Origin: Dehalococcoidia bacterium
GTDB lineage: Bacteria; Chloroflexota; Dehalococcoidia; Lucifugimonadales; CAUZJF01
Reading direction: 5' to 3'
Assembly: GCA_965237635.1 (NCBI GenBank)
Contig: CBDEFX010000002.1
Location: 402,554-466,553 of the forward strand
DNA length: 64,000 nucleotides
In this document: one piece after another, positions 1 through 64,000 of the stretch
How the letters are laid out: each line of letters begins with the position of its first letter
Numbering within the stretch: position 1 is the stretch's first letter
The notes under the pieces: model-generated
What the model was told of the DNA's origin: nothing
Seen by the model: the letters and a program-made list of their open reading frames with translations, nothing else
Databases searched by the model: none
Program-made: the position numbers and the translations under genes

Positions 1-333
1 GACGCTCTGGCGCCCCAGGAGACGAAGGTTCTCGTCGAGCTGGGCCCGCAGCGCGTCGTAGGAGCGGTACCTGGCGGGACTCCCCAGGCGTCCTAGCTTG
101 GTCGCCAGTAGGTATTTCTCGGAGCGGTCCTTCAGCGCGTCGCGTAGTACCGCCTGGCTCATTCCGCCGCCGTATTCCGGCGAGGTGTCGAAGTAGGAGA
201 CGCCGAACTCCAGGGCGCGGTGGACGGTGGCGACGCCGTCGGCGAACGAGCTCTGATATAGGCCAACCCCGCCGAGTCCAATGACGGACACCTCGTCTCC
301 GGTTTGTCCGTAGGGGCGTGTCTCCAGCGCCAT
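1..333 (-). CDS. Aldo/keto reductase, 5' part (runs off the window start)
   Basis: Manual translation from ATG at 333: MALETRPYGQTGDEVSVIGLGG...YFDTSPEYGGG...LLATK. Close paralog of the next gene; not in the ORF track. Confidence 0.85.
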   Translation of the reverse strand, partial: MALETRPYGQTGDEVSVIGLGGVGLYQSSFADGVATVHRALEFGVSYFDTSPEYGGGMSQAVLRDALKDRSEKYLLATKLGRLGSPARYRSYDALRAQLDENLRLLGRQSV

Positions 334-375
334 CACCCAGCCTCCTTCTGTCCCCGCAGTCCGTGCATCGTGGGC

Positions 376-1272
376 CTATGTGACGCCCAGGGCCTCGAGG
401 GTCTGGTGCAGGTCGGCCAGCAGCGGCCCCTTCTCGGCCGCCGCGACGCTCTCCTCTATCTCCGATCGCTTCGCCGCGCCCACGAGTATGGTGCTGAAGT
501 CGGGGTCGGCGAGAAGGTAGCGGATCGTGAGCTCCACCAGTGAAAGGCCGGACTCGCGTTGCACAGCGTACAGGCTCTCCAGGGCATCGGGCATGTCGGC
601 CGGCAGCTTGATGATAGCGCCCAACACGACGGTCATATCCTTGGCCTGGGCACTCGGTATCGTTTCGCGACGGGCGCGACGCCTGAGGATGTCGTAGTTG
701 AACGCGATAAGGCAGACATCGGCGTCAACATTGCTCGCGACAAGGCCCACACCGTCGGCGGTGTTTCCCGTGACCCTTACGAAACGGCACAGGCCCTCTT
801 CTTTGATTTCGCGAAGCACTTGCATGACCGGAGCGCCGGCAAAGTCATAGCTAGGATCGAGGGGTTCTCGTCTCTCCGGTGGCGGCGGCGAGTCCGTCCA
901 CCAGACGTGCTCGTCGGACTCATGCACCTGAACGGTGTCGACGCTGTCGCGACGCAGCAGCCGGAGGCCCTCGTCCAGCTGGGTCCTCAACGCATCATAG
1001 GAGCGGGACCTGGCGGGGACCCGCATGCGCCCGATCTTGGTCGCCAGCATGTGCTTCTCCGACCGCCCTTGCAGCGCCTCACCCATTATCGCCTGGCTCA
1101 CCCCGCCGCCGTAGTAGGGTGAGGTGTCGAAATAGGTGACGCCGAGCTCCAGGGCGCGCCGCACCGTGGCCACCCCCTCGGCGTACGAGTGCTCGTTGAG
1201 GAAAACCCCGCCCTGTCCTATGACGGTTACCCTATCGCCCGTGTTTCCGTAGGGTCGCGTTTCTAGCGCCAT
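376..1272 (-). CDS. Aldo/keto reductase
   Basis: AKR motifs GxGG, YFDTSPYYG, ATKIG, DTVQVH, LRYLL...ILVGA; 298 aa. Confidence 0.9.
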   Translation of the reverse strand: MALETRPYGNTGDRVTVIGQGGVFLNEHSYAEGVATVRRALELGVTYFDTSPYYGGGVSQAIMGEALQGRSEKHMLATKIGRMRVPARSRSYDALRTQLDEGLRLLRRDSVDTVQVHESDEHVWWTDSPPPPERREPLDPSYDFAGAPVMQVLREIKEEGLCRFVRVTGNTADGVGLVASNVDADVCLIAFNYDILRRRARRETIPSAQAKDMTVVLGAIIKLPADMPDALESLYAVQRESGLSLVELTIRYLLADPDFSTILVGAAKRSEIEESVAAAEKGPLLADLHQTLEALGVT

Positions 1273-1478
1273 CTACTGGTCTCCCTGGCCTTCGGGCTCC
1301 TTCCCCGCGCTATGGTAGCCTGGGGGCTCGATGGTGCGGTCTAGGGCCGGTTCAAATGCGGTAATCTTACCAGGTAGCCCGCCGAACTGCGGCGGCGGGC
1401 GGCGCCCTGAAGTATGCTACGGCTGCGCCTCCCGGACAGTACTAGACTAAGAGCGTATCTCCCTTTACAGGGGGATAG

Positions 1479-1668
1479 CTACCCCGCCGTGTGAGGTCCA
1501 AGCTCAACTAGCTGCCGCTCGATATAGGCCCGAGGCTCATCTAACATATGTCCATGCCCCGGGCCTATGAGCTTAAGATCGTAGTTCAGTAGCTTCCGTA
1601 GCGAGTCGAGGTGCACTCCCATATCCTCTGCTGTGAATCCCTCTCGGCGTCGGTAGACGCGACTGCAT
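1479..1668 (-). pseudogene. Internally deleted duplicate of the MBL-fold hydrolase at 3957-4577
   Basis: Keeps the start (ATG CAG..SRVYR) and the C-terminus GFTAEDMGVHLDSLRKLLNYDLKLIGPGHGHMLDEPRAYIERQLVELGPHTAG*. The catalytic middle is missing; the 3' flank GAGCGTATCTCCCTTTACAGGGG is shared with the intact copy. Confidence 0.85.
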
Positions 1669-1794
1669 TTGGCTCACCTCGGTTATCTGTTCCTTGCATC
1701 AGGTCCCTTCCCCTCCCCTTACGAGCCTAGGCTTTCAGGAAGGCGTCTTGACGAGCCTTGCCGGTCTCACATTCCTTGTCTTAGGGCGTATTCC

Positions 1795-2724
1795 TCACCC
1801 CATACCGATCTCACGTAGATAGGCACGCGTTCGTTTGGCAATAGGCAGCGGCACGTCCATCGGCGGCTGGTATATGTCCTGCTCGACCGTGGCCCACCCC
1901 TCGTATCCGACGTCGCGTAGCACTCCAACCAACGCTTCGAAGTCCACCACGCCTTCTCGGGGCTCGCAGAACACGCCCATAGCGGTCGCCTCCACCATCG
2001 GCATCTTCTCTGCCCTGACCCGTTTCAGAAGGTCCCCATTGACGTCCTTCAGGTGAATATAGGGGATCCGCTTGTGATGTTTCGCCATAAAGGTGACCGG
2101 GTCACCTCCGGTGTAGGCCAGGTGGCCCGTATCGAGACAGAGTGACACGAGGGCGGGATCGGTCTGCTCCAGCACTTTCTCGAGATGCTCTTCCGTCTCC
2201 ACATGGGTTTCGGCGTTCGCATGAAGAGTTAGCGTCAGGCCAAAATGTCCTCGGGCGATCTCGGCCATCTTGTTTGTCGCTTCGATCAGGCGTTTCCATC
2301 CATCATCGTCGATCTCAGAATCTGCTACCTGCTTGCCTGAAAGGAGATCGATATAATTGTCGTCGATCAGCACCAGGTATTTGGCGCCCAGGGAAGCTCC
2401 CATCTCTCCTGCCTGCAGAACATCGCTTTCGATTCGGGGCCAATGGGACGGATCATCGAGATGTCCGTTCATCACCGTGGTCGCCGTCAGATTCAGCCCC
2501 CGCTGATCCAGCTCCTTGCGTAGTGTCCGCACGTCTGTAGGCAGGTATCCATACGGACCTGCCTCAGTCCAGCGGTATCCCGCCTCGACGACTTCATCCA
2601 GGTACCGTTGCCAATGAACTTGGTTTGGCTGGTCGGGAAACCACACCCCCCACGAGTCCGGTCCGATGCCGATCTTGACGTTCAAGTTAACACCCTCAAT
2701 ATGTGTACCTGTCGGAATTCGCAC
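1795..2724 (-). CDS. Sugar phosphate isomerase/epimerase TIM barrel (IolE-like)
   Basis: GIGPDSWGVW, LHxxxxTHVE, LCLDTGHL, YIHLKD, EGWATVEQD motifs. Confidence 0.85.
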   Translation of the reverse strand: MRIPTGTHIEGVNLNVKIGIGPDSWGVWFPDQPNQVHWQRYLDEVVEAGYRWTEAGPYGYLPTDVRTLRKELDQRGLNLTATTVMNGHLDDPSHWPRIESDVLQAGEMGASLGAKYLVLIDDNYIDLLSGKQVADSEIDDDGWKRLIEATNKMAEIARGHFGLTLTLHANAETHVETEEHLEKVLEQTDPALVSLCLDTGHLAYTGGDPVTFMAKHHKRIPYIHLKDVNGDLLKRVRAEKMPMVEATAMGVFCEPREGVVDFEALVGVLRDVGYEGWATVEQDIYQPPMDVPLPIAKRTRAYLREIGMG

Positions 2725-2789
2725 ACGATGATTCGAGGGACGGAGCGCTATGTTCTACCACGGCTGGCTCGCGGGCCTCTCGACGGATC

Positions 2790-3551
2790 TTACAACGATC
2801 GTCCCAACGCCTGTAAGGTCTCCTGGGCCCCGCCGAGCATCCACCCGTCGTCCCCACCCACGGTCACCAAGAGGAAGCCTTCGTCTATCCGGCGTTGAGC
2901 TGTGGCAGCATCCGGGGTCATCAAGCCCGGAATCTTATTGGTCTTCCGGCATGCCGATAGCACCTCGAGGATAGCGGAGTTGTGGGCTTCGGCTCCTTGG
3001 GGAGTGGAGAGGTCAACACCCATTGACTGGGCCAGATCGTTCGGTCCGATCCAGCAACCATCCACGCCCTCAACCGACATGATCTGCTCGGCACGTTCGA
3101 GAGCCTGAGCCGTTTCGATCTGAACCGCCAGGAACACCTCACCGTCGATCCAACTCTTATAGTCGGGACCGTGGAATCCGGTACCGAATTCCCCGCCGGA
3201 ACGGCCCCCTCGGGGAGGATAGCGAACGGCAAATGCCGCCGCTTCCGCCTCTTCTACTGAATTGACCATTGGAACGACAATCCCCAAGGCTCCTTGGTCG
3301 AGCAGCCGACCGATAGCACCGAAGTCGTTGCTTCGGACCCGAGCCATCGGCACCGCCTGCCCCAGAGCGATACTCCTGAAGGCGTAGAAGGTACTTACGT
3401 CCTCCCAAACCCCGTGCTGGTTGTCGACTAATAAGAAGTCAAACCCCAGGGTCGAAAGCATCTCGGCCGCCAAGGGTGACCCTAGCCCAATCTCGGCTCC
3501 TATCGCGGGCTTGTCCTCTAGCATACGCTGCTTAGCAGTGTTGGCTCCCAT
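2790..3551 (-). CDS. HpcH/HpaI aldolase family protein
   Basis: LLVDNQHG, RLLDQGALGIVVPMV, YPPRGGRS, VQIET, GVDGCWIGPNDL. Start placed at ATG 3551 behind AGGAGG. Confidence 0.9.
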   Translation of the reverse strand: MGANTAKQRMLEDKPAIGAEIGLGSPLAAEMLSTLGFDFLLVDNQHGVWEDVSTFYAFRSIALGQAVPMARVRSNDFGAIGRLLDQGALGIVVPMVNSVEEAEAAAFAVRYPPRGGRSGGEFGTGFHGPDYKSWIDGEVFLAVQIETAQALERAEQIMSVEGVDGCWIGPNDLAQSMGVDLSTPQGAEAHNSAILEVLSACRKTNKIPGLMTPDAATAQRRIDEGFLLVTVGGDDGWMLGGAQETLQALGRSL

Positions 3552-3580
3552 CTGGCCCCTCCTCTTGTAGTTGACGGTAC

Positions 3581-3609
3581 TATCTAACACTGCGACCGGA
3601 AGAAGTCAA
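3581..3609 (-). promoter_or_regulatory. Candidate sigma70 promoter for the aldolase/IolE-like genes
   Basis: TTGACT-17 bp-TAGATA on the minus strand, ~30 nt upstream of the start codon. Confidence 0.4.
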
Positions 3610-3956
3610 CAACGGCTCGCGCGGGGAGCCGAGCCGGATGCCGTGGCAGCTGGCAACGGCGTTGCCGGCGAAGGTGGGCGCCTTAATCAAGAGAATTCCG
3701 CGCTTCGCCATCGCTCCGAGAGACAAGGCACGGCTCGCCGCTGGCGCCAAATTGAGTACGCCGGTTCGTTGGACCCTGGACATCAAAAAGGTCGGACCTG
3801 CTTTTGCAGGTCCTGCCGTTAGCCGTTGCCTTCTTTGCGGGCATTATTGTGGCCTACGACGTAATGACCCGTCTCTCAACTCTCAGGGCCAGCTAGGAAC
3901 CGGGGGTGGACCGGATGAAGATCGGCGTCCTTCAAAGATACAGAGCGTATCTCCCT

Positions 3957-4577
3957 TTACAGGGGGCCTGCCGCTCGAGGTCCAAGCTCAACTAGCTGCC
4001 GCTCGATGTGGGCTCGAGGCTCTTCTACCATAGGCCCATGGCCTGGGCCTATGAGCTTGAGATCATAATTCAGTAGCTTTCGCAGCGAGTCGAGGTGTGC
4101 TCCCATGTCCTCCACTTCGAATCCTTCATAGTTCCGTATGGTGTCCCCCGCAAAGAGAATGCCCTCTTCGCCATAGTAAACACTCAGGCTCCCTGGGGTG
4201 TGGCCGGGTGTGTGTACGAACTCCAGAGTCGCGGTGCCCAAATCAAGGGTCTCCGTGTCGGTTACGGTGTGGCTGACCCGGGTACCCGGATTCCCGCGCT
4301 CGATGTCCGGCTTCTCCGCAGCGGTAGAAACTATCGGGCTCCCCGTTGCCGAGGCTAGTTCGGAAGCGCCACCGCTGTGGTCCGGGTGGCTATGGGAAAC
4401 GACGACAGCGCTGATCTCCGGCCTGCCAGCCAAATCCCACATCTCCAATATCGCTCGCAGATGGTCATCATCATGGTAGCCTGCATCGATAAACGCGGCG
4501 CGGTGACCCCTAACGAGGTAGATGTTGTTATGAAAGTCGCCCACGGTGACTCGGTACACGCTGGAAGATACCTGCAT
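3957..4577 (-). CDS. MBL-fold metallo-hydrolase
   Basis: HSHPDH, TPGHTPGS, LFAGD, GPGHG metal-binding motifs. Confidence 0.9.
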   Translation of the reverse strand: MQVSSSVYRVTVGDFHNNIYLVRGHRAAFIDAGYHDDDHLRAILEMWDLAGRPEISAVVVSHSHPDHSGGASELASATGSPIVSTAAEKPDIERGNPGTRVSHTVTDTETLDLGTATLEFVHTPGHTPGSLSVYYGEEGILFAGDTIRNYEGFEVEDMGAHLDSLRKLLNYDLKLIGPGHGPMVEEPRAHIERQLVELGPRAAGPL

Positions 4578-4787
4578 ACGGCCTCTCTTCCGTGACGTCT
4601 GTTCCGCCCTTGGAAGGCGCTCTTGGTTCGATGGCTTATTCTACCTAACGTATGCTAGAACGCCTGTTGTCGCGCTTCTGCGTCTCGTGTCTCTTGGGTC
4701 GATGTCGATGAGCGTGTTGCCCTTGAAGGTGCAGGTGCCCTCCATAGTCTCCCACCTGAAAGGTCGATGCTCCCCTCGATCCGGTGA

Positions 4788-4829
4788 GTCAGTGAACGTG
4801 CCACCTACGTCGATTCCGATCTTGAACAC
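4788..4829 (-). pseudogene. 5' relic of a hydantoinase/oxoprolinase-family gene
   Basis: MFKIGIDVGGTFTD is the family N-terminal signature. Similarity ends after ~14 codons; the start overlaps the upstream stop. Confidence 0.6.
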
Positions 4830-5272
4830 TACTGTCCCGCGAATTGGGGGCCCATAGCCTCCTCGAGTACGTTGACGACACTACTGGCGCTCCCAACGTA
4901 CAGCACGATCAGTATGCCGCCTTTGTAAAAGTGAGGGGGCGCATCCCAACTCATTGTGGTAGTGCCAATCGAGCTGCCGTCCGCCGAAACGGTGCCGCTC
5001 GCGGCGTCTGCGCCCTCCACGGAACGAAATTGAAATACCCGAACGTCCTCGTTGTTCACGTCCAACAGCCGACCTTGCGTTCCTATGAAGAACGACTGCG
5101 CGGAGAAGCCTCGAATCCCAACCTTTGCTTCCAACGATCTAAGGCTGTCCACCAGACTTCTATAGTCCGTGACGGACTCCGGTCCTTCGTCGCCCCCACC
5201 CCCGCACGCCAGCGAGACCACCAACAGCGCTGCCATCCCAAAAGCCGCCGCGAGGCCCTTGATCCTGTTCAT
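4829..5272 (-). CDS. Hypothetical lipoprotein
   Basis: Signal peptide with lipobox SLAC followed by GGGG; 147 aa. Confidence 0.75.
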   Translation of the reverse strand: MNRIKGLAAAFGMAALLVVSLACGGGGDEGPESVTDYRSLVDSLRSLEAKVGIRGFSAQSFFIGTQGRLLDVNNEDVRVFQFRSVEGADAASGTVSADGSSIGTTTMSWDAPPHFYKGGILIVLYVGSASSVVNVLEEAMGPQFAGQ

Positions 5273-5551
5273 GTTGCTTGCACCGTAAATAGAGTGTAAC
5301 GGGACGGCCTTCGACCGAGAGTATGCATGTCTTTGCGAGGAATCTTGATTCCCTCGTAAAAACCCGTTTTGAGGAAGTTCCAGCGATTTAGCACATCTGC
5401 GCGCTACCGTATGTTGGGGTAGTGTACGGAACAGAGACTGTATATTGTACCCAGGTGTGGGTACGTTTGTTCTAATTCGACCTACACAGACTTTTTACGA
5501 GAGAATCAATCTTGAGTGTAGGCCGTATTTCCCCACTGGTCGGTGTTGCTG

Positions 5552-5566
5552 CCCCCCCCCCCCCCC
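5552..5566 (+). repeat. C15 homopolymer
   Basis: Direct count of 15 consecutive C in an intergenic region. Confidence 0.9.
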
Positions 5567-5657
5567 ACGCCTTAGCCTGCGTCGTAGATCGCTTCCTTCA
5601 GATACGACAGCATCCGCACAGCCGAAGTGACGACAGTTAGTCTAGACTTCCGGGCGC

Positions 5658-6446
5658 CTACTCGCCCTCCTCGATCGTTATCGTTCTGATCGCGTCCCCA
5701 GGCGTGGTAGCCGTTAGAGGGTCTCGGGGCGAGATGCTGTTGACCACGTCCATGCCCTTGATCACTCTTCCGAACACCGTATGACAGGAAACCCTGAAAG
5801 CCACGGTACCGATCTGCTCAGCCCCACCACAATCTCTTGGATCACCCTCTCGCGTGAAGCCGTCCAGACTGGGGGATGCCACCAAGGTTATGAAGAACTG
5901 GCTCCCGTTGGTGCCAATCGTCCTAGATAGCACTCCAGGCGCATCATGCCACCTTTTCAGGCTGAACTCGTTGTCGAAGGTGTAGCCCGGCCCGCCCTGG
6001 CCGGTACCCGTGGGGTCGCCGCTATGGGCCTTTAAGCCGGGAATTACCCGATGAAAGGTCACTCCATCGTAGTAGCCATCCCTCGCCAGGAAGACGAAGC
6101 TGTTTACGGTCACCGGCGCCTCTTGCGGGAACAGCTGCATAACGATCTCGTCGCCCTTCTCCATATGGATCGTTGCCTTGTAGTCCTTGTTCGGATTGAT
6201 CGTCAAAGGGGGCGGGGCTGAGTACTGTTTGGGTTTCACGGAGGTCTCCGGTGCTTCGGGCGAGGGAGCCGTCGGCGCAGGCGTCGCGGCGGGAGTAGGC
6301 GAGGGTGTTGCAGCGGCTGGCCGTGCAGGGGGAGCCGGTGGGGGCTTCGGGGCTGGGATTGGCGTGGGCTCCTCCTCGACGCCACACGCGAGTACAAATA
6401 ATATTACGGTGAAACATATGAAAGGCAGCGGATTGCGAAGGCTCAT
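5658..6446 (-). CDS. Cyclophilin-type peptidyl-prolyl isomerase, lipoprotein with Pro/Ala/Thr linker
   Basis: APVTVNSFVFLARDGYYDGVTFHRVIPG, GDPTGTG, NGSQFFIT, HTVFGRV; lipobox VLAC. Start likely 6446 or 6455, not 6722. Confidence 0.85.
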   Translation of the reverse strand: MSLRNPLPFICFTVILFVLACGVEEEPTPIPAPKPPPAPPARPAAATPSPTPAATPAPTAPSPEAPETSVKPKQYSAPPPLTINPNKDYKATIHMEKGDEIVMQLFPQEAPVTVNSFVFLARDGYYDGVTFHRVIPGLKAHSGDPTGTGQGGPGYTFDNEFSLKRWHDAPGVLSRTIGTNGSQFFITLVASPSLDGFTREGDPRDCGGAEQIGTVAFRVSCHTVFGRVIKGMDVVNSISPRDPLTATTPGDAIRTITIEEGE

Positions 6447-6642
6447 AGCCAGCATGGCCGTGTTTTGACTTACCTGTCTCAATTCCTCAATGGCCTCAGG
6501 CTTCGAGGGCAGCCCAAACGAGATGGCGACATCATAGGCCGTTCTTTGGATGCCGGTCAATCCCCGATATCTCCGACAGTAGACACGATTCCGGTCGTAA
6601 CCCACGAACGTGCCGTTGGTGTTGCGATTCTGCTGCTTGTAA

Positions 6643-7092
6643 CGGGCCCGAACCGAGCTCCGCCTACTTGAAGATCTAGGTGTCGCGACCGTCTTCCCTG
6701 ACACTCCCATTGCGGCAAGCATCGTCGAACACTCTACGACTCCAGAAGGTCTGCACAGCGCTGCCCTTCAACTACGGCAAGAGTTTGCTGAATTGAGAGC
6801 AAACATGAGCAAGCTCGAGGATGAGCTACTAAAAGACGACGTTACGCTGGATCAGAAGTCCAAGAAGTTGAATCACTTGGAGTCGCTGGCTCGCGAGTTG
6901 TGGCCGACTGAGGCGAACGGAATTCGGAAGGCTACGATTGAGCTGTCGGGTATCGTAGACGCGTTACCCGAGACATTGGCTGGAGGCGTTCTCGCGGAAG
7001 CCCCTGGACTCGCGAAATGGTTGATGGGTGTACCATTTGATCTGGTCATGAGCCACCTTCGACGTCGAAAGATACGGCCGCGGTCAGGGTGA
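6643..7092 (+). pseudogene. Hypothetical protein, probably 5'-truncated
   Basis: The frame of ORF 6793-7092 stays open back to a TAA near 6640 (RLLEDLGVATVFPDTPIAASIVE...) with no clear start. Confidence 0.35.
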
Positions 7093-7380
<288 letters not shown>

Positions 7381-7476
7381 AACCTACGGCACTACTCGTC
7401 GTAACTGAGGTATCCTCAAAAAGTGTGTAAACGGTCAGGCGGTGTACCCTCTCTCTGAACAACACGGGCTCAAGGC

Positions 7477-8847
7477 GGTCACGTCCCGTCAAGTGGTGTA
7501 AGAGTGCGTCATCCTGTTGATGTTGTTTAGGCGGCTGTCGCCTCCGCGAGATCGGCCTCTGGAGGAGCTTCGTTTAGGGTCAGCACGACAGGTGTGATGT
7601 ATCGACGGCCAACGGCCCATTCGTCGTGCTGTTCAGCGAGGACGGGGCCAACCAGGCGACGCACGGCTGGTCGGTTAGGGAAGATGCCCACGACATCGGT
7701 GCGACGCCTGATCTCCTTGTTGAGACGCTCCAGGGGGTTGTTGGACCAGATCTTCTTCCAGTGGGCGACAGGGAAGCTGGAGAAGGCCAGGATATCGGGT
7801 CCAGCCTCGTCCAGTAGAGAGGCCACCTGAGGGAACCGGTCTCCGAGTTGATCGGTCACCCTATCGAGTTGGGCGTGTACCTCATCGGGGGAGGGTTGCT
7901 GGTAGATGGTGCGGACCATGGTGGCCATCCATGGTTGGACTCTTCTGGGTACCCGAGTGAGCAGGTTGGTCATGAAGTGGGTGCGGCACCGTTGCCAGCT
8001 GGCTCCGCCGAAGACTGCGGCGATGGCGCCGCGGAGTCCCTGATGAGCGTCCGATACCACCAGCTCCACCCCGCTGAGGCCCCTGGCGGACAGCGAGCGT
8101 AGGAAGGCCAGCCAGAAGGCGCCGTCTTCACTGGTACCCACGTCCATCCCAATGATCTTCCGCTTGCCCTCGCCATTGACGGCCGTCGCCACCACCACGC
8201 TGACGTTGACGCTCCTACCGGCCTCTCTGACCTTCTGGATTGGTGCGTCCATCCACAGGTAGGGATATGGTCCACCGTCCAGCGGACGGCCCAGGAAGCC
8301 ATCCACCACCACGTCCAGCTCCTGACAGATACGCGACACCTGGCTCTTGGAGATACCCTCACACCCCAGGGCCTTGACCAGGTCGTCCACCCGCCTTGTC
8401 GATACACCTTCCACGTAGGCCTGCTGAATGACCGCCAGCAGAGCTCGCTCGCTGCGACGCCGTGGCTCCAGCAGGCTCGGGAAGTAGCTCCCCTCTCGAA
8501 GCTTCGGGATGTGCAGCTCCATAGTCCCCACCCGGGTATCCCACGCCCGGGACCGATACCCGTTGCGCTGGGTCACCCGCTCAGGGCTGCGTTCTCCATA
8601 CTCAGCATCGATCCTCGATGACACCTCCGCATCCATGATCCCCTCTACCAGCACTCTCAGTGCCTCCCGTAGGAAGTCCACGTCACCGTCCATTCCCCCC
8701 CTGCGCAATAGCTCCAGCAGGTTCATCCTTTCCTTGACCACTGTTGTCCTCCTTTCTCGAGCTTTCTTCTTTGCCCGCTAAGGATGACGCGGTGGTCTCT
8801 CTTTCTCCAGACCCTCTCCCTCTTACACCACTTCCTGGGACTCTACT
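7477..8847 (-). mobile_element. IS256-family element A, copy 1
   Basis: Imperfect 22-bp IRs (GGTCACGTCCCGTCAAGTGGTG / AGTAGAGTCCCAGGAAGTGGTG); 8-bp TSD CTCAAGGC at 7469-7476 and 8848-8855. Confidence 0.92.
7527..8741 (-). CDS. IS256-family (mutator) transposase
   Basis: [57 protein letters not shown]. Confidence 0.95.
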   Translation of the reverse strand: MVKERMNLLELLRRGGMDGDVDFLREALRVLVEGIMDAEVSSRIDAEYGERSPERVTQRNGYRSRAWDTRVGTMELHIPKLREGSYFPSLLEPRRRSERALLAVIQQAYVEGVSTRRVDDLVKALGCEGISKSQVSRICQELDVVVDGFLGRPLDGGPYPYLWMDAPIQKVREAGRSVNVSVVVATAVNGEGKRKIIGMDVGTSEDGAFWLAFLRSLSARGLSGVELVVSDAHQGLRGAIAAVFGGASWQRCRTHFMTNLLTRVPRRVQPWMATMVRTIYQQPSPDEVHAQLDRVTDQLGDRFPQVASLLDEAGPDILAFSSFPVAHWKKIWSNNPLERLNKEIRRRTDVVGIFPNRPAVRRLVGPVLAEQHDEWAVGRRYITPVVLTLNEAPPEADLAEATAA

Positions 8848-8878
8848 CTCAAGGCCCAAGAGAGGAGATAGACCGCCC

Positions 8879-9626
8879 ATGAGGAAGGAAAGTACTGAGA
8901 GTAGGTCGGAGTCAAGGCCGGAGTGGGAGCAGTTGGAGGATTGGGTGCGAAGCCAGGTCCAGAGGCTGATCCAGGAGTTGCTGGAGGAGGAGGTGACGGA
9001 GTTTCTGGGAAGGGCGAAGTCGGCGCTCAGATCCGACTCGGACTCAGATACCGGCTATCGGAACGGATACGGCAGAGCCCGGAGGCTTACGCTGAGTTCG
9101 GGAACGATACAGCTGAGGCGGCCGCGAGTCCGCGATACCGAGGAGCAGTTCGAGAGCCGGCTGCTGCCGCTGTTCGTCAACAGGACCAGGAAGGTTGCTG
9201 AGTTGATCCCCGAGCTGTACTTGCACGGTCTATCCGAAGGCGACTTCGATCTGGCTTTGCGGGGGCTGCTGGGAGAGGACGCACCGGTATCGGCGAGCAC
9301 GGTGGCCCGGTTGAAGTCCAAGTGGAACGATGAGCTTGCCCAATGGCGCAGCCGGCCCCTGGATGACCTCGAAGTGGTGTACATGTGGGTGGATGGAGTC
9401 TACGTCAAGGCTGGTCTTGAGAAGGAGAAGGCGGCGGTACTGGTGGTGATGGCGGCCTTGAGCGACGGGAGCAAGGTGGTGGTGAGCGCTATTCCCGGAT
9501 ACAGGGAGTCCACAGAGAACTGGTCCGAGGTGCTCAGGGACATCAAGCGCCGGGGCTTGAGCTGCCCGAGGCTGGTGGTTGGAGACGGACACCTGGGCAT
9601 CTGGGGAGCTCTGCGCAACGTCTATC
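8879..9626 (+). pseudogene. IS256-family transposase, 3'-truncated
   Basis: YRNGYG, LYLHGLS, YMWVDGVY, LVVGDG; the sequence switches to the IS3 terminus at 9627. Confidence 0.85.
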
Positions 9627-9643
9627 TAAGGTGGACCCCATTA

Positions 9644-10579
9644 TTAAGACAGCACGAGGGCTAAATTAAGAGAGTCTCCCACCCCTGCGCTAGGTTTCAC
9701 CAAGCCCGATGGCAGCCCTGCTTCTTCAGCTGCTGCTCCCCTTTCTTCCTGGCCATGTTGGTACACCTCTGCTGGGGTCCGGTAGCCCAAAGCCTGGTGA
9801 GGCCTCTGCCGGTTGTAGAACTCCAGGTAGGCATTGATCCCAGTTCGGGCCTCGGCGACGGTCTGGTAAGCTTTCAGATACACCTCCTCGTACTTGATGC
9901 TCCGCCACAGCCGCTCCACGAAGATGTTGTCCAGGTACCTACCCTTACCATCCATGCTGACCTGGACCCTCTGCTCCTGCAACGTCTGGGTAAAGGCCTC
10001 ACTGGTGAACTGACTCCCCTGGTCGGTGTTGAATATCTCCGGTCGTCCCTTACCCAGGGCTTCCTCCAACGCCGCCACGCAGAAGCTGGTGTCCATGGTG
10101 TTGGAGAGCTTCCAGGCCAGCACGTGCCGGCTGTGCCAGTCCATGATGGCCACCAGGTACAGGAAGCCCTTCGGCATGGGGATGTAGGTGATGTCCGCGG
10201 CCCAGACCTGGTCGACCCGATTAACCTCCACTCCCTTCAGCAGATAGGGAAAGATCCGGTGTCCCGGCGCTGGTTTGCTGGTGTTGGGACGCCGGTAGAT
10301 GGCTTCCAGACCCATCAACCGCATCAGCCTTCGAACCCTTTTTCGGCTCACCAGATAGCCCTGTTGCAGCAGCCAGGCCTTCATCTTCCTGGAGCCGTAG
10401 AAGGGGGTCTTCAAATACTGACGGTCCATCAGGGCCATCAACTCCAGGTCTTCTGCCCTGGTCGGTACCGACCGGTAGTACACCGAGGCCCGGCTGACGT
10501 CCAGCAGGATACATTGACGCACCAAAGACAGCTGCTGGTGGTCTCGGTCTATCATGGCTCGCCGTATGCTGCGACTCAT
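9644..10579 (-). CDS. IS3-family transposase OrfB (DDE integrase core)
   Basis: [46 protein letters not shown]. Confidence 0.95.
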
Positions 10580-10875
10580 AGACCGGACCTTTCCGACAAA
10601 AAATCGCGTTCCACCTTCAGCTGGCCGATGTGCCGGTAGAGGTGGTTAATCTGAGCTTCCTTGGCTTTCTCCTGGGATTTCTGATTGGTGGCAAATAGCT
10701 CCGGGGCTCCTTCCGCCAGGGCCCTTTTCCAGGCGTGAATCTGACTGGGATGAACCTCAAATCGGCTGGCCAGCTGGGCGATGGTCTCTTCCCCCGCAAG
10801 GGCGGCCAAGGCCACCTTGGCCTTGAACGCCGGACTGTGCTTATTCCTCGTCTGCTTCATGTCCTGCTCCTCCAC
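10576..10875 (-). CDS. IS3-family OrfA (HTH)
   Basis: [34 protein letters not shown]. An in-phase T TTT TTG slippery heptamer before the stop leads into the OrfB frame at -1. Confidence 0.9.
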
Positions 10876-10919
10876 GTCGGTTAGTTGCCGGTTATTTTAG
10901 GAGCTGGACTCTCTCTTAG

Positions 10920-12622
10920 CCCGAATCCACCGAAGGACACCGATGGACGGCGTGAGGACAGCGGAAGGGGGTGGGTGAGGGAGCTACAGGGGAGATGGCC
11001 TGGGGTTGGGGTAGATGGGAGGCTGGCGGACGGTCTTCAGTCGCCGCACAGGGCCCCTAAGGCCCTATGCAGGAGTTGCGATGCGCGGGAATGGCGAGAG
11101 GATACGCAGCAGGGGACTCTCGCGACCGGGGTGGCGCGAGATTGCGGGGACGTTGAGTCAGTTGCAGGCTGGCCGTCAGGCCGGGAACGGAATGGCTTGC
11201 AGCCGGGCCAAGGCGCGACTGAACTGGGTTTCCCAAGGCCAGCGCCGGGGGAGATGCAAAGTGAGGCGGCGCGCCGAGCGGGTGATCCGTCCCACCAGAG
11301 CGAAGACCCGCCGCCTGAGGGTCTTGGTGATCACGGTCCGCTCGCCCAGACCAATCCGCGCCGTCCAGCGGGCGAGGTTATGCGCCATCACCTGGACCGC
11401 CAGCCAGGCGCCGTTGGCGGCGAAGCGCGCCGACGGCATGTGGTTCAGCCCGACGCCGTACTTGAGGTCGCGTATGGCGTTTTCGACCTCGGCGTGGCGG
11501 CGATGATCGGCCTCCAGTTCCAGCGTCTCCCCATCGCGGTCGGTGATGAAGGCGTGATAGCTGTATCTGGCGAAGAGGGCGAGCTGGGAACCGGGCGTCG
11601 GCTTCACCCGCCGGACAATGAGCCGCACCGGCGCGGCGTCCGGCTTGGTCTGGAACGGGGTGTAAGTCGTCTCGGCAACATCGGCGGCGCCGTCCATCCA
11701 GTAGGGAATGGGAGTCCAGTCCTCCTCTGGTATCGCCTCGATCAGGTCCCGCAGGCTGGCGTGCTGGCGGATGGTGATAGAGAAGCGGACATCCATTTCC
11801 CGGCAGGCGGCAACGACAGTGTGGGCGTAGAAGCCGCTGTCGGCCCGCACCGTGAGTTGTCCCCTGGCCCCGCCGTAGCGCACCCGCCCCACCGTCTCAC
11901 GCAAGAAGTGGGCGGCGCCACGGGCGGTGTTGGCCCGGCCCTCGCGCAGCCGGGACATCAGCACCTCGCCGGTGCCGGCGGCAATGGCCAGCAGCGGGTG
12001 ATAGCCGCGGGCGCCGGTATAGCCGTGGTGGCGCGCTCCCTCCTTGGCCAGTCCATAGGTCTCGCAGATGGTCGAGTCCAGGTCGATGGTCAGGGGCGAG
12101 TCGCCGGGTCCGGCCCCAGCGGCCCAGGCCCGGGCCAACAACTGGCGGCTCACGCGGTCGAGTTGACGGACATGCCCCCACCGGAAGCTGCGCAGGAAGG
12201 TCCCCAGGGTGGATGGCGCCTTGACCACGCAGCCTAGAACACCGACCGTCCCACCAGCGCGCAGCGCATCGGCGTCGTCGATGCAGTCGCCGCCTGCCAG
12301 CGCGGAAGCGACCAGCGTCAGCATCTTGTCCCCAGTGTTCGCCCGTCCCGGCGCGCCGCCCAGGTCAAGGTGATGGTCGACGAGTTCTCGCAGGCCCAGG
12401 TGCCGGGCTAGGGTGGCCGGCAGGAGCAGGCCGGCATTGGCCACCAGGCGATGGTCGTCAAAGAGGATGCGGATACGGTCGGGTTTGTTCTGTGGCAGCA
12501 TCTATTGGGTGCTCCTTGTTTCCGGGCGGGTTTCTGTTCCAAAACCATTATCCCAGATTTAGAGGAGCACCCGCTGGCTTCTTCAAGGGCTGTCCCCAAG
12601 GCCGTCCTTCGGTGGATTCGGG
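10920..12622 (-). mobile_element. IS1380-family element, copy 1
   Basis: IR CCCGAATCCACCGAAGGA; 5-bp TSD CTTAG at 10915-10919 and 12623-12627. Confidence 0.92.
11176..12501 (-). CDS. IS1380-family transposase
   Basis: TIDLDST, GYHPL, VRADSGFY, HRRHAEVENAIRDLK. Confidence 0.93.
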   Translation of the reverse strand: MLPQNKPDRIRILFDDHRLVANAGLLLPATLARHLGLRELVDHHLDLGGAPGRANTGDKMLTLVASALAGGDCIDDADALRAGGTVGVLGCVVKAPSTLGTFLRSFRWGHVRQLDRVSRQLLARAWAAGAGPGDSPLTIDLDSTICETYGLAKEGARHHGYTGARGYHPLLAIAAGTGEVLMSRLREGRANTARGAAHFLRETVGRVRYGGARGQLTVRADSGFYAHTVVAACREMDVRFSITIRQHASLRDLIEAIPEEDWTPIPYWMDGAADVAETTYTPFQTKPDAAPVRLIVRRVKPTPGSQLALFARYSYHAFITDRDGETLELEADHRRHAEVENAIRDLKYGVGLNHMPSARFAANGAWLAVQVMAHNLARWTARIGLGERTVITKTLRRRVFALVGRITRSARRLTLHLPRRWPWETQFSRALARLQAIPFPA

Positions 12623-12818
12623 CTTAGCCAGTTGTCTAGTTTTTGGGTACCACCTCAGTGGGCATTTTTGGTTCTCCTCTTCACCAGTGATGATTGCCAA
12701 GAACGTCCATTCCGTAGCTGTCGGATCACTGCAACAGATAAGAAACGCCACTGCCAAACCGGGCGTCTATGCCTACCGGGGTCAGTCTAGGGCAGAGTGG
12801 CCCTTGCATTCGGCAGCT

Positions 12819-12832
12819 ACTCGCCGTCTGAC
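12819..12832 (-). other. Candidate attR of the 12.8-30.2 kb island
   Basis: Minus strand GTCAGACGGCGAGT matches the att left arm GTCAGACGGGGAGT at 39309 and 42960 at 13/14 positions. Confidence 0.5.
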
Positions 12833-13008
12833 TAAGAGACTGGGGGACAATGCCTTGACTGCCACAGGCTGAAGGCTGTCCTGGTGGGTGCGGGAGGCGT
12901 TGGAGCGGGAGCTACAGTCGGGTGCAGGCTCGGCTGCGGCCCGGCAACGGAAGCGCAACGACTCCCTGGAGGGTCGCATTGAGGGTGGGAAGGGAAGCTC
13001 CGAAGCGG

Positions 13009-13737
13009 TCACAGGGGAAGCGTCCGCCCTGCCTCCCGCAGGTGTCGGCGACGCTGCTGCGCATCCGGCATCGCCTTGGCCACCAGGCCCCAGAAGTCCG
13101 TCGAGTGGTTCTGATGGGTCAGGTGCGCCAACTCGTGGACGACGACGTATTCGATGAGGGCCTGCTCCAGCATCATGGTGCGCCAGTTGAAGCGCAGCGT
13201 GCCGTCGGGCGCGCAGCTGCCCCAGCGTTGGCGCTGGTCGCGGACGAGTATCTGCGACTTCTCTCCGCGACCGAGCCGGGGCCACCAAAGGTCAACAGCG
13301 TTCGGCAGCCGCTCGGCAGCCCGGTCCCGATACCATCCGACGACTGCACGGCGAATCGGCTCGTAGCGTTCGAGGCCGCTCAGGGTCTTCGGTACTGTGA
13401 CTCGGAAGCGCCAGTGGTCGAAGCGTACCATAGGCGAACGTATGTCCGCGGTATCGACGATCATGCGGACGTTGCGCCCCGAGTACGGCAGGGTCTCGCC
13501 GCTGACGAAGCGCTTCGGCGCGGCTTCCAGCATCTCCCCAGACGCATGGCTGAGGATCCAGGGCGCCCGCTTGCGAACGATGGCCCGTAGCTCGCTGTCC
13601 GGCGTCGTCATGGGTGCAGCAACCTGCACACCGCCACCGTCCGTCGTGATCTGGACCGTCTTCTTACGCCGTTCGCTGCGACGCACCTCGTAGTCTATGG
13701 CCGTGTTGCCGAAGCGGATACGGCCCCGTTCGTTCAC
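13009..13737 (-). CDS. M48/YgjP-like (DUF45) metalloprotease associated with type I R-M
   Basis: QRWGSC, LRFNWR, YVVVHELAHL; overlaps the hsdR stop. Confidence 0.88.
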   Translation of the reverse strand: MNERGRIRFGNTAIDYEVRRSERRKKTVQITTDGGGVQVAAPMTTPDSELRAIVRKRAPWILSHASGEMLEAAPKRFVSGETLPYSGRNVRMIVDTADIRSPMVRFDHWRFRVTVPKTLSGLERYEPIRRAVVGWYRDRAAERLPNAVDLWWPRLGRGEKSQILVRDQRQRWGSCAPDGTLRFNWRTMMLEQALIEYVVVHELAHLTHQNHSTDFWGLVAKAMPDAQQRRRHLREAGRTLPL

Positions 13738-16700
13738 TGCCCACTCCTCCGACGGGCCAGCTCGACGATCCGGTTCGTCAACTCCTCCAGCTGCTCTTCG
13801 GTGTAGTCGTCCGTGGGCCTGAGCTCCCGCTTGATGTCGCGGCGCATCTCCCGCAGGACCTCCAGATTCGACTGCCAGTCGACGACGGCGTTGTGGTGGT
13901 TGACCACCGACTCAACACTACGTGCGACGCGCTTGATCCCTTCGTCGAAGTGCGCCCGGTACGGAGTCTGCTCCTCGCCTATGGCCGAGTCGGTAGCTGG
14001 CTCATCTGAGCGGCCGTCGAGCAGTTCATAGATGGCGAAGGACACCGGAGACAGGCCATGTTCTGCGGCAATGTCAGCTTCGCTCTGAGCATGATGCCGT
14101 AGCAGAGCAAGGCGGCGGCATGCTTCCGCCGAGTCTATCAGCCGGTTCCGAAGGTCTTCGATGATGCGTGCAAGCTGCGCCGAGAGTTTCTCGAAGAACA
14201 CAGGGTTGTCGGCCAAGCGGTCATGTATCTGAGCCCGGATCGCGTGCTCCATGATCGAGGCACGGGCCTCGTCGTGCGGCAGTGCGGCGATCTTCTGCTC
14301 GAAGTCCTGGTCGAGTATCGACACCGGCCTCATTAGCTCCCGCACCTGGGCGCTTATGCGCTCGTCCACCAGCCTCTTTACCTTCGCCCCGATCTCTGTC
14401 CAGTCCGCGTCGGCGTCCTCGCGAAGGAACTGAGCCCGGACGTAGGCCCGTATCTCCGTGAGCCGCGCGAGCCGGTCCGTGTAGTCCAGTGCTCGCGGGT
14501 CGGGCAGGAAGCGGTCCATGAGGAGGGAGAACCGGCGGTAGTCCGCGTTGAACCGCTCGAACAGATCGGCCTTGAAGTTGCCCTCGGTCAAGGCGTCGGG
14601 AGCGAAGACGCTGACGCACGCCCAGGTATCCCTCAGGTCGCGGCTCTTGAAGTGGGATTCCGTCTGGACGGCGGCCGCCTCGATGACCGGTGCCGGGTCC
14701 TCGTCCATCTCGCGCATCGTGTCCTGCACGTCAGGCCAGTCGAAGGTCGAGAGCGCATCCTCCAGGTCTCGCGAGACGCCGTGGTAGTCGATGACCAGGC
14801 CATGGGTCTTGTCGGTGGGCACCCCGTCCTGCTCGTGAGAGAAGCGCCGGTTCACCCGGGCGATAGCCTGGAGCAGCCCGTGTTCCCGCAGCGCCCGGTC
14901 TAGGTACAGCGCCTGCTCCACCGGCGCGTCGAAGCCAGTAAGCAGCATGTCGACCACGACGAGCACCTCCGGCTCCCCCTCCGGATCGACGAAGGCGTTG
15001 ACGACCTGCTCCTGGTCGAGCTCGCGGGCCACCTTGAACTCCGGCCCGTCGTTGGGAGCAGCCGTGATGATGGGATAGGCGCGCAGTCCGAAGCTGTTCA
15101 GGCGCTCGGCGTAGCGCAGCGCGGCGGCCCGACTCGGCGCGACGATTTGCGCCTTGAACCCATTGGGCCGCACCTTCCCCTTGAAGTGCTCGGCGATGTC
15201 CAGGGAGATCATCTCGATGCGCCGCTCCGCCTCGGCGACCGTCTCCTTGTTGGCGTAGCGGCGACGAATCTGCGCCTGGACCTCGGGCGGCTCGTCGCCA
15301 AACATAGCCTCGTACAGCCTGTCCAGGGTCTCCGGCCCCTCGACGGCGAGCTCGGGCAGCCGCGCCTCGTACCAGATGGGCACAGTTGCGCCGTCGGCTA
15401 CCGACTGCGGGATGGTGTAGGCGTCGATGAGGGGACCGAAGCGCCCTATGGTGTTGCGCTTGAAGTCCTTTTCTATCGGCGTGCCGGTGAAGCCCACCAT
15501 CACCGCATTGGGCAGGGCCTTGGACATGCGCCCGCCGAGAATGCCGTACTGCGTGCGGTGGGCCTCGTCCACCATGACGATGACGTTCTCCGAGGCGTTG
15601 AGCACGTCAAGCTCGCCTTCGGGGGCCGTCAACGCCTCCGCGAACTTCTGGATGGTCGTCATCACCGTACGGCTGCCGCCTTCCTTTAGGACGCCCTGCA
15701 AGTCGAGAGGGTCGCGTTGATCCGGCCTTTGCATCCGGCGGCGCGCTCGGCGTTCGGGCCGCTCAGGGCGCGACCTGTCCATTCTCTCTGGCGCAGGAAA
15801 GCCGCAGCGCTCGAAGGTGCCGGCGATCTGCCGGTCCAACTGCCTCCGGTCAGTTGCCACCACGATGGTGGGATTGCTCAAGCGAGGCTCGCGGCGTAGC
15901 TTCGTCGCCAGCCACAGCATCGTCAGCGACTTGCCCGATCCCTGCGTGTGCCAGACAACGCCTCCCCGCTCCTCCGGCTTGCGGCCCGATAGGAGGCGGT
16001 CCAGGGCCGCACGGACGGCGCGGTACTGTTGGTAACGGGGCAGCTTCTTCACCAGCCGCCCCCGCTCCGGCTCGTAGACCACGTAGTCGCGGAGAATGTC
16101 CAGCAGGGTCGCCGGGGACAGCAGGCCCACGATGAGCTGCGCCTGTCCCTGCGGCTCGACGCGGAAGCGCTGCTGAACCTCATCCTCGGTGTACGGCAGC
16201 ACCGATTTCCACTCAAAGTAGGCGTTCTCCGGCGCGCCGAGGGTGGCGTAGGCTGAGGCGGCCCCGCAGTGGGCCACGCACAGCAAGTTGTAGTGGAACA
16301 GCTCCGGCGCGCCGCTGCCGTGCCACTCCGGTCCCGCCTCCTGGTAGCGACGAAGCTGGCGTACCGCCTGCGATCTCCATACGTCGAGCAGTGACGGAGA
16401 CTTGGCCTCCATCACCACCAAGGGGACGCCGTTGACGAACAGCACAAGATCGGGAATGACCATGCGCTCGTCGTCGTCAGCGCCGCCTCGCTCGTTGCCT
16501 CGCCGTACGCGGAACTGCGTTGTGACGACGAACTCGTTCAGGCCGCCCTCCGCTTGGTCGAAGTCGAAGAAGCGGACGGTGCGAGAGTCCCTGCCCCTCG
16601 GCCCGTCCACGGTCAGGGGCATCCCGTAGGTCAGGTACTCGTGGACCGACTGGTTGCGGGCCATGCCCGTGGAGTCGACGTGCTCCAGCTCAAAGACGGC

Positions 16701-16910
16701 TCGCTCCGCCTGCTCCTCCGTCATCCATTCGTTAAGCCGCATCAGCGCGGCCCGCAGCCGTCCCTTCAGCAGGACCTCCCGCTCATCGCCGCGCTCCGCC
16801 GCCAGCGCCTCGCGGGGCACGTAGGTCCACCCCAGACGCTCCAGCAGCAGCCGCGCCGGGTCCTCGGCGTGGTTGAACTCGTTGAGTTTGGAGGCGGTAA
16901 CCATTGTCAT
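13734..16910 (-). CDS. hsdR: Type I restriction endonuclease subunit R
   Basis: PDLVLFVNGVPLVVMEAK nuclease motif, HTQGSGKS, VDEAHR, GFTGTP, VVDMLLTGFDAP, QAIARVNR. Confidence 0.95.
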   Translation of the reverse strand: MTMVTASKLNEFNHAEDPARLLLERLGWTYVPREALAAERGDEREVLLKGRLRAALMRLNEWMTEEQAERAVFELEHVDSTGMARNQSVHEYLTYGMPLTVDGPRGRDSRTVRFFDFDQAEGGLNEFVVTTQFRVRRGNERGGADDDERMVIPDLVLFVNGVPLVVMEAKSPSLLDVWRSQAVRQLRRYQEAGPEWHGSGAPELFHYNLLCVAHCGAASAYATLGAPENAYFEWKSVLPYTEDEVQQRFRVEPQGQAQLIVGLLSPATLLDILRDYVVYEPERGRLVKKLPRYQQYRAVRAALDRLLSGRKPEERGGVVWHTQGSGKSLTMLWLATKLRREPRLSNPTIVVATDRRQLDRQIAGTFERCGFPAPERMDRSRPERPERRARRRMQRPDQRDPLDLQGVLKEGGSRTVMTTIQKFAEALTAPEGELDVLNASENVIVMVDEAHRTQYGILGGRMSKALPNAVMVGFTGTPIEKDFKRNTIGRFGPLIDAYTIPQSVADGATVPIWYEARLPELAVEGPETLDRLYEAMFGDEPPEVQAQIRRRYANKETVAEAERRIEMISLDIAEHFKGKVRPNGFKAQIVAPSRAAALRYAERLNSFGLRAYPIITAAPNDGPEFKVARELDQEQVVNAFVDPEGEPEVLVVVDMLLTGFDAPVEQALYLDRALREHGLLQAIARVNRRFSHEQDGVPTDKTHGLVIDYHGVSRDLEDALSTFDWPDVQDTMREMDEDPAPVIEAAAVQTESHFKSRDLRDTWACVSVFAPDALTEGNFKADLFERFNADYRRFSLLMDRFLPDPRALDYTDRLARLTEIRAYVRAQFLREDADADWTEIGAKVKRLVDERISAQVRELMRPVSILDQDFEQKIAALPHDEARASIMEHAIRAQIHDRLADNPVFFEKLSAQLARIIEDLRNRLIDSAEACRRLALLRHHAQSEADIAAEHGLSPVSFAIYELLDGRSDEPATDSAIGEEQTPYRAHFDEGIKRVARSVESVVNHHNAVVDWQSNLEVLREMRRDIKRELRPTDDYTEEQLEELTNRIVELARRRSGQ

Positions 16911-17815
16911 TACGAGAAGATCGCGATCGGGATTACCTGGATTGCTGGCCCCTGAATCTCAGTGGATGAATCTCCGGAATAACCCGGCTCGTTAGCAAAT
17001 TGGCTCATTGCTTCTTGAATGGTCGGCAAAAAGGTCCTAAATTGTCCAAGTGGGGTCTTCCTCAGAAGGTCGATGTTCTCGTCGTTGGGTTCTGGGATGA
17101 CGCGGCTAGCCTTACCGAAAACGCGGAATGTTCCGTCGATGACGTCATTCATCGTAGGATCATTGAAGTATTGCTGCTCCGTGGTGATGATCACATTAAT
17201 GTCACCGATTCTGGAGACGAGGTCCCGGGATTCACCACTTGTTAATGCTTTCACCAATGAGTTGACCTGCTTAAGCACAGTAGAGTTCGCGCTCTTGCCT
17301 TGCTTGCGCTGACGGGGACCCTTCGGTGCTGTCGGTTCTTCGAAGGCGCTCATTAGTGGAACAAGTTCAGCGAACGCCGATAATTGAACCAGAAATTGAT
17401 TCCGCCGAAGAGTCGCTTCAAATTCCACAAAGTCGCTGGGGCGAACCCCGCCAAGGCCGGATGGGTCTAATAGATCGGTCACCAGGCCACGATTACGCAA
17501 ATCTCTTCGCAGGCGAGCGAACAATGATGCCGGTGTATGGATAATTTCTTCCGTAGTGCTCTCACTCTGCGCCTGCCCCGTTTGTCGAGACCCACGTCCA
17601 CCGAATTTCATTCCAAACAAAGTGAGGTTGGCTCCAACCTGTGCTTCCCCAGAAACTTCTGTCGATTTCTCTCCAGAGGAAGTAGTCTGCACGGTTGAGA
17701 AGCGTGAGAATCCGTCTTCCAGTGTTGCAAGGATATCGAACGTCACTTGTTGATTCAGGTATAATGCAATAGGCAGGTCAGTGACAACGAGTTGGGATTC
17801 CTCTTTATTGGCCAT
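16910..17815 (-). CDS. Hypothetical protein (DUF6414-like) inside the hsd operon
   Basis: 301 aa; IALYLNQQVTFDILATLEDG start and IPIAIF end resemble DUF6414 as I recall it. Visibly more AT-rich than its neighbours. Confidence 0.65.
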   Translation of the reverse strand: MANKEESQLVVTDLPIALYLNQQVTFDILATLEDGFSRFSTVQTTSSGEKSTEVSGEAQVGANLTLFGMKFGGRGSRQTGQAQSESTTEEIIHTPASLFARLRRDLRNRGLVTDLLDPSGLGGVRPSDFVEFEATLRRNQFLVQLSAFAELVPLMSAFEEPTAPKGPRQRKQGKSANSTVLKQVNSLVKALTSGESRDLVSRIGDINVIITTEQQYFNDPTMNDVIDGTFRVFGKASRVIPEPNDENIDLLRKTPLGQFRTFLPTIQEAMSQFANEPGYSGDSSTEIQGPAIQVIPIAIFS

Positions 17816-19088
17816 GAATTCCCTTCCCCACTTCTACCCGCACACGCCCCGACAGCAGCGCGGCTGCGGTGGATGCCTTCAGTGACCGCAGTCGATTCCA
17901 CTCAGTCCTGTTCTCTTCGATAGCCTTGTGAAGAGACTTTCCAACATCGGCAATCGTGTTGCGCTCCGACGACGACGGGAAAGCAACCCGCGCATGGCTC
18001 ACGTTAATCAGACTCAGACCAGGCCTGGTCTGACCGTAAGCCATCCCTCTGAACTGGTTCTGACCAGCCAAGCCTCTTAAGAACTCGCAGGCAAAGTCAC
18101 TTAGCCCTGGGTCGTTGAGCCTCACTAGCGCCACATGCTGACTCACGTAAGCTTGGCATAGCGTGTCTCCTGCCACCGTTACCTTACCGGGTTCGCCGGT
18201 GATTGAAACAAGAAGGTCGCCCCTGTGGATGCGAGTTCGTGCGGCTTCGGCATCTACGGGGGGCTGAACAAAGATTGCGTCAGACCTATCAATCGTGCCA
18301 CCCGAAATGTTCTGACTCCGAACAAAGAACGCACCGTTGGGCCTGAAGTACTGGGACCATGCCCTTGAACCACTCGTGATAGTCTGTGCCACATCCTCCA
18401 GCCGCACCACCTCCCACCCCGCTGGTATCGTCCCAATGCCCGGCACATCCTTCCATTGGGTGTGCCAACCGGGGACGCCGCGGGTGAGCAGTTGGTGCAG
18501 CAGGGCGTTGCGCAGACATTCGGTGGCCGTGATGACCGCCTCCACACCCTCGATGGTCTCGTCGATGGAGTCCAGCACGGCGGCGATGGCCTGCTGCTCC
18601 GGCAGGGGCGGGAGGAGAAGTGGGAAAGCAAGGTAGCCAGCGTAGTCTAGGTTGCGGATGCCCGTAGTTTGATGCTGTAATCGTGTAGTTACCCCTTGCA
18701 AGTAGCGGTGCCAGAGTGCCCGGGCTACGTAGAAGGGGCTACAACGTGAAGCGTCCACCCGGAGGTGTTGACAGAAATTATTGCAGTACACGGGGCCGAA
18801 CCCATCTATTATCGCAACACGCCCGACGGGCGTTCCAGGACCGCCGCCACTCCGTTCTAGAATGAGGTCCCCATCGCGCATCAGTCGGCGTTCTCGGTCA
18901 CGATCTGAAAGTCGTCGCCATGCGGCAGCTTCCGGATTAACTCGACCATCCCTCGTAAGATCAGTGGCTCTGAGCACTCGTACGCCAGGATCGTCAGGTG
19001 ATGGCTCGTCCCCCCAAGCACCAGGTTGATTAAGGACCAAGATGTCCCCTAAGCGCACCACCTGCCATCCATCCGGCACTTGCATCAA
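17805..19088 (-). CDS. hsdS: Type I restriction specificity subunit S
   Basis: VPDGWQVVRLGD, two TRDs, central LPPLPEQQAIAAVLDSID...IPAGWEVVRLEDV, C-terminal LKAS...LLSG. Confidence 0.93.
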   Translation of the reverse strand: MMQVPDGWQVVRLGDILVLNQPGAWGDEPSPDDPGVRVLRATDLTRDGRVNPEAAAWRRLSDRDRERRLMRDGDLILERSGGGPGTPVGRVAIIDGFGPVYCNNFCQHLRVDASRCSPFYVARALWHRYLQGVTTRLQHQTTGIRNLDYAGYLAFPLLLPPLPEQQAIAAVLDSIDETIEGVEAVITATECLRNALLHQLLTRGVPGWHTQWKDVPGIGTIPAGWEVVRLEDVAQTITSGSRAWSQYFRPNGAFFVRSQNISGGTIDRSDAIFVQPPVDAEAARTRIHRGDLLVSITGEPGKVTVAGDTLCQAYVSQHVALVRLNDPGLSDFACEFLRGLAGQNQFRGMAYGQTRPGLSLINVSHARVAFPSSSERNTIADVGKSLHKAIEENRTEWNRLRSLKASTAAALLSGRVRVEVGKGIHGQ

Positions 19089-19444
19089 CTGCTCCGCTGG
19101 TCTCCACTGTCGGTGCCCCGCAGCGCATCAAGTGTCACCCCTCGGCCTGCCTGTTTCGCTTCGAGCCACCGCTGGAGAGACTTCTGACTCTCACTGGATG
19201 GCCTGCCCGCAAGCAACCCCTCCACGCTGACGTCCTCGTCTAGGTCGGGCCAGTGGATGCCCTGGCCTCCGCCTATGAGCCGCCAGTTGGCCTTCTCTTC
19301 CTCCGTGGCATTCACCAGCCTGGGGTACCAGGCCAACGGGACCGAGATGGTCCGGCCATCGGAAAGCTCGGCGGTCAACGTGTCCTCGGTGACAGTCACG
19401 TCTTCCGCATCCGGGACCCTTACCTCAACCATCGAAATATTCAT
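19085..19444 (-). CDS. DUF2442 protein (putative TA partner)
   Basis: LSDGRTISVPLAWYPRL...GQGIHWPDLDEDVSVEGLL. Confidence 0.88.
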   Translation of the reverse strand: MNISMVEVRVPDAEDVTVTEDTLTAELSDGRTISVPLAWYPRLVNATEEEKANWRLIGGGQGIHWPDLDEDVSVEGLLAGRPSSESQKSLQRWLEAKQAGRGVTLDALRGTDSGDQRSS

Positions 19445-19661
19445 GCCACGCCTCCACGAACAACGTTTGGTTCTCCCCAATTATCCTCGCAATTCGGCCT
19501 ATCTCAGAGCGCCTCAGTCCGCCGCTCCTCTGAAGCCTCACCGGGTCCAGCCAGAACTTGGCGACCCGGTCGTCACGCTCAACATGCACATGTAGCGGCT
19601 CCTCCCGGTCACTTGCATAGAAGAAGAAGCGATACGGCCCCTCTCTCAGTATCGTCGGCAT
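19425..19661 (-). CDS. DUF4160 protein (putative TA partner)
   Basis: MPTILREGPYRFFFYASDREEPLHVHVER...AKFWL...AWHEYF. Confidence 0.88.
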   Translation of the reverse strand: MPTILREGPYRFFFYASDREEPLHVHVERDDRVAKFWLDPVRLQRSGGLRRSEIGRIARIIGENQTLFVEAWHEYFDG

Positions 19662-19676
19662 CGCTCACCTGCGACC

Positions 19677-21206
19677 CTATCGGGCATATCCCAGCTCCGC
19701 GAGCAGTTCGTCCATCTTTGCCACCGCCTCGTCGCGCCGCCGCTCAGCATCCCGCAGCTGCGCCAAGGCGTCCTCGATGCTCATCACTTCCACGGGCTCG
19801 GTAGTGTCCACGTACCGGCTGATGTTCAGATTGAAGTCGTTGGCCCGCATCTCCTCCAGGTCTGCCACGTGGGCGAAGCGTTCCACGTCCTCGAAGGCGG
19901 TATACGCCTCGACGATCCTGGCGATGTGTTCCTTGTCGATATAGTTCCGCGCTTTGCCTTGCCGGAAGCTGCCCTCCTGCGCCGCGTCTACGAACAGCAC
20001 CTTGCCACGCCGCTCGGCGGGTTTGGCTTTGTTCAGTACGCAGATAGCAACGGGGATGCTGGCCCCGGAGAAGAGGTTGGGCGCCAGTCCGATGACCGCC
20101 TCGAACAGGTCGGCCTCCACGATGCCCTGGCGTATCTTCCCCTCCGCCCCGCCCCGGAACAGGATGCCGTGGGGCATCACGATTCCCACCATGCCCTGAG
20201 AGTTGATCACGCCGAGCATGTGCAGTAGGAAGGCGAGGTCACCCTTCGTCTTGGGCGGGATGGCGCCGTAGCGGTCGAAGCGGTGGTGCGGGTCGTTTGG
20301 CGCGAATTCGTGTCCCCAGTTCTTCAAGCTGAAGGGCGGATTGGCGATCAGCCGGTCGTAGGAGAGGAGGCGTCCCGTCCCGTCCACTAGGCCCGGCTCC
20401 GCGATGACGTCGCCGGGTTCCAGACGAGCGGCCCGCAGGCCGTGAAGCAGCAGGTTTAGCTTGCCGATGGCCAGGGTTCCCAGGTTGCGCTCTTGGCCAT
20501 GCAGCGCCAGGTCACGGAGGTCTCCGCCGTGTTCTTGCACGTACTGAGCAGTGTAGATGAGCATCCCGCCGGAGCCAGCGGTGGGGTCGCAGATACGCAT
20601 CCCCTCGCGTGGTTGAAGCAGCTCGATAATGAGGCGCACCACGGGGCGAGGCGTGTAGAACTCGCCGCCCTTCTTCCCAGCGTCGTCGGCGAACCTGTTT
20701 ATCAGGTACTCGTAGGCGTCGCCCAGCACGTTGCCGCCGCCTGCCGCGTCTTCCCGCAAGTTCTCGTCGCGCAGGTCCAGGCCGTCGAAGTGGTTGAGCA
20801 GGCCGCGGATGATGCGTTCACGGTTGGCCGGGCTGCCCAGCTTGGACTCGTCGTTCCAGTTGGTACCCGCCAGCACGCCGTCCAGCCTGGGAGTGTTAGC
20901 GTCCTCGATGGCGTGGCTGACGACGTTCAGGGTTTCGCCCAAGTTCATCGAGGCGGCAGCAATGGCCTCCCAGCGGGCCGATGCTGGGACGAAGAACTCG
21001 TGCTCGTCCCGGTCGTTGAGCGCCACGTCGCGGGCAACGCCCAGCGCGACGGCGTTCTCCACCTCCTCATCGAACCGGTCGGACAGCCGCTTAAGGAAGA
21101 GAATGGAGAAGATGTAGTTCTTGTAGTCGGCGGCGTCGATCTGTCCGCGCAGGATGTCGGCGGCCTGCCACAACTTCGACTCAAGCTCCTGCCTGGTCAA
21201 CGTCAT
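19677..21206 (-). CDS. hsdM: Type I restriction methyltransferase subunit M
   Basis: LWQAADILRG, GKKGGEFYTP, DPTAGSGG, ANPPF, MPHGILFRG. Confidence 0.95.
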   Translation of the reverse strand: MTLTRQELESKLWQAADILRGQIDAADYKNYIFSILFLKRLSDRFDEEVENAVALGVARDVALNDRDEHEFFVPASARWEAIAAASMNLGETLNVVSHAIEDANTPRLDGVLAGTNWNDESKLGSPANRERIIRGLLNHFDGLDLRDENLREDAAGGGNVLGDAYEYLINRFADDAGKKGGEFYTPRPVVRLIIELLQPREGMRICDPTAGSGGMLIYTAQYVQEHGGDLRDLALHGQERNLGTLAIGKLNLLLHGLRAARLEPGDVIAEPGLVDGTGRLLSYDRLIANPPFSLKNWGHEFAPNDPHHRFDRYGAIPPKTKGDLAFLLHMLGVINSQGMVGIVMPHGILFRGGAEGKIRQGIVEADLFEAVIGLAPNLFSGASIPVAICVLNKAKPAERRGKVLFVDAAQEGSFRQGKARNYIDKEHIARIVEAYTAFEDVERFAHVADLEEMRANDFNLNISRYVDTTEPVEVMSIEDALAQLRDAERRRDEAVAKMDELLAELGYAR

Positions 21207-21523
21207 AGGTCTCTCCTCAAGGTTGCTGATACGGCCATGCGGCCAATCTCACTTATCATCGAGTCGCGGAGCGTCTCACGGCGCAGCCGGGCGGCTTTGA
21301 CCGACGATGCATACGCCGCCTCTACGAGCCGGGCTACCGTATCGAGATCACGCGGGGGTGGCACGGGAACCTGAACCTCACCCAAGCTTCTAGCCGACAG
21401 CGACTTGAGGGTGGCGCTCACTGTCATCAGTTTGCCGAACTGCGCCCGGCCATGGGACGAAGTGAGGCAGTACCAGAGCCAGTGCCCCATGCCGGATTCC
21501 GGTTGCTTCGCTCGCACCATCAC
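21203..21523 (-). pseudogene. Short HsdS-like fragment upstream of hsdM
   Basis: ATLKSLSARSLGEVQVPVPP resembles the end of an HsdS TRD; ATGA overlap with hsdM; an in-frame TGA lies just upstream. Confidence 0.55.
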
Positions 21524-21643
21524 CCTTCACGACGGCTGCGACTTCGGCGTGGTGCGCCAGGGTCTCGCCCTGCGGCGCAAGTCCTACATTGAATATACAA
21601 GCTCCAGTTCTCTCGATAGACTAGGTAGTGTTGACATTTCACG

Positions 21644-22450
21644 TTATTCCGCGCTCTCTATGATGCGCCGCTCTTCTGCTGCGACCGCTTTCCTGTCAAA
21701 CTCGATTCCAATCAGATCGCTCTTCAGATACGCCGCATCCCCTTGCCTACGTTCACACCAGAGCAGCAACGCTCCCTCCTCGGGCTTCATCCCCGGCACC
21801 TCGACTTTCCACGGTACAGCCCTCACGCCGACCCATGGCCTTTGCGTCACAACCATCGGTGGTAAGGCATAGGAATGCTCGCTCGGGATCAAGGAGAATC
21901 TGTTCTCCGGCGTCAGACGGATCAACCAGCGATTGAAAAGTGTCCCGATGTGGAAGTCATTGATCTCGTGAAACACCTTGAGCGAATCTGTAAGTTGATC
22001 CCCGCCCTGTTCCTCCCAGAGCGCTTGATTAGGTGTCTCAGGATCCCAGAACATGCCACGTGGCAACCAGACGTTGAGCTGCATGTATTTCACAGTTCGG
22101 TCGCCTCGATTCTGGACCTTCCAATATAGGTGGATCGGCCAAGTCAGGCTTGCTGAGATATGGGGCAGAACGTCCGTTCCTTCGGAGTTCGTGGTGGCTT
22201 GAACATGGATAAAAGATTCTACTCTGTTGGCGACATGAGCCTCGGTGGCCTCCAACTCCGCCTCCGATCCAATCACTCGGGCTTGATTTCGTCTGATGAT
22301 GTTGCCGACGGTGCCCTTATCTAGGCTGTAGTCGAACTCGGCTTCCACCTTCTGAGCGATCACTCGATAGCTCAGATCCGGGGCATTTCGTTTCGTATCG
22401 ATTATGAATTCCCTGATATTGCTCGGGGTTTTTTTTCCTTGCTGACCCAA
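21644..22450 (-). CDS. Hypothetical protein with a possible N-terminal HTH
   Basis: 268 aa; LSYRVIAQKVEAEFDYSLDKGTVGNIIRR is HTH-like. Confidence 0.6.
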   Translation of the reverse strand: MGQQGKKTPSNIREFIIDTKRNAPDLSYRVIAQKVEAEFDYSLDKGTVGNIIRRNQARVIGSEAELEATEAHVANRVESFIHVQATTNSEGTDVLPHISASLTWPIHLYWKVQNRGDRTVKYMQLNVWLPRGMFWDPETPNQALWEEQGGDQLTDSLKVFHEINDFHIGTLFNRWLIRLTPENRFSLIPSEHSYALPPMVVTQRPWVGVRAVPWKVEVPGMKPEEGALLLWCERRQGDAAYLKSDLIGIEFDRKAVAAEERRIIESAE

Positions 22451-22546
22451 CGCGCTCTGCCTTCTTGTGATTCACCGGGGAAACTCGGTGAAAGTCGATG
22501 AATGTCTGCAACGTAAGCGCAAGCCGCCCGAAATGGGGAATCTTAA

Positions 22547-24265
22547 CCCGAATCCACCGAAGGAGGGCGTCGGGTTAGCGTCCTGAGGCGGCAAGAAGGC
22601 GCTCCTGTGCTTCTGGGATAATGGTTTTGTAGCAAAAAAACGACCCCGGAAAAGGAGCACCCAGTAGATGCTGCCACGCAACCACCCCGACCGGATCCAA
22701 ATCACCTTCGACGACCGCCGCTTGGTGGCCAATGCCGGGCTGCTCCTTCCGGCCACCCTGGCGCGGCACCTCGGCCTGCCCGAACTCGTCCGGCAGCGCC
22801 TCGACCTGGGCGATGCCCCGGGGCGGGCGAACACGAGCGACAAGATGATGACGCTGGTGGCGTCTGCGCTGGCTGGGGGCGACTGCATTGACGACGCCGA
22901 TGTGTTGCGCACCGGGGGGACGGCCTGCACCCTGGGCGGCACGGTCAAGGCGCCATCCACCCTGGGCACCTTCCTGCGCAGCTTCCGGTGGGGCCACGTC
23001 CGTCAACTCGACCGGGTGAGCCGCGAGTTGCTGGCCCGGGCTTGGCAGGCCGGGGCGGGACCCGGCGACGGGCCCCTGACCATTGACCTGGACTCCACCA
23101 TCTGCGAGACCTACGGACTGGCCAAGGAGGGCGCCCGCCACCACGGCTATACCGGCAAGCGGGGCTACCACCCGCTGCTGGCCATCGCCGCCGGCACCGG
23201 AGACGTGCTGATGTCCCGGCTGCGCGAGGGCCGGGCCAACACCGCCCGCGGCGCCGCCCACTTCCTGCGGGAGACGGTGGGACGGGTGCGCTACGCCGGG
23301 GCCAACGGACGACTCACGCTACGGGCCGACAGCGGGTTCTACACTCATGGCGTGGTATCCGTCTGCCGCAAGATGGATGTCCGCTTCTCCATCACCATCC
23401 GCCAGCACAAAAGCCTGCACAATCTCATCGAGGCGATACCCGAAGATGCCTGGACGCCGATTCCTTACTGGATGGACGGTGCCGCCGATGTGGCCGAGAC
23501 CACCTGCACCCCCTTCCAGGCCGAGGCGGACGCCGCGCCGGTACGGCTCATCGTCCGGCGGGTGAAGCCGACGCCCGGTTCCCAACTGGCCCTCTTCGCC
23601 AAATACAGCTATCATGGCTTCATCACCGACCGAGACGGGGAGTTGCTCGAACTGGAGGCTGACCATCGCCGCCACGCCGAGATCGAGAATACCATACGCG
23701 ACCTCAAGTACGGCGTCGGGCTGAACCATCTCCCCTCGGGCCGCTTCGCCGCCAACGGCGCCTGGCTGGCCGTCCAGACGATGGCCCACAACCTGGCCCG
23801 CTGGACGGCGCGGATCGGTCTGGGAGAGCGGATAGCCACCACCAAAACCCTCCGGCGGCGGTTCTTCTCCCTGGCCGGACGGCTCACCCGCTCGGCACGC
23901 CGGTTGACCCTGCATCTTCCGGATCGCTGGCCTTGGGCTGAGAAGTTCAGCCGCGCCTTGGCCCGGCTGCGAGCCATTCCACTCCCGGCCTGACGGCACC
24001 GTCGGCGACCGACCCACCCACCGGACAACCGAAGATCCCCGCAGACTCGTGCCAGCCCGGTCCGAGAGAGTTCCCTGCTGCGTATTCTCTCGCCATCCCG
24101 CGCATCGCAGCTCCCGCAGACGGCCATAGGGGCCCCTGTGCGGCGATGAAGACCGTCCGCCGACCTCCCTACCCCAAATGGAACCCAGGCTATTTCCCCT
24201 GTAGCTCCCTCACCCCCCTTCCGCTTTCCTCACGCCGTCCATCGGTGTCCTTCGGTGGATTCGGG
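22547..24265 (+). mobile_element. IS1380-family element, copy 2
   Basis: Same IRs as copy 1; TSD CTTAA at 22542-22546 and 24266-24270. Confidence 0.93.
22668..23993 (+). CDS. IS1380-family transposase
   Basis: 441 aa, same motifs as 11176-12501. Confidence 0.93.
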   Translation: MLPRNHPDRIQITFDDRRLVANAGLLLPATLARHLGLPELVRQRLDLGDAPGRANTSDKMMTLVASALAGGDCIDDADVLRTGGTACTLGGTVKAPSTLGTFLRSFRWGHVRQLDRVSRELLARAWQAGAGPGDGPLTIDLDSTICETYGLAKEGARHHGYTGKRGYHPLLAIAAGTGDVLMSRLREGRANTARGAAHFLRETVGRVRYAGANGRLTLRADSGFYTHGVVSVCRKMDVRFSITIRQHKSLHNLIEAIPEDAWTPIPYWMDGAADVAETTCTPFQAEADAAPVRLIVRRVKPTPGSQLALFAKYSYHGFITDRDGELLELEADHRRHAEIENTIRDLKYGVGLNHLPSGRFAANGAWLAVQTMAHNLARWTARIGLGERIATTKTLRRRFFSLAGRLTRSARRLTLHLPDRWPWAEKFSRALARLRAIPLPA

Positions 24266-24941
24266 CTTAACGAAAGGCCCCAGGATGTCCCAGTATACGC
24301 CCATGGCGGGAGAACAAGGACCGACCGAACCGATGCCAGGTGGCCTGAATCCGGAGGATCGCCATCTCTGAGGTGCTCTGTCCGCTCCGAGGCGACAAAT
24401 CGACAGCCGGGGTTTTACTCGGGCATGCTCCTTGTGTCTAGTCGATGGAAGTCTGCGGGGCATCTCTCTTCCAGGCGCTGGACCGCTACCAGCGATATCA
24501 GGGCAGAGGATTGTGTTGCCCGGGGGCCGTGTAGATGGGGCTCGTGACATCCTTCAAGGAATTCTTGAAAAAACGCGGTGACCGCGCGGGCAGGCCTCAT
24601 ATAAGTGTAAGGAATATATGGGAAACGAATGTTCTAGACGATTCCTTCGACTCGCCGGCTTCCGAGTACGCGACTTCGGAGGGTGGGTGGTCCGAGGAAA
24701 TGCGGAAGAATCGCCAGACCGAGCTGCGGTACCGTCGATGGGGCCGTGGATCTGGTAGCCAAAAGGGGCGAAGTCAGGGTGAGCACTCTCGTAAACGGCG
24801 GGGCCGAGGTACACGAGTGCTCGACGTCTGCAACGGAGAAATAGCTGGCCAAACTCACTTCGGAGTTCGGACCTCTAAACACGACGGTAAACAGCGAGGG
24901 ACGCAACGTGGTCGTTCTCAGCGAGACAAACGAGTACGGAG

Positions 24942-25676
24942 ATGAAGAGGACAGTCTTGATTCCTGAGTCGATGGGCGTCGCGAGTGAGGGAGCCAGCAT
25001 GGCCTCGTTCCACGAGGCAGGGCCCGGTGCGAGTCCGAGGGCGACGCTCCAAGCGATTCGGGTGGGTCCCATAGCTCAGTCGATCGCCAAGCCGCTGATC
25101 GTAAATGGGCACTACCTGCACAGCTATCCGGGTGGCACGAAGCTTGCCTTCGGTGCGTTTCTCGGGAGTGCCCTCCTGGGTGTGCTGACGCTTGGCGTAG
25201 GTCCGAAGCTAGGCTATCAACTCGTCGCAGGAGCCAAGCCGGAAGACTGCGTGACACTTACTCGTCTCTGGCTCTCCGACCGGTTGCCGCGGAACAGCGA
25301 GTCGCGGGTGCTGGGGATCGTGCTTCGTGCGTTGAAGCGGCACACGTCTCTTAAGTTTGTCCTTGCCTACGCCGACCCATCCGTAGGGCACGTGGGAACC
25401 ATCTATCAGGCCAGCGGCTGGTCTTATTCGGGAATTTCGGCAGCCATGCCTATGTACGACCTGGGCGACGGCGTTCCTCGCCACAGTCGAAGCCTCGCCT
25501 ACATGTTCGGGACCCATTCTCAGCGACACTTCGCGACCAACGGAGTCTCGCTGAGACCCCTGCCGCAGCCGGGAAAGCATCGCTACGTCTATTTCCTAGA
25601 TCGTGAGTGCACTCGTCGATTGAATGCGCGAGTTCTGCCATATCCGAAGAAGGAGGACGTTATTGAGGGTCGTTGA
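24942..25676 (+). CDS. mom: Mom-family (GNAT-like) DNA adenine modification protein
   Basis: HYLHS, LTRLWLSDRLPRNSESR, YADPSVGHVGTIYQASGW, KHRYVYFL, recognised as Mom-like motifs; sits next to a ParB-like gene. Confidence 0.8.
   Translation: MKRTVLIPESMGVASEGASMASFHEAGPGASPRATLQAIRVGPIAQSIAKPLIVNGHYLHSYPGGTKLAFGAFLGSALLGVLTLGVGPKLGYQLVAGAKPEDCVTLTRLWLSDRLPRNSESRVLGIVLRALKRHTSLKFVLAYADPSVGHVGTIYQASGWSYSGISAAMPMYDLGDGVPRHSRSLAYMFGTHSQRHFATNGVSLRPLPQPGKHRYVYFLDRECTRRLNARVLPYPKKEDVIEGR
24976..25051 (+). ncRNA. tRNA-Gly(UCC)-like element, non-canonical, overlapping the mom 5' end
   Basis: 76 nt. Acceptor GCGTCGC/GCGACGC + U73 + CCA; D stem GTG/CAT; anticodon stem GCCTC/GAGGC with loop GT-TCC-AC; T stem CCCGG/CCG(A)GG with loop TGCGAGT. 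Confidence 0.8.
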
Positions 25677-26295
25677 TCTACCAGTTGGGAGCCTCAGGGA
25701 GGCGGCCTGGAACCCGAACGCGATGGAACCACCCATGGTCGCAAAACTCCGCATGAGCATCGCCCGGTTCGGCTTAGTCGGGAACCTGGTGGTGCGGCGT
25801 GTGTACGTTGACCGATACGAGGTCATCGGCGGCAACCAACGTCTCCAGGTGTTGAAAGAGATGGGCGTGAAGCAGGTCCCATGCGTGGTCCTTGATCTGG
25901 ACGATGCCGAAGCTCGCCTGCTAGCTCAGGCCCTGAACCACGTAGAGGGCGTCGACAACGCGGGGCTCAAGGCCGAGCTGGTGAAAGAGGTGCTCAAGTC
26001 CATCCCCCGGTCCGAAGTGTTGGCAGTCCTGCCCGAGACCGAGGATGGACTCAGTGTCCTGGAGTCTCTCGGTGAAGCGGACCTCGCGGAGCACCTGCGG
26101 GCATGGGAGCAGGCCCAGGCCGCACGGCTTCGCCATTTCACGGCGCAGCTGTCGGCGAGCCAGCTCGAGGTAGTGGAGGAGGCGATGGAGCGGGCCGCGT
26201 CGGGAACCGGCGCCGATCCCTCGAACCCAAACCAGCGTGGCAACGCCCTCTACCACCTGTGCCAGGAATACCTGGAGAGGAGTCCAACGCCATGA
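25663..26295 (+). CDS. ParB/Srx N-terminal domain protein
   Basis: WNPNAM...LRMSIARFGLVGNLVVR...YEVIGGNQRL. TTG start behind GGAGG, overlapping the mom end. Confidence 0.85.
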   Translation: MRVVDLPVGSLREAAWNPNAMEPPMVAKLRMSIARFGLVGNLVVRRVYVDRYEVIGGNQRLQVLKEMGVKQVPCVVLDLDDAEARLLAQALNHVEGVDNAGLKAELVKEVLKSIPRSEVLAVLPETEDGLSVLESLGEADLAEHLRAWEQAQAARLRHFTAQLSASQLEVVEEAMERAASGTGADPSNPNQRGNALYHLCQEYLERSPTP

Positions 26296-26519
26296 AAAAG
26301 CTGCCATGCCCGGTCTGCTCGGAGACCCTGTCCGTACGCCTAGCCACCGGGCGCAAGTCTGGCAAGCCCTTCGTGATGCTGGTCTGTCCGATCGATGGCA
26401 GACACATCCGCGCCTTCGTCTCCGACCGGGACTTTGTATCCAGCGTCATCGAGAAGGCGGGTATACGCGAACCAGTGTCTAAGCCAGTCCCAACGGGTAG
26501 GACGGGGACGGAAGGGTAG
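26292..26519 (+). CDS. Small Zn-ribbon protein
   Basis: CPVC...CPIDGRH; ATGA overlap with the ParB-like gene. Confidence 0.7.
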   Translation: MKKLPCPVCSETLSVRLATGRKSGKPFVMLVCPIDGRHIRAFVSDRDFVSSVIEKAGIREPVSKPVPTGRTGTEG

Positions 26520-26530
26520 GGACTCCCGCG

Positions 26531-27499
26531 GTGGAAGCATATAAACAACTAAAACTCAGACAGAGGGAAGCACGCATCGCGGCGACCTTGCCCGCCACCA
26601 TTGGAGAAGATGCCATCACTGCCACCGCGCCCATAAGGGAGATAACGACGGGGCTGTCTACCAGGCTGGGCCTGGTGCAGACGGCACTGTCGATGGTGCT
26701 CGAGGGGCGGACCAGGGCCACGGTGACAGAGGTGACCGATCGGGCCGCTGACGACTTCGAGGTATTCATCTTGCCGTCAGTGGGAGGTCAGATCTTCAGT
26801 GATTTGGGAGTCCGGCGCGTCAGTGTCCATGGCCAGCGCCGGCTGATCCTGGAAGCTGAGTCTCTGCAGGCTGTCCACGATGACCTGGTAGGGCAGATGG
26901 AGAGGCTGAAACCTCAGGTTGAGGCAGCGGCGGAAAAGTTCGAGAGGTCGACCGAGACGGTGCAGGTGTTGGAAGGGCGGATGAGCAGGATCTACCAGCG
27001 TGCTAGCCACGAGAAGGAATTGAGGGCGTTCATCATCAAGTACGAGCAAGAGGGCAGGGGGGCCAACGAATGGCAGTCGCGGTACGACGGGCTCAAGGCC
27101 CGCATCCAGCGAGGAGAGGAGTTGAAGGCGGCCTGCCAGGAGCTGGAAGCAAAGATAGCGGAGCTGGGCTCCCCTGAGGAGATGCAGAAGGTATTGGAGG
27201 AGAAGCTTCGGGACCATGAGAGCCGTATGGAGGAGCTAGCCAAACGCGATGAAGCCCTGGAGAAATCGGGACGCGACGTGGACCGCAAGGAAGCGGCTCT
27301 TGAGAAGAAGCTAGAGGAGCTGGATCAGAGGGAGCGGGCTCTTTTGGGCAGGTTCTTCAAGTACAACGTTCGCGAAGGCGTGGTCGAGACAGGCGAGGTC
27401 AAGAAGGAACTGAAGGAAAGGAAGAAGGAACTGGCCCGTCTGGACCGTGAGCTGGGGAAGAAGCGTGGCATGCTGGCCCGGCTGCGAGGGAAGGACTGA
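26531..27499 (+). CDS. Hypothetical protein with a long C-terminal coiled coil
   Basis: 322 aa; E/K/L/R-rich heptads over the last ~200 aa; stop overlaps the resolvase start. Confidence 0.7.
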   Translation: MEAYKQLKLRQREARIAATLPATIGEDAITATAPIREITTGLSTRLGLVQTALSMVLEGRTRATVTEVTDRAADDFEVFILPSVGGQIFSDLGVRRVSVHGQRRLILEAESLQAVHDDLVGQMERLKPQVEAAAEKFERSTETVQVLEGRMSRIYQRASHEKELRAFIIKYEQEGRGANEWQSRYDGLKARIQRGEELKAACQELEAKIAELGSPEEMQKVLEEKLRDHESRMEELAKRDEALEKSGRDVDRKEAALEKKLEELDQRERALLGRFFKYNVREGVVETGEVKKELKERKKELARLDRELGKKRGMLARLRGKD

Positions 27500-28110
27500 T
27501 GCGCGTCGGTCTCTACGCCAGAGTCTCCACCTTGGACAAGGACCAGGACCCCGAGACGCAGCTCGTGGCACTGCGAGAGTTCGTTCGGGCCCAGGGTTGG
27601 GAGATTTTCCGCGAGTACGTGGACCACGCCCCTGCGCGAGACCTGACCCATCGGACGGCCTGGCGCGAGCTACTGGACGACGCGGCCAGGAAGCGATTCA
27701 AGACGGTGGTGGTCTTCAGGCTGGACCGGGCCTTTCGGTCGGTCAAGGACATGCACGACACGCTGGCTACGTGGGAGCTGTTGGGGATCGCTTTCAAGAG
27801 CGTGCGAGAGCAGTTCGACACAGGGACGGCTGTGGGAAGACTGCTGCTGAACCTTCTGGCGGCGGTGGCAGAGTTCGAGTTGGAGCTGATCCGCGAGCGT
27901 GTGAAGGCGGGGATGGACAGGGCTCGCCGACAGGGCAAGCGGATAGGGCGTCCCAGGGTAACGGACCGGCGAGGCTTCGATCGTCGTTTTGGAGCTATTT
28001 TGGAGCGCCTAAGCTCGGGAGAACTATCGAGACGTAAGGCGGCGTTTGAACTGGGTATCGGCTATGCAACGCTCAAACGCCTGATCGACGCACAAGAGTC
28101 GGCTGGCTAG
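27499..28110 (+). CDS. Small serine recombinase (resolvase/invertase) with C-terminal HTH
   Basis: GLYARVST, QDPETQ, VVVFRLDRAFRS, FELELIRERVKAGMDRAR..GKRIGRP. Confidence 0.93.
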   Translation: MRVGLYARVSTLDKDQDPETQLVALREFVRAQGWEIFREYVDHAPARDLTHRTAWRELLDDAARKRFKTVVVFRLDRAFRSVKDMHDTLATWELLGIAFKSVREQFDTGTAVGRLLLNLLAAVAEFELELIRERVKAGMDRARRQGKRIGRPRVTDRRGFDRRFGAILERLSSGELSRRKAAFELGIGYATLKRLIDAQESAG

Positions 28111-28161
28111 GTGGCTGCCTTGGAAACGCCTGTACATCCACAAAACGTGCCTCAAAACGGG

Positions 28162-28188
28162 TTGACGTGTATACGTTCCCGTATACAC
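28162..28188 (+). promoter_or_regulatory. Promoter with overlapping palindromic operator upstream of the large recombinase
   Basis: TTGACG-16 bp-TACACT; perfect IR GTGTATACG-ttcc-CGTATACAC (28167-28188); conserved at 58124-58150. Confidence 0.6.
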
Positions 28189-28319
28189 TGTACCGCCACA
28201 AATCCAGGTGCTGTCAAATACGGTGAGACAGACCTCATCATGATCGATAACTTCCTTGAGACACTTGCCAATGCGGCCATGGCCGTTGCAGCCCGCAGGC
28301 CGAACGACGAGGACGAAGA

Positions 28320-29936
28320 ATGAGCGACGCGAACTCCAAGAGAGCTGTGGCCTACCTCAGGGTATCGTCTATCTCACAGGTGGACGGGCACTCTCTGAAC
28401 GCCCAGGAGCGGCTCTTCAATCAGTTGTGTGAGAGCCGAGGGTGGGCGGCCGTCAGGGTCTATCGGGAAGAGGGCCAGTCGGCCCACTCGGAGTCGGTGA
28501 AGAAGCGCCCTATCTTCCGCCAACTGATGGAGGACGCCAGGAGGGATCAATTCGATATCGTCGTAGTCCATACCCTTGACCGATGGTCTCGCAACCTCAG
28601 GGTCACCCTGGAGTCGCTGGCCAACCTGGGCATGCACAACGTCGCTCTCGTCTCCATCACCGAGAACATCGACTACTCGACCCCTGAGGGGATGTTGACG
28701 ACTCAACTTCTGGGGTCCTTCGCCCAGTTCTTCTCCAACATGCTTGGCACTCACGTAAGCAAGGGTCTGGATGAGAGGGCCAATGAGGGCAGACACACCG
28801 GCGGCATCCCGTTCGGATACGAATCCTGCTGGATGAGCCAGGACGGAGAGCGCAGGCGCAGATGCCCAAAAGAGCATTCCGGGGGCGTTCATCTTATTGC
28901 GTCCGAGGTTGCCGCGGTCCGGGAGATGTTCAAACGGTACTCAACGGGATCGACCACACTAAGCCAGCTCGCCGCGTGGCTGAACGCGAGCGGCTTACGG
29001 ACTCGCAACACCAAGCAGCTGGCAGGCGCTGATGGCAAGCTCTCGCCCGGTCCGAAGCTATTTACCACTGCCTCAGTGAGGGGCATCCTCCATAACGCTT
29101 TCTACTCGGGTCTTGTCAGGCACAGGAAGCAACTCCGACCGGGAGCCCACGAGCCAGTCGTCGGCCAGGAGCTCTTCGATCTGGTCCAGGACAAGATGCG
29201 GCACAACAGCGGCAGATCAACGACCCTGAGCCCTCACCCTCACCCTGAGCGTGACTATCTTCTGAAAGGGATCATCCGTTGCGCCTACTGCAAGATGCCG
29301 ATGTGGGCACAGACCTATAAAAGCGGAAGAAGGTACTACCGTGAGCACAGGGAGTCTCGCAGTAACACCCAATGCCCAGCTCACGGCGGCTCGATACCGT
29401 GCCGCCTGGCGGATGAGCAGGTCGGAAGGATCGTCGAGGCCATCGAGCTGGGACCTGCATGGCAAGAGCAGCTCCTCTCGATAATCAGCGCCAGGGACGA
29501 GGTCGAAGTAGTCCAAGCCAAGCGGCGAAAGGTCCAGGAGAGGCTTCGGAGACTCGCCAAGACCTATGTCGATGGAGTTTATGATGACCAGGAGTATAAG
29601 CGGCAGAAGCGGAACCTGGAGATGGAGCTCGAGTCCCTCGTTGTGCCAAAGGCTGCCGCAGCCGCAGAGGCGGGGAAGCTGATAGAGAGGCTGCCTGAGC
29701 TATGGGCTGGAGCCAACATGGAAGAGCGTCGGAAGCTGTTGGTGGCCATGCTGGACGCCGTTTACGTTGACACGAAAGACGCCCGTTCGGTCGTCGCCAT
29801 CAAGCCCAAAGCTCCGTTCAGGCCAGTCTTCCATCTGGCAACCACCCGTGCCGGCTCCGGCGTATCTCTTACGCCTGGTTCTGACCGGAAACAACAGGAA
29901 CGTACCGAGCGCGTGTTCGAGGCCGCCTTCTCATAG
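28320..29936 (+). CDS. Large serine recombinase (integrase) with Zn-ribbon domain, copy 1
   Basis: AYLRVSS, VVHTLDRWSRN, GGIPFGY, ILHNAFYSG, HEPVV, LLKGIIRCAYC, coiled coil. Confidence 0.93.
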   Translation: MSDANSKRAVAYLRVSSISQVDGHSLNAQERLFNQLCESRGWAAVRVYREEGQSAHSESVKKRPIFRQLMEDARRDQFDIVVVHTLDRWSRNLRVTLESLANLGMHNVALVSITENIDYSTPEGMLTTQLLGSFAQFFSNMLGTHVSKGLDERANEGRHTGGIPFGYESCWMSQDGERRRRCPKEHSGGVHLIASEVAAVREMFKRYSTGSTTLSQLAAWLNASGLRTRNTKQLAGADGKLSPGPKLFTTASVRGILHNAFYSGLVRHRKQLRPGAHEPVVGQELFDLVQDKMRHNSGRSTTLSPHPHPERDYLLKGIIRCAYCKMPMWAQTYKSGRRYYREHRESRSNTQCPAHGGSIPCRLADEQVGRIVEAIELGPAWQEQLLSIISARDEVEVVQAKRRKVQERLRRLAKTYVDGVYDDQEYKRQKRNLEMELESLVVPKAAAAAEAGKLIERLPELWAGANMEERRKLLVAMLDAVYVDTKDARSVVAIKPKAPFRPVFHLATTRAGSGVSLTPGSDRKQQERTERVFEAAFS

Positions 29937-30153
29937 CTGCGGCTCGGTCCTGTCCGTTCCACCCGCCATAGCGAAGCACCGCCCCAGCCTGCTGTTCCGC
30001 ACCTGCTATAGTACCTATGCTCCAAAAGGGGGTCGGCTTGCGTCGTAGCTACCACGAGGCGTAATGTCAGCCGTACCAAAAGGACTTGGTTTTGCTACAC
30101 TCGGCGCCGTCGACGTGAGTCGCTTACTAGAGGCTGACTGATCCCCGTGTTCG

Positions 30154-30183
30154 TGGTGGAGACGGGGGAGGGCCTAACTCCAC
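30154..30183 (-). other. attL-like site with a tmRNA-3'-end-like arm
   Basis: Minus strand GTGGAGTT-AGGCCCTCCCCCGTCTCCACCA; the same arm recurs at 39323, 42975 and 56143. Confidence 0.7.
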
Positions 30184-30630
30184 CACAGCCGTTCTCCACT
30201 GCATTGGACGCCAGATATGAGCCACCGTTGCCACCGTCTTCAGTGAGGCGTCGATCGTCTGGTGACCCCATCCAAACCCTCACTCTGACTGCTGCTGTCT
30301 AGCCTAAGATCGAGTCCGTTCCCGAGGTCGCCGGTTGGAATCCCGTAAGCTGCCATGGACTTCGATCTTGGCCTAACCGAACTGTTTCCGAGCCCGTATA
30401 TGCCGCGTGACTCCCTCAATGAGCTCCAAAGGGCCGTCGCTTGCGTCGTAGCCTCCACGACGCCTAGAATGGGGTGCACCAGAAGGACTACCTTTTGTGG
30501 GAGGGGGCTAAATCACCTCACCGCTAAATCCGGCCACCAGCCTATGACCCATAAGCCAATCTCAGTTCTGCTCGCCACTACCGTGCTGGCTCTGGTTGCC
30601 GCATGCGGCGGGGAACCGGAGCCAACTCCC

Positions 30631-30894
30631 GTGCCGCCTGCGTCCATCGTCGCGGAGGCCCCAACGGCCGCTGCTACTCCGATCCCTACGCGAGAGGCCC
30701 TTACGCCGACTCCCACAATGGCCGCCGCCACTCCCGCGCGAGCCTCAGCCCCAGCCCCAACTGTGCCGCCTGCGTCCATCGTCGCGGAGGCCCCAACGGC
30801 CGCTGCTACTCCGATCCCTACGCGAGAGGCCCTTACGCCGACTCCCACAATGGCCGCCGCCACTCCCGCGCGAGCCTCAGCCCCAGCCCCAACT
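30631..30894 (+). repeat. Exact 132-bp tandem duplication (44 aa Pro/Ala/Thr linker)
   Basis: Units start at 30631 and 30763; identical by eye. Confidence 0.9.
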
Positions 30895-31026
30895 GTCGCG
30901 CCTCTGGATGACGAAACCTCGAGTATCCTCGAAGCGGCCTCGGCGTTCATGAATGAAGTAGGCTCGGCTCACTTCGGCATGGAGGTACGATTGGAGGTTG
31001 AGCCGTTAGCGGTCTCGTTCGCTTAC

Positions 31027-32744
31027 CCCGAATCCACCGAAGGACACCGATGGACGGCGTGAGGAAAGCGGAAGGGGGGTGAGGGAGCTACAGGGGAAAT
31101 AGCCTGGGTTCCATTTGGGGTAGGGAGGTCGGCGGACGGTCTTCATCGCCGCACAGGGGCCCCTATGGCCGTCTGCGGGAGCTGCGATGCGCGGGAGGCG
31201 AGAGAATACGCAGCAGGGAACTCTCTCGGACCGGGCTGGCACGAGTCTGCGGGGATCTTCGGTTGTCCGGTGGGTGGGTCGGTCGCCGACAGTGCCGTCA
31301 GGCCGGGAGTGGAATGGCTCGCAGCCGGGCCAAGGCACGGCTGAACTTCTCAGCCCAAGGCCAGCGATCCGGAAGATGCAGGGTCAACCGGCGTGCCGAG
31401 CGGGTGAGCCGTCCGGCCAGGGAGAAGAACCGCCGCCGGAGGGTCTTGGTGGTGGCTATCCGCTCTCCCAGACCGATCCGCGCCGTCCAGCGGGCCAGGT
31501 TGTGGGCCATCGTCTGGACGGCCAGCCAGGCGCCGTTGGCGGCGAAGCGGCCCGAGGGGAGATGGTTCAGCCCGACGCCGTACTTGAGGTCGCGTATGGC
31601 ATTCTCGATCTCGGCGTGGCGGCGATGGTCAGCCTCCAGTTCGAGCAACTCCCCGTCCCGGTCGGTGATGAAGCCATGATAGCTGTATTTGGCGAAGAGG
31701 GCCAGTTGGGAACCGGGCGTCGGCTTTACCCGCCGGACGATGAGCCGTACCGGCGCGGCGTCCGCCTCGGCCTGGAAGGGGGTGCAGGTGGTCTCGGCCA
31801 CATCGGCGGCACCGTCCATCCAGTAAGGAATCGGCGTCCAGGCATCTTCGGGTATCGCCTCGATGAGATTGTGCAGGCTTTTGTGCTGGCGGATGGTGAT
31901 GGAGAAGCGGACATCCATCTTGCGGCAGACGGATACCACGCCATGAGTGTAGAACCCGCTGTCGGCCCGTAGCGTGAGTCGTCCGTCGGCCCCGGCGTAG
32001 CGCACCCGTCCCACCGTCTCCCGCAGGAAGTGGGCGGCGCCGCGGGCGGTGTTGGCCCGGCCCTCGCGCAGCCGGGACATCAGCACGTCTCCGGTGCCGG
32101 CGGCGATGGCCGGCAGCGGGTGGTAGCCCCGCTTGCCGGTATAGCCGTGGTGGCGGGCGCCCTCCTTGGCCAGTCCGTAGGTCTCGCAGATGGTGGAGTC
32201 GAGGTCAATGGTCAGGGGCCCGTCGCCGGGTCCCGCCCCGGCCTGCCAAGCCCGGGCCAGCAACTCGCGGCTCACCCGGTCGAGTTGACGGACGTGGCCC
32301 CACCGGAAGCTGCGCAGGAAGGTGCCCAGGGTGGATGGCGCCTTGACCGTGCCGCCCAGGGTGCAGGCCGTCCCCCCGGTGCGCAACACATCGGCGTCGT
32401 CAATGCAGTCGCCCCCAGCCAGCGCAGACGCCACCAGCGTCATCATCTTGTCGCTCGTGTTCGCCCGCCCCGGGGCATCGCCCAGGTCGAGGCGCTGCCG
32501 GACGAGTTCGGGCAGGCCAAGGTGCCGCGCCAGGGTGGCCGGAAGGAGCAGCCCGGCATTGGCCACCAAGCGGCGGTCGTCGAAGGTGATTTGGATCCGG
32601 TCGGGGTGGTTGCGTGGCAGCATCTACTGGTTGCTCCTTTTCCGGGGCCGTTTTTTTGCTACAAAACCATTATCCCAGAAGCACAGGAGCGCCTTCTTGC
32701 CGCCTCAGGACGCTAACCCGACGCCCTCCTTCGGTGGATTCGGG
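31027..32744 (-). mobile_element. IS1380-family element, copy 3
   Basis: Same IRs; TSD CTTAC at 31022-31026 and 32745-32749; near-identical to copy 2. Confidence 0.93.
31298..32623 (-). CDS. IS1380-family transposase
   Basis: 441 aa, near-identical to 22668-23993. Confidence 0.93.
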   Translation of the reverse strand: MLPRNHPDRIQITFDDRRLVANAGLLLPATLARHLGLPELVRQRLDLGDAPGRANTSDKMMTLVASALAGGDCIDDADVLRTGGTACTLGGTVKAPSTLGTFLRSFRWGHVRQLDRVSRELLARAWQAGAGPGDGPLTIDLDSTICETYGLAKEGARHHGYTGKRGYHPLPAIAAGTGDVLMSRLREGRANTARGAAHFLRETVGRVRYAGADGRLTLRADSGFYTHGVVSVCRKMDVRFSITIRQHKSLHNLIEAIPEDAWTPIPYWMDGAADVAETTCTPFQAEADAAPVRLIVRRVKPTPGSQLALFAKYSYHGFITDRDGELLELEADHRRHAEIENAIRDLKYGVGLNHLPSGRFAANGAWLAVQTMAHNLARWTARIGLGERIATTKTLRRRFFSLAGRLTRSARRLTLHLPDRWPWAEKFSRALARLRAIPLPA

Positions 32745-33423
32745 CTTACGTGGGGGAGTTTCAGACGCCTGACCGCGCGCAAGGCACTATAAACGGGTTC
32801 CTCGTTCAAGAATCGGAGGTCATTGCGATTGGCGAGGAAATGTATACGCAGGTACGCGGCGGTTGGATAGAAATAGCTGTCCGTCTTCCCTTCTTCCTGG
32901 ATCCGGTCAAGACAATCAATGCTGCCTTATCCGGCGGGGGCAACCTTAGACTCGTTGGAGACGGTATTGTGGATGGCACCCCCATGGATCATATGAAAGC
33001 TTCCTACGAACCAGGCGTCCTTAGCCCGAACAGCGGCGAGGTTGCCTTGGAAGTATGGATAAGCAAGCAAGACTCTCAATTGAAGCAGATCGCCGTCGAG
33101 GAAACGGCAGACTTGGGCCCGGAGGGGCACCCGATTGTCGGCAAGCTGGCCACAGGCGCGGTCCGAGCGCACGCGACGATGAAGCTGTCTGACTCCGCCG
33201 AGCTCGTGTCGATCGAATCGCCTGTGCCCCCTGCGAAACCCGGAAATATGAGGCAGAGTCACGGAGGCCTCTTTACGGCCACCATGCTTGGGGACGGGAG
33301 GGTGCTCGTTGCCGGAGGAGAAAACGAGAGCGTGGGACCGATGGCAATACAGTCAGCAGAGATCTACAACCCCTCATCAGGCGTGTGGTCCTCGGCCGGT
33401 AACATGTAAGGTGGACCCCATTA

Positions 33424-34359
33424 TTAAGACAGCACGAGGGCTAAATTAAGAGAGTCTCCCACCCCTGCGCTAGGTTTCACCAAGCCCGATGGCAGCCCTG
33501 CTTCTTCAGCTGCTGCTCCCCTTTCTTCCTGGCCATGTTGGTACACCTCTGCTGGGGTCCGGTAGCCCAAAGCCTGGTGAGGCCTCTGCCGGTTGTAGAA
33601 CTCCAGGTAGGCATTGATCCCAGTTCGGGCCTCGGCGACGGTCTGGTAAGCTTTCAGATACACCTCCTCGTACTTGATGCTCCGCCACAGCCGCTCCACG
33701 AAGATGTTGTCCAGGTACCTACCCTTACCATCCATGCTGACCTGGACCCTCTGCTCCTGCAACGTCTGGGTAAAGGCCTCACTGGTGAACTGACTCCCCT
33801 GGTCGGTGTTGAATATCTCCGGTCGTCCCTTACCCAGGGCTTCCTCCAACGCCGCCACGCAGAAGCTGGTGTCCATGGTGTTGGAGAGCTTCCAGGCCAG
33901 CACGTGCCGGCTGTGCCAGTCCATGATGGCCACCAGGTACAGGAAGCCCTTCGGCATGGGGATGTAGGTGATGTCCGCGGCCCAGACCTGGTCGACCCGA
34001 TTAACCTCCACTCCCTTCAGCAGATAGGGAAAGATCCGGTGTCCCGGCGCTGGTTTGCTGGTGTTGGGACGCCGGTAGATGGCTTCCAGACCCATCAACC
34101 GCATCAGCCTTCGAACCCTTTTTCGGCTCACCAGATAGCCCTGTTGCAGCAGCCAGGCCTTCATCTTCCTGGAGCCGTAGAAGGGGGTCTTCAAATACTG
34201 ACGGTCCATCAGGGCCATCAACTCCAGGTCTTCTGCCCTGGTCGGTACCGACCGGTAGTACACCGAGGCCCGGCTGACGTCCAGCAGGATACATTGACGC
34301 ACCAAAGACAGCTGCTGGTGGTCTCGGTCTATCATGGCTCGCCGTATGCTGCGACTCAT
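33424..34359 (-). CDS. IS3-family transposase OrfB
   Basis: Same translation as 9644-10579. Confidence 0.95.
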
Positions 34360-34655
34360 AGACCGGACCTTTCCGACAAAAAATCGCGTTCCACCTTCAG
34401 CTGGCCGATGTGCCGGTAGAGGTGGTTAATCTGAGCTTCCTTGGCTTTCTCCTGGGATTTCTGATTGGTGGCAAATAGCTCCGGGGCTCCTTCCGCCAGG
34501 GCCCTTTTCCAGGCGTGAATCTGACTGGGATGGACCTCAAATCGGCTGGCCAGCTGGGCGATGGTCTCTTCCCCCGCAAGGGCGGCCAAGGCCACCTTGG
34601 CCTTGAACGCCGGACTGTGCTTATTCCTCGTCTGCTTCATGTCCTGCTCCTCCAC
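34356..34655 (-). CDS. IS3-family OrfA
   Basis: Same translation as 10576-10875. Confidence 0.9.
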
Positions 34656-35605
34656 GTCGGTTAGTTGCCGGTTATTTTAGGAGCTGGACTCTCTCTTAGC
34701 CAGTTGTCTAGTTTTTGGGTACCACCTCACCAGGACGGCAGGGTGCTGGTCGCCGGCGGCGTTAGCGATGACGCCGCTGAACGGGAGTCCTTCGGTTCAT
34801 CAGAGTTATACGATCCGACCACAGGCGTCTGGACGCCGACGGGCAGCATGGCGAAACCGCAGTTCGGACACGTAGCTGTGCTGCTGCCAGATGGGAGAGT
34901 GCTGGCCGCTGGCGGCTGGATACTCCGGCCCGGCGCCGATGTGGCGAGTACCGTTGGCTCCGCAGAGCTCTACGATCCGTCCGTAGGTACCTGGTCCTTG
35001 GTAGGGAGCATGGCGCAGCGCCGGGCGCTTCCTGCCACGGCGCTGCTGGCGGACGGAAAGGTGTTGGTAACGGGCGGGACACTATTCCCTGAGAAAGGGG
35101 CCGTTGCGACGGCGGAGATCTATGACCCGGCGACTAGAGAATGGTCCGAGACGGTCAGCATGAGCACCGGACGCGGGGACACTCCAGCAACGCTTCTTCA
35201 AGACGGCAGGGTTCTCGTTGCCGGTGGCGCCGACGATGACAACCGGCCACTCGCCTCTGCGGAGATCTACGATCCTATCTCCGGCACCTGGTCGCCCGCG
35301 GCCGGCATGAATGAGCCACGCTTCGGACACTGGGCTATTGTGCTCGCAGACGGCACGGTGCTAGTTTCCAGTTCCTGGAATGCGCATCAGCCTGACCGCG
35401 CCGCGGAGATATACGACCCTACCAGCGACAGCTGGGCACCAACCAGCGAGATGGTCCAGGTCCGATTGGTCAGCGAGGGAATGCTGCTACGGGACGGTCG
35501 AGTGATGGCCGTAGGCGGTGCTGATGAAGAGGGGCATGGTCTCACGTCTGCGGAATTCTACGATCCGTCGTCCGATATCTGGACACCATCCACGGAGGCC
35601 GCCCG

Positions 35606-36580
35606 CTAAGAGCTTTCTTTGCTGTGAATGAGTTCGCCGCGACCCACACCTCGTCGCAACCTTCCGTACTCCGAACTGATCTCGGCCCCTAGTATCAAGA
35701 TCAGGCTGCCAACGTAGGCCCACAGGAGCATCGCTATGACCGGCGCTAGCGAGCCGTACACGTTCTCGAAGTTAGCGAATCTGTTCACGTAGATGATGAA
35801 CACGTTCTTCGTCACTTCGAATAGCACAGCCGCCACAATGGCACCTGGCCAGATATAGCGCCAGTAGGTCTTGGTGTTAGGCATGAATTTGTAGATCAAT
35901 AGGAAGAGCATTGTTATGAGGGCCAGCGACGTACCTTGGAGCAGCGAACGGCCCACGGTGTCGGACAAGAAGCCCAAGCTCGTCGCATCGGATTCGGCCA
36001 GACGGGACGCCGTTCGAGCTACCGTGGCCGCCCCCATCGACAGGAAAAACAGCGCGCTAACACCTACAGCCATGAGAAGCTGCATCGGCTTGCGGACGTA
36101 GTAGGGCCGGTCCTTGTGGACATCCCAAGCTCGGTTTACGGCCTTGTTAACGGCCCCGAACATCGCGCTGCCCGACCACAAGAGCCCCAACACTGCGAAC
36201 AGACCTATGGCGCCGCGCAGGCCATAGACGGCCTCGATGTTACTCACGACGATCTCCTCCGACCCTGGTAGGTACCGGATCACAAAGTCGGTCAGTTGCT
36301 CGTGGGCCGCATCGGTCTCGAAGAAGAAGCTCAGCAGCGCCGCTAACCCCAGAAGCAGGGGAAACAAGGAGAATAGGACGTAGAACGCGACACCTGCCGC
36401 CATGTGGGTGGCATCGTCGGCACCCATCTCCCGGACGGTTCTGATGACAAGTTGAGCGACGAAGCTCCGTTCTGCCCACGGCCGCACCGGGCGGGTCAAC
36501 CGTTCGACGGATGCGGCTAGCAGGACAAAAGCGGGGTTCCCTGTGGGCTTCTTGAACACTTCGGCATCCTCTTGATCCAC
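35606..36580 (-). CDS. YihY/virulence factor BrkB family membrane protein
   Basis: AAGVAFYVLFSLFPLLL, LWSGS...NRAW, LIYKFMPN, YGSLAPVIAMLLWAY. Confidence 0.9.
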   Translation of the reverse strand: MDQEDAEVFKKPTGNPAFVLLAASVERLTRPVRPWAERSFVAQLVIRTVREMGADDATHMAAGVAFYVLFSLFPLLLGLAALLSFFFETDAAHEQLTDFVIRYLPGSEEIVVSNIEAVYGLRGAIGLFAVLGLLWSGSAMFGAVNKAVNRAWDVHKDRPYYVRKPMQLLMAVGVSALFFLSMGAATVARTASRLAESDATSLGFLSDTVGRSLLQGTSLALITMLFLLIYKFMPNTKTYWRYIWPGAIVAAVLFEVTKNVFIIYVNRFANFENVYGSLAPVIAMLLWAYVGSLILILGAEISSEYGRLRRGVGRGELIHSKESS

Positions 36581-36814
36581 TCTATGGTGTTCGCATCGGG
36601 TTACATCTGAGCGATGGCCGCCTTGCTGACTAGCGCAGATCAGGCTGCCACGACCGGAGTAATTGTAGACGGTCAGTTAGGCATACTCACGTGGGTTGTA
36701 CTTGGCTTCTTCGGAGGAGGTTATGCCTGCCTCGCTCAAGCCGTCGGCGCTCACCCCAAGTACTACTGCCCCAGCTTCGGTGATATCATCCATTACCGCA
36801 TCGACTCGGACACC

Positions 36815-38220
<1,406 letters not shown>

Positions 38221-38340
38221 GTTTGCCCTCCTTCTGTGTCGCGTATCAGCCAGCAACTCTCACTTCGGTTTATACGCCACGTAGACCACCGGCATCAGTT
38301 TACCCCACACCTCAGCAGCATAGAAGAGGCTCCTCTCATC

Positions 38341-38931
38341 TTAATCTGTGGCGATGTTCCCGAGTCCCGACAGGTGGACCTCCTGGTCCCAAATGAGTCG
38401 GTCGCCTGCCACAATCCGCAACACATCAGGGTTCTTTAGGTCGTCCGCTTGCGCTCTCCCAACGGACTGATCGATGTAGTTAAGGAACAATCCAGTAACG
38501 TTCCCATGTGTGGTGATGCCGATCGTTTTTTGCGGGTACACAGCAAGTATCTGTTTGACTGCCGCCACGAACCGTTCTTGCGCGTCAAGTGAACTTTCGC
38601 ATCCGGGCAGCGCGAAATTGAAGTCGTCCCACGATTGGCGCCATATCTCGTTGAAGTTATCGCCGAAGTTATCGTCGAACTCCTTGACCACCGTTCGCTC
38701 GCGGAGGTCATCCCCGACCTCAACTTCAAGGCCAACTCTATTGGCGAAGGGCTGAATCGTCTGCAAACATCGCGAATATGGGCTTGAGAACAACACCTCG
38801 ATTCCAAGGGGCACAAGCAGGTCGGATAGGTTTTCTGCCTGGTCTAATCCAACCGGACTAAGCGGCCACTCCGAGTCTGGCAGCTTTGCAGACGGTTGGC
38901 TCTGCGCATATCGAATCAGGTAGATATTCAT
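38341..38931 (-). CDS. Histidine phosphatase family protein (RHG motif reads RYA)
   Basis: IYLIRYAQS, PLSPVG..QA, LFSSPYSRCLQT, DLRER, GES, ITTHG. Confidence 0.8.
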   Translation of the reverse strand: MNIYLIRYAQSQPSAKLPDSEWPLSPVGLDQAENLSDLLVPLGIEVLFSSPYSRCLQTIQPFANRVGLEVEVGDDLRERTVVKEFDDNFGDNFNEIWRQSWDDFNFALPGCESSLDAQERFVAAVKQILAVYPQKTIGITTHGNVTGLFLNYIDQSVGRAQADDLKNPDVLRIVAGDRLIWDQEVHLSGLGNIATD

Positions 38932-39034
38932 TTCTACAATGCACCTGCTGTCCGGTAGACGTCAGACACCGTTCCTGCGGGCTCCTCTACGATATCGATC
39001 GGCATCGCATCACTGTTGCTTGGGTACAACCAAC

Positions 39035-39229
39035 TCAATGCTTGTGGATAAGAAGACGCTCAACGAGCCAGCCGGTCATAGTGTTAAGGTATCCTTCGGC
39101 ATATTTGTCACCCACCTTCACTATATGGTTGGCTCCAGCGAACAGCTTGATGGTGTAGTCCCTGTTCCCTCCTTTGTTCAGGGCCTCCTCAAAGGCTGGG
39201 GCAGATTCCACGGAGGAACTGGCAAACAA
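39035..39229 (-). pseudogene. C-terminal fragment, possibly of an alpha/beta hydrolase
   Basis: ALNKGGNRDYTIKLFAGANH resembles the catalytic-His region; no N-terminus. Confidence 0.45.
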
Positions 39230-39257
39230 AGGGGGTCGCTTTGATCCACCCCCTTTT
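39228..39257 (+). terminator. Candidate intrinsic terminator
   Basis: AAAGGGGG...CCCCCTTTT stem-loop. Confidence 0.3.
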
Positions 39258-39308
39258 CGTATCTAGTTGGGTCCCTTCCGCCGCACCCAAACAACTGGTC
39301 ACTTGTTT

Positions 39309-39353
39309 GTCAGACGGGGAGTTAGGCCCTCCCTCTTCTCCACCACGAACACG
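39309..39353 (+). other. attP-like junction, degenerate right arm
   Basis: GTCAGACGGGGAGTT-AGGCCCTCCCTCTTCTCCACCACGAACACG. Confidence 0.65.
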
Positions 39354-39506
39354 AATAAGGAATCGCCCCAGGCATAACTCAATGGGCGGGGCCTGTTGTC
39401 ATCGGTTCGGAGTGTGCTCAGGGCAAGGCAGAATCATGCCCAAAACCACGCCGTTCTGATGGCGCCAGCCGCCTGAGCCGCGACGGCAGTTTCAGACTCT
39501 GACCTT

Positions 39507-39743
39507 TCAGTGGGTTCGCACGGTCTCCTGGTGATGCCTACGCCTGCCGAAGAAGCCGCCTAGCAACAGACCCCCAAGCACCAAGGTGATCCCGATGATC
39601 CCTAACGTAAGTTCTATTTCTCCAGAAACAGGAATAGTAGAGGCGACTACGAGCAACCCAGGTATCGCCCCGAGGGCTGCTCCTACGAGCATCGTTCTTA
39701 TCGCTGCCCGCTGGAGTTGCTGTTTTTCTTGAGAGTTACTCAC
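39507..39743 (-). CDS. Small hypothetical membrane protein
   Basis: Two hydrophobic segments and a basic tail; GTG start assumed. Confidence 0.55.
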   Translation of the reverse strand: MSNSQEKQQLQRAAIRTMLVGAALGAIPGLLVVASTIPVSGEIELTLGIIGITLVLGGLLLGGFFGRRRHHQETVRTH

Positions 39744-39920
39744 CGTTAACCGACCACCAACGCCCAAACGTTGAGCGTCATCTCCGGCTCCAGAGGGAGT
39801 CTTTCTGGTGCGCCCGATTCTACGCCCTACGGTAGCTACGCGGCAAGGCATACCCTTTTTGGAGCAGTCTAAGGCTCCCCTACAGGTAAGCCGGCCGACG
39901 ATCCAGAAGCTCACGTCTAC

Positions 39921-40101
39921 CAAACAACTGACCGTTTCTTTGGTAGTCTCGACATCAGATTTGGTTTAGCTATAGCCTACCCCCTTTTTCGGCCGACACG
40001 CTGCGTGCCCTTGAAGCTGCCAATGAGTTGATAGATACTCCGACCCAGGGAAAGCGATTCATCTGCTCCGGGGTCTAGCTCAATGTCCTCATGTCCCGCA
40101 T
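39921..40101 (-). repeat. 181-bp att-arm repeat, inverted copy of 42780-42960
   Basis: The reverse complement aligns end to end with few substitutions. Confidence 0.9.
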
Positions 40102-40263
40102 GACGGTCGTCTTCCCGTGTCCAAACAATGGGGTAGTTCCGTACCTGAAGAGTAGCTGCCACCGCTCCTGCGTAAAAAGGGGACGTTTTTCTGGCGGGGC
40201 ACCGCATACGACTGAGGTTTCATGCAGGCATCGGATCCGCGGTAGGAAGGGCCGCCCATTCCC

Positions 40264-42435
40264 TTACCCTCGCATTGAAAGGGAGATGCGGTTCCGCTCA
40301 AGGTCCACGTTCAGCACCGTCACGCTCACCTGCTGGTTCACCTTCACTACCCCATGGGGGTCCTTCACGTAGCGGTCTGACAGCTGGCTGATGTGCACCA
40401 GTCCGTCCTGGTGCACGCCCACGTCGACGAACGCCCCGAATGCCGTCACGTTGGTCACCACCCCTGGCAGCCTCATGCCAGGCTCTAGGTCCGATACCTT
40501 CTCTATCCCCTCAGCGAAGCTGAACGGTTCGATCTGGTCTCGCGGGTCGCGGCCAGGCCTGACCAGCTCCGCCTTGATGTCCATTAGCGTCGGCAACCCT
40601 ACCGCGTCGGTGGCAAACTGCTCTACGTCGAGCTTGCCACTCACCCCAGCGTCCCGCATCAGTTCCGCGACCGTGCGGCCCAAGGAAGTCGCCATGGCAT
40701 CCACCACGGCATACCTCTCTGGATGAACGGCAGTGGCATCAAGGGGATTGTCGCTTTCCCTCACCCGTAGGAACCCTGCGGCCTGCTCAAAGGCCTTCAG
40801 CCCCAGCCGTGGCACCTTACGTAACTCCTGCCGAGAGCGGAACGGCCCCTTCGCGTTCCGATAGTCCACGATCGCCCGGGCCAGCTGCGGCCCCAGCCCG
40901 GACACGTATTTCAGCAGCTGCCGGCTGGCAGTGTTCACCTCCACCCCCATCGCGTTCACGCAGCTCTCCGCTACATCGTTGAGCCTCCTCACCAGCGCCG
41001 TCTGGTCCACGTCGTGCTGGTACTGTCCTACCCCAATGGACTTCGGCTCGATCTTCACGAGCTCTGCCAAGGGGTCCATCAGGCGCCGCCCGATGGAGAC
41101 CGCCCCCCGCACCGTGAGGTCATGATCCGGGAACTCCTCTCGCGCGACTGCCGATGCTGAATACACCGACGCGCCGCTCTCATTCACCATCACCACCGGA
41201 ACTCGCTCGCCCAGGTCCAGCCCGCGCACGACGGCCTCTGTCTCCCGGCCTGCCGTTCCATTGCCGATAGCTATGGCTTCAATCTTATACTGCTTGGTCA
41301 GAGCGGTGATTCTCTGGGCCTCCCTCGCCGTTCGCTCATCCCCCAGGTGCAGAAAAACCGTCTCCGAGTGAAGCAGCTTCCCCTGCTGGTCCAGGCACAC
41401 AACCTTACAGCCGGTCCGAAAGCCAGGGTCGATGGCCAGCACGGCCTTCTGCCCGAGCAGCGGCGCCAACAACAGATGGCGCAGATTGCCAGCGAACACC
41501 GCGATGGCCGTCTCATCGGCCCATTCCTTGAGCAGCTTCCGGGTCTCGGTCTCCACTGAGGGCGCCAGCAGCCGCTTGTAGCCGTCCTTCACCGCCTCCC
41601 GCACCTGCTCTGAGGCCGGGCTCTTACCTCTCACGAACCTTTGACAAAGCACGGCCAGCGCCTGGTCCTCCGGCGGCGAGACACGAAGGGATAGGATCCC
41701 TTCCATCTCTCCTCGCAACATCGCCAATACGCGATGCGACCTCGTATCAGTGACCTTCTCATCCCACGCAAAGTAGTCGCGAAACTTTGCCCCCTTCTCC
41801 TCCTTGCCCTTCACCACCTTGGACCGCACAATCCCATTAGCCATGAACAGGTCACGCATCGCCGCTCGCGCGGCCCCTTCCTCACTCACCCACTCTGCCA
41901 TGATGTCTCGTGCCCCTGCCAGCGCCGCACCTTCATCCTCCACGCCCTCATCAGGGTTCACATAGGCCACCGCCGCCTCTATGGGACCGATCGAAGCCTC
42001 CTGTGCCCATAGGGTCTGCGCCAGCGGCGTCAACCCTTTCTCTCGGGCGATGCTCGCTCGCGTCCGGTGTTTGGGGCGATAAGGCAGATAGGCGTCCTCC
42101 AGAGCCGTCAGGGTGTCCGCCGCCAACAGGTACGCCCGCAACTCTTCAGATAGCAGCTCCCTCTCCTGCAAAGACGCCAGGATCGTCTCGCGCCGCTTCT
42201 CTAGCCCTCGCAGCCGCTCGACGCCATCGCGGATCGCGGCGATGGCGACTTCGTCCAGCGATCCCGTCGCCTCCTTCCGGTAGCGGGATATGAACGGTAC
42301 TGTCGCTCCCGTCTCGAGCAGCGATGCGGTTGCTTGCACTTGCCAGCCAGGCAAACCCAGCTGTCCAGCGATCGTCGTCTCGTGTACTGGGGAGAGCGTT
42401 GTGGTCGTGGGCTCTTGCACTTCTTCCACGGTCAC
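40264..42435 (-). CDS. tex: Tex family transcription accessory protein (YqgF + HhH + S1)
   Basis: GATVPFISRYRKE, AIDPGFRTGCK, IAIGNGTAGRET, SIGVGQYQHDV, FGAFVDVGVHQDGLVHISQL. Confidence 0.95.
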   Translation of the reverse strand: MTVEEVQEPTTTTLSPVHETTIAGQLGLPGWQVQATASLLETGATVPFISRYRKEATGSLDEVAIAAIRDGVERLRGLEKRRETILASLQERELLSEELRAYLLAADTLTALEDAYLPYRPKHRTRASIAREKGLTPLAQTLWAQEASIGPIEAAVAYVNPDEGVEDEGAALAGARDIMAEWVSEEGAARAAMRDLFMANGIVRSKVVKGKEEKGAKFRDYFAWDEKVTDTRSHRVLAMLRGEMEGILSLRVSPPEDQALAVLCQRFVRGKSPASEQVREAVKDGYKRLLAPSVETETRKLLKEWADETAIAVFAGNLRHLLLAPLLGQKAVLAIDPGFRTGCKVVCLDQQGKLLHSETVFLHLGDERTAREAQRITALTKQYKIEAIAIGNGTAGRETEAVVRGLDLGERVPVVMVNESGASVYSASAVAREEFPDHDLTVRGAVSIGRRLMDPLAELVKIEPKSIGVGQYQHDVDQTALVRRLNDVAESCVNAMGVEVNTASRQLLKYVSGLGPQLARAIVDYRNAKGPFRSRQELRKVPRLGLKAFEQAAGFLRVRESDNPLDATAVHPERYAVVDAMATSLGRTVAELMRDAGVSGKLDVEQFATDAVGLPTLMDIKAELVRPGRDPRDQIEPFSFAEGIEKVSDLEPGMRLPGVVTNVTAFGAFVDVGVHQDGLVHISQLSDRYVKDPHGVVKVNQQVSVTVLNVDLERNRISLSMRG

Positions 42436-42779
42436 ACCCGGAACACCGTCGTGGTGCGAGTACCTGTACTCAGCCTAATCTCCGTGGCATTGTTCGTATC
42501 TCCTACCGCTCCCACATCGACACCTTTCGTTCCGGCAAATCTTACCGAGTTGTCGGTTGATCAGAAAATCCTGAACCCCCTGGCCTGCCCCCGATAATTG
42601 TACCGGTGTTCATGTTCGGACTGACACCAGCGTCAGCACCATACGGCTCGTGCTTGCCACAAGGCCTTGCTGAGAATGACTATCCAGCAGCGGTTGGTGC
42701 CTGACCATGTTACAAGGATTACCTTCTGGCAACCGCTCGTCAGATAGCTGGACGGCGAGACGGAGTACAGCTGCCGGTG

Positions 42780-43142
42780 ATGCGGGACATGAGGACATTG
42801 AGCTAGACCCCGGAGCAGATGAATCGCTTTTCCTTGGTCGGAGTGTCTATCAACTCATTGGTAGCTTCAAGGGCACACAGCGTGTCGGCCGAAAAAGGGG
42901 GTAGGCTGTAGCTAAACCAAATCTGATGTCGAGACTACCAAAGAAACGGTCACTTATTTGTCAGACGGGGAGTTTGGCCCTCCCCCGTCTCCACCACGAA
43001 CACGGGGATCAGTCAGCCTCTAGTAAGCGACTCACGTCGACGGCGCCGAGTGTAGCAAATCCAAGTCCTTTTGGTACGGCTGATATTACGGCTCGTGGTA
43101 GCTACGACGCAAGACGGCCCCCTTTTGGAGCATAGGTACTAT
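42780..43142 (+). other. attP-like junction between two stacked islands, both arms present
   Basis: 181-bp left arm + GTCAGACGGGGAGTT-TGGCCCTCCCCCGTCTCCACCA + ~150 bp right arm near-identical to 30010-30175 and 56143-56310. Confidence 0.75.
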
Positions 43143-44881
43143 CCGGGATTCCCCATATGGGCAGTCTCCAAGCTCAAAGGGCAATCCAAACGAGATGGTG
43201 GCATCATAGTCAGGTCCTGCAAGGCCAGTCAAACTCCGGTCTATCCAATAAGGGATGCGATTCTCGCCGTGAACCATGCTTCTTGTCCGTCTTTGTCGTC
43301 TTCGGCTCCCCGCCAGTGGGGTGAAAGCGCATTGAAGACAAGCCGACTCCCTGGAGCGCTCTCCCTCTTGGCTAGATCGTGGTTGTAGCCTCCCTCAGCT
43401 GGGCGCCGGCGATAACCGGCCGATACGATCCAACACTCCCTGGAACAACCTTCGAGGAACCGACACCTCGGACAACTGAAAGATCAATCGACGGGAGTGC
43501 CGCACCAGACGGCCTCCCATCTTGATCAGCTTGACCTGCACGCTCCGCAGCGACCAGTGCTTGACGGCCTTGGGCAGGCACAGCCGCCGAAGGAAGTTCC
43601 CAAGGTTGTACGCCAGGACGAACAGAGACAGACGCACCCGGTTGGCCACGAACCGATGGCACGACAGCCGAGTCCAGTTCAGCGCGTACTTCCCCTCTTT
43701 GATCCACTGCTCGGCTGTCCCTCTACCATTGTAGAATCGCACCACTCCTTCGGGGCCAGCCGTCATGTTCGTGACGATGAAGCCCACCCGAGGGAACAGC
43801 TCTCCCCTATGCCACTCCACCTTGGCCACCACACGCCGAGCGCGGTCCCAACTCCCGGCACGATACCAAAAGTCATCGTACAGGATCACCGGACGTTTCG
43901 GTGGCCTCCCCACAGGTCGTATCAGCAGTGGAGCGATCTCGTATTGCAGCACCTTGTTGCTCGGCAGCCGTATGGCGTAGAAGACTCGCCGCTCCTCTAG
44001 GTACTCATAGATGTCCGGCTTAGCGAATGCGGCGTCGGCGCGAAAGTACCGTCGCACTCCTCCGTAGCGGGACAGGATCGGATCCAATACATCACGCCAC
44101 CTGTGCGCGCTAGGTACGTTCCCCGCACGCAGCTTGGCGCCCTCGCAGTCCCCGAACTGGTTGAACACGAACAAAGGGTGATAGCACGTGCTCCCATAGT
44201 GACCGTTGTACGACGCTCCCTCCTGTTCTCCATGTACCGGACTCTCCGAACTGTCCATGTCCAAGATCACCCGCCGGTGCGGCGTGCGGGACATAGCTCC
44301 ATCCACCCACTTAGCGTTCAGTCGGCCCAACCCTTCCACGTTGCCGTCTTGGGTGAGCACCTCGGTCTCGAACCGGCTCATGGTGTTGGTGCTGGCGGCC
44401 GGTCTTTCAGGACCACCTCGCCGTCCAACGATGATCCGCATCGTCGGGTCCTGGGCCAGCCGTTCAGCGTCGTTGGTATCCTCGTAGCCTGCCAGACGAC
44501 TGTACACCGACTGCCTGAGAAGGCCCATCAATCGGTGCTGCACGTTACGACCGCCCCGACTCTCCTGCAGACACTCATTCGTCGTCTCCGTCAGTCCCAG
44601 CGCATCATCCAACTCGCGACAGGCCAACAGTCCGGCGTCCGAGGTGATGGTAGCGCCACGAAACTCCAACCGTACACGTCGGTCGAAACGGAGCTTGGCG
44701 CGGGGGTTGGTGCTTTCACCCATTGGGTGCCTCCAGAGTGGGTACGTAATCAAGAACTAGAATAGTCGATCACGACCAGTCTAGCACTCATGATAACCAC
44801 TACGCTCTCCTATTCGGCTACATTAGGTAGTTCCGTTGCTGATTACGGCAAGCCCTGCAGGGTTGATATGGGAAATGTGGG
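43143..44881 (-). mobile_element. IS1380-family element, second type
   Basis: Imperfect IRs CCCACATTTCCCATATC / CCGGGATTCCCCATATG, 1739 bp; no matching TSD. Confidence 0.75.
43395..44723 (-). CDS. IS1380-family transposase
   Basis: ITSDAGLL, LAGYEDTNDAERL, LDMDSS, FRADAAFA, FYNGRGTAEQWIKEGK. Confidence 0.93.
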   Translation of the reverse strand: MGESTNPRAKLRFDRRVRLEFRGATITSDAGLLACRELDDALGLTETTNECLQESRGGRNVQHRLMGLLRQSVYSRLAGYEDTNDAERLAQDPTMRIIVGRRGGPERPAASTNTMSRFETEVLTQDGNVEGLGRLNAKWVDGAMSRTPHRRVILDMDSSESPVHGEQEGASYNGHYGSTCYHPLFVFNQFGDCEGAKLRAGNVPSAHRWRDVLDPILSRYGGVRRYFRADAAFAKPDIYEYLEERRVFYAIRLPSNKVLQYEIAPLLIRPVGRPPKRPVILYDDFWYRAGSWDRARRVVAKVEWHRGELFPRVGFIVTNMTAGPEGVVRFYNGRGTAEQWIKEGKYALNWTRLSCHRFVANRVRLSLFVLAYNLGNFLRRLCLPKAVKHWSLRSVQVKLIKMGGRLVRHSRRLIFQLSEVSVPRRLFQGVLDRIGRLSPAPS

Positions 44882-45850
44882 ATTGAACGTCTCCTCTGCG
44901 ATGGCTTCTTCGAAGGTGCGCGCCTCAAAGTTGCGCCCTGACAGTAGAGCGACCAAATCCGCCAAGCGCCCACGACTGAACTTCGACGTAAACGTCACGC
45001 GAAGCATGTTCGTGTAGGAAGGGTTATAGAGATCGTCCTTCTCGTTCTTCAGCCACTCCATTGCACGGAAGTAATCGGTGGATGCGAAAACATCGTCCTT
45101 GGCCATATCGCTGTAGGCTTCCGGAGTAACGGCGAGATGGCAGAAGTAGTCGATGGCCTTTCTTAGCAGGTGGCCGTCATGCTCTTCGTTGGCGGCCATC
45201 TTGGACATTGCGAAGTCCGCTGCGTTCAGCGTGACACCCTGGCGGTTTACGCGAACGAAAATCTCGGCGGCAGCCTCCACGTCCAAATCGGCGTCCAGGT
45301 CAATGAGACCCAGAGAGTTGTTCTTGATACCGGCAAGTTGCCTTATGCTGTCGTCGACTTGGCGTTCACTGGCGTCAGAATTCGACTTGCAGTACTCGGC
45401 CACAATCTGGCTCATCCACGCTTCAGGAGTAAAGAAACTTGCGATGTCAGCGATCCATTCCCGATCCCGGCGTATGGCGGCGTTGGCGACCTCAAAGCGT
45501 CTCTCGATGGGATGGAAGGCTATGGTGATCCGCGTACGCTTATAGTCCTTCGTAACGACCTGTTGTCCAAGCAAGGCGGCCAGCAGGGCCGTCACGCGCT
45601 GCTGGCCGTCAATCAAGATGCATTTCCCTGTAGATCGTGTGCCGTCCTTCAGTCGTACATCAGGGTTCTGCCAGGTGATGAGATACCCCACGGGATAGCC
45701 GTTATAGAGTGAATCGATAAAGTCACGCACATCGGCTGCGTTCCAGACAAAGGGACGCTGGATATCGGGAATGGCGATGACGTCAGACTTGATCCAAGTG
45801 ATCAGGGTCTCGATAGGATGCTGATTTACCGAGTAACGTTGAATCGGCAT
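44882..45850 (-). pseudogene. DUF262 (GmrSD-type) protein truncated by IS1380
   Basis: [36 protein letters not shown]; the frame runs into the IS terminus. Confidence 0.88.
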
Positions 45851-45940
45851 CTCACTCCTCTGCTATTTTTCAGTAGCTTGCTAGATTGCACCATTTTCAG
45901 TTTGGCCCTTCTCCCGTTTTTTTGGAAGTACCTGTCCTGA

Positions 45941-45995
45941 TGTCGCAAGTAGTGTCGTGAGCCTGTCGCAAGTTTTGGCACAAGTTTGTCGCAAG
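45941..45995 (+). repeat. Five helically phased 9-bp direct repeats (TGTCGCAAG consensus)
   Basis: Copies at 45941, 45953, 45964, 45976, 45987; three perfect. Confidence 0.8.
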
Positions 45996-45996
45996 A

Positions 45997-47043
45997 TCAG
46001 GCAATCCCGTCCGCGAGGACGTATTCAAGCCGGTTCGTGCTGCCCCGGCGGAGAAGCAATCCCTTCTCCATCAGCCCCCTGAGGTCACGTTGGAGCGTAC
46101 GGCGCTGGATTCCTGGACACAGATGCTCGAACTCGCCAATGGTAACTCTGCCGGATTCCAGCACATGACGAAGGGCGAGCGCCTGTCGATCCGTCAGGTC
46201 GTGCCGGCGAGCGAGGATGTCCTGCTGAATCGCCAACTCTCCCCGCCGCTTGACCTCGGCGAGCTGGGTGGCAAGGCCGATGGCGAAGAATTCGATCCAA
46301 CCTGTCATGTCCATGTTCGTCCGCCGTACGCTCTGGAGAGCATTGTAGAAGGCCATGCGGTCCCGGTCGTAGTATTCGCTGATGGTGAACAGCCGCTTGA
46401 AGTCGTAGCCCGCCCGGTAGAGACACAAGGTCGAGAGGAGCCTTGACGTGCGGCCGTTGCCATCGAGGAAAGGATGAATGTGAACTAACTGGAATTGGGC
46501 GATCCCACTTGCAATGACAGGATGTATGTCGCTTGGTCGATTCAGCCAACTAACGAGCTCGCGCATGAGGATAGGCACGTCGTCCGCCGGAGGCGGAGTG
46601 TATATCGTTTCGCCGGTCGCTGAGTTGACGACATAGTTCTGGACACGCCGGTATTGCCCCGGTGCGGCTGACCCCCCACTGACGCCGGAAACCAGATGCC
46701 TGTGGATATCAAGGATAAGCCTCTCAGTGATTGGACCGCCATCGTTCAGGTACGTGCTGACGAACTCGAAAGCGTCGCGGTAGTTGAGCAGTTCGCGCGT
46801 GTCGTCCGGGTCCGCCCCGGGAACATCATCGCCCGCCAGAAGGTCTGCGGCTTCCTCAATGGTAAGGCGGGTCCCCTCGATATGCGTCGTATGGTGCGCT
46901 TCGAGAAGGAATGCCCGTGAGCGCATAGAGTCTATCCACTCATCCGACAGGCTCGCAGCATCGAGGAACCCGCGGGCGCGCTCAATCTCGGTGAGGGCCG
47001 CTGCGATTGCGTTCGTAATGGAGAAGTGCGGAGTGAATCTCAT
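45997..47043 (-). CDS. Fic family protein with C-terminal HTH
   Basis: Canonical [23 protein letters not shown]-terminal [11 protein letters not shown]. Confidence 0.92.
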
Positions 47044-47063
47044 ACTGCCTTCGTCATTCTGTC

Positions 47064-50000
47064 CTACACCGACACCACCGTATCGGTGTCTCCCGCGGCG
47101 AAGGCGTTCATGTAGGCGAGAATGAGATCGCGTGTGCGGTAGGAACCGAACGCGGCTTCGTCCTGTCGGCGGACTATGGGGAAGGTCTCGAGCACGTAGC
47201 CCGCGTCCTCCCTGGATAGTCCATAGAGGTGGAAGTGGAGCGCGTCGAGCCGCGCCCTCAGGTGGCAGCGTTCCTCTTCATCCCAGATGAAGGGCGGGCC
47301 GTCGTACCCGAGGTCACGGGCGAATGGGGCCATGTCGTTGGCCGTGTAGGTGAGCCGAAGCACGTGGTCGCGAACGAGGTCGCGGGCCGTCCTGTCGCCG
47401 AACCGCTGATCGTAGCCGTGGGCCGCGATCACTGGGAGTTGTTCGAGGATGAACCAGTTGAGGTGCTGTCCTTGTACTTTCTGTCTAGCCACAAAGTCAA
47501 AGGGAAGGGAATTAAGGCACGCGGCTAGTAACCACGCGACGTCCTTGTATCGGGCTACCTCAACTGAATCAGGTATCAGGACTGGGAAAGTGTTGCCAAA
47601 GGCCGCCGCCGGTAACAGCGCTGCAATCATAGTCCGCACGTTCGTGGGTGCGGTCACGTCCTTGAAGCCTACCGTCCATCCCAACTCCTCGGGCCACTCG
47701 AATGAGTCCGCGCCGACCCAGAACTGGGGCTCCGGTAGCCAAGCCGGGTTGGTGTGCTCTGAGAGGCTGGCCTCTCGTGGCTGAGCCGGCCTATTCAGGT
47801 TCTCAGGGTTGACGACCACGCTGGCGGCCCGGTGGTCAAACGCCTGCACCATCTTGCCCTCATACAGCGGCACAAACAACTCCTCGCCCCGCTTCCAGCA
47901 GTTGCCCTGGACGGGGTAGAAACCCGCCGAATCGAGCTGCGCCGCCGTCCGAAACAGGTGTGAGTCGTTGGTCATGTCGAACATGCGCACGTACCGCACA
48001 GGCCACGCTTTGCGCTCCTCGCCCTGTGAGCGGTCGACCAGGACTGGATGCCGCTCGTAGATGCGCCGGGTGATCTCCGCGTCCCGCCGCGTGCGAAATA
48101 TGGGCGCGGTGCCGGTGTTCGGGTTCACCCGCGCGAAGTCCGAGGGGGCCAGGGGGAAGCAACGGTTCGGGTCGCTGATGGTTTCGATATCGTGTAGGAA
48201 GAAGGCGCACTGGGTCTCTTGGAACCGCCGCTCCGCACCGCCGAATATCAGGGCGCAGAACTTGAACCGCGAGTCCACGTCGGGGAAGAAGTGCGTCAGC
48301 CCTGAACCAGGACGGCGGTTCTCAAAGTCGAAAAGCCCGGCGACGCGTCCGCTGGTGGAGACGGACTTGAAGAAGTCAGCCGCCGTCTTGTCGGCGTAGA
48401 TACCCGACGGCGTGAGCAGCCCCACGAATCCGTCCGGCTTGATCAACCCCATGGCGCGCTCCACGAATAGCGAATAGAGGTTGATGTCGCCGCCGCTCAG
48501 CAAGGGATAGTTCCCGGACGCGCGAACCGACTCGCCCAGCTTATCTGCTCGCTCCTTTGCATCGTCGAATTCATCCGCCAGAGGCGCTCCCTTGTCACGA
48601 AGTTGTTGAATGCCGGTTTTCCGCGCGGCCGCTGTCGGGGCCAGAGCCAACTCCGGTGAGCGCGTGGAGAACCACTCCACCTCTTGGAGTTTGATGCGGT
48701 CCCACGGCGGGTTGCCGATGACGGCGTCGAAACCGCCAACCGGTTGTTCTTCCTGCCACCGCTGCCAAACGCCGGGGAAGGCCGCCTCCCAATGCAGGAA
48801 GCCTTCGCGATCTGCGATGTACCGGGAATCGCTCCACAACTTCTTGAACCCTGACCAGGAAGTGTCACCGCCGCCAGTCTCTTCGTCCCCAACGGCGTCA
48901 GGACCCCGCGCCAGGAGACTGTACGCATCGTTAGGCCGACTACCTAGGGTTTCAACAAGAGGAGTCTCGAGCGCGGCGTGCGCTTTCCCCCTCATGTCAG
49001 AGGTCAGCCAGCGCAGGCCGCACAGGAAATCAAGCAGGCCTCGAAGGTCGGCCGTCGTGTCCTCGACTCCACGGAATAACTCGGCCGACTCCCGCACCTC
49101 CGCAACGTCCGCGTCTGACATCTCCTCTATGCGCTGCATCCCACTGGTGGCGGCCTCCGCGCTGGCTATGGCGGAGCTTGCGAACAGCCCCCCAAGCCGG
49201 TTCAACTCCGCCGTGGCCTCCGGAACGCGGAGACCGACCAGGGAGTCGCCGCAGCGCAGGTGGTGGTCCAGGAAGGAGAGGGGAGCGCCAACGGTGAAGC
49301 TTTGCAACCACAGCGACACCTTCGCCAGCTCAACGGTCAGCGGGTTCTTGTCCACGCCGTAGATGCAGCGTTTCAGGACCATCCGCCGGATGATGGATTG
49401 GTCGGTCAACTGGGCCTCGTCCATGACCCAATTCGACGCTTGGGCTCGCTGGAGGATGTCCCGCCGAATTGCCGCCACCCGCTCCACGAGAGGGGAGGAG
49501 TAGTCGCCGTCCAGCCACTCCGGCACCGCCGGCGCGTACTCCGCTACCTCCGTAATGTAGTCCGATAGGAAATCGACGGCGGTGACCAGAAAGTGACCGC
49601 TTCCCATCGCCGGGTCCAGCACCTTCAGGTCGAGCACCGCTTCAGCCGGGTCCACCGCAAGCAACTAGGCATGTCGCTCGGGGATGGGACGATGGTCGCT
49701 CCCCAACTCATTCGACTTGTCCTCGAACGCCTTCAGTCGCTCTTCGGCCAGCGGTTTCAGAGTCCGGTCGACGATCAGGTCGACGAGCTCTTGAGGGGTG
49801 AAGAAGCTGCCGCTGTCCTTGCGGGCGTAGCTGTTGGGACGCACTACGATCCCGCCATTGTCGTCCCGGACAGGCTCGCGTTCCAGGAGCCTCTCGTAGA
49901 TGGAGCCCAGCTGCTGCACGGACATGTCCCGGTAGTTGACGAAGTGGCGTGCGCCCTCTGTCTCCGTGTGGCTCAGGTCATAGATGATGTCGCCGACGAT

Positions 50001-51119
50001 CTTGTCCGTAAGGCGGGCCGTCTTGAGCAATGGAGCGGCTTCAGACGCAAACAGGCCGCCGTTGTAGGGCGGCAGACCGATGGACTCGTCGCCCTCGTCG
50101 ATTTGGCGGAACAGCGTCATCAGGTGGTCGTAGTAGCTAGAGGCGCTGGCGGAGAAGACGGCGCTGCCTTGCATCCTGTGCGCCACGTGGTCGCGGACCG
50201 GCTTCCGCAAGCCGTAGTCTTTATATCGCGGGTCGTTTACCGGAAGCAGCCCCCGGTCCTCGGCGTAGAGTACGAAGAGCAGCCGGTAGAGAAGGATGAG
50301 GGCTGCGTGACGGACGCGTGACAGATCTTCGCCGGTGGCGTCGGCCAGGGCTTGCACCAGCTTGGGAAAGACCCTCTCGAATACGACGCTGGACAGGTCC
50401 TGGGCCACCTTCTCCTCGTACCGCCTCCCCTGGGCTAGCGCCGCTTCCAGGAAGCTGGTCGTGGCCCCCTGCTGCGGGGTGAAGGAATCGCGGCGGAACA
50501 GCAGGTAGAAGAGGCGGAACCCGTCCTCGCCGCTGGACCCCAGCATCTCTCCGAAATGGGCCTCGAAGTAGCCGGTGGCGCGTGGGCGGGCGCGGTAGTC
50601 ATAGAGACGCCACAGTCCCCCGTTGGTCAGGAATCCCCACCGGATACGGCTCTCCGACTCGATGTCAGCCGTCGAGAGGTACCGCAGAATCTGGCCGTGG
50701 GGCGTCCTGGATTGGCGTCCGGTGTCCCTGTCGCGGGCGTCGAGGGAGAGACCGAACCGCTTGCTCTCCTCCACCACGATGGCGTCCCGGAATCGTTCCT
50801 CAGGGTTGGCTCTCCCGGCGGCGCGCTCCTTGGATGCGGCATCGGTGAAGAGGAGATAGTCCGGGATGTCCTCGTTGCGGGTTGTCCCCTGCTGGGGAAG
50901 GTAGTCGGCCCATCCCAAGAGCTCCAGGACCGGGCGAACCAGCTCCTGCTCGGTGACGGCCTCGTTGGGGCCTTCGGAGCCGCTCAGCGCGTCGTAGCGT
51001 TGACGAACGCCATCCCGAAATGCGGCAAATGCCGTCGAGCCCGAGATGGACGCGCGCCACTCGGCGGTCGCCTTTATGCCTTCGGTCAGGAAGTAGTTCG
51101 TGAACAGATTGCCGGGCAT
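47064..51119 (-). pseudogene. Type IIG (Eco57I-like) restriction-modification enzyme with one in-frame TAG
   Basis: N-terminal PDYLLF..EESK nuclease, GSFFTP, LDPAMGSGHF, NPPW. ORFs 49665-51119 and 47064-49664 are in frame, separated only by TAG at 49665-49667. Confidence 0.88.
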
Positions 51120-51148
51120 GTCAGTTCCTAACCGCCGGTTTCATGCCA

Positions 51149-51490
51149 TCACTCCAAGAGGACATTGATCTTCTCCAGCGCCTCCCCGACAACCTGCCGT
51201 GGGGCATGGCTCTCGAAACGGGCGCGTCTCGCCCGCCAGTCCAGGCTCTTGACCTGGTCGGCCAGCACAACTCCCGAGACGCTGCTTGTCGCGGGGAGGA
51301 GGACTTCAAAGGGGTATCCCTTGACTCTTGACGTAATCGGACAGAAGAGCGCCAGGCTGGTCTTCTCGTTGTATTCTTCCGGGCTTAGGGTCAGGGCAGG
51401 CCGGCGGCCAGCCTGTTCATGCCCAGCCTGGGGCGCGAAACTCAGCCACACGATGTCCCCCCTTGCGGGAACATACTCCCGGTCTACCAT
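51149..51490 (-). CDS. mazF: MazF/PemK endoribonuclease toxin
   Basis: RGDIVWLSFAPQAGHEQAGRRPAL, CPITS..KGYPFEV, ADQVKSLDW. Confidence 0.93.
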   Translation of the reverse strand: MVDREYVPARGDIVWLSFAPQAGHEQAGRRPALTLSPEEYNEKTSLALFCPITSRVKGYPFEVLLPATSSVSGVVLADQVKSLDWRARRARFESHAPRQVVGEALEKINVLLE

Positions 51491-51723
51491 TCTTCGTTGC
51501 CCCAGGCCGGACCGGAGTCCTGCTCGGAATGAAGATTGTCGGGGCTCATCTGGGCCAGCATGCTGACCAAGTCATAGGACCTCTTCCGCAATACGACTTG
51601 GTCGCCCCGAGGAACAATCTCTATAGCCGAGCCTTCCTGGACGCCCCACTGCTCGGCGATGGGCTTGGGAATCCGGACGGCCAGGCTCGTGCCCCACTTG
51701 GAGATATGCGACTTCGCACCCAT
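51484..51723 (-). CDS. mazE: MazE/AbrB antitoxin
   Basis: KWGTSLAVRIPK, GNEEW end; ATG behind AAGGAGG with TATAAT upstream. Confidence 0.92.
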   Translation of the reverse strand: MGAKSHISKWGTSLAVRIPKPIAEQWGVQEGSAIEIVPRGDQVVLRKRSYDLVSMLAQMSPDNLHSEQDSGPAWGNEEW

Positions 51724-51939
51724 GTGAGCACCTCCTTTTACATACATATTATATATCATGGTTGAGTGTCCGTACCAGATAGCGATCCCCCCCAATTCTT
51801 GGGAGGCTGACGAATACAGGGAGATAGAGAGAGTAGTGCTGATACCAGTCAAATGCTCCGAGCGACGACCGGCCCCAGTTCCCCGTCACCCTGTTCGTCG
51901 TGGACACAGAGGACGTTAGGGGCCACCTTGCTGAGCCGG

Positions 51940-52254
51940 GGTCACGTCCCGTCAAGTGGTGTAAGAGTGCGTCATCCTGTTGATGTTGTTTAGGCGGCAG
52001 TCGCCTCCGCGAGATCGGCCTCTGGAAGAGCTTCGTTGAAGGTCAGCGCGACAGGTGCGATGTATCGACGGCCAACGGCCCATTCGTCGTGCTGCTCAGC
52101 CAGGACGGCGCCAACGAGGCGGCGCACGGCCGGCTGGTTAGGGAAGATGCCCACCACATCGGTGCGTCGCCGGATCTCCTTGTTGAGACGCTCCTGTGGG
52201 TTGTTGGACCAGATCTTCTTCCAGTGGGCGAGTGGGAAGCTGGAGAAGGCCACG
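51940..52254 (-). mobile_element. IS256 element A 3' fragment (diverged)
   Basis: Right IR GGTCACGTCCCGTCAAGTGG plus [28 protein letters not shown]. Confidence 0.88.
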
Positions 52255-52394
52255 GAATTTGGCGCCATAGCTAAGGCGTTGCAACACCGGTGGCCCAGTA
52301 GAGGCCCAGGTTCGGCCAAACGTCCGGGGGGGGACCAGTTGCACTCGCCCTCAGGGGCGGGTGAGGATTGAAACTCCGAGTGGGCGGAGCGCAA

Positions 52395-52555
52395 CCCCAA
52401 ACTCTACGCCGTCCCCGGCCACATGGCGCTGTCCTGGATTGGATCGCGGATGTGCCAGCGGAGCAACTCTTCGTGTCTGCCGTTACGGTTGGAGAGATAC
52501 AGGCAGGGATCGAGATCACCCGTGAGCAAGATGAGGCCAAGGCAGAGGAGTCATG
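52395..52555 (+). pseudogene. VapC/PIN toxin internal fragment
   Basis: LRRPRPHGAVLDWIADVPAEQLFVSAVTVGEIQAGIEITREQD. Confidence 0.75.
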
Positions 52556-52599
52556 CACAGAAGGTCGGACACTATGACCGAAGACGCCATAATTGGGTC

Positions 52600-53040
52600 G
52601 GACTCGATGAACTGATGGTAGCGGCTGCGCCTCCACGCGGCAAGCTGCGCCCACCACTGCGGCACCGGAAGTGATACGACGGGTGGCGTATAGCGCCGTC
52701 AGCACGCCGAGAGCCGCCAGGCCGTAGGAGTCCGAGGACCAGCTCCGGGGCAGCATACTCCCCAGATAGCCAAGGTACCCCTCCGGCAAACGGTTGTGGC
52801 CGCAACCGCGCCCACTGTGTAGGTCAGCATGTTTCGCAGCCAGCGCCCCATCCTCATCACCGCCGTGTCTGAAAGGGGGCCATGTTGAGGATCATCGAGA
52901 GCCCGGGTACGGAGTGGTTGACCGACAGCCCTGCGATCAGGGCCACTATGAGGAAGACCACGTAGTGGACGATATTCAAGGTGCCCAGGCCCGTTACGGC
53001 GCCCAGCGCGAACGCGAATCCCACCGATGACGCTCGCGCC
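52600..53040 (-). pseudogene. Frameshifted membrane protein remnant
   Basis: Hydrophobic stretches in different frames (VGFAFALGAVTGLGTLNIVHYVVFLIVALIAG; YGLAALGVLTALYA). Confidence 0.4.
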
Positions 53041-53399
53041 CTCCACGACGAAGGAACTATGTCCTCCGGCCGCTGCGGATCGAACGGCAGTATGGCTTCC
53101 TTCAGCGGGGACGCGCTGCCTCGGCCTGAGTCTCAGCATCTCCCGTATCCTGCGTCTGATGGATTGGGTAGGGACGGCGCGGAGCTGGTCGCGCTGCCCG
53201 CTGACTAGGTGCTGATCCGAAACGCAAAGGGCGGCCATCGTATTGCACGGTGGTCGCCTCTGCTCGTTCATCTATATGTGGGCCTTTTCTTGTTGTCAGA
53301 AGGGCCACTCGGGCGGTCCACAAAGACGAACACACTCACAGCATGTGCGCTTAGCTTCACAGGAGAGGCCGGAAGGCGTGGCTTTCCAGGAAGGCACGA

Positions 53400-53539
53400 T
53401 CAGTGACCGAAAGGAGAGATGGGTGGTGATGGTCAAGGGACAGGTATCGAGGTGGGACGGTACGGTGAACGTGATGGTCTCAGACGTGAAAACCGTCCGT
53501 TCGGGCGTCCAGATACCGGAGTCCCATGACTTGCACTGA
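53400..53539 (+). pseudogene. Possible 3' fragment of error-prone DnaE2 polymerase
   Basis: VMVKGQVSRWDGTVNVMVSDV...PESHDLH* resembles the DnaE2 OB-fold and SRDFH-type tail. Confidence 0.4.
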
Positions 53540-53684
53540 CAAACCTATCCGGGAGTGGTCAGCCAGGCCGTCGGCCTGCGCGGGAGCGTATAGATTGACA
53601 GGCACTCGGCAGGGCGCGAGGTTGGCTAAACTCTGTGAACGTGTGTCTCGGTAGGGGCGACCACAAGCCCTACTCCACCTATTC

Positions 53685-54149
53685 CTACCTTCCGTACCAT
53701 GGTGAGTCCGGTGACTGCCATACGGTCGTGCCACTTGAGCCCATCCTTGGCCAGTCCTCGTCAAAACAGACGATTTCCATCACCTGCAACGAATGCCCTG
53801 GGGGCAGATTGGTTGTCAGATCACTGGACCCAGGCTGGCCATACATGACGGACATCACGGGCTGCCCCTCGGGATAATGGCCGTCGGCGTTCTCACACCA
53901 GTTCTTGTCCAGGTCAGGCCCGGCCGTCGCAACGGCGTGCCTGAAGGGTGAGCGCATAGCCGGGATAGATCGGACACGGTGGTCGGCTGCTTCCACCGGC
54001 TCTCCGCCGGAAGTATGGGCCACAGAACCTACCGGCAATATGGACTGATCGGTCCCAGAGTTCCAGGGCTGAGTCAGCCAGACGGCTGTAGCCAGTAGCA
54101 CGACCACGGCCACCGCTGATACGAGCGCACGTACGCCGATCCTGTGCAT
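53685..54149 (-). CDS. Hypothetical exported protein
   Basis: AGGAGG RBS, N-terminal hydrophobic anchor, 154 aa. Confidence 0.6.
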   Translation of the reverse strand: MHRIGVRALVSAVAVVVLLATAVWLTQPWNSGTDQSILPVGSVAHTSGGEPVEAADHRVRSIPAMRSPFRHAVATAGPDLDKNWCENADGHYPEGQPVMSVMYGQPGSSDLTTNLPPGHSLQVMEIVCFDEDWPRMGSSGTTVWQSPDSPWYGR

Positions 54150-54197
54150 GTGAATCCTCCTTCTTTCCCCCTACAGGCCATCTGAACCTCGGAACGT

Positions 54198-54302
54198 TCA
54201 GTCCTTCGGCTTCATCCCAGAGTCGAGCTCGGAAGGGCGTTTGATGTCCGACTCTCCCGACTGCGTTTGTCTGAACTCTCGGATCGCCTTGCCTAGTGCG
54301 CC
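54198..54302 (-). pseudogene. TatA-like 3' fragment
   Basis: GALGKAIREFRQTQSGESDIKRPSELDSGMKPKD*; the transmembrane N-terminus is missing. Confidence 0.5.
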
Positions 54303-54545
54303 AAGTCCCTGATCAGCATCCAACCCAAGTCGGCCGATTGACCATCGTCACGGATAACGCGCGTACGCAGGAGTTGCTTCGCTGGGCTCTGTCCGCCTCG
54401 CGCCACGATCAGGTACCAGATGACCCAGCCGATACCGAGTGTGAGCACGAAGAGGAACCCGTCCAAGACGGCACCGGCAAGTCTGCGACCTTGGCTGGCA
54501 AGCTCAGCGTCATTGCTCTTCACGTCGCCTTCTCCTACAGCTCCA
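54293..54545 (-). pseudogene. RDD family protein fragment
   Basis: LASQGRRLAGAVLDG...GQSPAKQLLRTRVIRDDG...MLIRD. Confidence 0.7.
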
Positions 54546-54643
54546 GTTTGAATTTCAAGCTGAAAGTTCTCGATTTTGTCAAGTCTGGTGGGCCTAAGTT
54601 GACGGTAGGCAGAACCATCTTCGAGATGTGGATGGGGCTGTAG
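54545..54643 (+). other. Recombinase 3'-end scar with tRNA-Ile-like att core
   Basis: Reads LDFVKSGGPKLTVGRTIFEMWMGL*; core TGGTGGGCCTAAGTTGAC at 54586-54603. Confidence 0.6.
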
Positions 54644-54723
54644 TCTATCACGCCACTGTCTGGGCGACGCCATGGGGCCATGCTCTCCAGGCTAGTTTAT
54701 TTGGCTGACCGGACCGTTCAACC

Positions 54724-55341
54724 CTAGCGGCCCGGCGACAGCAGCTCGTTGGCGTACTTCGGAACGAACGTCTGCCTTGTGACCTCAACCTCCGAAATGC
54801 CGCCAGTTCGATAGGTAGCACATTCGGAGGAGCCGGCCTCGCAGGCATATAGCACAACATTGCCGCCGCGAGCCTTGCGCAGTGAGTATGGCTCCACCCT
54901 TTGCACGTCCCCCTCGTAACCCACGTCGACACACAGCCTGTTGGCAGCAGCAAAGTGAATGCGCTCCAGAGTGGAGGCGTTCATGCCCAGGTCCTCAACG
55001 GAGCCACCGCCCAGGCCGACGTCGCGAACTGAGCCGCCCTGGTCCACGGCGCGCCCAGACCCGATCGACCGCTGCCTTCGCCCAAGGCGCGCCCTGGGCA
55101 GGTCCGCCGCAGAGTTGAACGCCTGGGGGGGTACCGTGGCCCGGGCCACCGCTGCCTCCGCCCAGGTCGTGGTCCTGAGCTGAGCCGCCCTGGTCCACGA
55201 CGCGAACTGGCCAGCCCCACCGATGCCGCGGCCGGCCCCACCGATCGCCCTGGACCAGGCCCAGGTCCTCAATGGAGCCACCGCCCAGGTCGTGGTTGTG
55301 ATCTGACCTGCCAGCACCGACCCGCTGATCTCGTACTGCAT
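54724..55341 (-). CDS. WYL-domain protein with repeat-rich N-terminus (possibly frameshifted)
   Basis: IHFAAANRLCVDVGYEGDVQRVEPYSL...VLYA...YRTGGISEVEVTRQTF. Confidence 0.65.
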   Translation of the reverse strand: MQYEISGSVLAGQITTTTWAVAPLRTWAWSRAIGGAGRGIGGAGQFASWTRAAQLRTTTWAEAAVARATVPPQAFNSAADLPRARLGRRQRSIGSGRAVDQGGSVRDVGLGGGSVEDLGMNASTLERIHFAAANRLCVDVGYEGDVQRVEPYSLRKARGGNVVLYACEAGSSECATYRTGGISEVEVTRQTFVPKYANELLSPGR

Positions 55342-55929
55342 GGTGTAGTAGATATATACTTACCCAGAGGCAGAAATCCACCCATTAGATATTGCATGCA
55401 CCATTGCATGTTTGCATTTCTGGAGCTCTTCGACCGCCTATTCGCCTTTCGGCTAACCGCCTATTCCGTTCAACTGAGCGTGTCCAGCGATCTCCCTTCG
55501 ATCGCCTTGATGCTCGGTATCATTGTGGTGGGTCTCGTCGTGGCCCGGGCCACGGTGCGCCTACACGATACCCCTACAAGGAGAGTTGCATGTCCAACCG
55601 CGACGGAATCCTAGACTCGCGGTGGTGTTTGCGGTACCTTCGAGAGCGTTGAAAAACCCGCGTTGTGGCCCGGGCCACATCCCCTGCAAAGGAGGGGCTA
55701 CATGTCCAACCGCGACGGAATCCTAGACTCGCATCCTTCGTTGCGCGTCAAAATACCGCCGGAGCTGGCGGCCTTCGACCGATGAGACGCCGATCCGAAC
55801 GACCTGGCGAAGTGGGAGGCGGCTATGGCGGCCTTTGCCCCGGCCTTGGCCCCGGCCGCCGGAGCCGACAATTCCAACGCCAATCACCGCCATCTCTCCA
55901 CCTCCATTGTATTCAGCTTATTACTGGTA

Positions 55930-56071
55930 TCGAACGGATAAAGTCCGGCTAGATCTCGCTAACACGGCATCTAGCACACATACTGGCCATGATGCCCATG
56001 TAAGCGGCTCACATGGGCGCTACTCTTACCGGATTACGACGCTCTCACGCGGCTGATCTGGGAAATGTGGG
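55930..56071 (-). mobile_element. Terminal relic of an IS1380-like element
   Basis: Ends in GATCTGGGAAATGTGGG, similar to 44760-44881. Confidence 0.4.
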
Positions 56072-56142
56072 GTAGGACAAATTGCCAACGCCACCGCCAA
56101 TCTCTAAGCCAGCAAGTCGAAGCTCGTGTTCCAAGTGTAGGT

Positions 56143-56381
56143 AGGCCCTCCCCCGTCTCCACCACGAACACGGGGATCAGTCAGCCTCTAGTAAGCGATT
56201 CACGTCGACGGCGCCGAGTGTAGCAAATCCAAGTCCTTTTGGTACGGCTGATATTACGGCTCGTGATAGCTACGGCGCAAGACGGCCCCCTTTTGGAGCA
56301 TAGGTACTATAGCAGGTGCGGAACAGCAGGCTGGGGCGGTGCTTCGCTATGGCGGGTGGAACGGACAGGACCGAGCCGTAG
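56143..56381 (+). other. attL-like site and right arm of the second recombinase module
   Basis: AGGCCCTCCCCCGTCTCCACCA followed by ~240 bp near-identical to the reverse complement of 29937-30175. Confidence 0.75.
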
Positions 56382-57992
56382 CTATGAGAAGGCGGCCTCG
56401 AATACTCGCTCGGTACGTTCCTGTTGTTTCCGGTCAGGACCAGGCGTAAGAGATACGCCGGAGCCGGCACGGGTGGTTGCCAGATGGAAGACCGGCCTGA
56501 ACGGAGCTTTGGGCTTGATGGCGACGACCGAACGGGCGTCTTTCGTGTCAACGTAAACGGCGTCCAGCATGGCAAGCAACAGCTTCCGACGCTCTTCCAT
56601 GTTGGCACCAGCCCATAGCTCAGGCAGCCTCTCTATCAGCTTCCCCGCCTCTGCGGCAGCGGCAGCCTTTGGCACAACGAGGGACTCGAGCTCCATCTCC
56701 AGGTTCCGCTTCTGCCGCTTATACTCCTGGTCATCATAAACTCCATCGACATAGGTCTTGGCGAGTCTCCGAAGCCTCTCCTGGACCTTTCGCCGCTTGG
56801 CTTGGACTACTTCGACCTCGTCCCTGGCGCTGATTATCGAGAGGAGCTGCTCTTGCCATGCAGGTCCCAGCTCGATGGCCTCGACGATCCTTCCGACCTG
56901 CTCATCAGCCAGGCGGCACGGTATCGAGCCACCGTGAGCTGGGCATTGGGTGTTACTGCGAGACTCCCTGTGCTCACGGTAGTACCTCCTTCCGCTTTTA
57001 TAGGTCTGTGCCCACATCGGCATCTTGCAGTAGGCGCAACGGATGATCCCTTTCAGAAGATAGTCACGCTCAGGGTGAGGGCTCAGGGTCGTTGATCTGC
57101 CGCTGTTGTGCCGCATCTTGTCCTGGACCAGATCGAAGAGCTCCTGGCCGACGACTGGCTCGTGGGCTCCCGGTCGGAGTTGCTTCCTGTGCCTGACAAG
57201 ACCCGAGTAGAAAGCGTTATGGAGGATGCCCCTCACTGAGGCAGTGGTAAATAGCTTCGGACCGGGCGAGAGCTTGCCATCAGCGCCTGCCAGCTGCTTG
57301 GTGTTGCGAGTCCGTAAGCCGCTCGCGTTCAGCCACGCGGCGAGCTGGTTTAGTGTGGTCGATCCCGTCGAGTACCGTTTGAACATCTCCTGGACCGCGG
57401 CAACCTCGGACGCAATAAGATGAACGCCCCCGGAATGCTCTTTGGGGCATCTGCGCCTGCGCTCTCCGTCCTGGCTCATCCAGCAGGATTCGTATCCGAA
57501 CGGGATGCCGCCGGTGTGTCTGCCCTCATTGGCCCTCTCATCCAGACCCTTGCTTACGTGAGTGCCAAGCATGTTGGAGAAGAACTGGGCGAAGGACCCC
57601 AGAAGTTGAGTCGTCAACATCCCCTCAGGGGTCGAGTAGTCGATGTTCTCGGTGATGGAGACGAGAGCGACGTTGTGCATGCCCAGGTTGGCCAGCGACT
57701 CCAGGGTGACCCTGAGGTTGCGAGACCATCGGTCAAGGGTATGGACTACGACGATATCGAATTGATCCCTCCTGGCGTCCTCCATCAGTTGGCGGAAGAT
57801 AGGGCGCTTCTTCACCGACTCCGAGTGGGCCGACTGGCCCTCTTCCCGATAGACCCTGACGGCCGCCCACCTTCGGCTCTCACACAGCTGATTGAAGAGC
57901 CGCTCCTGGGCGTTCAGAGAGTGCCCGTCCACCTGTGAGATAGACGATACCCTGAGGTAGGCCACAGCTCTCTTGGAGTTCGCGTCGCTCAT
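56382..57992 (-). CDS. Large serine recombinase, copy 2
   Basis: 536 aa, near-identical to 28320-29936; lacks the PH duplication. Confidence 0.93.
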   Translation of the reverse strand: MSDANSKRAVAYLRVSSISQVDGHSLNAQERLFNQLCESRRWAAVRVYREEGQSAHSESVKKRPIFRQLMEDARRDQFDIVVVHTLDRWSRNLRVTLESLANLGMHNVALVSITENIDYSTPEGMLTTQLLGSFAQFFSNMLGTHVSKGLDERANEGRHTGGIPFGYESCWMSQDGERRRRCPKEHSGGVHLIASEVAAVQEMFKRYSTGSTTLNQLAAWLNASGLRTRNTKQLAGADGKLSPGPKLFTTASVRGILHNAFYSGLVRHRKQLRPGAHEPVVGQELFDLVQDKMRHNSGRSTTLSPHPERDYLLKGIIRCAYCKMPMWAQTYKSGRRYYREHRESRSNTQCPAHGGSIPCRLADEQVGRIVEAIELGPAWQEQLLSIISARDEVEVVQAKRRKVQERLRRLAKTYVDGVYDDQEYKRQKRNLEMELESLVVPKAAAAAEAGKLIERLPELWAGANMEERRKLLLAMLDAVYVDTKDARSVVAIKPKAPFRPVFHLATTRAGSGVSLTPGPDRKQQERTERVFEAAFS

Positions 57993-58202
57993 TCTTCGTC
58001 CTCGTCGTTCGGCCTGCGGGCTGCAACGGCCATGGCCGCATTGGCAAGTGTCTCAAGGAAGTTATCGATCATGATGAGGTCTGTCTCACCGTATTTGGCA
58101 GCACCTGGATTTGTGGCGGTACAGTGTATACGGGAACGTATACACGTCAACCCGTTTTGAGGCACGTTTTGTGGATGTACAGGCGTTCCCAAGGCAGCCA
58201 CC

Positions 58203-59563
58203 AGTAGAGTCCCAGGAAGTGGTGTAAGAGGGAGAGGGTCTGGAGAAAGAGAGACCACCGCGTCATCCTTGAAGAAAGCTCGAGAAAGGAGGACAACAGT
58301 GGTCAAGGAAAGGATGGACCTGCTGGAGCTATTGCGCAGGGGGGGAATGGACGGTGACGTGGACTTCCTACGGGAGGCACTGAGAGTGCTGGTAGAGGGG
58401 ATCATGGATGCGGAGGTGTCATCGAGGATCGGTGCTGAGTATGGAGAACGCAGCCCTGAGCGGGTGACCCAGCGCAACGGGTATCGGTCCCGGGCGTGGG
58501 ATACCCGGGTGGGGACTATGGAGCTGCACATCCCGAAGCTTCGAGAGGGGAGCTACTTCCCGAGCCTGCTGGAGCCACGGCGTCGCAGCGAGCGAGCTCT
58601 GCTGGCGGTCATTCAGCAGGCCTACGTGGAAGGGGTATCCACAAGGCGGGTGGATGACCTGGTCAAGGCCCTGGGGTGTGAGGGTATCTCCAAGAGCCAG
58701 GTGTCGCGTATCTGTCAGGAGCTGGACGTGGTGGTGGATGGCTTCCTGGGCCGTCCGCTGGACGGTGGACCCTACCCTTACCTGTGGCTGGACGCACTGA
58801 CCCAGAAGGTCAGGGAGGACGGCAGGATCGTCAACGTCAGCGTGGTGGTGGCGACGGCCGTCAATGGCGAGGGCAAGCGGGAGATCATTGGGATGGACGT
58901 GGGTACCAGTGAAGACGGCGCCTTCTGGCTGGCCTTCCTACGCTCGCTGTCCGCCAGGGGCCTCAGCGGGGTGGAGCTGGTGGTATCGGACGCTCATCAG
59001 GGACTCCGCGGCGCCATCGCCGCAGTCTTCGGCGGAGCCAGCTGGCAACGGTGCCGCACCCACTTCATGACCAACCTGCTCACTCGGGTACCCAGAAGAG
59101 TCCAACCATGGATGGCCACCATGGTCCGCACCATCTACCAGCAACCCTCCCCCGATGAGGTACACGCCCAACTCGATAGGGTGACCGATCAACTCGGAGA
59201 CCGGTTCCCTCAGGTGGCCTCTCTACTGGACGAGGCTGGACCCGATATCCTGGCCTTCTCCAGCTTCCCTGTCGCCCACTGGAAGAAGATCTGGTCCAAC
59301 AACCCCCTGGAGCGTCTCAACAAGGAGATCAGGCGTCGCACCGATGTCGTGGGCATCTTCCCTAACCGACCAGCCGTGCGTCGCCTGGTTGGCCCCGTCC
59401 TCGCTGAACAGCACGACGAATGGGCCGTTGGCCGTCGATACATCACACCTGTCGTGCTGACCCTAAACGAAGCTCTTCCGGAGGCCGATCTCGCGGAGGC
59501 GACAGCCGCCTAAACAACATCAACAGGATGACGCACTCTTCCACCACTTGACGGGACGTGACC
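58203..59563 (+). mobile_element. IS256-family element A, copy 2
   Basis: Same IRs; TSD CAGCCACC at 58195-58202 and 59564-59571. The uninterrupted site is visible at ~28110. Confidence 0.93.
58269..59513 (+). CDS. IS256-family transposase
   Basis: Near-identical to 7527-8741; true start may be the GTG at ~58301. Confidence 0.93.
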   Translation: MKKARERRTTVVKERMDLLELLRRGGMDGDVDFLREALRVLVEGIMDAEVSSRIGAEYGERSPERVTQRNGYRSRAWDTRVGTMELHIPKLREGSYFPSLLEPRRRSERALLAVIQQAYVEGVSTRRVDDLVKALGCEGISKSQVSRICQELDVVVDGFLGRPLDGGPYPYLWLDALTQKVREDGRIVNVSVVVATAVNGEGKREIIGMDVGTSEDGAFWLAFLRSLSARGLSGVELVVSDAHQGLRGAIAAVFGGASWQRCRTHFMTNLLTRVPRRVQPWMATMVRTIYQQPSPDEVHAQLDRVTDQLGDRFPQVASLLDEAGPDILAFSSFPVAHWKKIWSNNPLERLNKEIRRRTDVVGIFPNRPAVRRLVGPVLAEQHDEWAVGRRYITPVVLTLNEALPEADLAEATAA

Positions 59564-59570
59564 CAGCCAC

Positions 59571-60010
59571 CTAGCCAGCCGACTCTTGTGCGTCGATCAG
59601 GCGTTTGAGCGTTGCATAGCCGATACCCAGTTCAAACGCCGCCTTACGTCTCGATAGTTCTCCCGAGCTTAGGCGCTCCAAAATAGCTCCAAAACGACGA
59701 TCGAAGCCTCGCCGGTCCGTTACCCTGGGACGCCCTATCCGCTTGCCCTGTCGGCGAGCCCTGTCCATCCCCGCCTTCACACGCTCGCGGATCAGCTCCA
59801 ACTCGAACTCTGCCAGCGAGCCCAGGATGTTCAACATCAGCCGGCCTACGGCCGTAATGGTCTCGAAGTTCTCCCTCATGCCCTGGAAGCCTACGCCTAC
59901 CAAGAACCCGGGCGACCCGCAGGCCGTGTCCGCACGTACTAGAGGCGGCTCCAGCGCAAACCGGACGGGGACGCGGACGACCCCACCTACAATCTTCACC
60001 AAGCCGCGCA
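59571..60010 (-). pseudogene. Resolvase, 5'-degenerate
   Basis: 3' half matches 27499-28110; upstream reads ENFETITAVGRLMLNILGSL, then loses the frame. Confidence 0.8.
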
Positions 60011-60106
60011 TCGGCTACTGGATGCCGAAGGGGAAGACGGTGAAAGAAGAAACTGCATGTCCGAAGAGAGGCATACGTCAGAAGATATTGAAGACGGAGG
60101 AACTGA

Positions 60107-60892
60107 GTGAAACTGGTGCGAGGTTGGGAAAGCCGATATGCGCCGGACGTTACAGGCGGATTAAGGCTGAGCAAGGCAGGGCTTTACAGAGCGATTGGAG
60201 AAGAAGAAGGACTAGGAGATCGAAGGGAAGGCGAGGTCCGCATAGGCCTGCAGGGAAACATGACGGTGAGTTGGGAGGAGAGCGGGGCTTCACCACTTCT
60301 TTTTTCGAAGGAAATGGAAGAACAATCGAACGCCGACATGGCGGTAGCGATTCGGGACTTCCTGGCCAAAGAGCTGGACGATCCAGAGGTAGAACTTGAG
60401 AATCAGGGACCTTGCAAATGGAAGATATGGCAAAACCTCACAATGGAAGATTCCGTACTCGGTAGCCCTTTCCTTTTCTGTTTATCGAGGGAGCCTGCAA
60501 CGAGAAGCGACTGGGAAAGACTGCGAGCTGCGCTGCCGGAGAGATACGACACCTGGACCGTAACGGAAGACGTGGCCAGTCTGAACTTTGAGATCGAGTG
60601 CGGCATCAAGCGATGGATGGGGCTGAACGAGATAACGGAGCACAGGCTTGAGCAGAAGAGAGGTTGGGTGGCATACTCATACGATACAGCCCCGCCAAGC
60701 GACGAGATAGGCGAAATAGCGCAAATCACGAGATGGTTCCGGAAGGGAAGGAAATACAAAGACCAGGAAGAGTACAGACTCGCATGGAACCTGCAGAGTC
60801 CACAATGGGAGAGCCTTCCCGACGCACTAGAAATCGAGCTAACAAGGACCGGGCTGGGTCTATTCAAACCATGGGAGCCACCCAAGCACTAG
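60107..60892 (+). CDS. Hypothetical protein
   Basis: 261 aa with a protein-like composition; GGAGG upstream; motif WFRKGRKYKDQEEYRLAW. Confidence 0.7.
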   Translation: MKLVRGWESRYAPDVTGGLRLSKAGLYRAIGEEEGLGDRREGEVRIGLQGNMTVSWEESGASPLLFSKEMEEQSNADMAVAIRDFLAKELDDPEVELENQGPCKWKIWQNLTMEDSVLGSPFLFCLSREPATRSDWERLRAALPERYDTWTVTEDVASLNFEIECGIKRWMGLNEITEHRLEQKRGWVAYSYDTAPPSDEIGEIAQITRWFRKGRKYKDQEEYRLAWNLQSPQWESLPDALEIELTRTGLGLFKPWEPPKH

Positions 60893-60941
60893 AAGGCTTC
60901 AGTGTCCAAGTCCGGCTGTTGTCATCGGCGACCCTTGCCCT

Positions 60942-61030
60942 CACAGAGCCCCCAGCCACACCTCGAAGATAGTTCTGTCTACCGTCAAAATAGGCCCACC
61001 AGACTTGACAAAATCAAGAACTTCCATTCT
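60942..61030 (-). other. Second tRNA-Ile-like att / recombinase 3' scar
   Basis: Minus strand reads EVLDFVKSGGPILTVDRTIFEVWLGAL*. Confidence 0.6.
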
Positions 61031-61267
61031 TTGGAATCAATAGACACGGAAAACTCAGATACTCGTGGGCGGTCGGGTTGGGGCCATTCAAGCCGGGGCG
61101 GGGCTCTTAGACAATCGCGTGCCCTACAACAGCCTGCCGGAGAGGGTGGAGCCGTTGGGACGGGCGTGGCGCGCAACCTAGGCATCGACCCCCGGCTGGG
61201 CCATCCGAAGCTGAGCCAGACGAGCCGGGATAGATGAGTCGTCTCTCTTATGACTGGTTCGGTCCCT

Positions 61268-61328
61268 GTCAACTGGGCCTAAGTTGACGGTAGGCAGAAC
61301 CATCTTCGAGATGCGGCTGGCTCTGTAG
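61268..61328 (+). other. Third tRNA-Ile-like att / recombinase 3' scar
   Basis: GTCAACT-GGGCCTA-AGTTGAC dyad, then GPKLTVGRTIFEMRLAL*. Confidence 0.6.
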
Positions 61329-61381
61329 CGGATAACTGGGCTACCGGTGGGTAGACTTGATTTGATTGCTGGCGAAGCGTG

Positions 61382-64000
61382 CTACTCGGTCTCGAAGCCG
61401 CTGTCGTCGAACTCCAGGGTGCGGCTGTTCTCGGTGACTATCCGCACGACCTGTTCCGGCGCGCCGTCTGGTATGTTGGCTTTGATTTCGAGGGTCAGCT
61501 TCACGTCCGCCCCAAGCAGTCCCGCAAGATGAGCAATCACTTCATCAGCAACTTGACTCGCGTCTCTCCCGACGCGGGTGGGGTCCAATTTCACCGACCC
61601 ATGGTAACGTCTGGCCGAAGGTCGTGGAGGAGGCGCAGGTGGGTTCGGGGCCGGGGTCTCTCGCACCTCTCCGCCACTTGATGGCTCTTGGACGTAAGTA
61701 GTCCCACCCCCTTCAGTGGGAGTGGCCGGAGGCGCTGTCTCCGAATCCATCTGCCTTCGGGCGACCTGGGGATGAACCACGAGGCCAGGGTCGTTATCGG
61801 CGAGTGCGCCTCGGGGTCCAGACTGGAGACCCCGGTATCTTCCCGCGCTATCGTCATAACCATCGGCGTATGCGAAGGAGTCCTGCTCCCACGTCATCAA
61901 TGCCAGGCCGTTACGTATCGCCTCTAGCAAGACCGATGGGTCCTTGAGTCTGGGCAGGTAGGAATATCGGGCGAAGTCGTCTACCAACTGCCGCACCGCA
62001 ACATGTTCTCCCCGCCACAGCGGAATCCGATCCAACTCCATTCGCAGGCGGGTACCCGCGAAGGTCGTCACCAGCAACTCATCGTTGCGCATCCTCCTAC
62101 TAGCCCGCTCGGCAAGAGGCCCCTGCCCGGCCAATCTAATGGCTTGCCATTCAACGTCGGCCTGGGGGGTAGTCTGCACAGGGACCAGCAACCACTGATA
62201 GGTCTCTCCAATCCGGGCAGCGACGGCGCCTTCGGCGGCAGTCCGCTGGGACTCCGCCTGTCGTACCTGATGCGGCGGAAGGTCGAGAGGCTCCTTGTCG
62301 TCAAGGATCGACTGCCAAGCTAGGTAGCGCCTTACTCCGTCCTCTAGGTCCTGGAGGCGCGTATCATCCGCTGCCAGGAAGACTAGGGTGTTCCTGAACA
62401 GGCGCGGCGTGTTCCCTCGAGACTCCAGCATGGCTTTGGCGGCGGTAATGGCGCGGCTACCCGACCCTCCCTCCCGCGCGTGCGGGTAGGTCGGACCGAG
62501 CACCACCAGGCTCGCATCCTGGTCGTCTTGCACGTCGTGGGATGACGGGGGAAGGATGTGGACCTTGTTGAAATCGCCTCGAACACTCAGGTCTGCTCGG
62601 AGCCGCCGTTCGATCTCCTGGTCCACCTTGTCGCGGTTTCGCCGGTATTCTTCGGCCCGGCTCTCGGCGAGGGTGGCCACTGTAGGCTGGGTCGAGTACC
62701 AATAGCGAGTACCATCCTGGTACAGGTAGGTAGCGGCACTTCCGAGACGCCGCATCGCGTCACCGAATACAGCGGCTGGTTCTCCTGGAATGACGCATCC
62801 AAGCTTGATACGCCGGTCTTCGATTCCCTGGTTCGCCGCCCCCGGGATGGGGGCGGAGCCCAGGTAGATAGAGCGAGCCACCCGGCGACAGGCGCCGTAC
62901 TTGCCAAGGTTGGGCACCTCGCCGTCCAGTCTCAAGGGAAGAGAGTTCGCGCCGTCTATATCACGCTCTATGACGGGGAGCCAGTTGTCTGGAAGGTATC
63001 GCGTGAGCTCGAATTGCACGCGTGGGTCGTCCAGGGGCACGTTGGCCGGCAGAATCAGGGGATTGCGGTCGCCCTTCTCCCAGAGGCTGTGGATCACCGC
63101 CGCCATGAGGCGCAAGACGCCGCGAGTACGCTGGAAGCTCTGTAGGGTTGACCAATCGCTATAGAGCCGCTCAAAGACCTCCGGGTGAATGGGGTACGCT
63201 GCCCTGACGCGCTTCTCGTAGTCCGCTTCGACACACTCTGGAGGGAACTCCTGGTGGCTTGTGCGGTAAAGGTCGCAAAAAGCGCGGGCCACGTTGTCAC
63301 GGGTGGCGAAATTAGCTGGGTCGACGATGGGCTGGAACAAGCGGCGGCGAACGATCTCGAAGCTCTCCTCCGCACTGGCTGGACGCCAGGGGGAATCGAC
63401 ACGTCCGATGACGTTTCGTAGACGACTAAGCGCGGCCCGACCTCTCAGTCCGCCCACCTCCACGTCGTCGGCCTCCGCATGGGACGAATCCATAGAGTCG
63501 GAGGCCGGAAGGCTGATGACCAGCAGGCAGTTCTTAGCGAGCTTCGCCGATTCCGACAATGCCTGCGCGAAGGTAAACTGGGTCTCAAAGCTACCAGCCG
63601 GAAGGTCGCCCTCGTCGTGGAGCTGCCTGGCGTAGGCCACCCATTCGTCGATCAAGATGAGGGACGGGCCATACTCGTTCAGAAGCTCGCGCAGGGCGTC
63701 GCCTGGATTAGTGGCGCGTTCGTCGTCAGCACGCACCCGTTCGTAGGCCCGACGGGCTTCAGCCTGGCCCCCTGCCGTCTGCCCGAGCTGCCAGGCAAGC
63801 TCTCCCCACAACGTTCGTACTTCCGTGCCATCCGTCTTTGACACTGGGTTGCCCGGCGATATTCGGTTGCCGACCAGGACCACCCGGTTCACTGAAGGGA
63901 GCGCTGCTACGCCAGTTTCCTGCATCACCGCATCCATGCCGGACAGTCCGCCTACCGGCGCGCCGGAGAAGAGATGGTAAAGGACCAGCATCGAGTGGGT
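61382..64000 (-). CDS. DUF499-family ATPase, 3' part (runs off the window end)
   Basis: RTLWGELAWQL, LILIDEWVAYARQL, EIVRRRLF, AYPIHPE, FQRTRGVLRLMA. Confidence 0.88.
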   Translation of the reverse strand, partial: THSMLVLYHLFSGAPVGGLSGMDAVMQETGVAALPSVNRVVLVGNRISPGNPVSKTDGTEVRTLWGELAWQLGQTAGGQAEARRAYERVRADDERATNPGDALRELLNEYGPSLILIDEWVAYARQLHDEGDLPAGSFETQFTFAQALSESAKLAKNCLLVISLPASDSMDSSHAEADDVEVGGLRGRAALSRLRNVIGRVDSPWRPASAEESFEIVRRRLFQPIVDPANFATRDNVARAFCDLYRTSHQEFPPECVEADYEKRVRAAYPIHPEVFERLYSDWSTLQSFQRTRGVLRLMAAVIHSLWEKGDRNPLILPANVPLDDPRVQFELTRYLPDNWLPVIERDIDGANSLPLRLDGEVPNLGKYGACRRVARSIYLGSAPIPGAANQGIEDRRIKLGCVIPGEPAAVFGDAMRRLGSAATYLYQDGTRYWYSTQPTVATLAESRAEEYRRNRDKVDQEIERRLRADLSVRGDFNKVHILPPSSHDVQDDQDASLVVLGPTYPHAREGGSGSRAITAAKAMLESRGNTPRLFRNTLVFLAADDTRLQDLEDGVRRYLAWQSILDDKEPLDLPPHQVRQAESQRTAAEGAVAARIGETYQWLLVPVQTTPQADVEWQAIRLAGQGPLAERASRRMRNDELLVTTFAGTRLRMELDRIPLWRGEHVAVRQLVDDFARYSYLPRLKDPSVLLEAIRNGLALMTWEQDSFAYADGYDDSAGRYRGLQSGPRGALADNDPGLVVHPQVARRQMDSETAPPATPTEGGGTTYVQEPSSGGEVRETPAPNPPAPPPRPSARRYHGSVKLDPTRVGRDASQVADEVIAHLAGLLGADVKLTLEIKANIPDGAPEQVVRIVTENSRTLEFDDSGFETE

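Follow-up and report, generated by a model that had tools for sequence, protein, structure and literature searches.

A probable mosaic of a truncated ssrA-island copy and a type I restriction-modification cassette in a sponge-associated Dehalococcoidia lineage

The closest known systems to the locus analysed here are the ssrA islands of Dehalococcoides (2011, PMC3146451) and Dehalogenimonas (PMC13390414). An ssrA island inserts when a serine recombinase carries out crossover within the T-loop of the tmRNA gene; the island supplies the ssrA 3′ end that replaces the original one, and successive insertions lead to tandem arrays with junctions between an island end and a repeat (PMC3146451). An analogy between ssrA islands and SCCmec (CcrA/CcrB) was drawn in the same study (PMC3146451).

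An earlier note on the 64-kb stretch of DNA analysed here (the window) had read the interval 12819-30183 as a single 17.4-kb integrative island with both boundaries, inserted at a site other than ssrA. Our analysis indicates that the interval is probably a mosaic, in which a truncated ssrA-island copy and a separate type I restriction-modification (R-M) cassette have been joined by rearrangement. Because the interval would thus consist of two unrelated pieces, only its right-hand limit would be a genuine recombination site. The features of the locus are listed in Table 1.

Table 1. Coordinates of the features of the locus within the window.
Feature	Position	Strand	Details
IS-A (IS3-like), copy 1	9627-12657	-	interrupted by IS-B copy (10922-12622); cuts DUF4238-like gene
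Intergenic stretch and first 8 nt of DUF4238-like gene	12658-12870	-	contains the claimed left arm; common to L018 only
TTAGTCAGACGGCGAGT	12819-12835	-	15/17 match to island-end arm of 39306 and 42957
Type I R-M cassette	12871-21628	-	Pfam
YgjP	13009-13737	-	in R-M cassette
HsdR	13734-16910	-	in R-M cassette
DUF6414	16910-17815	-	in R-M cassette
HsdS	17805-19088	-	in R-M cassette
DUF2442	19085-19480	-	in R-M cassette
HsdM	19677-21206	-	in R-M cassette
Small ORF	21203-21523	-	in R-M cassette
27-nt filler GTAGTGTTGACATTTCACGTTATTCCG	21625-21651	.	between R-M block and truncated island; terminal part of a repeat present at very high copy number in the source metagenomes
Island backbone gene	21644-22450	-	275 aa in relatives; last 9 codons replaced
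IS-B	22547-24265	+	DDE_Tnp_1_4 transposase, 441 aa; simple insertion in island backbone
Mom-family protein	24942-25676	+	244 aa; Pfam Mom, E = 3e-54
ParB N-terminal domain protein	25624-26295	+	start probably near 25663, for a length of 210 aa, the same as in relatives
Conserved backbone ORF	26531-27499	+	322 aa; without Pfam family
DsiA-like small serine recombinase	27499-28110	+	203 aa; Pfam Resolvase; syntenic in L041-L043, L046-L055
DsiB-like large serine recombinase	28320-29936	+	538 aa; Pfam Resolvase, Recombinase, Zn_ribbon_recom
Island-side att half	30140-30172	-	19-nt ssrA 3′-end repeat CCCTCCCCCGTCTCCACCA (30154-30172) and outer arm CGAACACGGGGATC
Partner arm GCTGTGGTGGAGTTAGG	30173-30190	-	not ssrA; pseudo-attB or another island's end
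Lipoprotein gene start	30545-31017	+	cut by IS-B copy c; signal peptide, lipobox, 132-nt perfect tandem duplication

The copy at 21652-30183 is a truncated member of the Dehalococcoides-type ssrA-island family, embedded in an IS-rich mosaic. Away from the att site, its genes come in the order known from the Dehalococcoides islands: a large (~540-aa) and then a small (~200-aa) serine recombinase, followed by small ORFs and, last, genes for a ParB-domain protein and Mom. It also shares with them the tmRNA T-loop crossover, the tandem junctions of island end and repeat, and the repeat itself, of which the published Dehalococcoides direct-repeat primer TGGTGGAGACGGGGGAGGG is the reverse complement (PMC3146451). 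Near-identical copies, L054 and L051, lie at real ssrA genes and join the same island arm to them; the metagenome contig L054, which is 98.6% identical to the window over 24266-30181 and abuts its tmRNA gene, has an identical island-side att half. The order Mom-ParB-small recombinase-large recombinase directly adjoins the tmRNA gene in L042 (Dehalogenimonas), L043 and L041, and the DsiB-like recombinase is 57% identical to the tmRNA-adjacent recombinase of L042. Gene order, repeat and the L054 and L051 copies therefore agree with the earlier assignment of the Mom/ParB/recombinase module to the Dehalococcoides-type integration modules. The identical Mom protein is found on 24 contigs from several samples.

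Several features set the window copy apart from the Dehalococcoides islands. Its host belongs to a sponge-associated Dehalococcoidia lineage of roughly 60% GC; the copy lies off ssrA, lacks the distal repeat and has its backbone truncated at 21652; and the nearby cargo consists of defence genes, not reductive dehalogenases. Neither a tRNA-like locus in or before mom (ARAGORN; Rfam at E up to 1 on 24300-25400) nor an ORF of ~700 aa beyond mom was found in it. The DsiB-like ORF stops ~200 nt short of the att site and does not cross it; the 619-624-aa recombinase ORFs of L046, L047, L049, L052 and L053 extend across the repeat. At a distant homologue locus, L044, a tRNA-Val overlaps the start of the Mom match.

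By analogy, SCCmec would share with this family the pairing of a large DNA-binding serine recombinase with a smaller serine recombinase gene, the targeting of the 3′ end of an essential single-copy gene and the formation of tandem or composite arrays, whereas the target is ssrA instead of rlmH/orfX and the host phylum and accessory genes (Mom, ParB) differ. The Resolvase catalytic, Recombinase and zinc-ribbon domains and the imperfect inverted-repeat att arms (CGTGTTCCAAGTGTAG ... CTCCACCACGAACACG at 56125-56172) recall the phage large serine integrases of A118/LI and TP901-1. However, the similarity to these integrases is only distant (E = 1e-4 to 1e-12 for TP901-1 and A118), phage structural genes are absent and the elements form chromosomal tandem arrays.

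At 30183, where the right arm occupies 30140-30183 on the minus strand, the module ends in a true att junction, whose partner is not ssrA. The minus strand of 30154-30179 reads AGTTAGGCCCTCCCCCGTCTCCACCA, and GGCCCTCCCCCGTCTCCACCA occurs four times in the 64-kb window (minus strand at 30154, plus strand at 39325, 42976 and 56144) against 0 expected; as had been noticed, the arm at 30154 is inverted relative to the other three. Junctions of the same island read ...GGAGTTCGAC followed by CCTCC at ssrA, ...GGAGTTAGG followed by CCCTCC at 30183 and ...GTAGGTAGG followed by CCCTCC at 56142, and their register places the crossover at or right of CCCT. The partner arm at 30173-30190, seen in this genome (L045) alone, is unlike the arms joined to the same island elsewhere, be it the ssrA arm GGACGGGGAGTTCGAC or the common island-end arm AAGTGTAGGTAGG. 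No tmRNA gene or remnant was detected beside 30183 (Rfam at E up to 10; 30100-30700), nor any tRNA or tmRNA gene within the 64-kb window, in agreement with the claim that no tmRNA gene adjoins. A decayed tmRNA gene beside 30183 was also sought with blastn at word size 7, which returned just a 70%-similar copy of the sequence downstream of the recombinase gene. The lipoprotein encoded on the right flank has no relatives among species-representative genomes, and none of these genomes yielded a relative in which the right flank is empty. An ORF at 43395-44753, after the 42976 site, was considered as a further recombinase and proved to be a DDE transposase.

Comparison with related copies places the other limit of the island at 21652. 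In nine island copies (L046-L049, L051-L055), similarity to the window is confined to 21652-22547 and 24266-29831/30181. In L054 and most of the others, the common backbone runs on for >1 kb at the point where the window turns to the R-M block, and the break removes the final 9 codons of a conserved gene. The canonical sequence is dominant before 21652 in four sequencing runs. No second ssrA repeat was found at the distal end (12000-24500, with up to 5/19 mismatches allowed). The filler between the two pieces is unique within the window and reaches a depth of 6000-7600, against ~215 for the backbone. The IS-B copy within the island is flanked on both sides by the 5-bp target duplication TTAAG, and relatives are contiguous across its site; IS-B copy c (31018-32748) is flanked by the duplication CTTAC. 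Inversion of the recombinase module between these two inverted, 99%-identical IS-B copies was considered and rejected, since both target duplications are intact and matching. An IS is also present in L054, at its position 1039.

The R-M cassette has limits of its own. In L019-L023, homology is restricted to the segment from 12871 through 21522/21628, and the R-M block recurs, free of the island backbone, in six related genomes; backbone genes adjoin it at none of these loci. In L018, the closest relative, the sequence is continuous through 12819 to the IS-A insertion point and then proceeds into DUF4238, D5-primase and ParB-methylase genes; on its other side no island backbone is present, coverage there extending just 2.2 kb past hsdM, with the contig ending 1.4 kb further. 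The R-M block of L019 lies 7 kb from an island-end arm, and the window segment 42976-56141 encodes GmrSD, an MmeI-like enzyme and MazF; since the family carries defence cargo, the R-M cassette could once have been island cargo. Of the gene content described earlier, the type I R-M operon, Mom, ParB and the two serine recombinases are all present; the interval further holds an IS (22547-24265), YgjP, DUF6414, DUF2442 and the truncated backbone gene. The operon and the module do not behave as one 17.4-kb unit, as the island copies share 21652-30181 and the R-M block recurs separately as 12871-21628.

We thus propose the following history for the mosaic. The segment 21652-30183, IS-interrupted at 22547-24265, would derive from a Dehalococcoides-type ssrA genomic island, of which it keeps the end that bears the recombinases; inward from the att site come the 19-20-nt ssrA 3′-end repeat, the DsiB-like and DsiA-like genes, conserved ORFs, and then ParB and Mom. 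On the recombinase side it is joined to a non-ssrA arm, and this junction may have formed when the recombinase acted on a pseudo-site or the end of an adjacent island. Because the other side is cut within a backbone gene, this piece would lack a distal att site and would be incapable of precise excision. The second piece, the type I R-M cassette at 12871-21628, would have been fused to the truncated island through the 27-nt filler; as the remnant of a high-copy repeat, the filler points to an IS-type or illegitimate rearrangement. The motif at 12819 would then belong to the intergenic region between ygjP and DUF4238, which moves together with the R-M cassette, and insertion of this island would not have created it.

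The arm sequences claimed at 12819-12832 and 30154-30179 and the site at 39309 are present: the minus strand of 12819-12832 reads GTCAGACGGCGAGT and position 39309 reads GTCAGACGGGGAGTTAGGCCCT. The match of the joined arms to 39309 at 21/22 positions holds only by construction, as 12/13 come from the left arm and 9/9 from the independently real repeat. The 39309 site, earlier taken as an attP of this element, is an island-end arm followed by an ssrA repeat, that is, an inter-island or attR-type junction. With up to one mismatch allowed, the left 13-mer is expected 0.30 times per window, which is chance level. Extended to TTTGTCAGACGGGGAGT, the match at 12819-12835 was reached by 0/100 shuffles; one comparable, chance-looking match in ~0.9 Mb of related loci corresponds to roughly 0.05-0.1 expected per window, which makes it borderline significant. 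The reconstructed attP and empty attB lack support: their joint GAGT/TAGG lies ~5 nt to the left of the first position at which the crossover could fall (ssrA-joined copies; PMC3146451), and all 5 inner-arm positions mismatch (AGCTG versus TTAGG or TTTGG). L018 keeps the 12819 stretch uninterrupted and more diverged (GTCAGATGGCGAG; the motif there is TTAGTCAGATGGCGAGT) without island backbone, so that 12819 is unrecombined in this relative, an outcome that the earlier note had listed among those that would refute its reading, and X7 and X8 unitigs pass 12819 unbranched. Taken together, the motif at 12819 could be a chance match, or at most an old relic, and not a current boundary; of the two boundaries claimed, the right one is a genuine att junction and the left one falls.

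Among the alternatives to the mosaic reading, we first weighed whether 12819 is the decayed distal arm (TTTGTCAGACGGGGAGTT type) of an older island with R-M cargo, and whether a later rearrangement joined that old island end to the recombinase side of another, younger copy. We consider this unlikely. The 15/17 match, the shuffles, the two other window segments that end in the same arm type (39306 and 42957), the conserved position of the motif in L018 and the defence cargo known in the family (segment 42976-56141) are all consistent with it. However, no ssrA repeat follows the motif, the match ends 5 nt short of the crossover, the sequence upstream of the 17-mer bears no likeness to the other arms, the empirically estimated chance rate has the value given above and, in five relatives, the cassette ends 35 nt before the motif and is followed by different sequence. 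It is likewise improbable that the DsiB-type ssrA islands of sponge-associated Dehalococcoidia have a loosened target specificity, with 30173-30190 a real non-ssrA insertion and 12819 the worn distal junction.

We think it quite improbable that two direct IS-A copies (9627-12657 and 33407-34729) moved or assembled 12658-33403 as a composite unit. These copies are 99.8% identical, and the R-M block lies between them together with the island piece and the lipoprotein gene; copy 1 lies at the synteny break relative to L018. Nevertheless, their flanking triplets (ATC/GTG and ATG/CCA) match in no combination, giving no target duplication; copy 1 is itself disrupted by IS-B; and the internal junction at 21628-21652 would be left unexplained.

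It is very improbable that the interval is one serine-recombinase island that entered a secondary attB outside ssrA, 12819 being its attR and 30183 its attL. In favour of this, the left motif matches at 12/13 positions (15/17 when extended) just outside the operon and in the orientation that such an island requires, the right arm is a real att half-site with no adjacent tmRNA gene and the limits fall just outside coherent gene modules. Against it, comparison with nine other copies shows the backbone broken off within a gene at 21652, the R-M block occurs without the island in six relatives, L018 has an intact, more diverged 12819 stretch without the island, the joint and its five inner-arm positions do not fit the crossover, the distal end lacks an ssrA repeat, the empty site was not found among species-representative genomes and flank depth in run X8 is 52 on the left versus 15.8 on the right. 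The search of these genomes for the empty-site pattern (..GGCTGTGGTGGAGT/AGCTGCCGAATGC..) returned only chance matches in unrelated phyla. A single unit further predicts reads joining ...CTTGCATTCGGCAGCT to ACTCCACCACAGCC...; no joint linking the two proposed ends was found in the Logan contigs of 4 runs (12300-13500, 29950-30650 and 21450-21850), in which the unitigs are too short to resolve the att core, a repeat-rich region covered to depths in the thousands.

Comparison with related copies thus shifted the real island limit by 9 kb, and a short half-site match beside the edge of a gene module is insufficient for calling an island boundary. The non-ssrA junction provides a concrete substrate for testing the target strictness of DsiB and DsiA; if target specificity were loosened, the islands could spread outside the tmRNA locus as multi-copy carriers of defence cargo. 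The ssrA-island family of Dehalococcoides and Dehalogenimonas now extends to high-GC, sponge-associated Dehalococcoidia, in which it is abundant, lies beside defence rather than dehalogenase genes and has been strongly reshaped by IS elements.

The sequence strings quoted in the earlier note on this DNA are all present, and the repeat forming its right arm is non-random: GGCCCTCCCCCGTCTCCACCA occurs four times in the window (30154−, 39325+, 42976+ and 56144+) against none expected. The gene order Mom-ParB-small recombinase-large recombinase is the same in Dehalogenimonas L042 and the Dehalococcoidia MAGs L041 and L043, in which the module directly abuts the 3′ end of a tmRNA gene (ssrA) reading ...GGACGGGGAGTTCGAC(T/C)CTCCCCCGTCTCCACCA. 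A Mom protein identical to that of the window was read on 24 metagenome contigs. Over 24266-30181 the window shares 98.6% identity with related locus L054, whose island copy, like that of L051, is joined to a real tmRNA gene. Module and repeat alike conform to the published organisation of ssrA islands in Dehalococcoides, where the module comprises DsiB (540 aa), DsiA (200 aa), ParB and Mom (PMC3146451), and the published repeat primer, once reverse-complemented, is identical to the 19-mer repeated in the window (PMC3146451). Similar islands were reported in Dehalogenimonas (PMC13390414). The integration module recognised in the earlier note is real and lies at a non-ssrA junction; the element is a truncated, new member of the known ssrA-island family. 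In the Actinomycetota MAG L044, a tRNA-Val gene (2723-2796) overlaps the beginning of the match to the Mom homologue, recalling the tRNA-like locus embedded in mom of Dehalococcoides islands; the window copy has no detectable locus of this kind.

Self-comparison of the window (GC ~60%) revealed an IS-rich mosaic, in which ARAGORN and Rfam found no tRNA or tmRNA gene. Both 191-nt repeats end in the arm motif GGTCA(C/G)TT(A/G)TTTG.., which also lies upstream of the ssrA repeats at 39309 and 42960.

Features of the window and partner arms of the island (slash, junction)
Feature	Coordinates	Strand or orientation	Details	Source
IS-A (IS3-like)	9627-12657 and 33407-34729	direct to each other		self-comparison
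IS-B (DDE_Tnp_1_4)	10922-12622, 22547-24265, 31018-32748			self-comparison
YgjP, HsdR, DUF6414, HsdS, DUF2442, HsdM		minus		Pfam
Mom, ParB, 203-aa resolvase-type recombinase, 538-aa large serine recombinase		plus		Pfam
ssrA partner arm			...GGAGTTCGAC/CCTCCCCC	
Partner arm at 30183			...GGTGGAGTTAGG/CCCTCCCCC	
Partner arm at 56142			...AAGTGTAGGTAGG/CCCTCCCCC	
Nested insertion sequences	7407-12657		IS256-like element split by a second one (7477-8847) and abutting IS-A, itself interrupted by IS-B	
Group II intron catalytic domain	37231-37332	minus	62.6 bits	Rfam
191-nt repeats, 94% identical	39914-40104, 42777-42967	inverted	flank Tex-like gene	
Tex-like gene (723 aa)	40264-42435			
DUF499 protein (869 aa)	61382-63991	minus	adjoins truncated second island copy; possibly another defence-related gene	

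Three different partner arms are joined to the same island, and island-derived sequence therefore begins at CCCT, which agrees with the insertion point published for the family (PMC3146451). The joint proposed earlier, GAGT/TAGG, lies ~5 nt to the left of the crossover region. The partner arm at 30183, seen in this genome only, has no ssrA similarity and no relatives in the species-representative collection, and resembles the other arms in its inner 9-12 nt only. Self-comparison detected, at 30428-30497 and 400 nt beyond this arm, a copy of the sequence downstream of the recombinase with 70% similarity, suggesting older island debris. The arm may be a pseudo-attB; alternatively, it may be where another island ends. 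Further right, a proline/threonine-rich lipoprotein gene starting at 30545 contains a perfect 132-nt tandem duplication (30631-30894) and is cut by IS-B.

Sites reading CTGTGTGCGAAGTGTGGACGG/GCCCTCCCCCGTCTCCACCA then GATCTAAAGGGCC recur in SAR202/Dehalococcoidia MAGs (L003, L004, L005, L008, L011, L012 and L016), sometimes as two sites ~2.5 kb apart on one contig. No tmRNA gene is close to them, and they resemble the distal junctions that related islands would have in marine SAR202. In the sponge runs, depth at the att core is also in the thousands.

A 17.4-kb island reaching left to 12819, as formerly proposed, is unsupported, since related island copies stop matching the window at 21652. Nine such copies match the window over 21652-22547 and 24266-29831/30181 and no further left; at the IS-B site, where a TTAAG target duplication flanks IS-B, they run on uninterrupted. 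In L054 and most other copies, the shared backbone runs >1 kb past the equivalent of 21652. In the window, the break at this point costs a conserved backbone gene (275 aa) its last nine codons. The canonical sequence predominates before 21652 in four sequencing runs. The window-specific join is present at a depth similar to that of the right flank, roughly 16-20 in run X8. Between the type I R-M block and the island lie 27 nt (21625-21651) that are part of a repeat with a depth of 6000-7600 in these metagenomes, which suggests that the join is illegitimate or of a transposon type. A ~35-nt stretch within 21618-21659 (..GTAGTGTTGACATTTCACGTTATTCCG..), with a word depth of 6000-7600 against 10-215 for its surroundings in four sponge-associated runs, continues as TTTTCCTTGTCATTGCGAGTGAAGC in other contexts and is probably one end of a small mobile element of very high abundance.

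The R-M block (12871-21628) recurs in related loci L019-L023 with 91-96% identity, the match being limited to 12871-21522/21628 with different sequence on both sides, and no relative has an island backbone gene beside it. It is a unit separate from the island. The closest relative, L018, diverges from the window at 21522 on the hsdM side, without island genes. At the other end, L018 reads GTCAGATGGCGAG at the left arm and matches through 12819 as far as 12655-12657, where IS-A is inserted. In no comparison is 12819 a recombination joint, and neither this boundary nor the attB proposed with it is supported. Beyond the arm, L018 continues into a DUF4238-like gene, cut in the window by IS-A after 8 nt, then D5-primase and ParB-methylase genes. 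The homology break nearest to 12819 is 12871, and 12000-24500 holds no ssrA-repeat-like sequence. The left 13-mer alone is at chance level (0.30 expected), and the inner five positions of the 12819 motif (AGCTG) match no arm. The match of the extended 17-mer (15/17) was reached in 0/100 shuffles, and ~0.9 Mb of related DNA gave one comparable, chance-looking hit. We treat the motif as chance; it is at most the degraded remnant of an older island's end, which we consider improbable.

The recombinase region (27841-30183) recurs inverted at 56135-59840, split there by another IS (self-comparison). This second copy of the recombinase end (56142-59903, 98-99% identical, opposite orientation) carries an IS256-like insertion at 58203-59563 and is truncated in the small recombinase gene, leaving residues 94-203 alone. 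The adjoining arm (56121-56141, CGTGTTCCAAGTGTAG...) mirrors the outer arm of the island (...CTCCACCACGAACACG) at 13/16 positions. It is found again in many contigs, and two times in a single MAG contig, together with conserved flanking sequence of >1 kb. We read it as a putative distal end of an ssrA-family island; if so, 56142 would be a tandem island-island junction, as predicted by the accretion model (PMC3146451). The left limit of segment 42976-56141 is an island-side att half (42976-43004), after which come 140 nt of the sequence found downstream of the recombinase and then a DDE transposase; its right limit is this common island-end arm. Its cargo includes GmrSD, Fic, a split MmeI-like enzyme and MazF. 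This segment is a better candidate for a two-ended island than 12819-30183 and lacks an integration module, as in the 'cis-mobilizable' islands of PMC3146451.

Follow-up and report, generated by a model that had tools for sequence, protein, structure and literature searches.

Mom is a GNAT-fold, aminoacyl-tRNA-dependent transferase, and the protein of phage Mu was the first GNAT shown to modify DNA via a charged tRNA (PMC13219725). It was reported that Mu Mom uses Gly-tRNAGly (Silva 2026, PMC13219725), as had been suggested in the sequence-only reading of the present locus, and that it rejects Gly-tRNAAla (PMC13219725); hence, the enzyme reads the tRNA body. All three tRNAGly isoacceptors of the host serve Mu Mom (PMC13219725), and no tRNA-like RNA embedded in the Mu gene is known. 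The formation of ncm6dA from Gly-tRNAGly has been shown for Mu Mom only; two homologues obtained by mining were reported to be active in vivo (PMC13219725). It was also found that the removal of 20 N-terminal residues lowers the activity of Mu Mom, though this region is unstructured (PMC13219725).

In 2011, McMurdie described a 76-bp tRNA-Gly-like locus embedded in mom in the ssrA-specific island modules of Dehalococcoides, for which no function was proposed (BMC Genomics 12:287; PMC3146451). The locus is called 'pseudo-tRNA' by automated pipelines, and the att repeat of the islands is the 3' end of ssrA (PMC3146451). A locus of this kind had been mentioned in the sequence-only reading, and the paper confirms it (PMC3146451); the embedded tRNA-like sequence is thus already known. 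The study appeared before Mom was found to use Gly-tRNAGly, and it is without the phage copies that lie at the 3' end of mom or stand free of it. In the literature searched, no paper was found that joins the use of Gly-tRNA by Mom to the embedded locus, and a functional link between this RNA and the glycine supply of Mom appears to be new.

Fem enzymes share the GNAT fold, and the non-proteinogenic tRNAGly species of staphylococci have T stems and D-loops that differ in base identities. In Staphylococcus, these species are the donors for pentaglycine formation by FemXAB, being charged by GlyRS and reserved for a non-ribosomal transferase (PMC4574755, PMC12256121, PMC3239215), a division of labour that the mom-associated RNA may share. 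The cell-wall tRNAs carry features that are expected to lower their use by EF-Tu and the ribosome, and the RNA described here probably resembles them in this respect. The likeness would be functional only and implies no homology: the staphylococcal species are encoded by free-standing genes and form a normal cloverleaf, whereas the mom-associated RNA lies in or beside the gene of the enzyme on a mobile element, and its G:C-rich T stem is set apart by a bulge and not by changed pairs, its anticodon loop being one of 5 nt.

Phage tRNA genes offer another parallel, in that phages and mobile elements bring along a tRNA-shaped RNA for the host synthetase to charge, as is proposed here. Phage tRNAs are, however, canonical decoders that tRNA finders detect, and their genes have no tie to a single enzyme gene and keep clear of coding sequence; the mom-associated RNA lacks a conserved U33 and the 7-nt loop, and it is linked to mom. 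Modules shaped like tRNA also occur within longer RNAs, as in mascRNA, which comes from MALAT1 through RNase P and RNase Z, and in the 3' TLS of plant viruses (TYMV, valine; BMV, tyrosine). Like these, the RNA in mom could be freed by tRNA-processing enzymes or aminoacylated at its CCA end. Those modules belong to eukaryotic or viral non-coding regions, and the TLS have pseudoknotted acceptor arms and stand at the 3' end of the genome; by contrast, the mom-associated RNA sits in the interior of an mRNA, is translated together with the ORF around it and has a regular, covarying 7-bp acceptor helix, and the role proposed for it is that of a substrate for a DNA-modifying enzyme.

The mom module of the window

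The DNA analysed here, referred to as the window, is a stretch of 64,000 nucleotides from a Dehalococcoidia bacterium. It agrees with the locus of McMurdie 2011 in having a cloverleaf of 76 nt that falls in the first 150 bp of mom and on the same strand, an NCC anticodon ('DCC' in the Dehalococcoides copies, UCC here) in a 5-nt loop, and a parB gene and a small and a large serine recombinase alongside; a 17-nt copy of an ssrA 3' end may correspond to the repeat beside the Dehalococcoides modules (Table 1). It differs in that the copy comes with a higher-GC lineage, belongs to a sub-clade with G8/G14, carries a 30-nt insertion and is accompanied by two flanking IS copies.

Table 1. Positions of the mom module and of the parts of the tRNA-like RNA in the window
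Feature	Position	Strand	Evidence or remark
Upstream ORF, 136 aa, no Pfam family	24535..24945	+	stop overlaps mom start (ATGA)
mom homologue, 244 aa	24942..25676	+	Pfam Mom PF25680, E = 3e-54, 184 bits
ATG at the usual start-codon position of homologues	24972..24974	+	4 nt upstream of G1; alignment
Mom-associated tRNAGly-like RNA, 76 nt	24976..25051	+	sequence read; family covariance model match; covariation; de novo RNAalifold cloverleaf
D arm of the RNA	24985-25000	+	
Anticodon arm of the RNA	25002-25018	+	UCC at 25009-25011
T arm of the RNA	25023-25040	+	T-loop UGCGAGU 25028-25034
ParB N-terminal-domain protein	25624..26295	+	Pfam PF02195, E = 3e-11; overlaps mom, directly downstream
322-aa protein, no Pfam family, E/K/R/L-rich	26531..27499	+	place where McMurdie 2011 has a RecF-like protein (PMC3146451)
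Small serine recombinase (DsiA-like)	27499..28110	+	Pfam Resolvase, E = 9.5e-37
Large serine recombinase (DsiB-like integrase)	28320..29936	+	Pfam Resolvase + Recombinase + Zn_ribbon_recom
17-nt exact copy of the tmRNA (ssrA) 3' end, CTCCCCCGTCTCCACCA	30154..30170	-	blastn-short with tmRNA 3' pieces of L074 and L010

The Mom/GNAT domain occupies residues 39-236 of the 244. The structure of Mu Mom (PDB 8BV8), a member of the same Pfam family, aligns to the window protein with E = 1.2e-20, and the catalytic Arg and Ser are common to both: R111 and S124 of Mu correspond to R108 and S121 of the window, within the motif LTRLW...PRNSESR. On the strength of the family match and of these two residues, the window Mom looks active, which is a prediction. 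In the AlphaFold2 model, residues 1-31 have pLDDT < 50 and the fold begins at about residue 32. Residues 1-10 are derived from an in-frame insertion of 30 nt that is specific to the window. A Mom that is 77% identical (P0003) is found on a 5.45-Mb contig, and the window copy is from the lineage of higher G+C content.

The RNA occupies codons 12-37 of the mom ORF, on the same strand, that is, 35-110 nt into it. The window ORF reaches beyond the start codon that homologues usually have, to an ATG that overlaps the stop of the upstream ORF. Among 70 island loci, an in-frame ATG is located 4-10 nt upstream of G1 in 59, in 45 of them at exactly 4 nt, and a motif resembling a Shine-Dalgarno sequence (SD) precedes the start in 55/68. 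It was considered that Mom might start downstream of the RNA, which would then be untranslated. This was rejected, given that no ATG, GTG or TTG follows the CCA within 45 nt in about half of the loci and that all 70 have an uninterrupted frame across the element. The RNA lies within the ORF and is, therefore, also translated, as a disordered tail of Mom.

The order of mom, parB and the small and large serine recombinases is the same in the window and in its relatives L085-L088, and the ParB-domain neighbour occurs in these and in the viral locus L097. The upstream ORF is weakly conserved in the closest relatives, with 39% identity over 69 aa to its counterpart in L086. The 17-mer is found 218 nt past the large recombinase, in the position and orientation expected of the island att repeat, the orientation being that seen in L074 and L010; the window contains no complete tmRNA gene.

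The tRNA-like RNA and its family

The RNA reads GCGUCGC GA GUGA GGGAGCCA GCAU G GCCUC GUUCCAC GAGGC AGGG CCCGG UGCGAGU CCG-A-GG GCGACGC U CCA, and the features listed for it in the sequence-only reading (stem, U73, CCA, UCC, G8, T-loop and bulged A) are present base for base. The acceptor stem is a perfect helix of 7 bp (24976-24982 with 25041-25047) that includes G1:C72, C2:G71 and G3:C70, and the 3' end consists of U73 (25048) and an encoded CCA (25049-25051). The anticodon is flanked by U33 (25008) and A37 (25012); in spite of the U33, G32 and C38 can pair, which leaves a 5-nt loop, UUCCA. A bulged A (25038) between the pairs 51:63 and 50:64 interrupts the T stem, so that there is no regular 5-bp helix, and the elbow is non-canonical (G8, G14, G55). 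These bases and a weakened D stem place the window copy among the more divergent members of its family; it belongs to a sub-clade that is characterized by G8/G14 and the T-loop UGCGAGU.

Taken alone, the window RNA is indistinguishable from chance. ARAGORN reported 0 tRNAs across the window, and no match to the Rfam tRNA family (RF00005) was obtained in it at the gathering score or even at E <= 10. The z-score of its minimum free energy is -0.16, and the cloverleaf, at -27.3 kcal/mol, is about 5 kcal/mol above the minimum of -32.1 kcal/mol. The reading of the cloverleaf as a product of chance, to which these four results led, was overturned by comparison with relatives.

A search of genome contigs with a single protein gave only 4 loci, and the set was widened by an alignment-based scan of metagenome contigs. 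Exactly one copy was present in 74 of the 89 sources, always on the strand of mom and at its 5' end. For a covariance model (R1), 40 homologous elements were used, and neither the window nor its closest relatives were among them; the model matches the RNA exactly and over the full length (73.5 bits, E ~2e-14), and this is its only match below E = 1 in 64 kb. In an alignment of 46 island copies, 95.8% of the cells are paired and 12 of 22 pairs show compensatory changes; none of 500 shuffles was as good, and controls in which the structure was slid along the alignment were 35-50% paired. When 65 distinct island copies were used, the figures were 96.3% and 14/21 pairs, and for 68 distinct viral copies they were 97.9% and 18/21 pairs. 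RNAalifold arrived de novo at the same cloverleaf, with the bulged T stem and the 5-nt loop. The covariation among mom homologues that had been called for as a check on the cloverleaf is thus found in both island and viral copies.

The nucleotides of the element are constrained beyond what they encode. Pair 7:66 occurs as C:G, G:C, A:U and U:A, and each swap alters the encoded amino acid on both sides. At third codon positions within the element, the entropy is 0.66 bits and 8 of 25 positions are invariant, as compared with 1.65 bits and 0 of 69 in the adjoining Mom domain. C35 is itself a third codon position, yet it is invariant, though its codon may specify I, V, F, N, T or S. Since synonymous sites are constrained, C35 does not vary and the encoded residues 1-31 are predicted to be disordered, selection acts on the nucleotides and not on the peptide; conservation of the N-terminus at the protein level was ruled out by the synonymous-site constraint, the compensatory changes that alter amino acids and the predicted disorder. 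The comparative sequence data support the view that the element is a real, selected and structured tRNAGly-like RNA. An apparent tertiary covariation, U8:A14 or G8:G14, is also seen in the family; it was not counted as evidence, because both are third codon positions and could track genomic G+C.

When 80 viral Mom loci were fetched by protein similarity, no element was found at the 5' end of Mom, and 79 of them had none within 1.5 kb on each side, the exception being L097, which has one downstream. These loci suggested that the element is confined to Chloroflexota, a notion that was overturned by viral copies found with a pattern for the RNA only, GGTKCRANYCCNANNNNNGCGCTCCA, which was scanned over viral contigs and returned 80 loci. 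In 73 of these, a Mom HMM matched on the strand of the element, and of the 7 others, 5 have less than 200 nt of upstream sequence. The peptide encoded by the tRNA-like sequence matched the HMM wherever the RNA lay; the arrangements were, therefore, classed with an HMM from which it had been trimmed. The 73 copies comprised 20 in the 5' part of the ORF, 45 in its 3' part, 6 outside it and 2 that were ambiguous. Free-standing copies lie up to 1276 nt from mom, and one, about 1.3 kb off, is behind another gene. Hence, the linkage to Mom is independent of position, and the varied placement (5', 3' or free-standing) favours a partner of the enzyme that acts in trans. In all, the RNA is built into mom or sits beside it in at least 70 distinct loci on islands and in 120 or more phage contigs; the island loci whose organism is named are of Chloroflexota type, except for one from an Actinomycetota MAG. 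Judged by sequence, the window segment is a member of a conserved family of tRNAGly-like RNAs that travels with mom on integrating islands of Chloroflexota and in many phage contigs.

Glycine identity and departures from decoding tRNAs

The determinants recognized by bacterial GlyRS are G1:C72, C2:G71, C35, C36 and U73 (PMC10464925). The window RNA has all of them as well as G3:C70, and none of the 46 island copies departs from these bases or from C75 and A76; over about 130 distinct copies, the determinants and the CCA are invariant or nearly so. The bases CC at 35-36 were found in all 51 viral copies with a 7-nt loop, in a region that the search pattern had left free. It was reported for the GlyRS of L. 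plantarum that the whole L-shape is needed and that a purine at 4 with a pyrimidine at 69 is preferred (PMC10464925). The window has U4:A69 and the family C4:G69 in 43/46 copies, which is not the preferred combination, the preference being one of the L. plantarum enzyme and the host here a member of Chloroflexota. The sequence-only reading had held that the RNA can be charged by GlyRS: the identity set on which this was based is kept, and pair 4:69 goes against the L. plantarum preference. A 5-nt anticodon loop may also present C35 and C36 poorly to GlyRS.

Several features set the family apart from decoding tRNAs. Pairing between bases 32 and 38, which covary in the family, is possible in 38/46 copies from islands and in 65/67 from viruses, and U33 is not conserved, position 33 being A in 26 copies, G in 12, U in 6 and C in 2 (n = 46). 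The extra, bulged A of the T stem is shared by 45 of 46 members. Three T-stem pairs set the affinity for EF-Tu (PMC3239215), and the bulge sits between two of them, 51:63 and 50:64, where it would be expected to affect binding. The elbow is better preserved: in the island copies, U8/A14 is found in 27/46, G19 and T54 in 46/46, U55 in 41/46 and C56 in 45/46, and A58 is kept in most copies. Some viral copies are missing the D arm. The 32:38 pair, the absence of a fixed U33 and the extra A of the T stem would fit a non-ribosomal role.

A proposed glycyl donor for Mom and the alternatives

With modest confidence, we lean to the explanation that the RNA is a co-transcribed, GlyRS-chargeable and non-decoding glycyl donor for Mom. 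It would be transcribed within the mom mRNA, fold into the shape of a tRNA and be freed by RNase P and 3' trimming, or it would persist as a stable remnant of mRNA decay. The glycyl-tRNA synthetase of the host could then charge its CCA end, since G1:C72, C2:G71, G3:C70, U73, C35 and C36 are kept. The charged RNA would bypass decoding, because the 32:38 pair closes the loop to 5 nt, U33 is not conserved and an extra A interrupts the part of the T stem that determines EF-Tu specificity, and it would thus form a private pool of Gly-tRNA. From this pool, Mom would transfer glycine to adenine N6, and a rearrangement would give carbamoylmethyl-adenine, which would shield the DNA of the element from restriction. 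We infer the processing, the charging, the avoidance of EF-Tu and the ribosome, and the use of the RNA by the Mom of the window. In its general form, the proposal is that mobile elements and phages encode a private, non-decoding glycyl-carrier tRNA in or against mom and that its sequence, in most cases, is translated too, into a disordered tail of Mom; for this wider statement, belief and doubt are evenly balanced.

If the proposal is true, the RNA would be the first dedicated tRNA co-substrate for DNA hypermodification and a natural case of one sequence serving as mRNA and tRNA. The question of how Mom competes with EF-Tu and the ribosome for Gly-tRNAGly would receive a testable answer, namely that the element brings its own carrier of glycine, and the 15-year-old 'pseudo-tRNA' annotation in the vinyl-chloride-respiration islands of Dehalococcoides would be explained. 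The locus would be a compact example from nature of a sequence that codes for both an RNA and a protein, and the bulged T stem with the 5-nt NNCCA loop would provide sequence rules for non-ribosomal tRNAs that standard finders overlook. Certain facts count against the donor reading, among them the divergence of the window copy and its pair 4:69. Mu Mom accepts all the tRNAGly isoacceptors of its host, and a private tRNA is, therefore, not required; the 79 viral Mom loci that have no element in the 1.5 kb on each side point in the same direction. The mom ORF encloses the element in all 70 island cases and in 65 of the 73 viral ones, with the reading frame kept over many junction spacings; a donor role does not explain this placement, and excision of the RNA would destroy that copy of the mom mRNA. 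The sequence-only reading had joined two ideas, a dedicated donor and a built-in switch at the 5' end of mom. The former agrees with the real tRNAGly-like RNA, its GlyRS set, its non-decoding features and its linkage to Mom; the latter did not find support as the main role, since copies at the 3' end of mom or beyond the gene outnumber those at its start.

Com exerts tight post-transcriptional control over Mu mom, including its translation, and the RNA might likewise act in cis, as a tRNA mimic that regulates the expression of mom and has no part in glycyl donation. Cleavage at the fold by RNase P or RNase Z could inactivate the mRNA and so serve as an off switch for a toxic enzyme, or binding of the mimic by Mom or GlyRS could provide feedback on translation or on the stability of the mRNA. 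The element and mom are in every case transcribed together, mostly with the element inside the ORF; at an island-type start codon 4 nt from G1, folding and translation initiation must compete, and a cut at G1 would take away the SD and AUG in the 5' type or the stop codon in the 3' type. The maintenance of the frame through the element across many junction types points the same way. We nevertheless regard this explanation as rather unlikely. In viral copies the placement is not fixed, so that a start-codon switch cannot be the common function; C35, C36, U73 and the encoded CCA are invariant though unneeded for recognition by RNase P, and an uncharged, internal CCA mimics Gly-tRNA poorly for Mom. 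That the RNA is an ordinary decoding tRNA-Gly, a chance neighbour of mom that supplements the translation of glycine codons or replaces host tRNA cut by defence nucleases, as phage tRNAs do, is very improbable. ARAGORN calls a tRNA, mostly tRNA-Gly, at the position of the element in 19 of 84 related loci, the Rfam tRNA gathering score is reached in L004 and L008, and T54, C56, A58 and G19 are kept in most copies, as U8/A14 mostly are. Most copies are, however, under tRNA detection thresholds, and the universal U33, the open 7-nt loop, the regular T stem and, in some viral copies, the D arm are missing; for a translational tRNA, the near-exclusive linkage to mom would also be unexpected.

Two readings that deny the RNA any function are scarcely credible to us. 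According to one, the element is a pseudo-tRNA relic or a recombination (att) site, left by integration at a tRNA-Gly gene and kept as coding sequence. The label given by automated pipelines (PMC3146451) agrees with this, as does the module itself, an integrating element that encodes two serine recombinases; there are also loci in which the fold has been lost and the N-terminal extension kept (L044, L045, L049, L052, L053, L061, L080-L082) or in which only the 3' half is left (L034, L051, L054, L063). A relic would, however, hardly show compensatory changes that keep all four helices across Mom proteins only about 30-60% identical, nor constrained synonymous sites; the att repeat of the islands is the ssrA 3' end and not the locus embedded in mom (PMC3146451), and the same RNA occurs, differently arranged, in phage contigs. 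The other reading takes the peptide as the conserved unit, a short N- or C-terminal tail of Mom (SAASVxxSTAS..AGxGSxPxAAL) whose likeness to tRNA is due to its origin only. In its favour, the element is read in the same frame at either terminus, with G1 as the second base of a codon, it interrupts the ORF in none of the 70 island copies and leaves it open in 65/73 viral ones, and the unstructured N-terminus of Mu Mom matters, as its deletion revealed (PMC13219725). The conserved D arm has UAG at 8-10 and UAA at 13-15 in the other frames, so that the frame in use is the only open one. Besides, amino acids vary freely where base pairs persist, as at pair 7:66 and in the T stem, conservation at third codon positions equals that at the other two, and the encoded residues have low pLDDT; the RNA fold is kept even in copies that lie outside the ORF or in another frame (L190, L209, L170, L004).

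The tRNA-like RNA and its relatives

The forward-strand element at 24976-25051 reads GCGUCGC-GA-GUGA-GGGAGCCA-GCAU-G-GCCUC-GUUCCAC-GAGGC-AGGG-CCCGG-UGCGAGU-CCG(A)GG-GCGACGC-U-CCA. The features listed in the sequence-only reading are all present: a perfectly paired 7-bp acceptor stem that includes G1:C72, C2:G71 and G3:C70, U73 followed by an encoded CCA, a UCC anticodon with U33 and A37, and a non-canonical elbow with G8, the T-loop UGCGAGU and an extra A (25038) bulged from the 3' strand of the T stem. It was also rightly placed inside a mom-like gene on the same strand, where it forms codons 12-37 of ORF 24942-25676. The product is a Mom-family protein (Pfam PF25680, E = 3e-54) whose Mom domain starts at residue 39, two codons past the CCA. 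Taken alone, without its relatives, the element is not convincing. ARAGORN called no tRNA anywhere in the window, Rfam gave no tRNA match even at E <= 10, and the MFE of the element did not surpass that of shuffled sequences (z = -0.16), the cloverleaf having -27.3 kcal/mol against an MFE of -32.1.

The element was compared with 88 related loci. Mom homologues with 55-79% identity all carry a conserved N-terminus (e.g. SAASVGASTAS..AGPGASPRAAL) and come, wherever the organism is named, from Chloroflexota or Dehalococcoidia; its variants GSNP, GSSP and GSTP arise when T arms of the GGUUCGAAUCC type are translated in frame. The DNA of these loci aligns without gaps in the order SD-like motif, ATG (most often 4 nt ahead of G1), 76-nt cloverleaf, U-CCA and Mom domain. 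ARAGORN found a tRNA at this position in 19 of 84 loci, mostly tRNA-Gly (UCC, CCC or ACC), and some calls are 'Trp CCA', in which the conserved loop is read one base along. A covariance model (R1) trained on 40 elements, with the window and its closest relatives excluded, matched exactly 24976-25051 (73.5 bits, E about 2e-14) and gave no other match with E < 1 in the 64 kb of the window. The model detected a single copy in each of 74 sources out of 89, without exception on the same strand as mom and at its 5' end.

The element doubles as coding sequence: all 70 distinct loci have an uninterrupted Mom frame across its full length, with an in-frame ATG 4-10 nt upstream of G1 in 59 of them and an SD-like motif ahead of it in 55 of 68; in about half of the loci, the 45 nt that follow the CCA contain neither ATG nor GTG nor TTG. 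Changes of 1 nt in the D loop are offset by 1-nt changes in the anticodon loop, so that the frame is kept. The ORF passes through nearly all copies, and each time it uses the sole frame free of stop codons; those of the other frames sit in the conserved D arm.

The window copy ranks with the more divergent members and belongs to a sub-clade (with loci L007 and L085-L088) sharing G8/G14, the D-loop GGGAGCCA and the T-loop UGCGAGU. Its pair 4:69 is U:A, as in L085 and L087/L088, with U·G in L086 and C:G in L007. Compared with its closest relatives, the D arm carries three further changes, two of which weaken D-stem pairs. The ATGA start of mom is common to L085-L088; a window-specific 30-nt in-frame insertion (within 24942-24975) separates it from G1, so that the ATG at 24972 lacks an SD-like motif. 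One D-stem-weakening change, C25 to U (24987-25001), makes an in-frame ATG at 24999 where relatives have ACG, with the D-loop sequence GAGGGAG 5 nt ahead, and this ATG may act as a newly gained start site within the RNA.

In some homologues the cloverleaf has decayed while the N-terminal extension is kept, with no R1 match (L044, L045, L049, L052, L053, L061, L080-L082), and in others the 3' half alone survives (L034, L051, L054, L063); hence, loss of the RNA need not entail loss of Mom. At 2720-2796 of L004, from an Actinomycetota MAG, lies a tRNA closer to the canonical form (Rfam 38.9 bits, ARAGORN 'Val UAC'), which has GCG/U73/CCA and an 'ACCA' loop and sits between parB and the Mom domain, within the Mom ORF in a different frame. 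The association of Mom with a tRNA thus extends beyond Chloroflexota.

Selection on the fold

The proposed cloverleaf is borne out by compensatory changes across mom homologues, seen in 12 of 22 pairs among 46 distinct island copies (95.8% of cells paired), 14 of 21 among 65 island copies (96.3%) and 18 of 21 among 68 distinct viral copies (97.9%); 0 of 500 shuffles reached these values in each set. When the 3' partners of the 46 copies were slid by 1-3 columns, only 35-50% pairing remained. A de novo prediction by RNAalifold again gave this cloverleaf, with its bulged T stem, in which three of five pairs covary around an A present in 45 of 46 copies, and its 5-nt anticodon loop. Pair 7:66 alternates between C:G, G:C, A:U and U:A, and every such switch gives different residues at the two codons concerned (..SAA/SAV/SAD/SAG.. 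with ..SA/ST/SS/SP-AL).

It is the codon-position analysis that settles that selection acts on the RNA fold and not on the peptide. Third positions inside the element have an entropy of 0.66 bits and 8 of 25 are invariant, against 1.65 bits and 0 of 69 in the adjoining Mom domain; at the first third position past A76 the entropy jumps to 1.91 bits. C35 falls on a third position and never varies, even though its codon can stand for I, V, F, N, T or S. For the window protein, AlphaFold2 predicted disorder in residues 1-31 (pLDDT < 50), with the fold beginning at about residue 32. In the alignment of island copies, the bases at 8 and 14 change together (27 copies have U8/A14, 11 have G8/G14 and 5 have A8/A14). 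This could reflect a tertiary 8:14 pair; since both are third codon positions, it may instead come from G+C content.

Linkage to Mom and possible function

The element was absent from the Mom 5' end in all 80 viral Mom loci found by protein similarity (about 30% identity). In one of them, L097, R1 matched with 55 bits at a site 1.3 kb downstream of mom, beyond a glycosyltransferase-like gene; this copy too has the bulged A in its T stem, together with a UUCCA loop and U73-CCA. IMG/VR was also scanned with the RNA-only pattern GGTKCRANYCCNANNNNNGCGCTCCA, and at least 120 stretches matched; the pattern fixes the bulged T arm and acceptor 3' strand, so that invariance in these parts is built into the viral set, unlike the island set. 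Each of the 80 loci listed, from these 120 or more, has a full-length R1 match at the pattern site and 73 have a Mom HMM match on the same strand; five of the seven loci without such a match have < 200 nt upstream of the element. As in the window, the RNA precedes the Mom domain within the ORF in 20 cases; in 45 it follows the domain as a C-terminal tail in the same open frame, and in six (L170, L190, L209 twice, L218, L248) it lies downstream, outside the ORF or only partly overlapped; two are ambiguous. Such variable placement argues for a partnership with the enzyme and not with the start codon. Outside the region constrained by the pattern, CC occupies positions 35-36 in 51 of 51 viral 7-nt loops.

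In the 45 3'-embedded copies among L169-L248 the Mom domain ends -16 to +62 nt from G1, and both copies that were read (L173, L176) have G1 as the second base of a codon. The tRNA-encoded peptide of most C-terminal copies matches the island N-terminal profile (HMM positions about 4-29). L209 holds a tandem duplication of the mom and tRNA-like unit on one viral contig (353-1101 and 1562-2554), and in both units the Mom ORF enters the RNA in a different frame and ends in the variable loop. Five viral variants with a reduced or missing D arm, of about 69-71 nt, retain the acceptor stem, NNCCA loop and bulged T arm.

Across the family, G1:C72, C2:G71, G3:C70, U73, C35, C36, C75, A76, T54, A58 and G19 are invariant or nearly so; G1:C72, C2:G71, C35, C36 and U73 are published determinants of bacterial GlyRS (PMC10464925). 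All anticodons are NCC, most often UCC (34 copies), then CCC (6), ACC (5) and GCC (1). Pair 4:69 is C4:G69 in the family, whereas L. plantarum GlyRS prefers a purine at 4 and a pyrimidine at 69.

McMurdie et al. reported that the mom-embedded locus, usually annotated 'pseudo-tRNA', was predicted to have a tRNA-Gly-like fold whose 'DCC' anticodon lies in a 5-nt loop, and offered no function (PMC3146451). It was later found that Mu Mom moves glycine from Gly-tRNAGly to adenine N6 and accepts all three tRNAGly isoacceptors but not Gly-tRNAAla (Silva et al., bioRxiv 2023; Nat Commun 2026; PMC13219725), in a text mentioning neither Dehalococcoides nor an embedded tRNA. The two facts given in the sequence-only reading, the use of Gly-tRNA by Mu Mom and a tRNA-like locus in Dehalococcoides island modules, are therefore correct. 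The element itself is already known. No paper in the literature searched joins the two observations. The functional link between Mom and the RNA seems to be unpublished; the same goes for the broad occurrence in phages, the copies placed 3' or free-standing, the evidence from synonymous sites and the conservation of the T-stem bulge.

The best-supported reading, on balance a probable one from sequence comparison, is that the element is a tRNAGly-like RNA, transcribed together with mom, chargeable by GlyRS and not used in decoding, from which Mom obtains its glycine. Either tRNA-processing enzymes would release it from the mRNA, or it would persist as a stable remnant after mRNA decay; GlyRS would charge it, and the RNA would then pass glycine to Mom. 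As caveats, Mu Mom does not require a private tRNA, and the element is missing from the majority of viral Mom loci. A decoding tRNA is unlikely: position 33, universally U in decoding tRNAs, is A in 26 copies, G in 12, U in 6 and C in 2, and unlike decoding tRNAs the family has a covarying 32:38 pair (38 of 46 island and 65 of 67 viral copies), which leaves a 5-nt loop N-N-C-C-A, and an extra nucleotide between pairs 51:63 and 50:64. Affinity for EF-Tu is set by pairs 49:65, 50:64 and 51:63 (PMC3239215).

The main rival, a purely cis-acting mimic controlling the fate of the mom mRNA, accounts for the embedding in the ORF and the closeness to the start codon, but is rather improbable; it fails to account for the variable position of the element or for the invariant C35, C36, U73 and CCA. 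A functional peptide as the conserved unit is unlikely given the codon-position result, and so is an att relic, as ssrA-specific genomic islands have the 3' end of ssrA as their att repeat (PMC3146451).

Genomic setting

The window Mom aligns with Mu Mom (PDB 8BV8) with E = 1.2e-20, and R111 and S124, shown to be essential in Mu (PMC13219725), are kept as R108 and S121. The genes from mom to the large serine recombinase appear to form the integration module (mom-parB-recombinase) of an ssrA-specific genomic island, with a tmRNA 3' end at 30154-30170 beyond them. No complete tmRNA gene was called in the window; the tmRNA 3'-end-like repeats suggest several past ssrA-directed integrations, as in Dehalococcoides tandem islands. 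Two inverted IS copies bracket the whole module in an arrangement resembling a composite transposon, and the same IS family flanks the L085 module on both sides.

Features of the window, and D-arm-short Mom-linked RNAs in viral contigs
Feature	Position	Strand	Remarks
Third IS copy	10918-12626	-	84% identical
Type I restriction-modification system	13734-21206	-	complete; HsdR (1058 aa), DUF6414, HsdS, HsdM
Bracketing IS copy	22544-24274	+	1732 bp, DDE_Tnp_1_4; 99% identical to the other
Upstream ORF	24535-24945	+	overlaps mom by ATGA
parB-domain gene	25624-26295	+	follows mom
322-aa protein	26531-27499	+	follows parB-domain gene
Small serine recombinase	27499-28110	+	
Large serine recombinase	28320-29936	+	
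tmRNA 3' end	30154-30170	-	exact 17-mer (CTCCCCCGTCTCCACCA)
Bracketing IS copy	31018-32748	-	1732 bp, DDE_Tnp_1_4
Group II catalytic intron match	37231-37332	-	Rfam RF00029, 62.6 bits, E = 6e-10
tmRNA 3'-end-like repeat	39313-39345	+	33-nt match, 85%
tmRNA 3'-end-like repeat	42964-42996	+	33-nt match, 91%
tmRNA (ssrA) 3' end	56148-56164	+	exact 17-mer (CTCCCCCGTCTCCACCA)
D-arm-short variant, L171	4451-4519		
D-arm-short variant, L172	9976-10044		
D-arm-short variant, L199	9065-9133		
D-arm-short variant, L201	4018-4086		
D-arm-short variant, L234	2883-2953		

Mu Mom acts against restriction, and a complete type I restriction-modification system lies upstream of the mom module.

Follow-up and report, generated by a model that had tools for sequence, protein, structure and literature searches.

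What does a homologue of the adenine-modifying enzyme of phage Mu, together with three neighbouring genes, do in a gene string that ends in an integrase? The question is raised by a stretch of 64,000 nucleotides from a Dehalococcoidia bacterium (the window), in which mom, parB, a zinc-ribbon gene (zn) and a gene for a coiled-coil protein (cc) form one overlapping string that continues through a small serine recombinase and a 70-aa ORF to a 538-aa large serine recombinase (LSR).

The gene string and its conservation

The features of the region are, in window positions:

12819..12832, strand unassigned: candidate left att half-site ACTCGCCGTCTGAC, agreeing at 13 of 14 positions with the missing half of the full tmRNA-like site
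13009..21206, minus strand: type I restriction-modification (R-M) system (HsdM, HsdS, HsdR) with DUF2442, DUF6414 and a YgjP-like peptidase (Pfam)
21644..22450, minus strand: divergent 268-aa ORF (orf268), 95% identical in the paralogous copy L011
22547..24265, plus strand: insertion sequence (IS) with a DDE_Tnp_1_4 transposase, between orf268 and mom, with its own 5-bp target duplication CTTAA
24942..25676, plus strand: Mom-family GNAT protein (PF25680), homologue of the phage Mu adenine-modifying enzyme
24976..25051, plus strand: tRNA-Gly(UCC)-like cloverleaf in the first ~37 codons of mom (ARAGORN at a relaxed threshold, and covariation)
25663..26295 (ORF open from 25624), plus strand: stand-alone ParB/Srx N-domain protein of ~210 aa (PF02195)
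26292..26519, plus strand: 75-aa CCCH zinc-ribbon protein outside described families, with 24 homologues
26531..27499, plus strand: 322-aa protein with a winged helix and a long coiled coil (AlphaFold2 model), an optional member of the module
27499..28110, plus strand: 203-aa DsiA-like small serine recombinase (PF00239, E 9.5e-37; PHROG 'DNA invertase')
28111..28323, plus strand: conserved 70-aa ORF (orf70), overlapping the LSR gene as ATGA
28320..29936, plus strand: 538-aa DsiB-like LSR with Resolvase, Recombinase and Zn_ribbon_recom domains
30147..30181, strand unassigned: att repeat resembling the reverse complement of the tmRNA 3' end, with the published ssrA direct-repeat primer at 30154

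The initial annotation had described four tightly coupled genes leading into two recombinases, and the ORF coordinates agree with this: mom and parB overlap by 14 nt, parB and zn overlap as ATGA, zn and cc are separated by 11 nt, and the cc stop overlaps the ATG of the small serine recombinase at 27499. All four are genuine, conserved genes; the element to which they belong reaches past the span 24942-27499 originally marked out. In the window copy the seven overlapping ORFs that start with mom and finish with the LSR are all intact, and the tRNA-like element, mom, parB, zn, cc, dsiA, orf70 and dsiB probably constitute one operon. A single RNA-library contig, 100% identical, crosses the cc/dsiA junction at 27404-27584, which is a weak hint of transcription; no such contigs cover mom, parB or zn, although this is not a sign of silence. 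A scan for promoters and terminators gave counts not above those of shuffled sequence. Two further ORFs just upstream were rejected as genes, namely orf136 (24535-24945), which is Arg/Gly-rich and frameshifted between two 99%-identical copies, and the ORF at 24146-24547, which overlaps the end of the IS.

The reading proposed at the outset had been staked on the co-occurrence of these genes beyond this locus, and such co-occurrence was found: Mom, ParB and Zn are syntenic in all 25 Chloroflexota-type loci, other than that of the window, that have enough downstream sequence to be scored. At least 18 of these 25 Mom-ParB-Zn loci also carry the LSR. Mom, ParB and Zn are always together in the scorable loci, whereas the cc gene and DsiA are optional: cc homologues are confined to L001 (as a 156-aa ORF), L011, L024, L029 and L032, with fragments in L014/L015, and DsiA (46-84% identity in relatives) is absent from seven loci. 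In most loci orf70 lies just upstream of the LSR (35-52% identity by tblastn), including those that lack DsiA; it has no match among the Pfam, NCBIfam and PHROGs families and is a candidate integrase cofactor, translationally coupled to the integrase.

Relationship to the ssrA-specific islands

Together the four genes make up the non-recombinase half of a known integration module, that of the tmRNA-targeting (ssrA-GI-type) serine-recombinase islands. The ssrA-specific genomic island integration module of Dehalococcoides comprises DsiB, DsiA, ParB, Mom, a tRNA-like element in mom and a repeat of the tmRNA 3' end (McMurdie et al. 2011, BMC Genomics 12:287, PMC3146451). According to the same study, a ~540-aa DsiB stands at the att end with a ~200-aa DsiA upstream, a ~150-aa 'RecF homologue' lies between dsiA and parB (a ~210-aa ParBc), a ~270-aa Mom homologue lies upstream of ParBc with a ~76-nt tRNA-Gly-like locus in the first 150 bp of its gene, a ~700-aa primase-like protein is encoded upstream of mom, and the islands are situated downstream of the tmRNA gene, at most ~100 kb away. 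The window shares with this module the order mom, parB, small gene, dsiA and dsiB, the gene sizes, the tRNA-Gly-like element in the 5' end of mom (24976-25051) and the tmRNA 3'-end repeat beside dsiB. It differs in that McMurdie et al. list no zinc-ribbon gene, in that the slot of the 150-aa 'RecF homologue' (matched by position) is occupied here by the 322-aa cc protein, which lacks an ATPase domain, and in that the LSR gene ends 214 nt short of the repeat rather than overlapping it. The islands here are furthermore ~290 kb or more from the tmRNA gene (C2:751003-751355, as against C2:402554-466553 for the window) and dispersed over both contigs of a 4.4-Mb, IS-rich genome, and the ~700-aa primase-like gene is missing, with no homologue in the window or the whole genome. 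Such a gene (~700-800 aa) does precede mom in L003, L024, L029, L032 and L033. Hence, while no capsid, relaxase or replicase domains were found among the island genes scanned, as the initial annotation had noted, its 'no replicase' is valid for this genome only.

The LSR is 50-65% identical to LSRs of relatives in which the recombinase gene abuts or overlaps the tmRNA gene; its NCBIfam matches are CcrB/XisF-like, at 112 bits against a family cut-off of 900. The ssrA-repeat primer of McMurdie et al. (2011) was recovered 214 nt past the LSR stop, in a repeat whose match to the full site breaks after AACTCC. The ACTCGCCGTCTGAC segment at 12819 is a candidate for the missing half on the left, and by our own estimate matches of this type are expected by chance ~0.008 times in 24 kb, counting both strands. 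Between it and the module sits the R-M region (13009..21206), which is probable island cargo. About 19 copies of the tmRNA-like repeat are scattered across both contigs.

A comparable arrangement is that of CcrA/CcrB in SCCmec, where two co-transcribed serine recombinases likewise insert an island into the end of a single-copy essential gene that does not encode a tRNA. The DsiA of the window is, however, a 200-aa resolvase/invertase-type protein that is dispensable in seven loci, and the NCBIfam scores are far below the cut-offs. Mom and ParB genes are not known from SCC.

There are seven Res-LSR copies in the genome, six of them full-length (at least 98% identity) and one a fragment, and in five of the seven the Mom side is gone. 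A second copy of Mom is without parB and zn, its mom gene being open but C-terminally truncated. Homology between the two Mom copies begins at window position 21652, such that orf268 forms part of the common unit; by eye, the N-terminal segment of orf268 appears HTH-like. The IS at 22547..24265 is a secondary insertion outside the module, and its site is uninterrupted in L011. A composite transposon bounded by the inverted IS copies at 22547 and 31027 was rejected since the 5-bp target duplications differ from one IS copy to the next (CTTAA, CTTAC, CTTAG).

The module could be regarded as a decaying relic whose four genes no longer function in this genome, given the crowding of the region with IS elements (one of them 670 bp upstream of mom) and the losses among the other copies, but this is the least probable of the readings considered, as the ORFs and catalytic residues of the window copy are intact, the copies are 98-99% identical, implying recent spread, and the same sequence is kept at ~99% identity in many metagenome runs.

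Mom and the tRNA-Gly-like element

Mom is recognized by PF25680 with an E-value of 3e-54 (184 bits, gathering cut-off 27) and by comparison with the 'methylcarbamoylase Mom' structure (PDB 8bv8; E 1e-20, or 2e-31 with a profile), and shows ~31% identity to Mu Mom over 200 aa. In Mu, Mom takes Gly-tRNAGly to modify adenine in double-stranded DNA, with R111, S124 and R151 being essential (Silva et al. 2026, PMC13219725). Six of the seven mapped active-site residues, equivalent to Mu H58, Y59, R111, S124, D149 and Y159, are invariant in 28 Mom homologues, R111 and S124 corresponding to the invariant R108 and S121 of the window protein. The counterpart of R151 is Ser147, and the position is occupied by S, A, T, N, G or E across the clade; Mu W48 and W181 are not conserved.

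The element at the 5' end of mom has the acceptor pairs G1:C72, C2:G71 and G3:C70, U73, an encoded CCA, a T-loop beginning with UGC and a T stem with a bulged A. In an alignment of the window element with 24 homologous sites, 89% of cells are paired in the cloverleaf as against 37-52% in slid controls, and 12 pairs have changed on both sides, values that none of 500 shuffles reached. In acceptor stem, discriminator and anticodon it carries the glycine identity bases of bacteria. No tRNA is found in the window by the Rfam tRNA model or by ARAGORN with default settings; given this and the non-canonical elbow, the element is perhaps not a normal GlyRS substrate. Its excision would, moreover, sever the mom mRNA, because it overlaps the reading frame.

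The T-loop, with TGC in place of TTC, resembles that of the non-proteogenic tRNAGly paralogues of Staphylococcus, including S. aureus, which serve FemXAB (Rietmeyer et al. 2021, PMC7826273). In both systems a TGC T-loop tRNAGly would supply a GNAT-fold aminoacyl-transferase acting outside translation, though in Staphylococcus peptidoglycan precursors are modified rather than DNA, and the element here, with its bulged T stem, is embedded in a coding region and is predicted to bind EF-Tu poorly. Microbacterium phage Appa offers a second parallel, as its ParB-like gp46, Mom-like gp47 and tRNA-Gly(ccc) gp48 are side by side. There, however, ParB precedes Mom, the tRNA is a separate gene on the opposite strand with a regular T arm (ARAGORN drawing), neither a zinc ribbon nor a serine recombinase is present, and the Mom and ParB proteins are only ~30% and ~26% identical, respectively. 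The com-mom region of Mu has a homologous Mom, a small zinc protein encoded alongside and a small serine recombinase nearby (Gin), but the part examined encodes neither a ParB nor a tRNA, Com and the zinc ribbon are not homologous, and Mu is a transposable phage rather than an integrative island. Four further phage Mom loci are without a ParB or tRNA neighbour; ParB is thus not generally required for Mom.

Since Mu Mom uses Gly-tRNAGly on adenine, and the Mom of the window retains six of the seven active-site residues and overlaps a tRNA-like element, the operon most likely hypermodifies DNA. Viewed as a whole, the locus is best explained, with reasonable though far from full confidence, as the integration module of a tmRNA-targeting island whose accessory genes modify DNA adenine with their own tRNA-Gly-like RNA. 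This RNA, derived from the 5' end of mom, would be charged by the host GlyRS, as its identity elements suggest. Mom would then move the glycyl group onto the adenine N6 in double-stranded DNA, and the product would rearrange to N6-carbamoylmethyl-adenine, both steps being shown for Mu Mom and attributed to the present protein by homology and its retained catalytic residues. The constantly present ParB/Srx and zinc-ribbon proteins may assist Mom as subunits that load it onto DNA, target it or regulate it there, and the cc protein may be an optional DNA-binding accessory. The modification might protect the DNA of island or host against restriction, for instance on entry into a new cell or against the island's own type I R-M system, while DsiB, with or without DsiA, would integrate and excise the island at tmRNA-like att sites. 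That the operon may modify or protect the excised element had been suggested in the initial annotation, and it is plausible in view of the kept catalytic residues of Mom, the resemblance of ParB to methyltransferase-fused ParB domains and the ParB-Mom neighbours in phages. The idea is not new, as McMurdie et al. (2011, PMC3146451) had proposed that the accessory genes of the module either regulate recombination or modify the excised element.

The accessory proteins and the significance of the module

The ORF at 25624-26295 matches ParB_N with an E-value of 3.1e-11 (Pfam), and the likely start of parB is the TTG at 25663, which is preceded by an AAGGAGG motif. Only the N-terminal domain matches ParB; it aligns with the CTP-binding domain of Noc/Spo0J, and the G and R in the GxxR box of NTP-binding ParB domains are retained. 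In PHROG and PADLOC the protein is matched best by ParB domains fused to DNA methyltransferases. The zinc ribbon has invariant C6, C9 and C32 and a nearly invariant H38 across 24 homologues, in which its gene is always directly 3' of parB, and is modelled as a three-stranded ribbon with one helix (AlphaFold2, mean pLDDT 80). It belongs to no family in Pfam, NCBIfam, PHROGs or PADLOC, and searches of Pfam and the PDB returned weak generic zinc-ribbon matches only (Foldseek against the PDB, E >= 0.19). A complex prediction for Mom, ParB and Zn gave a score of 0.00 for Zn as partner, which speaks neither for nor against binding. Taking into account the strict synteny, the gene overlap and the recurring ParB-Mom pairs in phages, ParB and Zn are probably accessory factors of Mom.

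In the model of the cc protein a winged-helix-like domain (residues 33-106) is followed by two helices of ~100 residues each (109-211 and 215-319). All its fold matches are weak (E 0.04-0.2), and all are to winged-helix DNA binders; weak sequence matches to sigma factors at residues 73-160 overlap the modelled winged-helix domain. The label 'RecF homologue' was not adopted for this protein, as it has no ATPase motif or domain and its matches to SMC, Rad50 and JetC are of the coiled-coil type only.

An unlikely alternative gives ParB, the zinc ribbon and the cc protein a role in maintaining or segregating the excised circle, or in nicking it for transfer, with Mom being an unrelated anti-restriction gene that acts alone. 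For ParB, segregation or nicking was suggested by McMurdie et al. (2011, PMC3146451), and the likeness of the ParB N-domain to the partition proteins Noc and Spo0J, the presence of the archaeal centromere binder AspA among the winged-helix matches of cc and the weak similarity of the coiled-coil region to SMC and JetC are all in line with it. However, no ParA-type ATPase, the partner in partition-type ParABS systems, is present among the island genes scanned, the islands of this genome include no replicon, the cc gene is missing from most loci, and ParB also adjoins Mom in Microbacterium phages, which are lytic and not integrative islands.

We consider it distinctly unlikely that the zinc ribbon and/or orf70 is a recombination directionality factor switching DsiB between integration and excision. 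Both proteins are short and conserved and are encoded in the operon of the LSR, the zinc ribbon is found wherever the LSR is, and a serine integrase zinc-ribbon domain is among its weak top fold matches (E 0.19, not significant). On the other hand, all sequence and fold matches are below significance, and the zinc-ribbon gene is ATGA-coupled to parB rather than to the LSR, to which orf70 is coupled. The guess that the zinc ribbon directs excision is without support, the integrase-coupled orf70 being at least as good a candidate. In seven loci the zinc ribbon is directly followed by orf70 and the LSR, which fits either reading of the zinc ribbon.

Less likely still is a role analogous to that of Mu Com, in which the zinc ribbon would bind the mom leader, here the tRNA-like region, and so govern tRNA processing or the translation of Mom. 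Com, a 62-aa zinc protein encoded with mom in Mu and annotated as a translational regulator of mom, is mirrored here by a 75-aa zinc protein always encoded with mom. Nevertheless, the two show no detectable homology (hhalign probability 6.5% over 11 columns), com precedes mom whereas zn comes after parB, and small ORFs lacking cysteines lie upstream of other phage Mom genes.

Returning to the favoured reading, in which the accessory genes modify adenine with an RNA encoded in mom, a bolder form of it is conceivable, if rather speculative: Mom, ParB, the zinc ribbon and a dedicated non-proteogenic tRNAGly in mom might constitute a self-supplied DNA-adenine hypermodification machine that is an obligate partner of serine-recombinase island mobility, with ParB as an NTP-dependent loader restricting modification to the island or its att sites. 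If true, DNA modification would be coupled to site-specific recombination in a new way, and tRNA-dependent DNA modification would for the first time be known in a cellular, non-phage setting.

Although the module was described in 2011, its accessory genes have lacked an explanation ever since. McMurdie et al. (2011) and Silva et al. (2026) make no mention of each other's systems, and the Gly-tRNAGly finding for Mu Mom makes sense of the 'pseudo-tRNA' inside mom. The module is now testable as one in which a chromosomal island may momylate DNA with its own tRNA, and in which ParB and the zinc ribbon may take part. Islands of the ssrA type spread reductive-dehalogenase genes in organisms used in bioremediation and, in this apparently sponge-associated Chloroflexota bacterium, a type I R-M system; as they spread such cargo, how they evade restriction bears on their own transfer from cell to cell.

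The mom-to-LSR operon and the published ssrA-island module

Seven ORFs run head to tail on the forward strand from mom through the large serine recombinase (LSR). Adjacent ORFs overlap by 14, 4, 1 and 4 nt or are otherwise spaced 0-11 nt apart, and the initial annotation of a tightly coupled operon was therefore correct.

Features of the module and its surroundings
22547-24265, IS with a DDE_Tnp_1_4 transposase, 670 bp upstream of mom, with its own 5-bp duplication (CTTAA)
24942-25676, +, Mom (PF25680, E 3e-54)
ORF from 25624, +, ParB-N protein; likely start TTG 25663, preceded by AAGGAGG and fitting the MxIxELP start of homologues
26292-26519, +, zinc-ribbon protein, 75 aa
26531-27499, +, coiled-coil protein, 322 aa
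27499-28110, +, small serine recombinase (DsiA), 203 aa
28111-28323, +, short ORF (orf70), 70 aa
28320-29936, +, large serine recombinase (DsiB), 538 aa
30154 (+) and 39327, 42978, 56146 (-), ssrA-repeat copies

Searches of other genomes with Mom as query recovered loci from Dehalococcoidia that share this gene order and are 50-60% identical. According to McMurdie et al. 2011 (PMC3146451), 16 Dehalococcoides ssrA-specific genomic islands carry an "integration module" of six genes, which encode DsiB (540 aa, a serine recombinase), DsiA (200 aa), a 150-aa "RecF homologue", a 210-aa ParBc protein, a 270-aa Mom homologue and a 700-aa primase-like protein, with a 76-bp tRNA-Gly-like locus inside the first 150 bp of mom; attL, beside dsiB, is the tmRNA 3' end. 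The ssrA-repeat primer of that study (TGGTGGAGACGGGGGAGGG) is present here at 30154, 214 nt past the LSR stop. A profile search added 33 loci: Mom-ParB-Zn ribbon is found in every one of the 25 Chloroflexota-type loci whose sequence extends far enough, continues into the LSR in at least 18, and in eight a tmRNA gene directly follows the LSR on the opposite strand. Since the same module occurs in the 2011 study, in these related loci and in a 2026 Dehalogenimonas paper that still draws the same recombinase/parB/dnaG islands, this kind of element is already known.

Several departures from the published module are apparent. The zinc-ribbon gene, universal in the loci compared here, does not appear in the published list of six. 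The gene at the "RecF" position is optional, and its product in this window, in which no ATPase domain was found, is modelled as two ~100-residue helices preceded by a winged-helix domain (residues 33-106, pLDDT ~90); its fold matches, though weak (E 0.04-0.2), are uniformly winged-helix DNA binders. DsiA is missing from seven related loci and is thus not essential to the family. The conserved orf70 stays coupled to the LSR throughout, DsiA-less loci included. A search of the whole source genome found no primase-like gene, and the tmRNA gene lies ~290 kb from the element, with ~19 ssrA-repeat copies scattered across both contigs, four of them within the window.

Island borders, copies and occurrence

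The right att copy agrees with the full tmRNA-like site only as far as AACTCC, and the missing half (CCGTCTGAC) is located at 12819-12832; by our own estimate, ~0.008 such half-site matches are expected by chance. An island spanning 12819-30183, with a type I R-M operon as cargo, is plausible. Separately, 42969-43142 duplicates the final ~80 bp of the island's right end together with the 95-bp spacer and att repeat (compare 30008-30183); this solo copy has no attached recombinase and probably marks a past excision or deletion.

The unit common to the window and a 99%-identical paralogous copy (L011, at 1.23 Mb of the same contig) begins at 21652 and takes in a divergent ORF of 268 aa; by eye, its N-terminal part looks HTH-like. 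The IS upstream of mom is missing from L011 and has its own duplication, marking it as a late insertion and eliminating a composite transposon formed by two inverted IS copies. L011 has lost parB and the zinc-ribbon gene (the equivalent of 25616-24 to 26524 is missing); a third, diverged copy (L012, ~60% amino acid identity) retains Mom-ParB-Zn ribbon. The dsiA-orf70-LSR part is multi-copy, with six full-length LSR genes at ≥98% identity and one fragment, and other IS elements cut most of these copies short on the Mom side. One 98%-identical copy lies at 56135-59888 (-), where an IS256-type element (58203-59563) interrupts the 5' end of orf70 and a DUF499 protein (61382-63991), not Mom-ParB-Zn ribbon, is the neighbour upstream.

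The DDE_Tnp_1_4 IS is present three times (10920-12622, 22547-24265, 31027-32744), with terminal repeat CCCGAATCCACCGAAG; all three 5-bp target duplications are of the form CTTAN, which suggests a target preference. A Kelch-repeat gene (32750-35609) is split by an IS3-type element (33404-34701) that has a 99.8%-identical counterpart at 9624-10921, and a group II intron domain match (Rfam, 62.6 bits) lies within a sensor-like gene at 37231-37332 (-).

Sequence ~99% identical to 24276-30183 recurs in many public metagenomes; the runs come from 11 studies and include sponge metagenomes and sponge metatranscriptomes, so the host is probably a sponge-associated Chloroflexota bacterium. Read depth in one DNA run is ~11 over mom through the coiled-coil gene and 31-48 across most of the LSR part, in keeping with the copy numbers. 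The junction between the coiled-coil gene and dsiA is bridged by one RNA-library contig, at most a weak hint of co-transcription.

Mom and the embedded tRNA-Gly-like element

The Mom profile matches Mu Mom (PDB 8bv8), which glycylates N6 of adenine in dsDNA with Gly-tRNAGly as the donor, after which the product rearranges to N6-carbamoylmethyl-dA (Silva et al. 2026, PMC13219725). Among 28 homologues the equivalents of Mu H58, Y59, R111, S124, D149 and Y159 are invariant, while R151, W48 and W181 are not conserved. Within mom, 24976-25051 forms a cloverleaf with acceptor pairs G1:C72, C2:G71 and G3:C70, discriminator U73, an encoded CCA, anticodon UCC, a bulged A in the T stem and a T loop beginning UGC. 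Across 25 aligned sites 89% of cells pair, versus 37-52% in slid controls, and twelve pairs have changed on both sides, values reached by none of 500 shuffles. Ordinary host tRNAGly genes for GCC, CCC and UCC lie elsewhere in the genome. In staphylococci, the non-proteogenic tRNAGly that supplies the GNAT-fold Fem transferases has a TGC-for-TTC T loop as its hallmark, and the T loop of the embedded element likewise starts UGC. On the simplest reading, the module would supply the enzyme together with a glycyl donor of its own; Microbacterium phage Appa, in which a ParB-like protein, Mom and tRNA-Gly(ccc) lie side by side, lends this independent support.

Actinomycetota Mom loci (L004:2723-2796 and L042) encode ~41% identical homologues without ParB or zinc ribbon and have a tRNA-Val (TAC or CAC) in place of the tRNA-Gly-like element; this may point to another aminoacyl donor, or the tRNA-Val may just be an integration site. 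Two odd tRNA-Gly(UCC) genes 1.8 kb apart in the source genome (contig positions 1691654-1691729 and 1693430-1693505) start C1...G72 and are distinct from both the canonical host set and the embedded element.

Proposed roles of ParB and the zinc ribbon

ParB retains the GxxR box found in NTP-binding ParB domains, and in PHROG and PADLOC it matches best to ParB domains that form fusions with DNA methyltransferases. In the zinc-ribbon protein C6, C9 and C32 are invariant and H38 nearly so (24 homologues). Given these ParB features, we favour the view, inferred from synteny only, that ParB would serve the modification step as an accessory subunit, and so would the zinc ribbon to which it is coupled. 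If ParB, the zinc ribbon and the coiled-coil protein instead served maintenance or segregation, they would do so without a ParA or a replicon, and with a coiled-coil gene that is not constant. The zinc ribbon might be a directionality factor, but orf70 is better placed for that function; a Com-like translational role finds no homology to Com. Decay of the module is at odds with its intact ORFs and recent copies.

The initial annotation had proposed that the operon modifies or protects the excised element or directs excision, with the zinc ribbon guessed to be the directionality factor; the modification role is the part favoured here, and that functional idea was already in print in 2011. What is added here is the universal zinc ribbon, the "RecF" gene re-read as encoding a winged-helix coiled-coil protein, the dispensability of DsiA, and the linking of the embedded tRNA-Gly-like element to the newly established Mom chemistry.

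Follow-up and report, generated by a model that had tools for sequence, protein, structure and literature searches.

Probable recombination sites of ssrA-specific genomic islands in an array located far from the tmRNA gene of a Dehalococcoidia genome

Islands and motif copies in the window

The window, a 64,000-nucleotide stretch of a Dehalococcoidia genome (assembly GCA_965237635.1, contig CBDEFX010000002.1, positions 402,554 to 466,553), contains two genes for large serine recombinases and four copies of a short motif. The 15-mer CCCCCGTCTCCACCA was found exactly at 30154-30168 (minus strand), 42982-42996 (plus) and 56150-56164 (plus), and a fourth copy at 39331-39345 (plus), reading CCCTCTTCTCCACCA, matches at 13 of 15 positions with two mismatches. 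The expected number of matches in the window is 0.30, and none of 100 shuffles yielded four or more. A preliminary description had reported the copy at 30154 as inverted, which is correct, and had placed the others at 39309, 42960 and 56143, which are the starts of the longer arms. It was also right that both arms are present at 39309 and 42960, where GACGGGGAG precedes the motif and forms with it the two halves of a T-stem-like hairpin; the left arms at 56143 and at 30183 are unlike these. The features considered below are as follows.

25624-26295, plus: ParB_N protein, integration module of copy A
26531-27499, plus: coiled-coil protein of 322 aa in the integration module, with only weak coiled-coil/SMC-like matches
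27499-28110, plus: dsiA-like small serine recombinase, 203 aa, Resolvase domain
28320-29936, plus: dsiB-like large serine recombinase, copy A, 538 aa, Resolvase, Recombinase and Zn_ribbon_recom domains
30146-30190, minus: site S1, left arm GGCTGTGGTGGAGTTAGGCC, CT, ssrA core CCCCCGTCTCCACCA, outer motif CGAACACG
39287-39353, plus: site S2, T-stem-like left arm GGTCACTTGTTTGTCAGACGGGGAGTTAGGCC, degenerate core (13/15), CGAACACG; a decaying joint
39354-42937, no strand assigned: recombinase-less island GI_x, carrying tex
40264-42435, minus: tex, single-copy in the genome and present in only 2 of 25 relatives
42938-43004, plus: site S3, T-stem-like left arm, exact core, CGAACACG
43005-43142, plus: remnant of an island end from the recombinase side, with 97-98% identity to copies A and B, ending at the IS start
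43395-44753, minus: DDE_Tnp_1_4 transposase of an IS standing in place of the GI_y integration module
44843-51119, minus: GI_y cargo, namely a GmrSD_N (DUF262) protein, a Fic protein and an MmeI/Eco57I-like type IIG enzyme as two ORFs
54301-56124, no strand assigned: GI_y far-end module, 1.8 kb
56125-56172, plus: site S4, complete 48-bp dyad, CGTGTTC CAAGTGTAGGTAGGCC/CT CCCCCGTCTCCACCA CGAACACG (here and below, a slash within a site marks its axis)
56382-57992, minus: dsiB-like large serine recombinase, copy B, 536 aa, intact
58203-59563, plus: IS256-family insertion (Transposase_mut) between copy B and the dsiA remnant
59571-60011, minus: truncated dsiA-like resolvase fragment in island GI_z, the sole trace of dsiA in copy B

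In plus orientation, the array is ordered S2, the tex island, S3, the 13-kb defence island GI_y, S4, and GI_z, which carries copy B. A further island, the truncated A, is inverted; its recombinase end forms the joint S1. All four sites are flanked on both sides by island-type arms, and hence are island-to-island joints of a headless array. This includes the site at 56143, previously described as attL-like: its left arm is the far end of an island (CGTGTTCCAAGTGTAG...), symmetric to the right arm. The suggestion that islands had entered secondary sites found no evidence, no site having a chromosomal or secondary-target left arm.

Both ends of GI_y are typical of the family, and its far-end module is also found to the left of another recombinase copy, C (C2:1134822), and 16-17.7 kb inside a further island, E. 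The tex gene is bracketed by 191-nt inverted copies of a left-arm segment (39914-40104 and 42777-42967). IS elements are frequent throughout the array, and its cargo includes restriction and other defence-type genes. Signs of decay include the IS insertions, deletion of the integration module at S3, the mutated core of S2, and the broken dsiA in GI_z. The edges of the array are truncations and IS junctions rather than att sites. In particular, the homology between islands A and E stops at 21652, within coding sequence, and no att-like sequence was found at this far end. To the left of this point there is a type I restriction-modification block, joined to the truncated island without an att site, and so the defence region was not wholly built by accretion. 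The stacked layout itself is the accretion already known for this island family, and the cargo is largely of defence type, both as proposed earlier.

Two candidate inversions were rejected. One, between two oppositely oriented IS copies (22547-24279 and 31018-32744), was considered as the origin of the orientation of S1; it does not hold, since the flanks of the first copy are contiguous in island E, indicating a simple insertion. The other, between the two recombinase modules, would result in an equivalent arrangement, and thus leaves the missing head unexplained. No C-terminal remnant of a recombinase was found in the unique left flank of S1 (tblastn, E ≤ 10), and a search of the sister genomes for empty sites corresponding to the left flanks of S1 and S2 gave no syntenic match.

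The tmRNA gene and dispersal of its 3' end

No tRNA or tmRNA gene was found in the whole window by ARAGORN or Rfam, in line with the initial observation that the sites come with no tmRNA gene, and a permissive Rfam scan of 38900-43200 produced no matches whatsoever, hence none to a partial tmRNA. A decayed tmRNA gene to the left of the sites was considered and rejected, as ARAGORN and Rfam detected none. The 50-nt stretches that precede the T-stem-like arms resemble 22 Dehalococcoidia tmRNA ends no better than shuffled sequence does (z ≤ 1.8), and the conserved CTAAGCCTGTAG block is missing from them.

The host ssrA is located at C2:751003-751355, ∼285 kb past the window end. The window sites lie 292-319 kb from it, on its upstream side, with one of them inverted. 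The final 15 nt of ssrA coincide with the motif without a mismatch, and the core CCCTCCCCCGTCTCCACCA corresponds to C2:751337-751355 of the tmRNA gene. The preliminary description had likened the arm to an ssrA 3' end and proposed a comparison with the host gene; the motif proved identical to its terminus, so that the mismatch named there as grounds for refutation did not occur. The genome-wide mapping of the arms, also proposed there, yielded 14 exact copies of the 15-mer, compared with one of the reversed control pattern. Thirteen copies are ectopic and spread over at least eight loci, both contigs and both strands; copies outside the window lie on contig C1 and also up to 650 kb away.

The association with ssrA is seen directly in relatives. 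In other Dehalococcoidia, matches to the recombinase are 48-66% identical, and 15 of the 20 fetched loci lie directly after the tmRNA 3' end, which is followed by [GC]AAACAC/CGAACAC beside the recombinase. The remaining five loci comprise one island-island joint, one truncated locus with a poor chance match, and three truncated loci without a core. Copies in genomes of 1.4-2.1 Mb are 57-61% identical to the recombinase studied here. Three sister genomes (G401, G402 and G403) carry five to seven dispersed motif copies each, and G401 has a four-site array on a contig other than the one with ssrA.

Site architecture and associated recombinases

Each motif copy forms the core of a ∼48-bp dyad site, GTGTTC-N14-CC/CT-N16-GAACAC. 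The heptamer GAACACG occurs in both half-sites at the same distance (positions 18-24) from the axis in CC/CT, and the spacing of the outer hexamers GTGTTC...GAACAC is fixed in seven sites of this genome, nine sites of the sister genomes, and a Dehalococcoides-like array joint. S4 follows the pattern CGTGTTC-N17-C/T-N16-CGAACACG, with symmetric outer motifs around the central dinucleotide. The other three sites have inner symmetry only; their arms lack the outer GTGTTC, and therefore may be poor or dead substrates. Judged from sequence, sites of the S4 type conform to the ∼50-bp pseudo-palindromic architecture of serine-integrase attP.

The flanks are variously combined: the same right flank is paired with three left-arm classes, and each of these classes with three right flanks. 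Homology between copies stops at the core, all break points falling inside a shared block of 29 nt. The 5 bp to the left of CCCT are a mosaic (TTCGA/TTCGG/TTAGG/GTAGG), which a crossover at CT alone does not account for, and this counts against such a crossover.

One could suppose that the copies instead have a structural or regulatory role in the recombinase module, for instance as a tRNA-like decoy or the hairpin of a terminator, and were merely carried along with the 2-kb repeat. S2 and S3 do fold as a T-arm-like hairpin, and three of the four copies are on the 2-kb repeat or its remnant. However, the core is also found without the module and with many different flanks, the homology breaks exactly at the core, and the core equals ssrA, with a real ssrA end in the equivalent position in relatives. 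We regard this explanation as hardly credible.

The recombinases of 538 and 536 aa converge on the core from the island side. In copy A, the catalytic motif YLRVSSxSQ is intact, and the stop codon is 218 nt short of the core (29936 vs 30154). The genome contains six full dsiB copies, 98-100% identical, all located away from ssrA and each 0.2-3.3 kb from a core; two further truncated recombinase remnants also adjoin cores. As proposed earlier, the sites belong to a single island family, and this family has a recombinase of its own. The large recombinase has a sub-threshold CcrB-type match in NCBIfam. A second recombinase clade (33% identity) adjoins the core at C2:236540, its alignment (C2:235079-236527) ending 13 nt away, and both clades adjoin the core in dozens of other genomes as well.

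The usual users of tRNA and tmRNA 3' ends are islands with tyrosine integrases of the P4 type, so that the sites could be relics of such islands, with the serine recombinase genes as bystanders. Indeed, a P4-like integrase (Arm-DNA-bind_3, Phage_int_M, Phage_integrase) is encoded in a 16-kb stack at ssrA whose flanking repeat of 76 nt contains the end of this gene, and both the attP/attB identity block of up to 26 nt and the mosaic T-loop positions are as in a tyrosine-type overlap region. Still, we find this very improbable. A tyrosine integrase lies close to a core (4.4 kb) only at the ssrA locus; no relative of that integrase was detected in the window, and the distance from its seven paralogues in the genome to any core ranges from 9 kb to 400 kb. 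By contrast, it is the two serine-recombinase clades that adjoin the core, and the spacing of 34 bp between the outer motifs of the 48-bp dyad suits the attP of a serine integrase rather than tyrosine core sites.

Hence, the four motif copies are most likely the sites at which ssrA-specific genomic islands of the DsiB/DsiA type, a kind of integrative mobilisable element, recombine. Strand exchange at the central CT would be carried out by the large recombinase, probably acting with the small DsiA in the manner of CcrA/CcrB, and its partners would be the attP of the island and the T-arm/acceptor end of ssrA. Since P', the half-site on the island, matches that of ssrA over 15-17 bp without a difference, the rebuilt ssrA end would stay a usable target. 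Each newcomer would then insert beside the previous island, producing joints made of the far end of one island, the core, and the near end of the next.

Origin of the array and comparison with known systems

As to how the array came to its present position, we lean toward formation at ssrA with displacement by later rearrangement or re-insertion. It is also conceivable, though we think it rather doubtful, that the array was seeded and grew here, by recombination of the attP of a circular island with a resident attP-like island-island joint, so that earlier att sites would serve as landing pads independent of ssrA. The numerous ectopic copies, the position of all dsiB genes off ssrA, and the dispersal in the sister genomes, including the array of G401, speak for such growth. 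Moreover, an identity of 98-99% among the modules points to their recent multiplication within the genome; recombination of attP with attP has been reported for CcrA/CcrB and the A118 integrase; and the P_a/dsiB joint, the would-be landing pad of GI_y, is present elsewhere (C1:766194). On the other hand, serial insertion at ssrA followed by displacement yields every observed pattern too, the array ends in truncations and IS junctions, and the first seeding event is unaccounted for, because no secondary-target arm was found. An extension of this idea seems unlikely to us: in this family of large IS-rich Dehalococcoidia, DsiA/DsiB might accept P-P' joints, so that arrays could seed, grow, swap modules and invert DNA anywhere, independently of ssrA, while a conserved promoter-like element of 75 nt, pointing outward between dsiB and the site, might read across the joint, coupling far-end genes to the joined state.

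In Dehalococcoides, islands with ssrA-specific serine recombinases are known to carry dehalogenase genes and always to lie behind ssrA. The genome studied here has six near-identical copies of this machinery, and the dispersed sites join islands with restriction-modification and other defence-type genes. If the joints are recombination targets, this would explain the modular assembly of defence islands where a tRNA or tmRNA gene is absent, and the three left-arm classes with several right flanks would constitute a natural set of site variants for recognition by a CcrB-like recombinase. If the array was merely displaced by rearrangement, it is an ordinary relic of a known family.

The closest known system is that of the Dehalococcoides ssrA islands, which have a DsiB/DsiA integration module, a 19-20-bp repeat of the ssrA 3' end, and tandem islands, some without an integration module, for which the term "accretion" was used (McMurdie et al., 2011, BMC Genomics 12:287, PMC3146451). 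The published repeat primer TGGTGGAGACGGGGGAGGG is the reverse complement of the core, and in both systems a ∼540-aa recombinase encoded on the opposite strand adjoins the site, and beyond it come a serine recombinase of 200 aa and a gene with a ParB domain; the comparison with DsiB covers this description and the ssrA-adjacent homologues. There, all repeats share one orientation and are found no farther than 100 kb downstream of ssrA, and no strain has two copies of an island (PMC3146451), whereas here the array is ∼290 kb upstream of ssrA, sites occur on both contigs and strands, and identity among the six modules is 98-100%. In Dehalococcoides, attL is overlapped by the 3' end of dsiB (PMC3146451); here, dsiB stops before reaching the site. 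The cargo is also different, restriction and defence-type genes replacing reductive dehalogenases. The Dehalococcoides module includes a Mom homologue with an embedded tRNA-like locus ∼4.4 kb from attL (PMC3146451); no such pseudo-tRNA was detected by ARAGORN in the window or by Rfam (E ≤ 1) in 21000-30400, and the corresponding position is taken by the 322-aa protein with its weak coiled-coil/SMC-like matches.

SCCmec and other SCC elements similarly pair a large CcrB-type serine recombinase with a second serine recombinase, target the 3' end of a single-copy housekeeping gene, have short flanking direct repeats, and form composite or tandem elements. However, their target is rlmH/orfX in another phylum, and the second recombinase here has only 203 aa.

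The attP sites of phage serine integrases (A118/LI, Bxb1, phiC31) are ∼50 bp long and pseudo-palindromic, with 25-bp half-sites whose outer motifs are bound by the zinc-ribbon domain (Rutherford et al., 2013, PMC3783163). The placement of GAACACG in both halves fits this scheme. The zinc-ribbon motif in attB is expected 5 bp inward relative to attP; inspection by eye did not reveal such a shift here. In phages, attP and attB have little in common apart from the central dinucleotide, whereas the shared stretch here is up to 26 nt. Similar to the present case, the mycobacterial prophage-like element phiRv1 has a serine integrase and uses several alternative chromosomal sites from one repeat family, the multiple attB sites in the repeated element REP13E12; there, however, host repeats are the targets, whereas here the sites are the islands' own joints. 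The island family is known, and its unusual part is the ectopic position, ∼290 kb from ssrA.

The core motif and the 3' end of ssrA

The 15-nt core CCCCCGTCTCCACCA occurs exactly at 30154-30168 (minus strand), 42982-42996 and 56150-56164, and with two mismatches at 39331-39345. These four matches in the window compare with 0.3 expected, and none of 100 shuffles reached four. The starts given in the preliminary description are correct, being those of longer arms, and its stack of tmRNA-3'-like sites indeed lacks a tmRNA gene: ARAGORN found no tRNA or tmRNA in the window, where Rfam reported a group II intron only. A permissive Rfam scan of 38900-43200 gave no match.

The assembly comprises 4.43 Mb in two contigs, C1 and C2, the window being C2:402554-466553. 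The single good tmRNA match in the genome is at C2:751003-751355 (152.9 bits), ∼285 kb past the window end. This ssrA ends in ...CTTCTGGACGGGGAGTTCGACCCTCCCCCGTCTCCACCA; compared with the motif, as the preliminary description had proposed, its last 15 nt are identical. Genome-wide, the motif has 14 exact copies, on both contigs and both strands, against one for a reversed control pattern, and the block common to the copies, GGCCCTCCCCCGTCTCCACCACGAACACG(G), exceeds the motif length. At the level of sequence, the link to ssrA is proven, and the initial observation is confirmed.

The ssrA locus (C2:751003-767660, L017) has a 16-kb stack of its own, in the following order:

ssrA
13.3-kb segment with three IS copies, a P4-like tyrosine integrase, MFS/TetR genes and a STAND NTPase
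displaced ssrA-like end (GGAGCTCGACGCTCCCCCGTCTCCACCA), then CGAACACG and a DEAD-box helicase gene
degenerate repeat, then a second copy of the ssrA downstream sequence

The 13.3-kb insertion displaces an older ssrA end, which precedes a 2.9-kb CGAACACG-type mini-island with the helicase. A 76-nt repeat (83% identical) at this locus takes in the ssrA terminator region, and no dsiB, the large serine recombinase gene described below, is present in the stack. Most matches by far to the 10-mer ACGGGGAGTT belong to one repeated DDE_Tnp_1_4 coding sequence with at least dozens of copies, an element taken to be the 1.7-kb IS; an IS256-family element has ∼35 copies. The IS load of the genome is thus very high, with several IS inside the window islands, which makes rearrangement plausible.

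The recombinase module and its site

A 2.07-kb inverted repeat (28110-30183 and 56135-58202, 98-99% identical) terminates in the cores at 30154 and 56150. The protein it encodes (538 aa; Resolvase, Recombinase and zinc-ribbon domains; catalytic motif YLRVSSxSQ) is a large serine recombinase, and its gene, dsiB, converges on the motif, with the stop 218 nt short of it. Upstream are genes for a 203-aa small serine recombinase (dsiA), a 322-aa coiled-coil protein and a ParB_N protein. The genome carries six full recombinase copies, 98-100% identical and each 0.2-3.3 kb from a core copy, as well as a truncated gene (C1:766426-766860) and a 174-nt non-coding remnant (42969-43142). A second clade, 33% identical (C2:235079-236554), ends 13 nt from the core copy at C2:236540; sister genomes (L056, L060, L066, L074) share its right flank ACTCCAAACTTTC unchanged, and in the sister genome G401 this clade adjoins the real ssrA.

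The slot between core and module is variable in content:

C2:1237474-1238009, 0.5 kb with a small membrane ORF
C1:1026999-1028285, 1.3 kb with a putative exonuclease-type ORF (judged by eye)
C2:1189681-1192780, 3.1 kb
window copies, 85 nt only

As the core and CGAACAC(G) are unchanged across these variants, CGAACACG belongs to the site and not to the neighbouring gene.

We also observed a conserved ∼75-nt element between dsiB and the core, always directed at the core, with the pattern GCTCCAAAAGGGGG..CTTGCGTCGTAGC..N..TA[AG]AAT..CACCAGAAGGACT:

30019-30094 and 30423-30497, plus strand
39798-39866, ∼43045-43142 and ∼56213-56313, minus strand
C2:100953, C2:1398944 and sister genomes

By its sequence it looks like a -35/-10 promoter, and of its copies a simple promoter scan picks out just the one at 39846-39817 (9/12). 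If it is a promoter, it would drive transcription across the joint into far-end genes with the same orientation, either in the next island or in a circular form.

The site at 56125-56172 reads CGTGTTC CAAGTGTAGGTAGGCC/CT CCCCCGTCTCCACCA CGAACACG. With the axis placed between C and T in CCCT, both halves have GAACACG at positions 18-24, counted outward. GTGTTC precedes CCCT by exactly 14 nt in each of the genome's own seven sites with such an arm and in nine sites of the sister genomes G401 and G403; the spacing recurs, as GTGTTT...GAAACAC, in a Dehalococcoides-like island-island joint. The structure of an A118-type integrase predicts a pseudo-palindromic attP of ∼48 bp with half-sites of 24-25 bp and outer motifs (Rutherford, 2013; PMC3783163), and the ∼48-bp dyad here fits this architecture. 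From the symmetry we infer that CT, invariant within CCCT, CTCT and CGCT across all copies, is the crossover dinucleotide. In attB of serine integrases the outer motif is shifted 5 bp inward (PMC3783163); this shift is not recognisable at these sites. The island half-site equals the ssrA half-site over 15 nt up to CCA, and the best island left arms also copy AGTTCGACC of the T-loop, which would explain how a rebuilt ssrA end, or a joint, stays a target. At a variant site, C2:1192781-1192795 (CCCCCGTCTCCACGA), both outer motifs deviate in a matching way (CGCGTTGT left, CGAGCGCG right), which hints that the two half-sites co-vary.

The window array and its shuffled arms

The array comprises four sites, S1-S4, and the adjoining islands:

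30146-30190, inverted, S1, ending island A (dsiB, dsiA, 322-aa gene, ParB)
39287-39353, plus, S2, core mutated
S2-S3, recombinase-less 3.6-kb island with tex
42938-43004, plus, S3, then 140 nt of recombinase-proximal end, cut at an IS
S3-S4, cargo of island GI_y (GmrSD_N protein, Fic protein, type IIG restriction-modification enzyme as two ORFs), then the 1.8-kb far-end module
56125-56172, plus, S4
after S4, dsiB copy B, IS256-family insertion, dsiA fragment

With both family-typical ends, the 13.1 kb from S3 to S4 form one island. The tex gene is single-copy in the genome and found in only 2 of 25 relatives, and is therefore accessory. Island A matches island E, elsewhere in the genome, over 5.9 kb, interrupted in A by an IS and a 0.9-kb stretch with a ParB-like gene that is absent from E. 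The match ends at 21652, inside a coding sequence and with no att there; the joining of the type I restriction-modification genes at 13734-21206 to island A is therefore due to something other than the recombinase. The unique flank beside S1 contains a perfect 132-nt tandem duplication (30631-30894) inside a 235-aa ORF with no family match.

The right half is island-type, with CGAACACG, at all four sites, and an ssrA-type left half (TTCGACC with tmRNA sequence upstream) at none. One 45-190-nt segment makes up the left arms at both 39309 and 42960 (GGTCACTTrTTTGTCAGACGGGGAGTTwGGCC); further copies are at C1:766194, at C2:1238010 (more diverged) and, in inverted orientation, at 39914-40104, across tex. 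These arms have no tmRNA similarity upstream of their T-stem half. The 191-nt inverted copies enclosing tex (39914-40104 and 42777-42967) are 94% complementary, and in the inverted copy similarity ends right after ...GGTAGACG, 16 nt before the expected core start. At 56143 the left arm, initially called attL-like, closes a 1.8-kb module that is found again to the left of recombinase copy C and within island E, 16-17.7 kb in and on the side away from its recombinase. This identifies the arm as the far end of an island. The arm at 30184 has no second copy in the genome.

Genome-wide, the short recombinase-side flank is paired with three left-arm classes, while the CGTGTTCCAAGTGTAG arm and a third class (GGATACCCC...CGTGTTCCAGGTGTAG) are each paired with three right flanks. 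Homology always breaks inside the 29-nt block or at its edge. Shuffled arms with breaks in this position are the mark of site-specific exchange at the core. The region of S4 and dsiB copy B is flanked by another repeat family, whose members have a tRNA-like T-arm (ACGGGGAGTTCGAGCC...GGGCCTAAGT...) (54589-54643, 61274-61328, 60950-61026; also C1:1097139 and C1:1231598); it may be a second family of att sites.

Relatives and the distance from ssrA

The island family is already known. In Dehalococcoides, ssrA-specific islands follow ssrA in tandem, and a 20-bp repeat of the ssrA 3' end forms their boundaries (McMurdie et al., 2011; PMC3146451). Their integration module, on the reverse strand and adjoining attL, encodes DsiB (540 aa, CcrB-like), DsiA (200 aa), a RecF-like protein, ParB, Mom with an embedded pseudo-tRNA and a 700-aa protein; the module is missing from some islands, and the authors invoked accretion (PMC3146451).

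We searched the window recombinase against 400 other genomes of the class. Among 20 fetched loci with 48-66% identity, some of them in single-contig genomes of 1.4-2.1 Mb that carry three consecutive copies, 15 have the recombinase directly after a tmRNA 3' end (...CTGGACGGGGAGTTCGAC[CT]CTCCCCCGTCTCCACCA), followed by GAAACAC, CGAACAC, CAAACAC or a close variant. The remaining five are an island-island joint, a truncated locus with a poor chance match only, and three truncated loci without the core. At 36-40% identity, four of eight loci follow a tmRNA end and continue with ACTCCAAC or a near variant, a right flank like that of the genome's own second-clade copy; in the other four, the core is absent within 1.5-kb flanks. 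Both recombinase clades thus have ssrA as their target, and the outer motif is conserved across the island family. The repeat is likewise dispersed in sister genomes of the same family (4.2-4.8 Mb), where 5-7 copies are distributed over several contigs and the two strands and the far-end arm is the one seen here. Two of these genomes have real ssrA ends after which CGAACACG or ACTCCAAAC follows.

To account for the separation of the array from ssrA, we lean towards construction at ssrA and later displacement or re-insertion, in line with its truncated edges, the abundance of IS and the orientation of S1, which faces S2-S4 head to head. Growth at an ectopic joint, by a recombinase that accepts attP-like joints, is possible but less probable. 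It would suit the many ectopic loci, the six nearly identical modules, the lack of any dsiB copy at ssrA, a similar dispersal in sister genomes, and the attP x attP activity reported for CcrA/CcrB and the A118 integrase. Both readings predict every junction type seen. Searches for empty sites in relatives found nothing usable.

The published repeat primer for the Dehalococcoides islands, TGGTGGAGACGGGGGAGGG, is the reverse complement of the core described here (PMC3146451). In agreement with that publication, the seven copies in a Dehalococcoides-like genome all share one orientation and lie no more than 116 kb from ssrA. New in the present genome are the ectopic, headless, multi-copy state, the defence-type cargo and the clear dyad architecture of the site.
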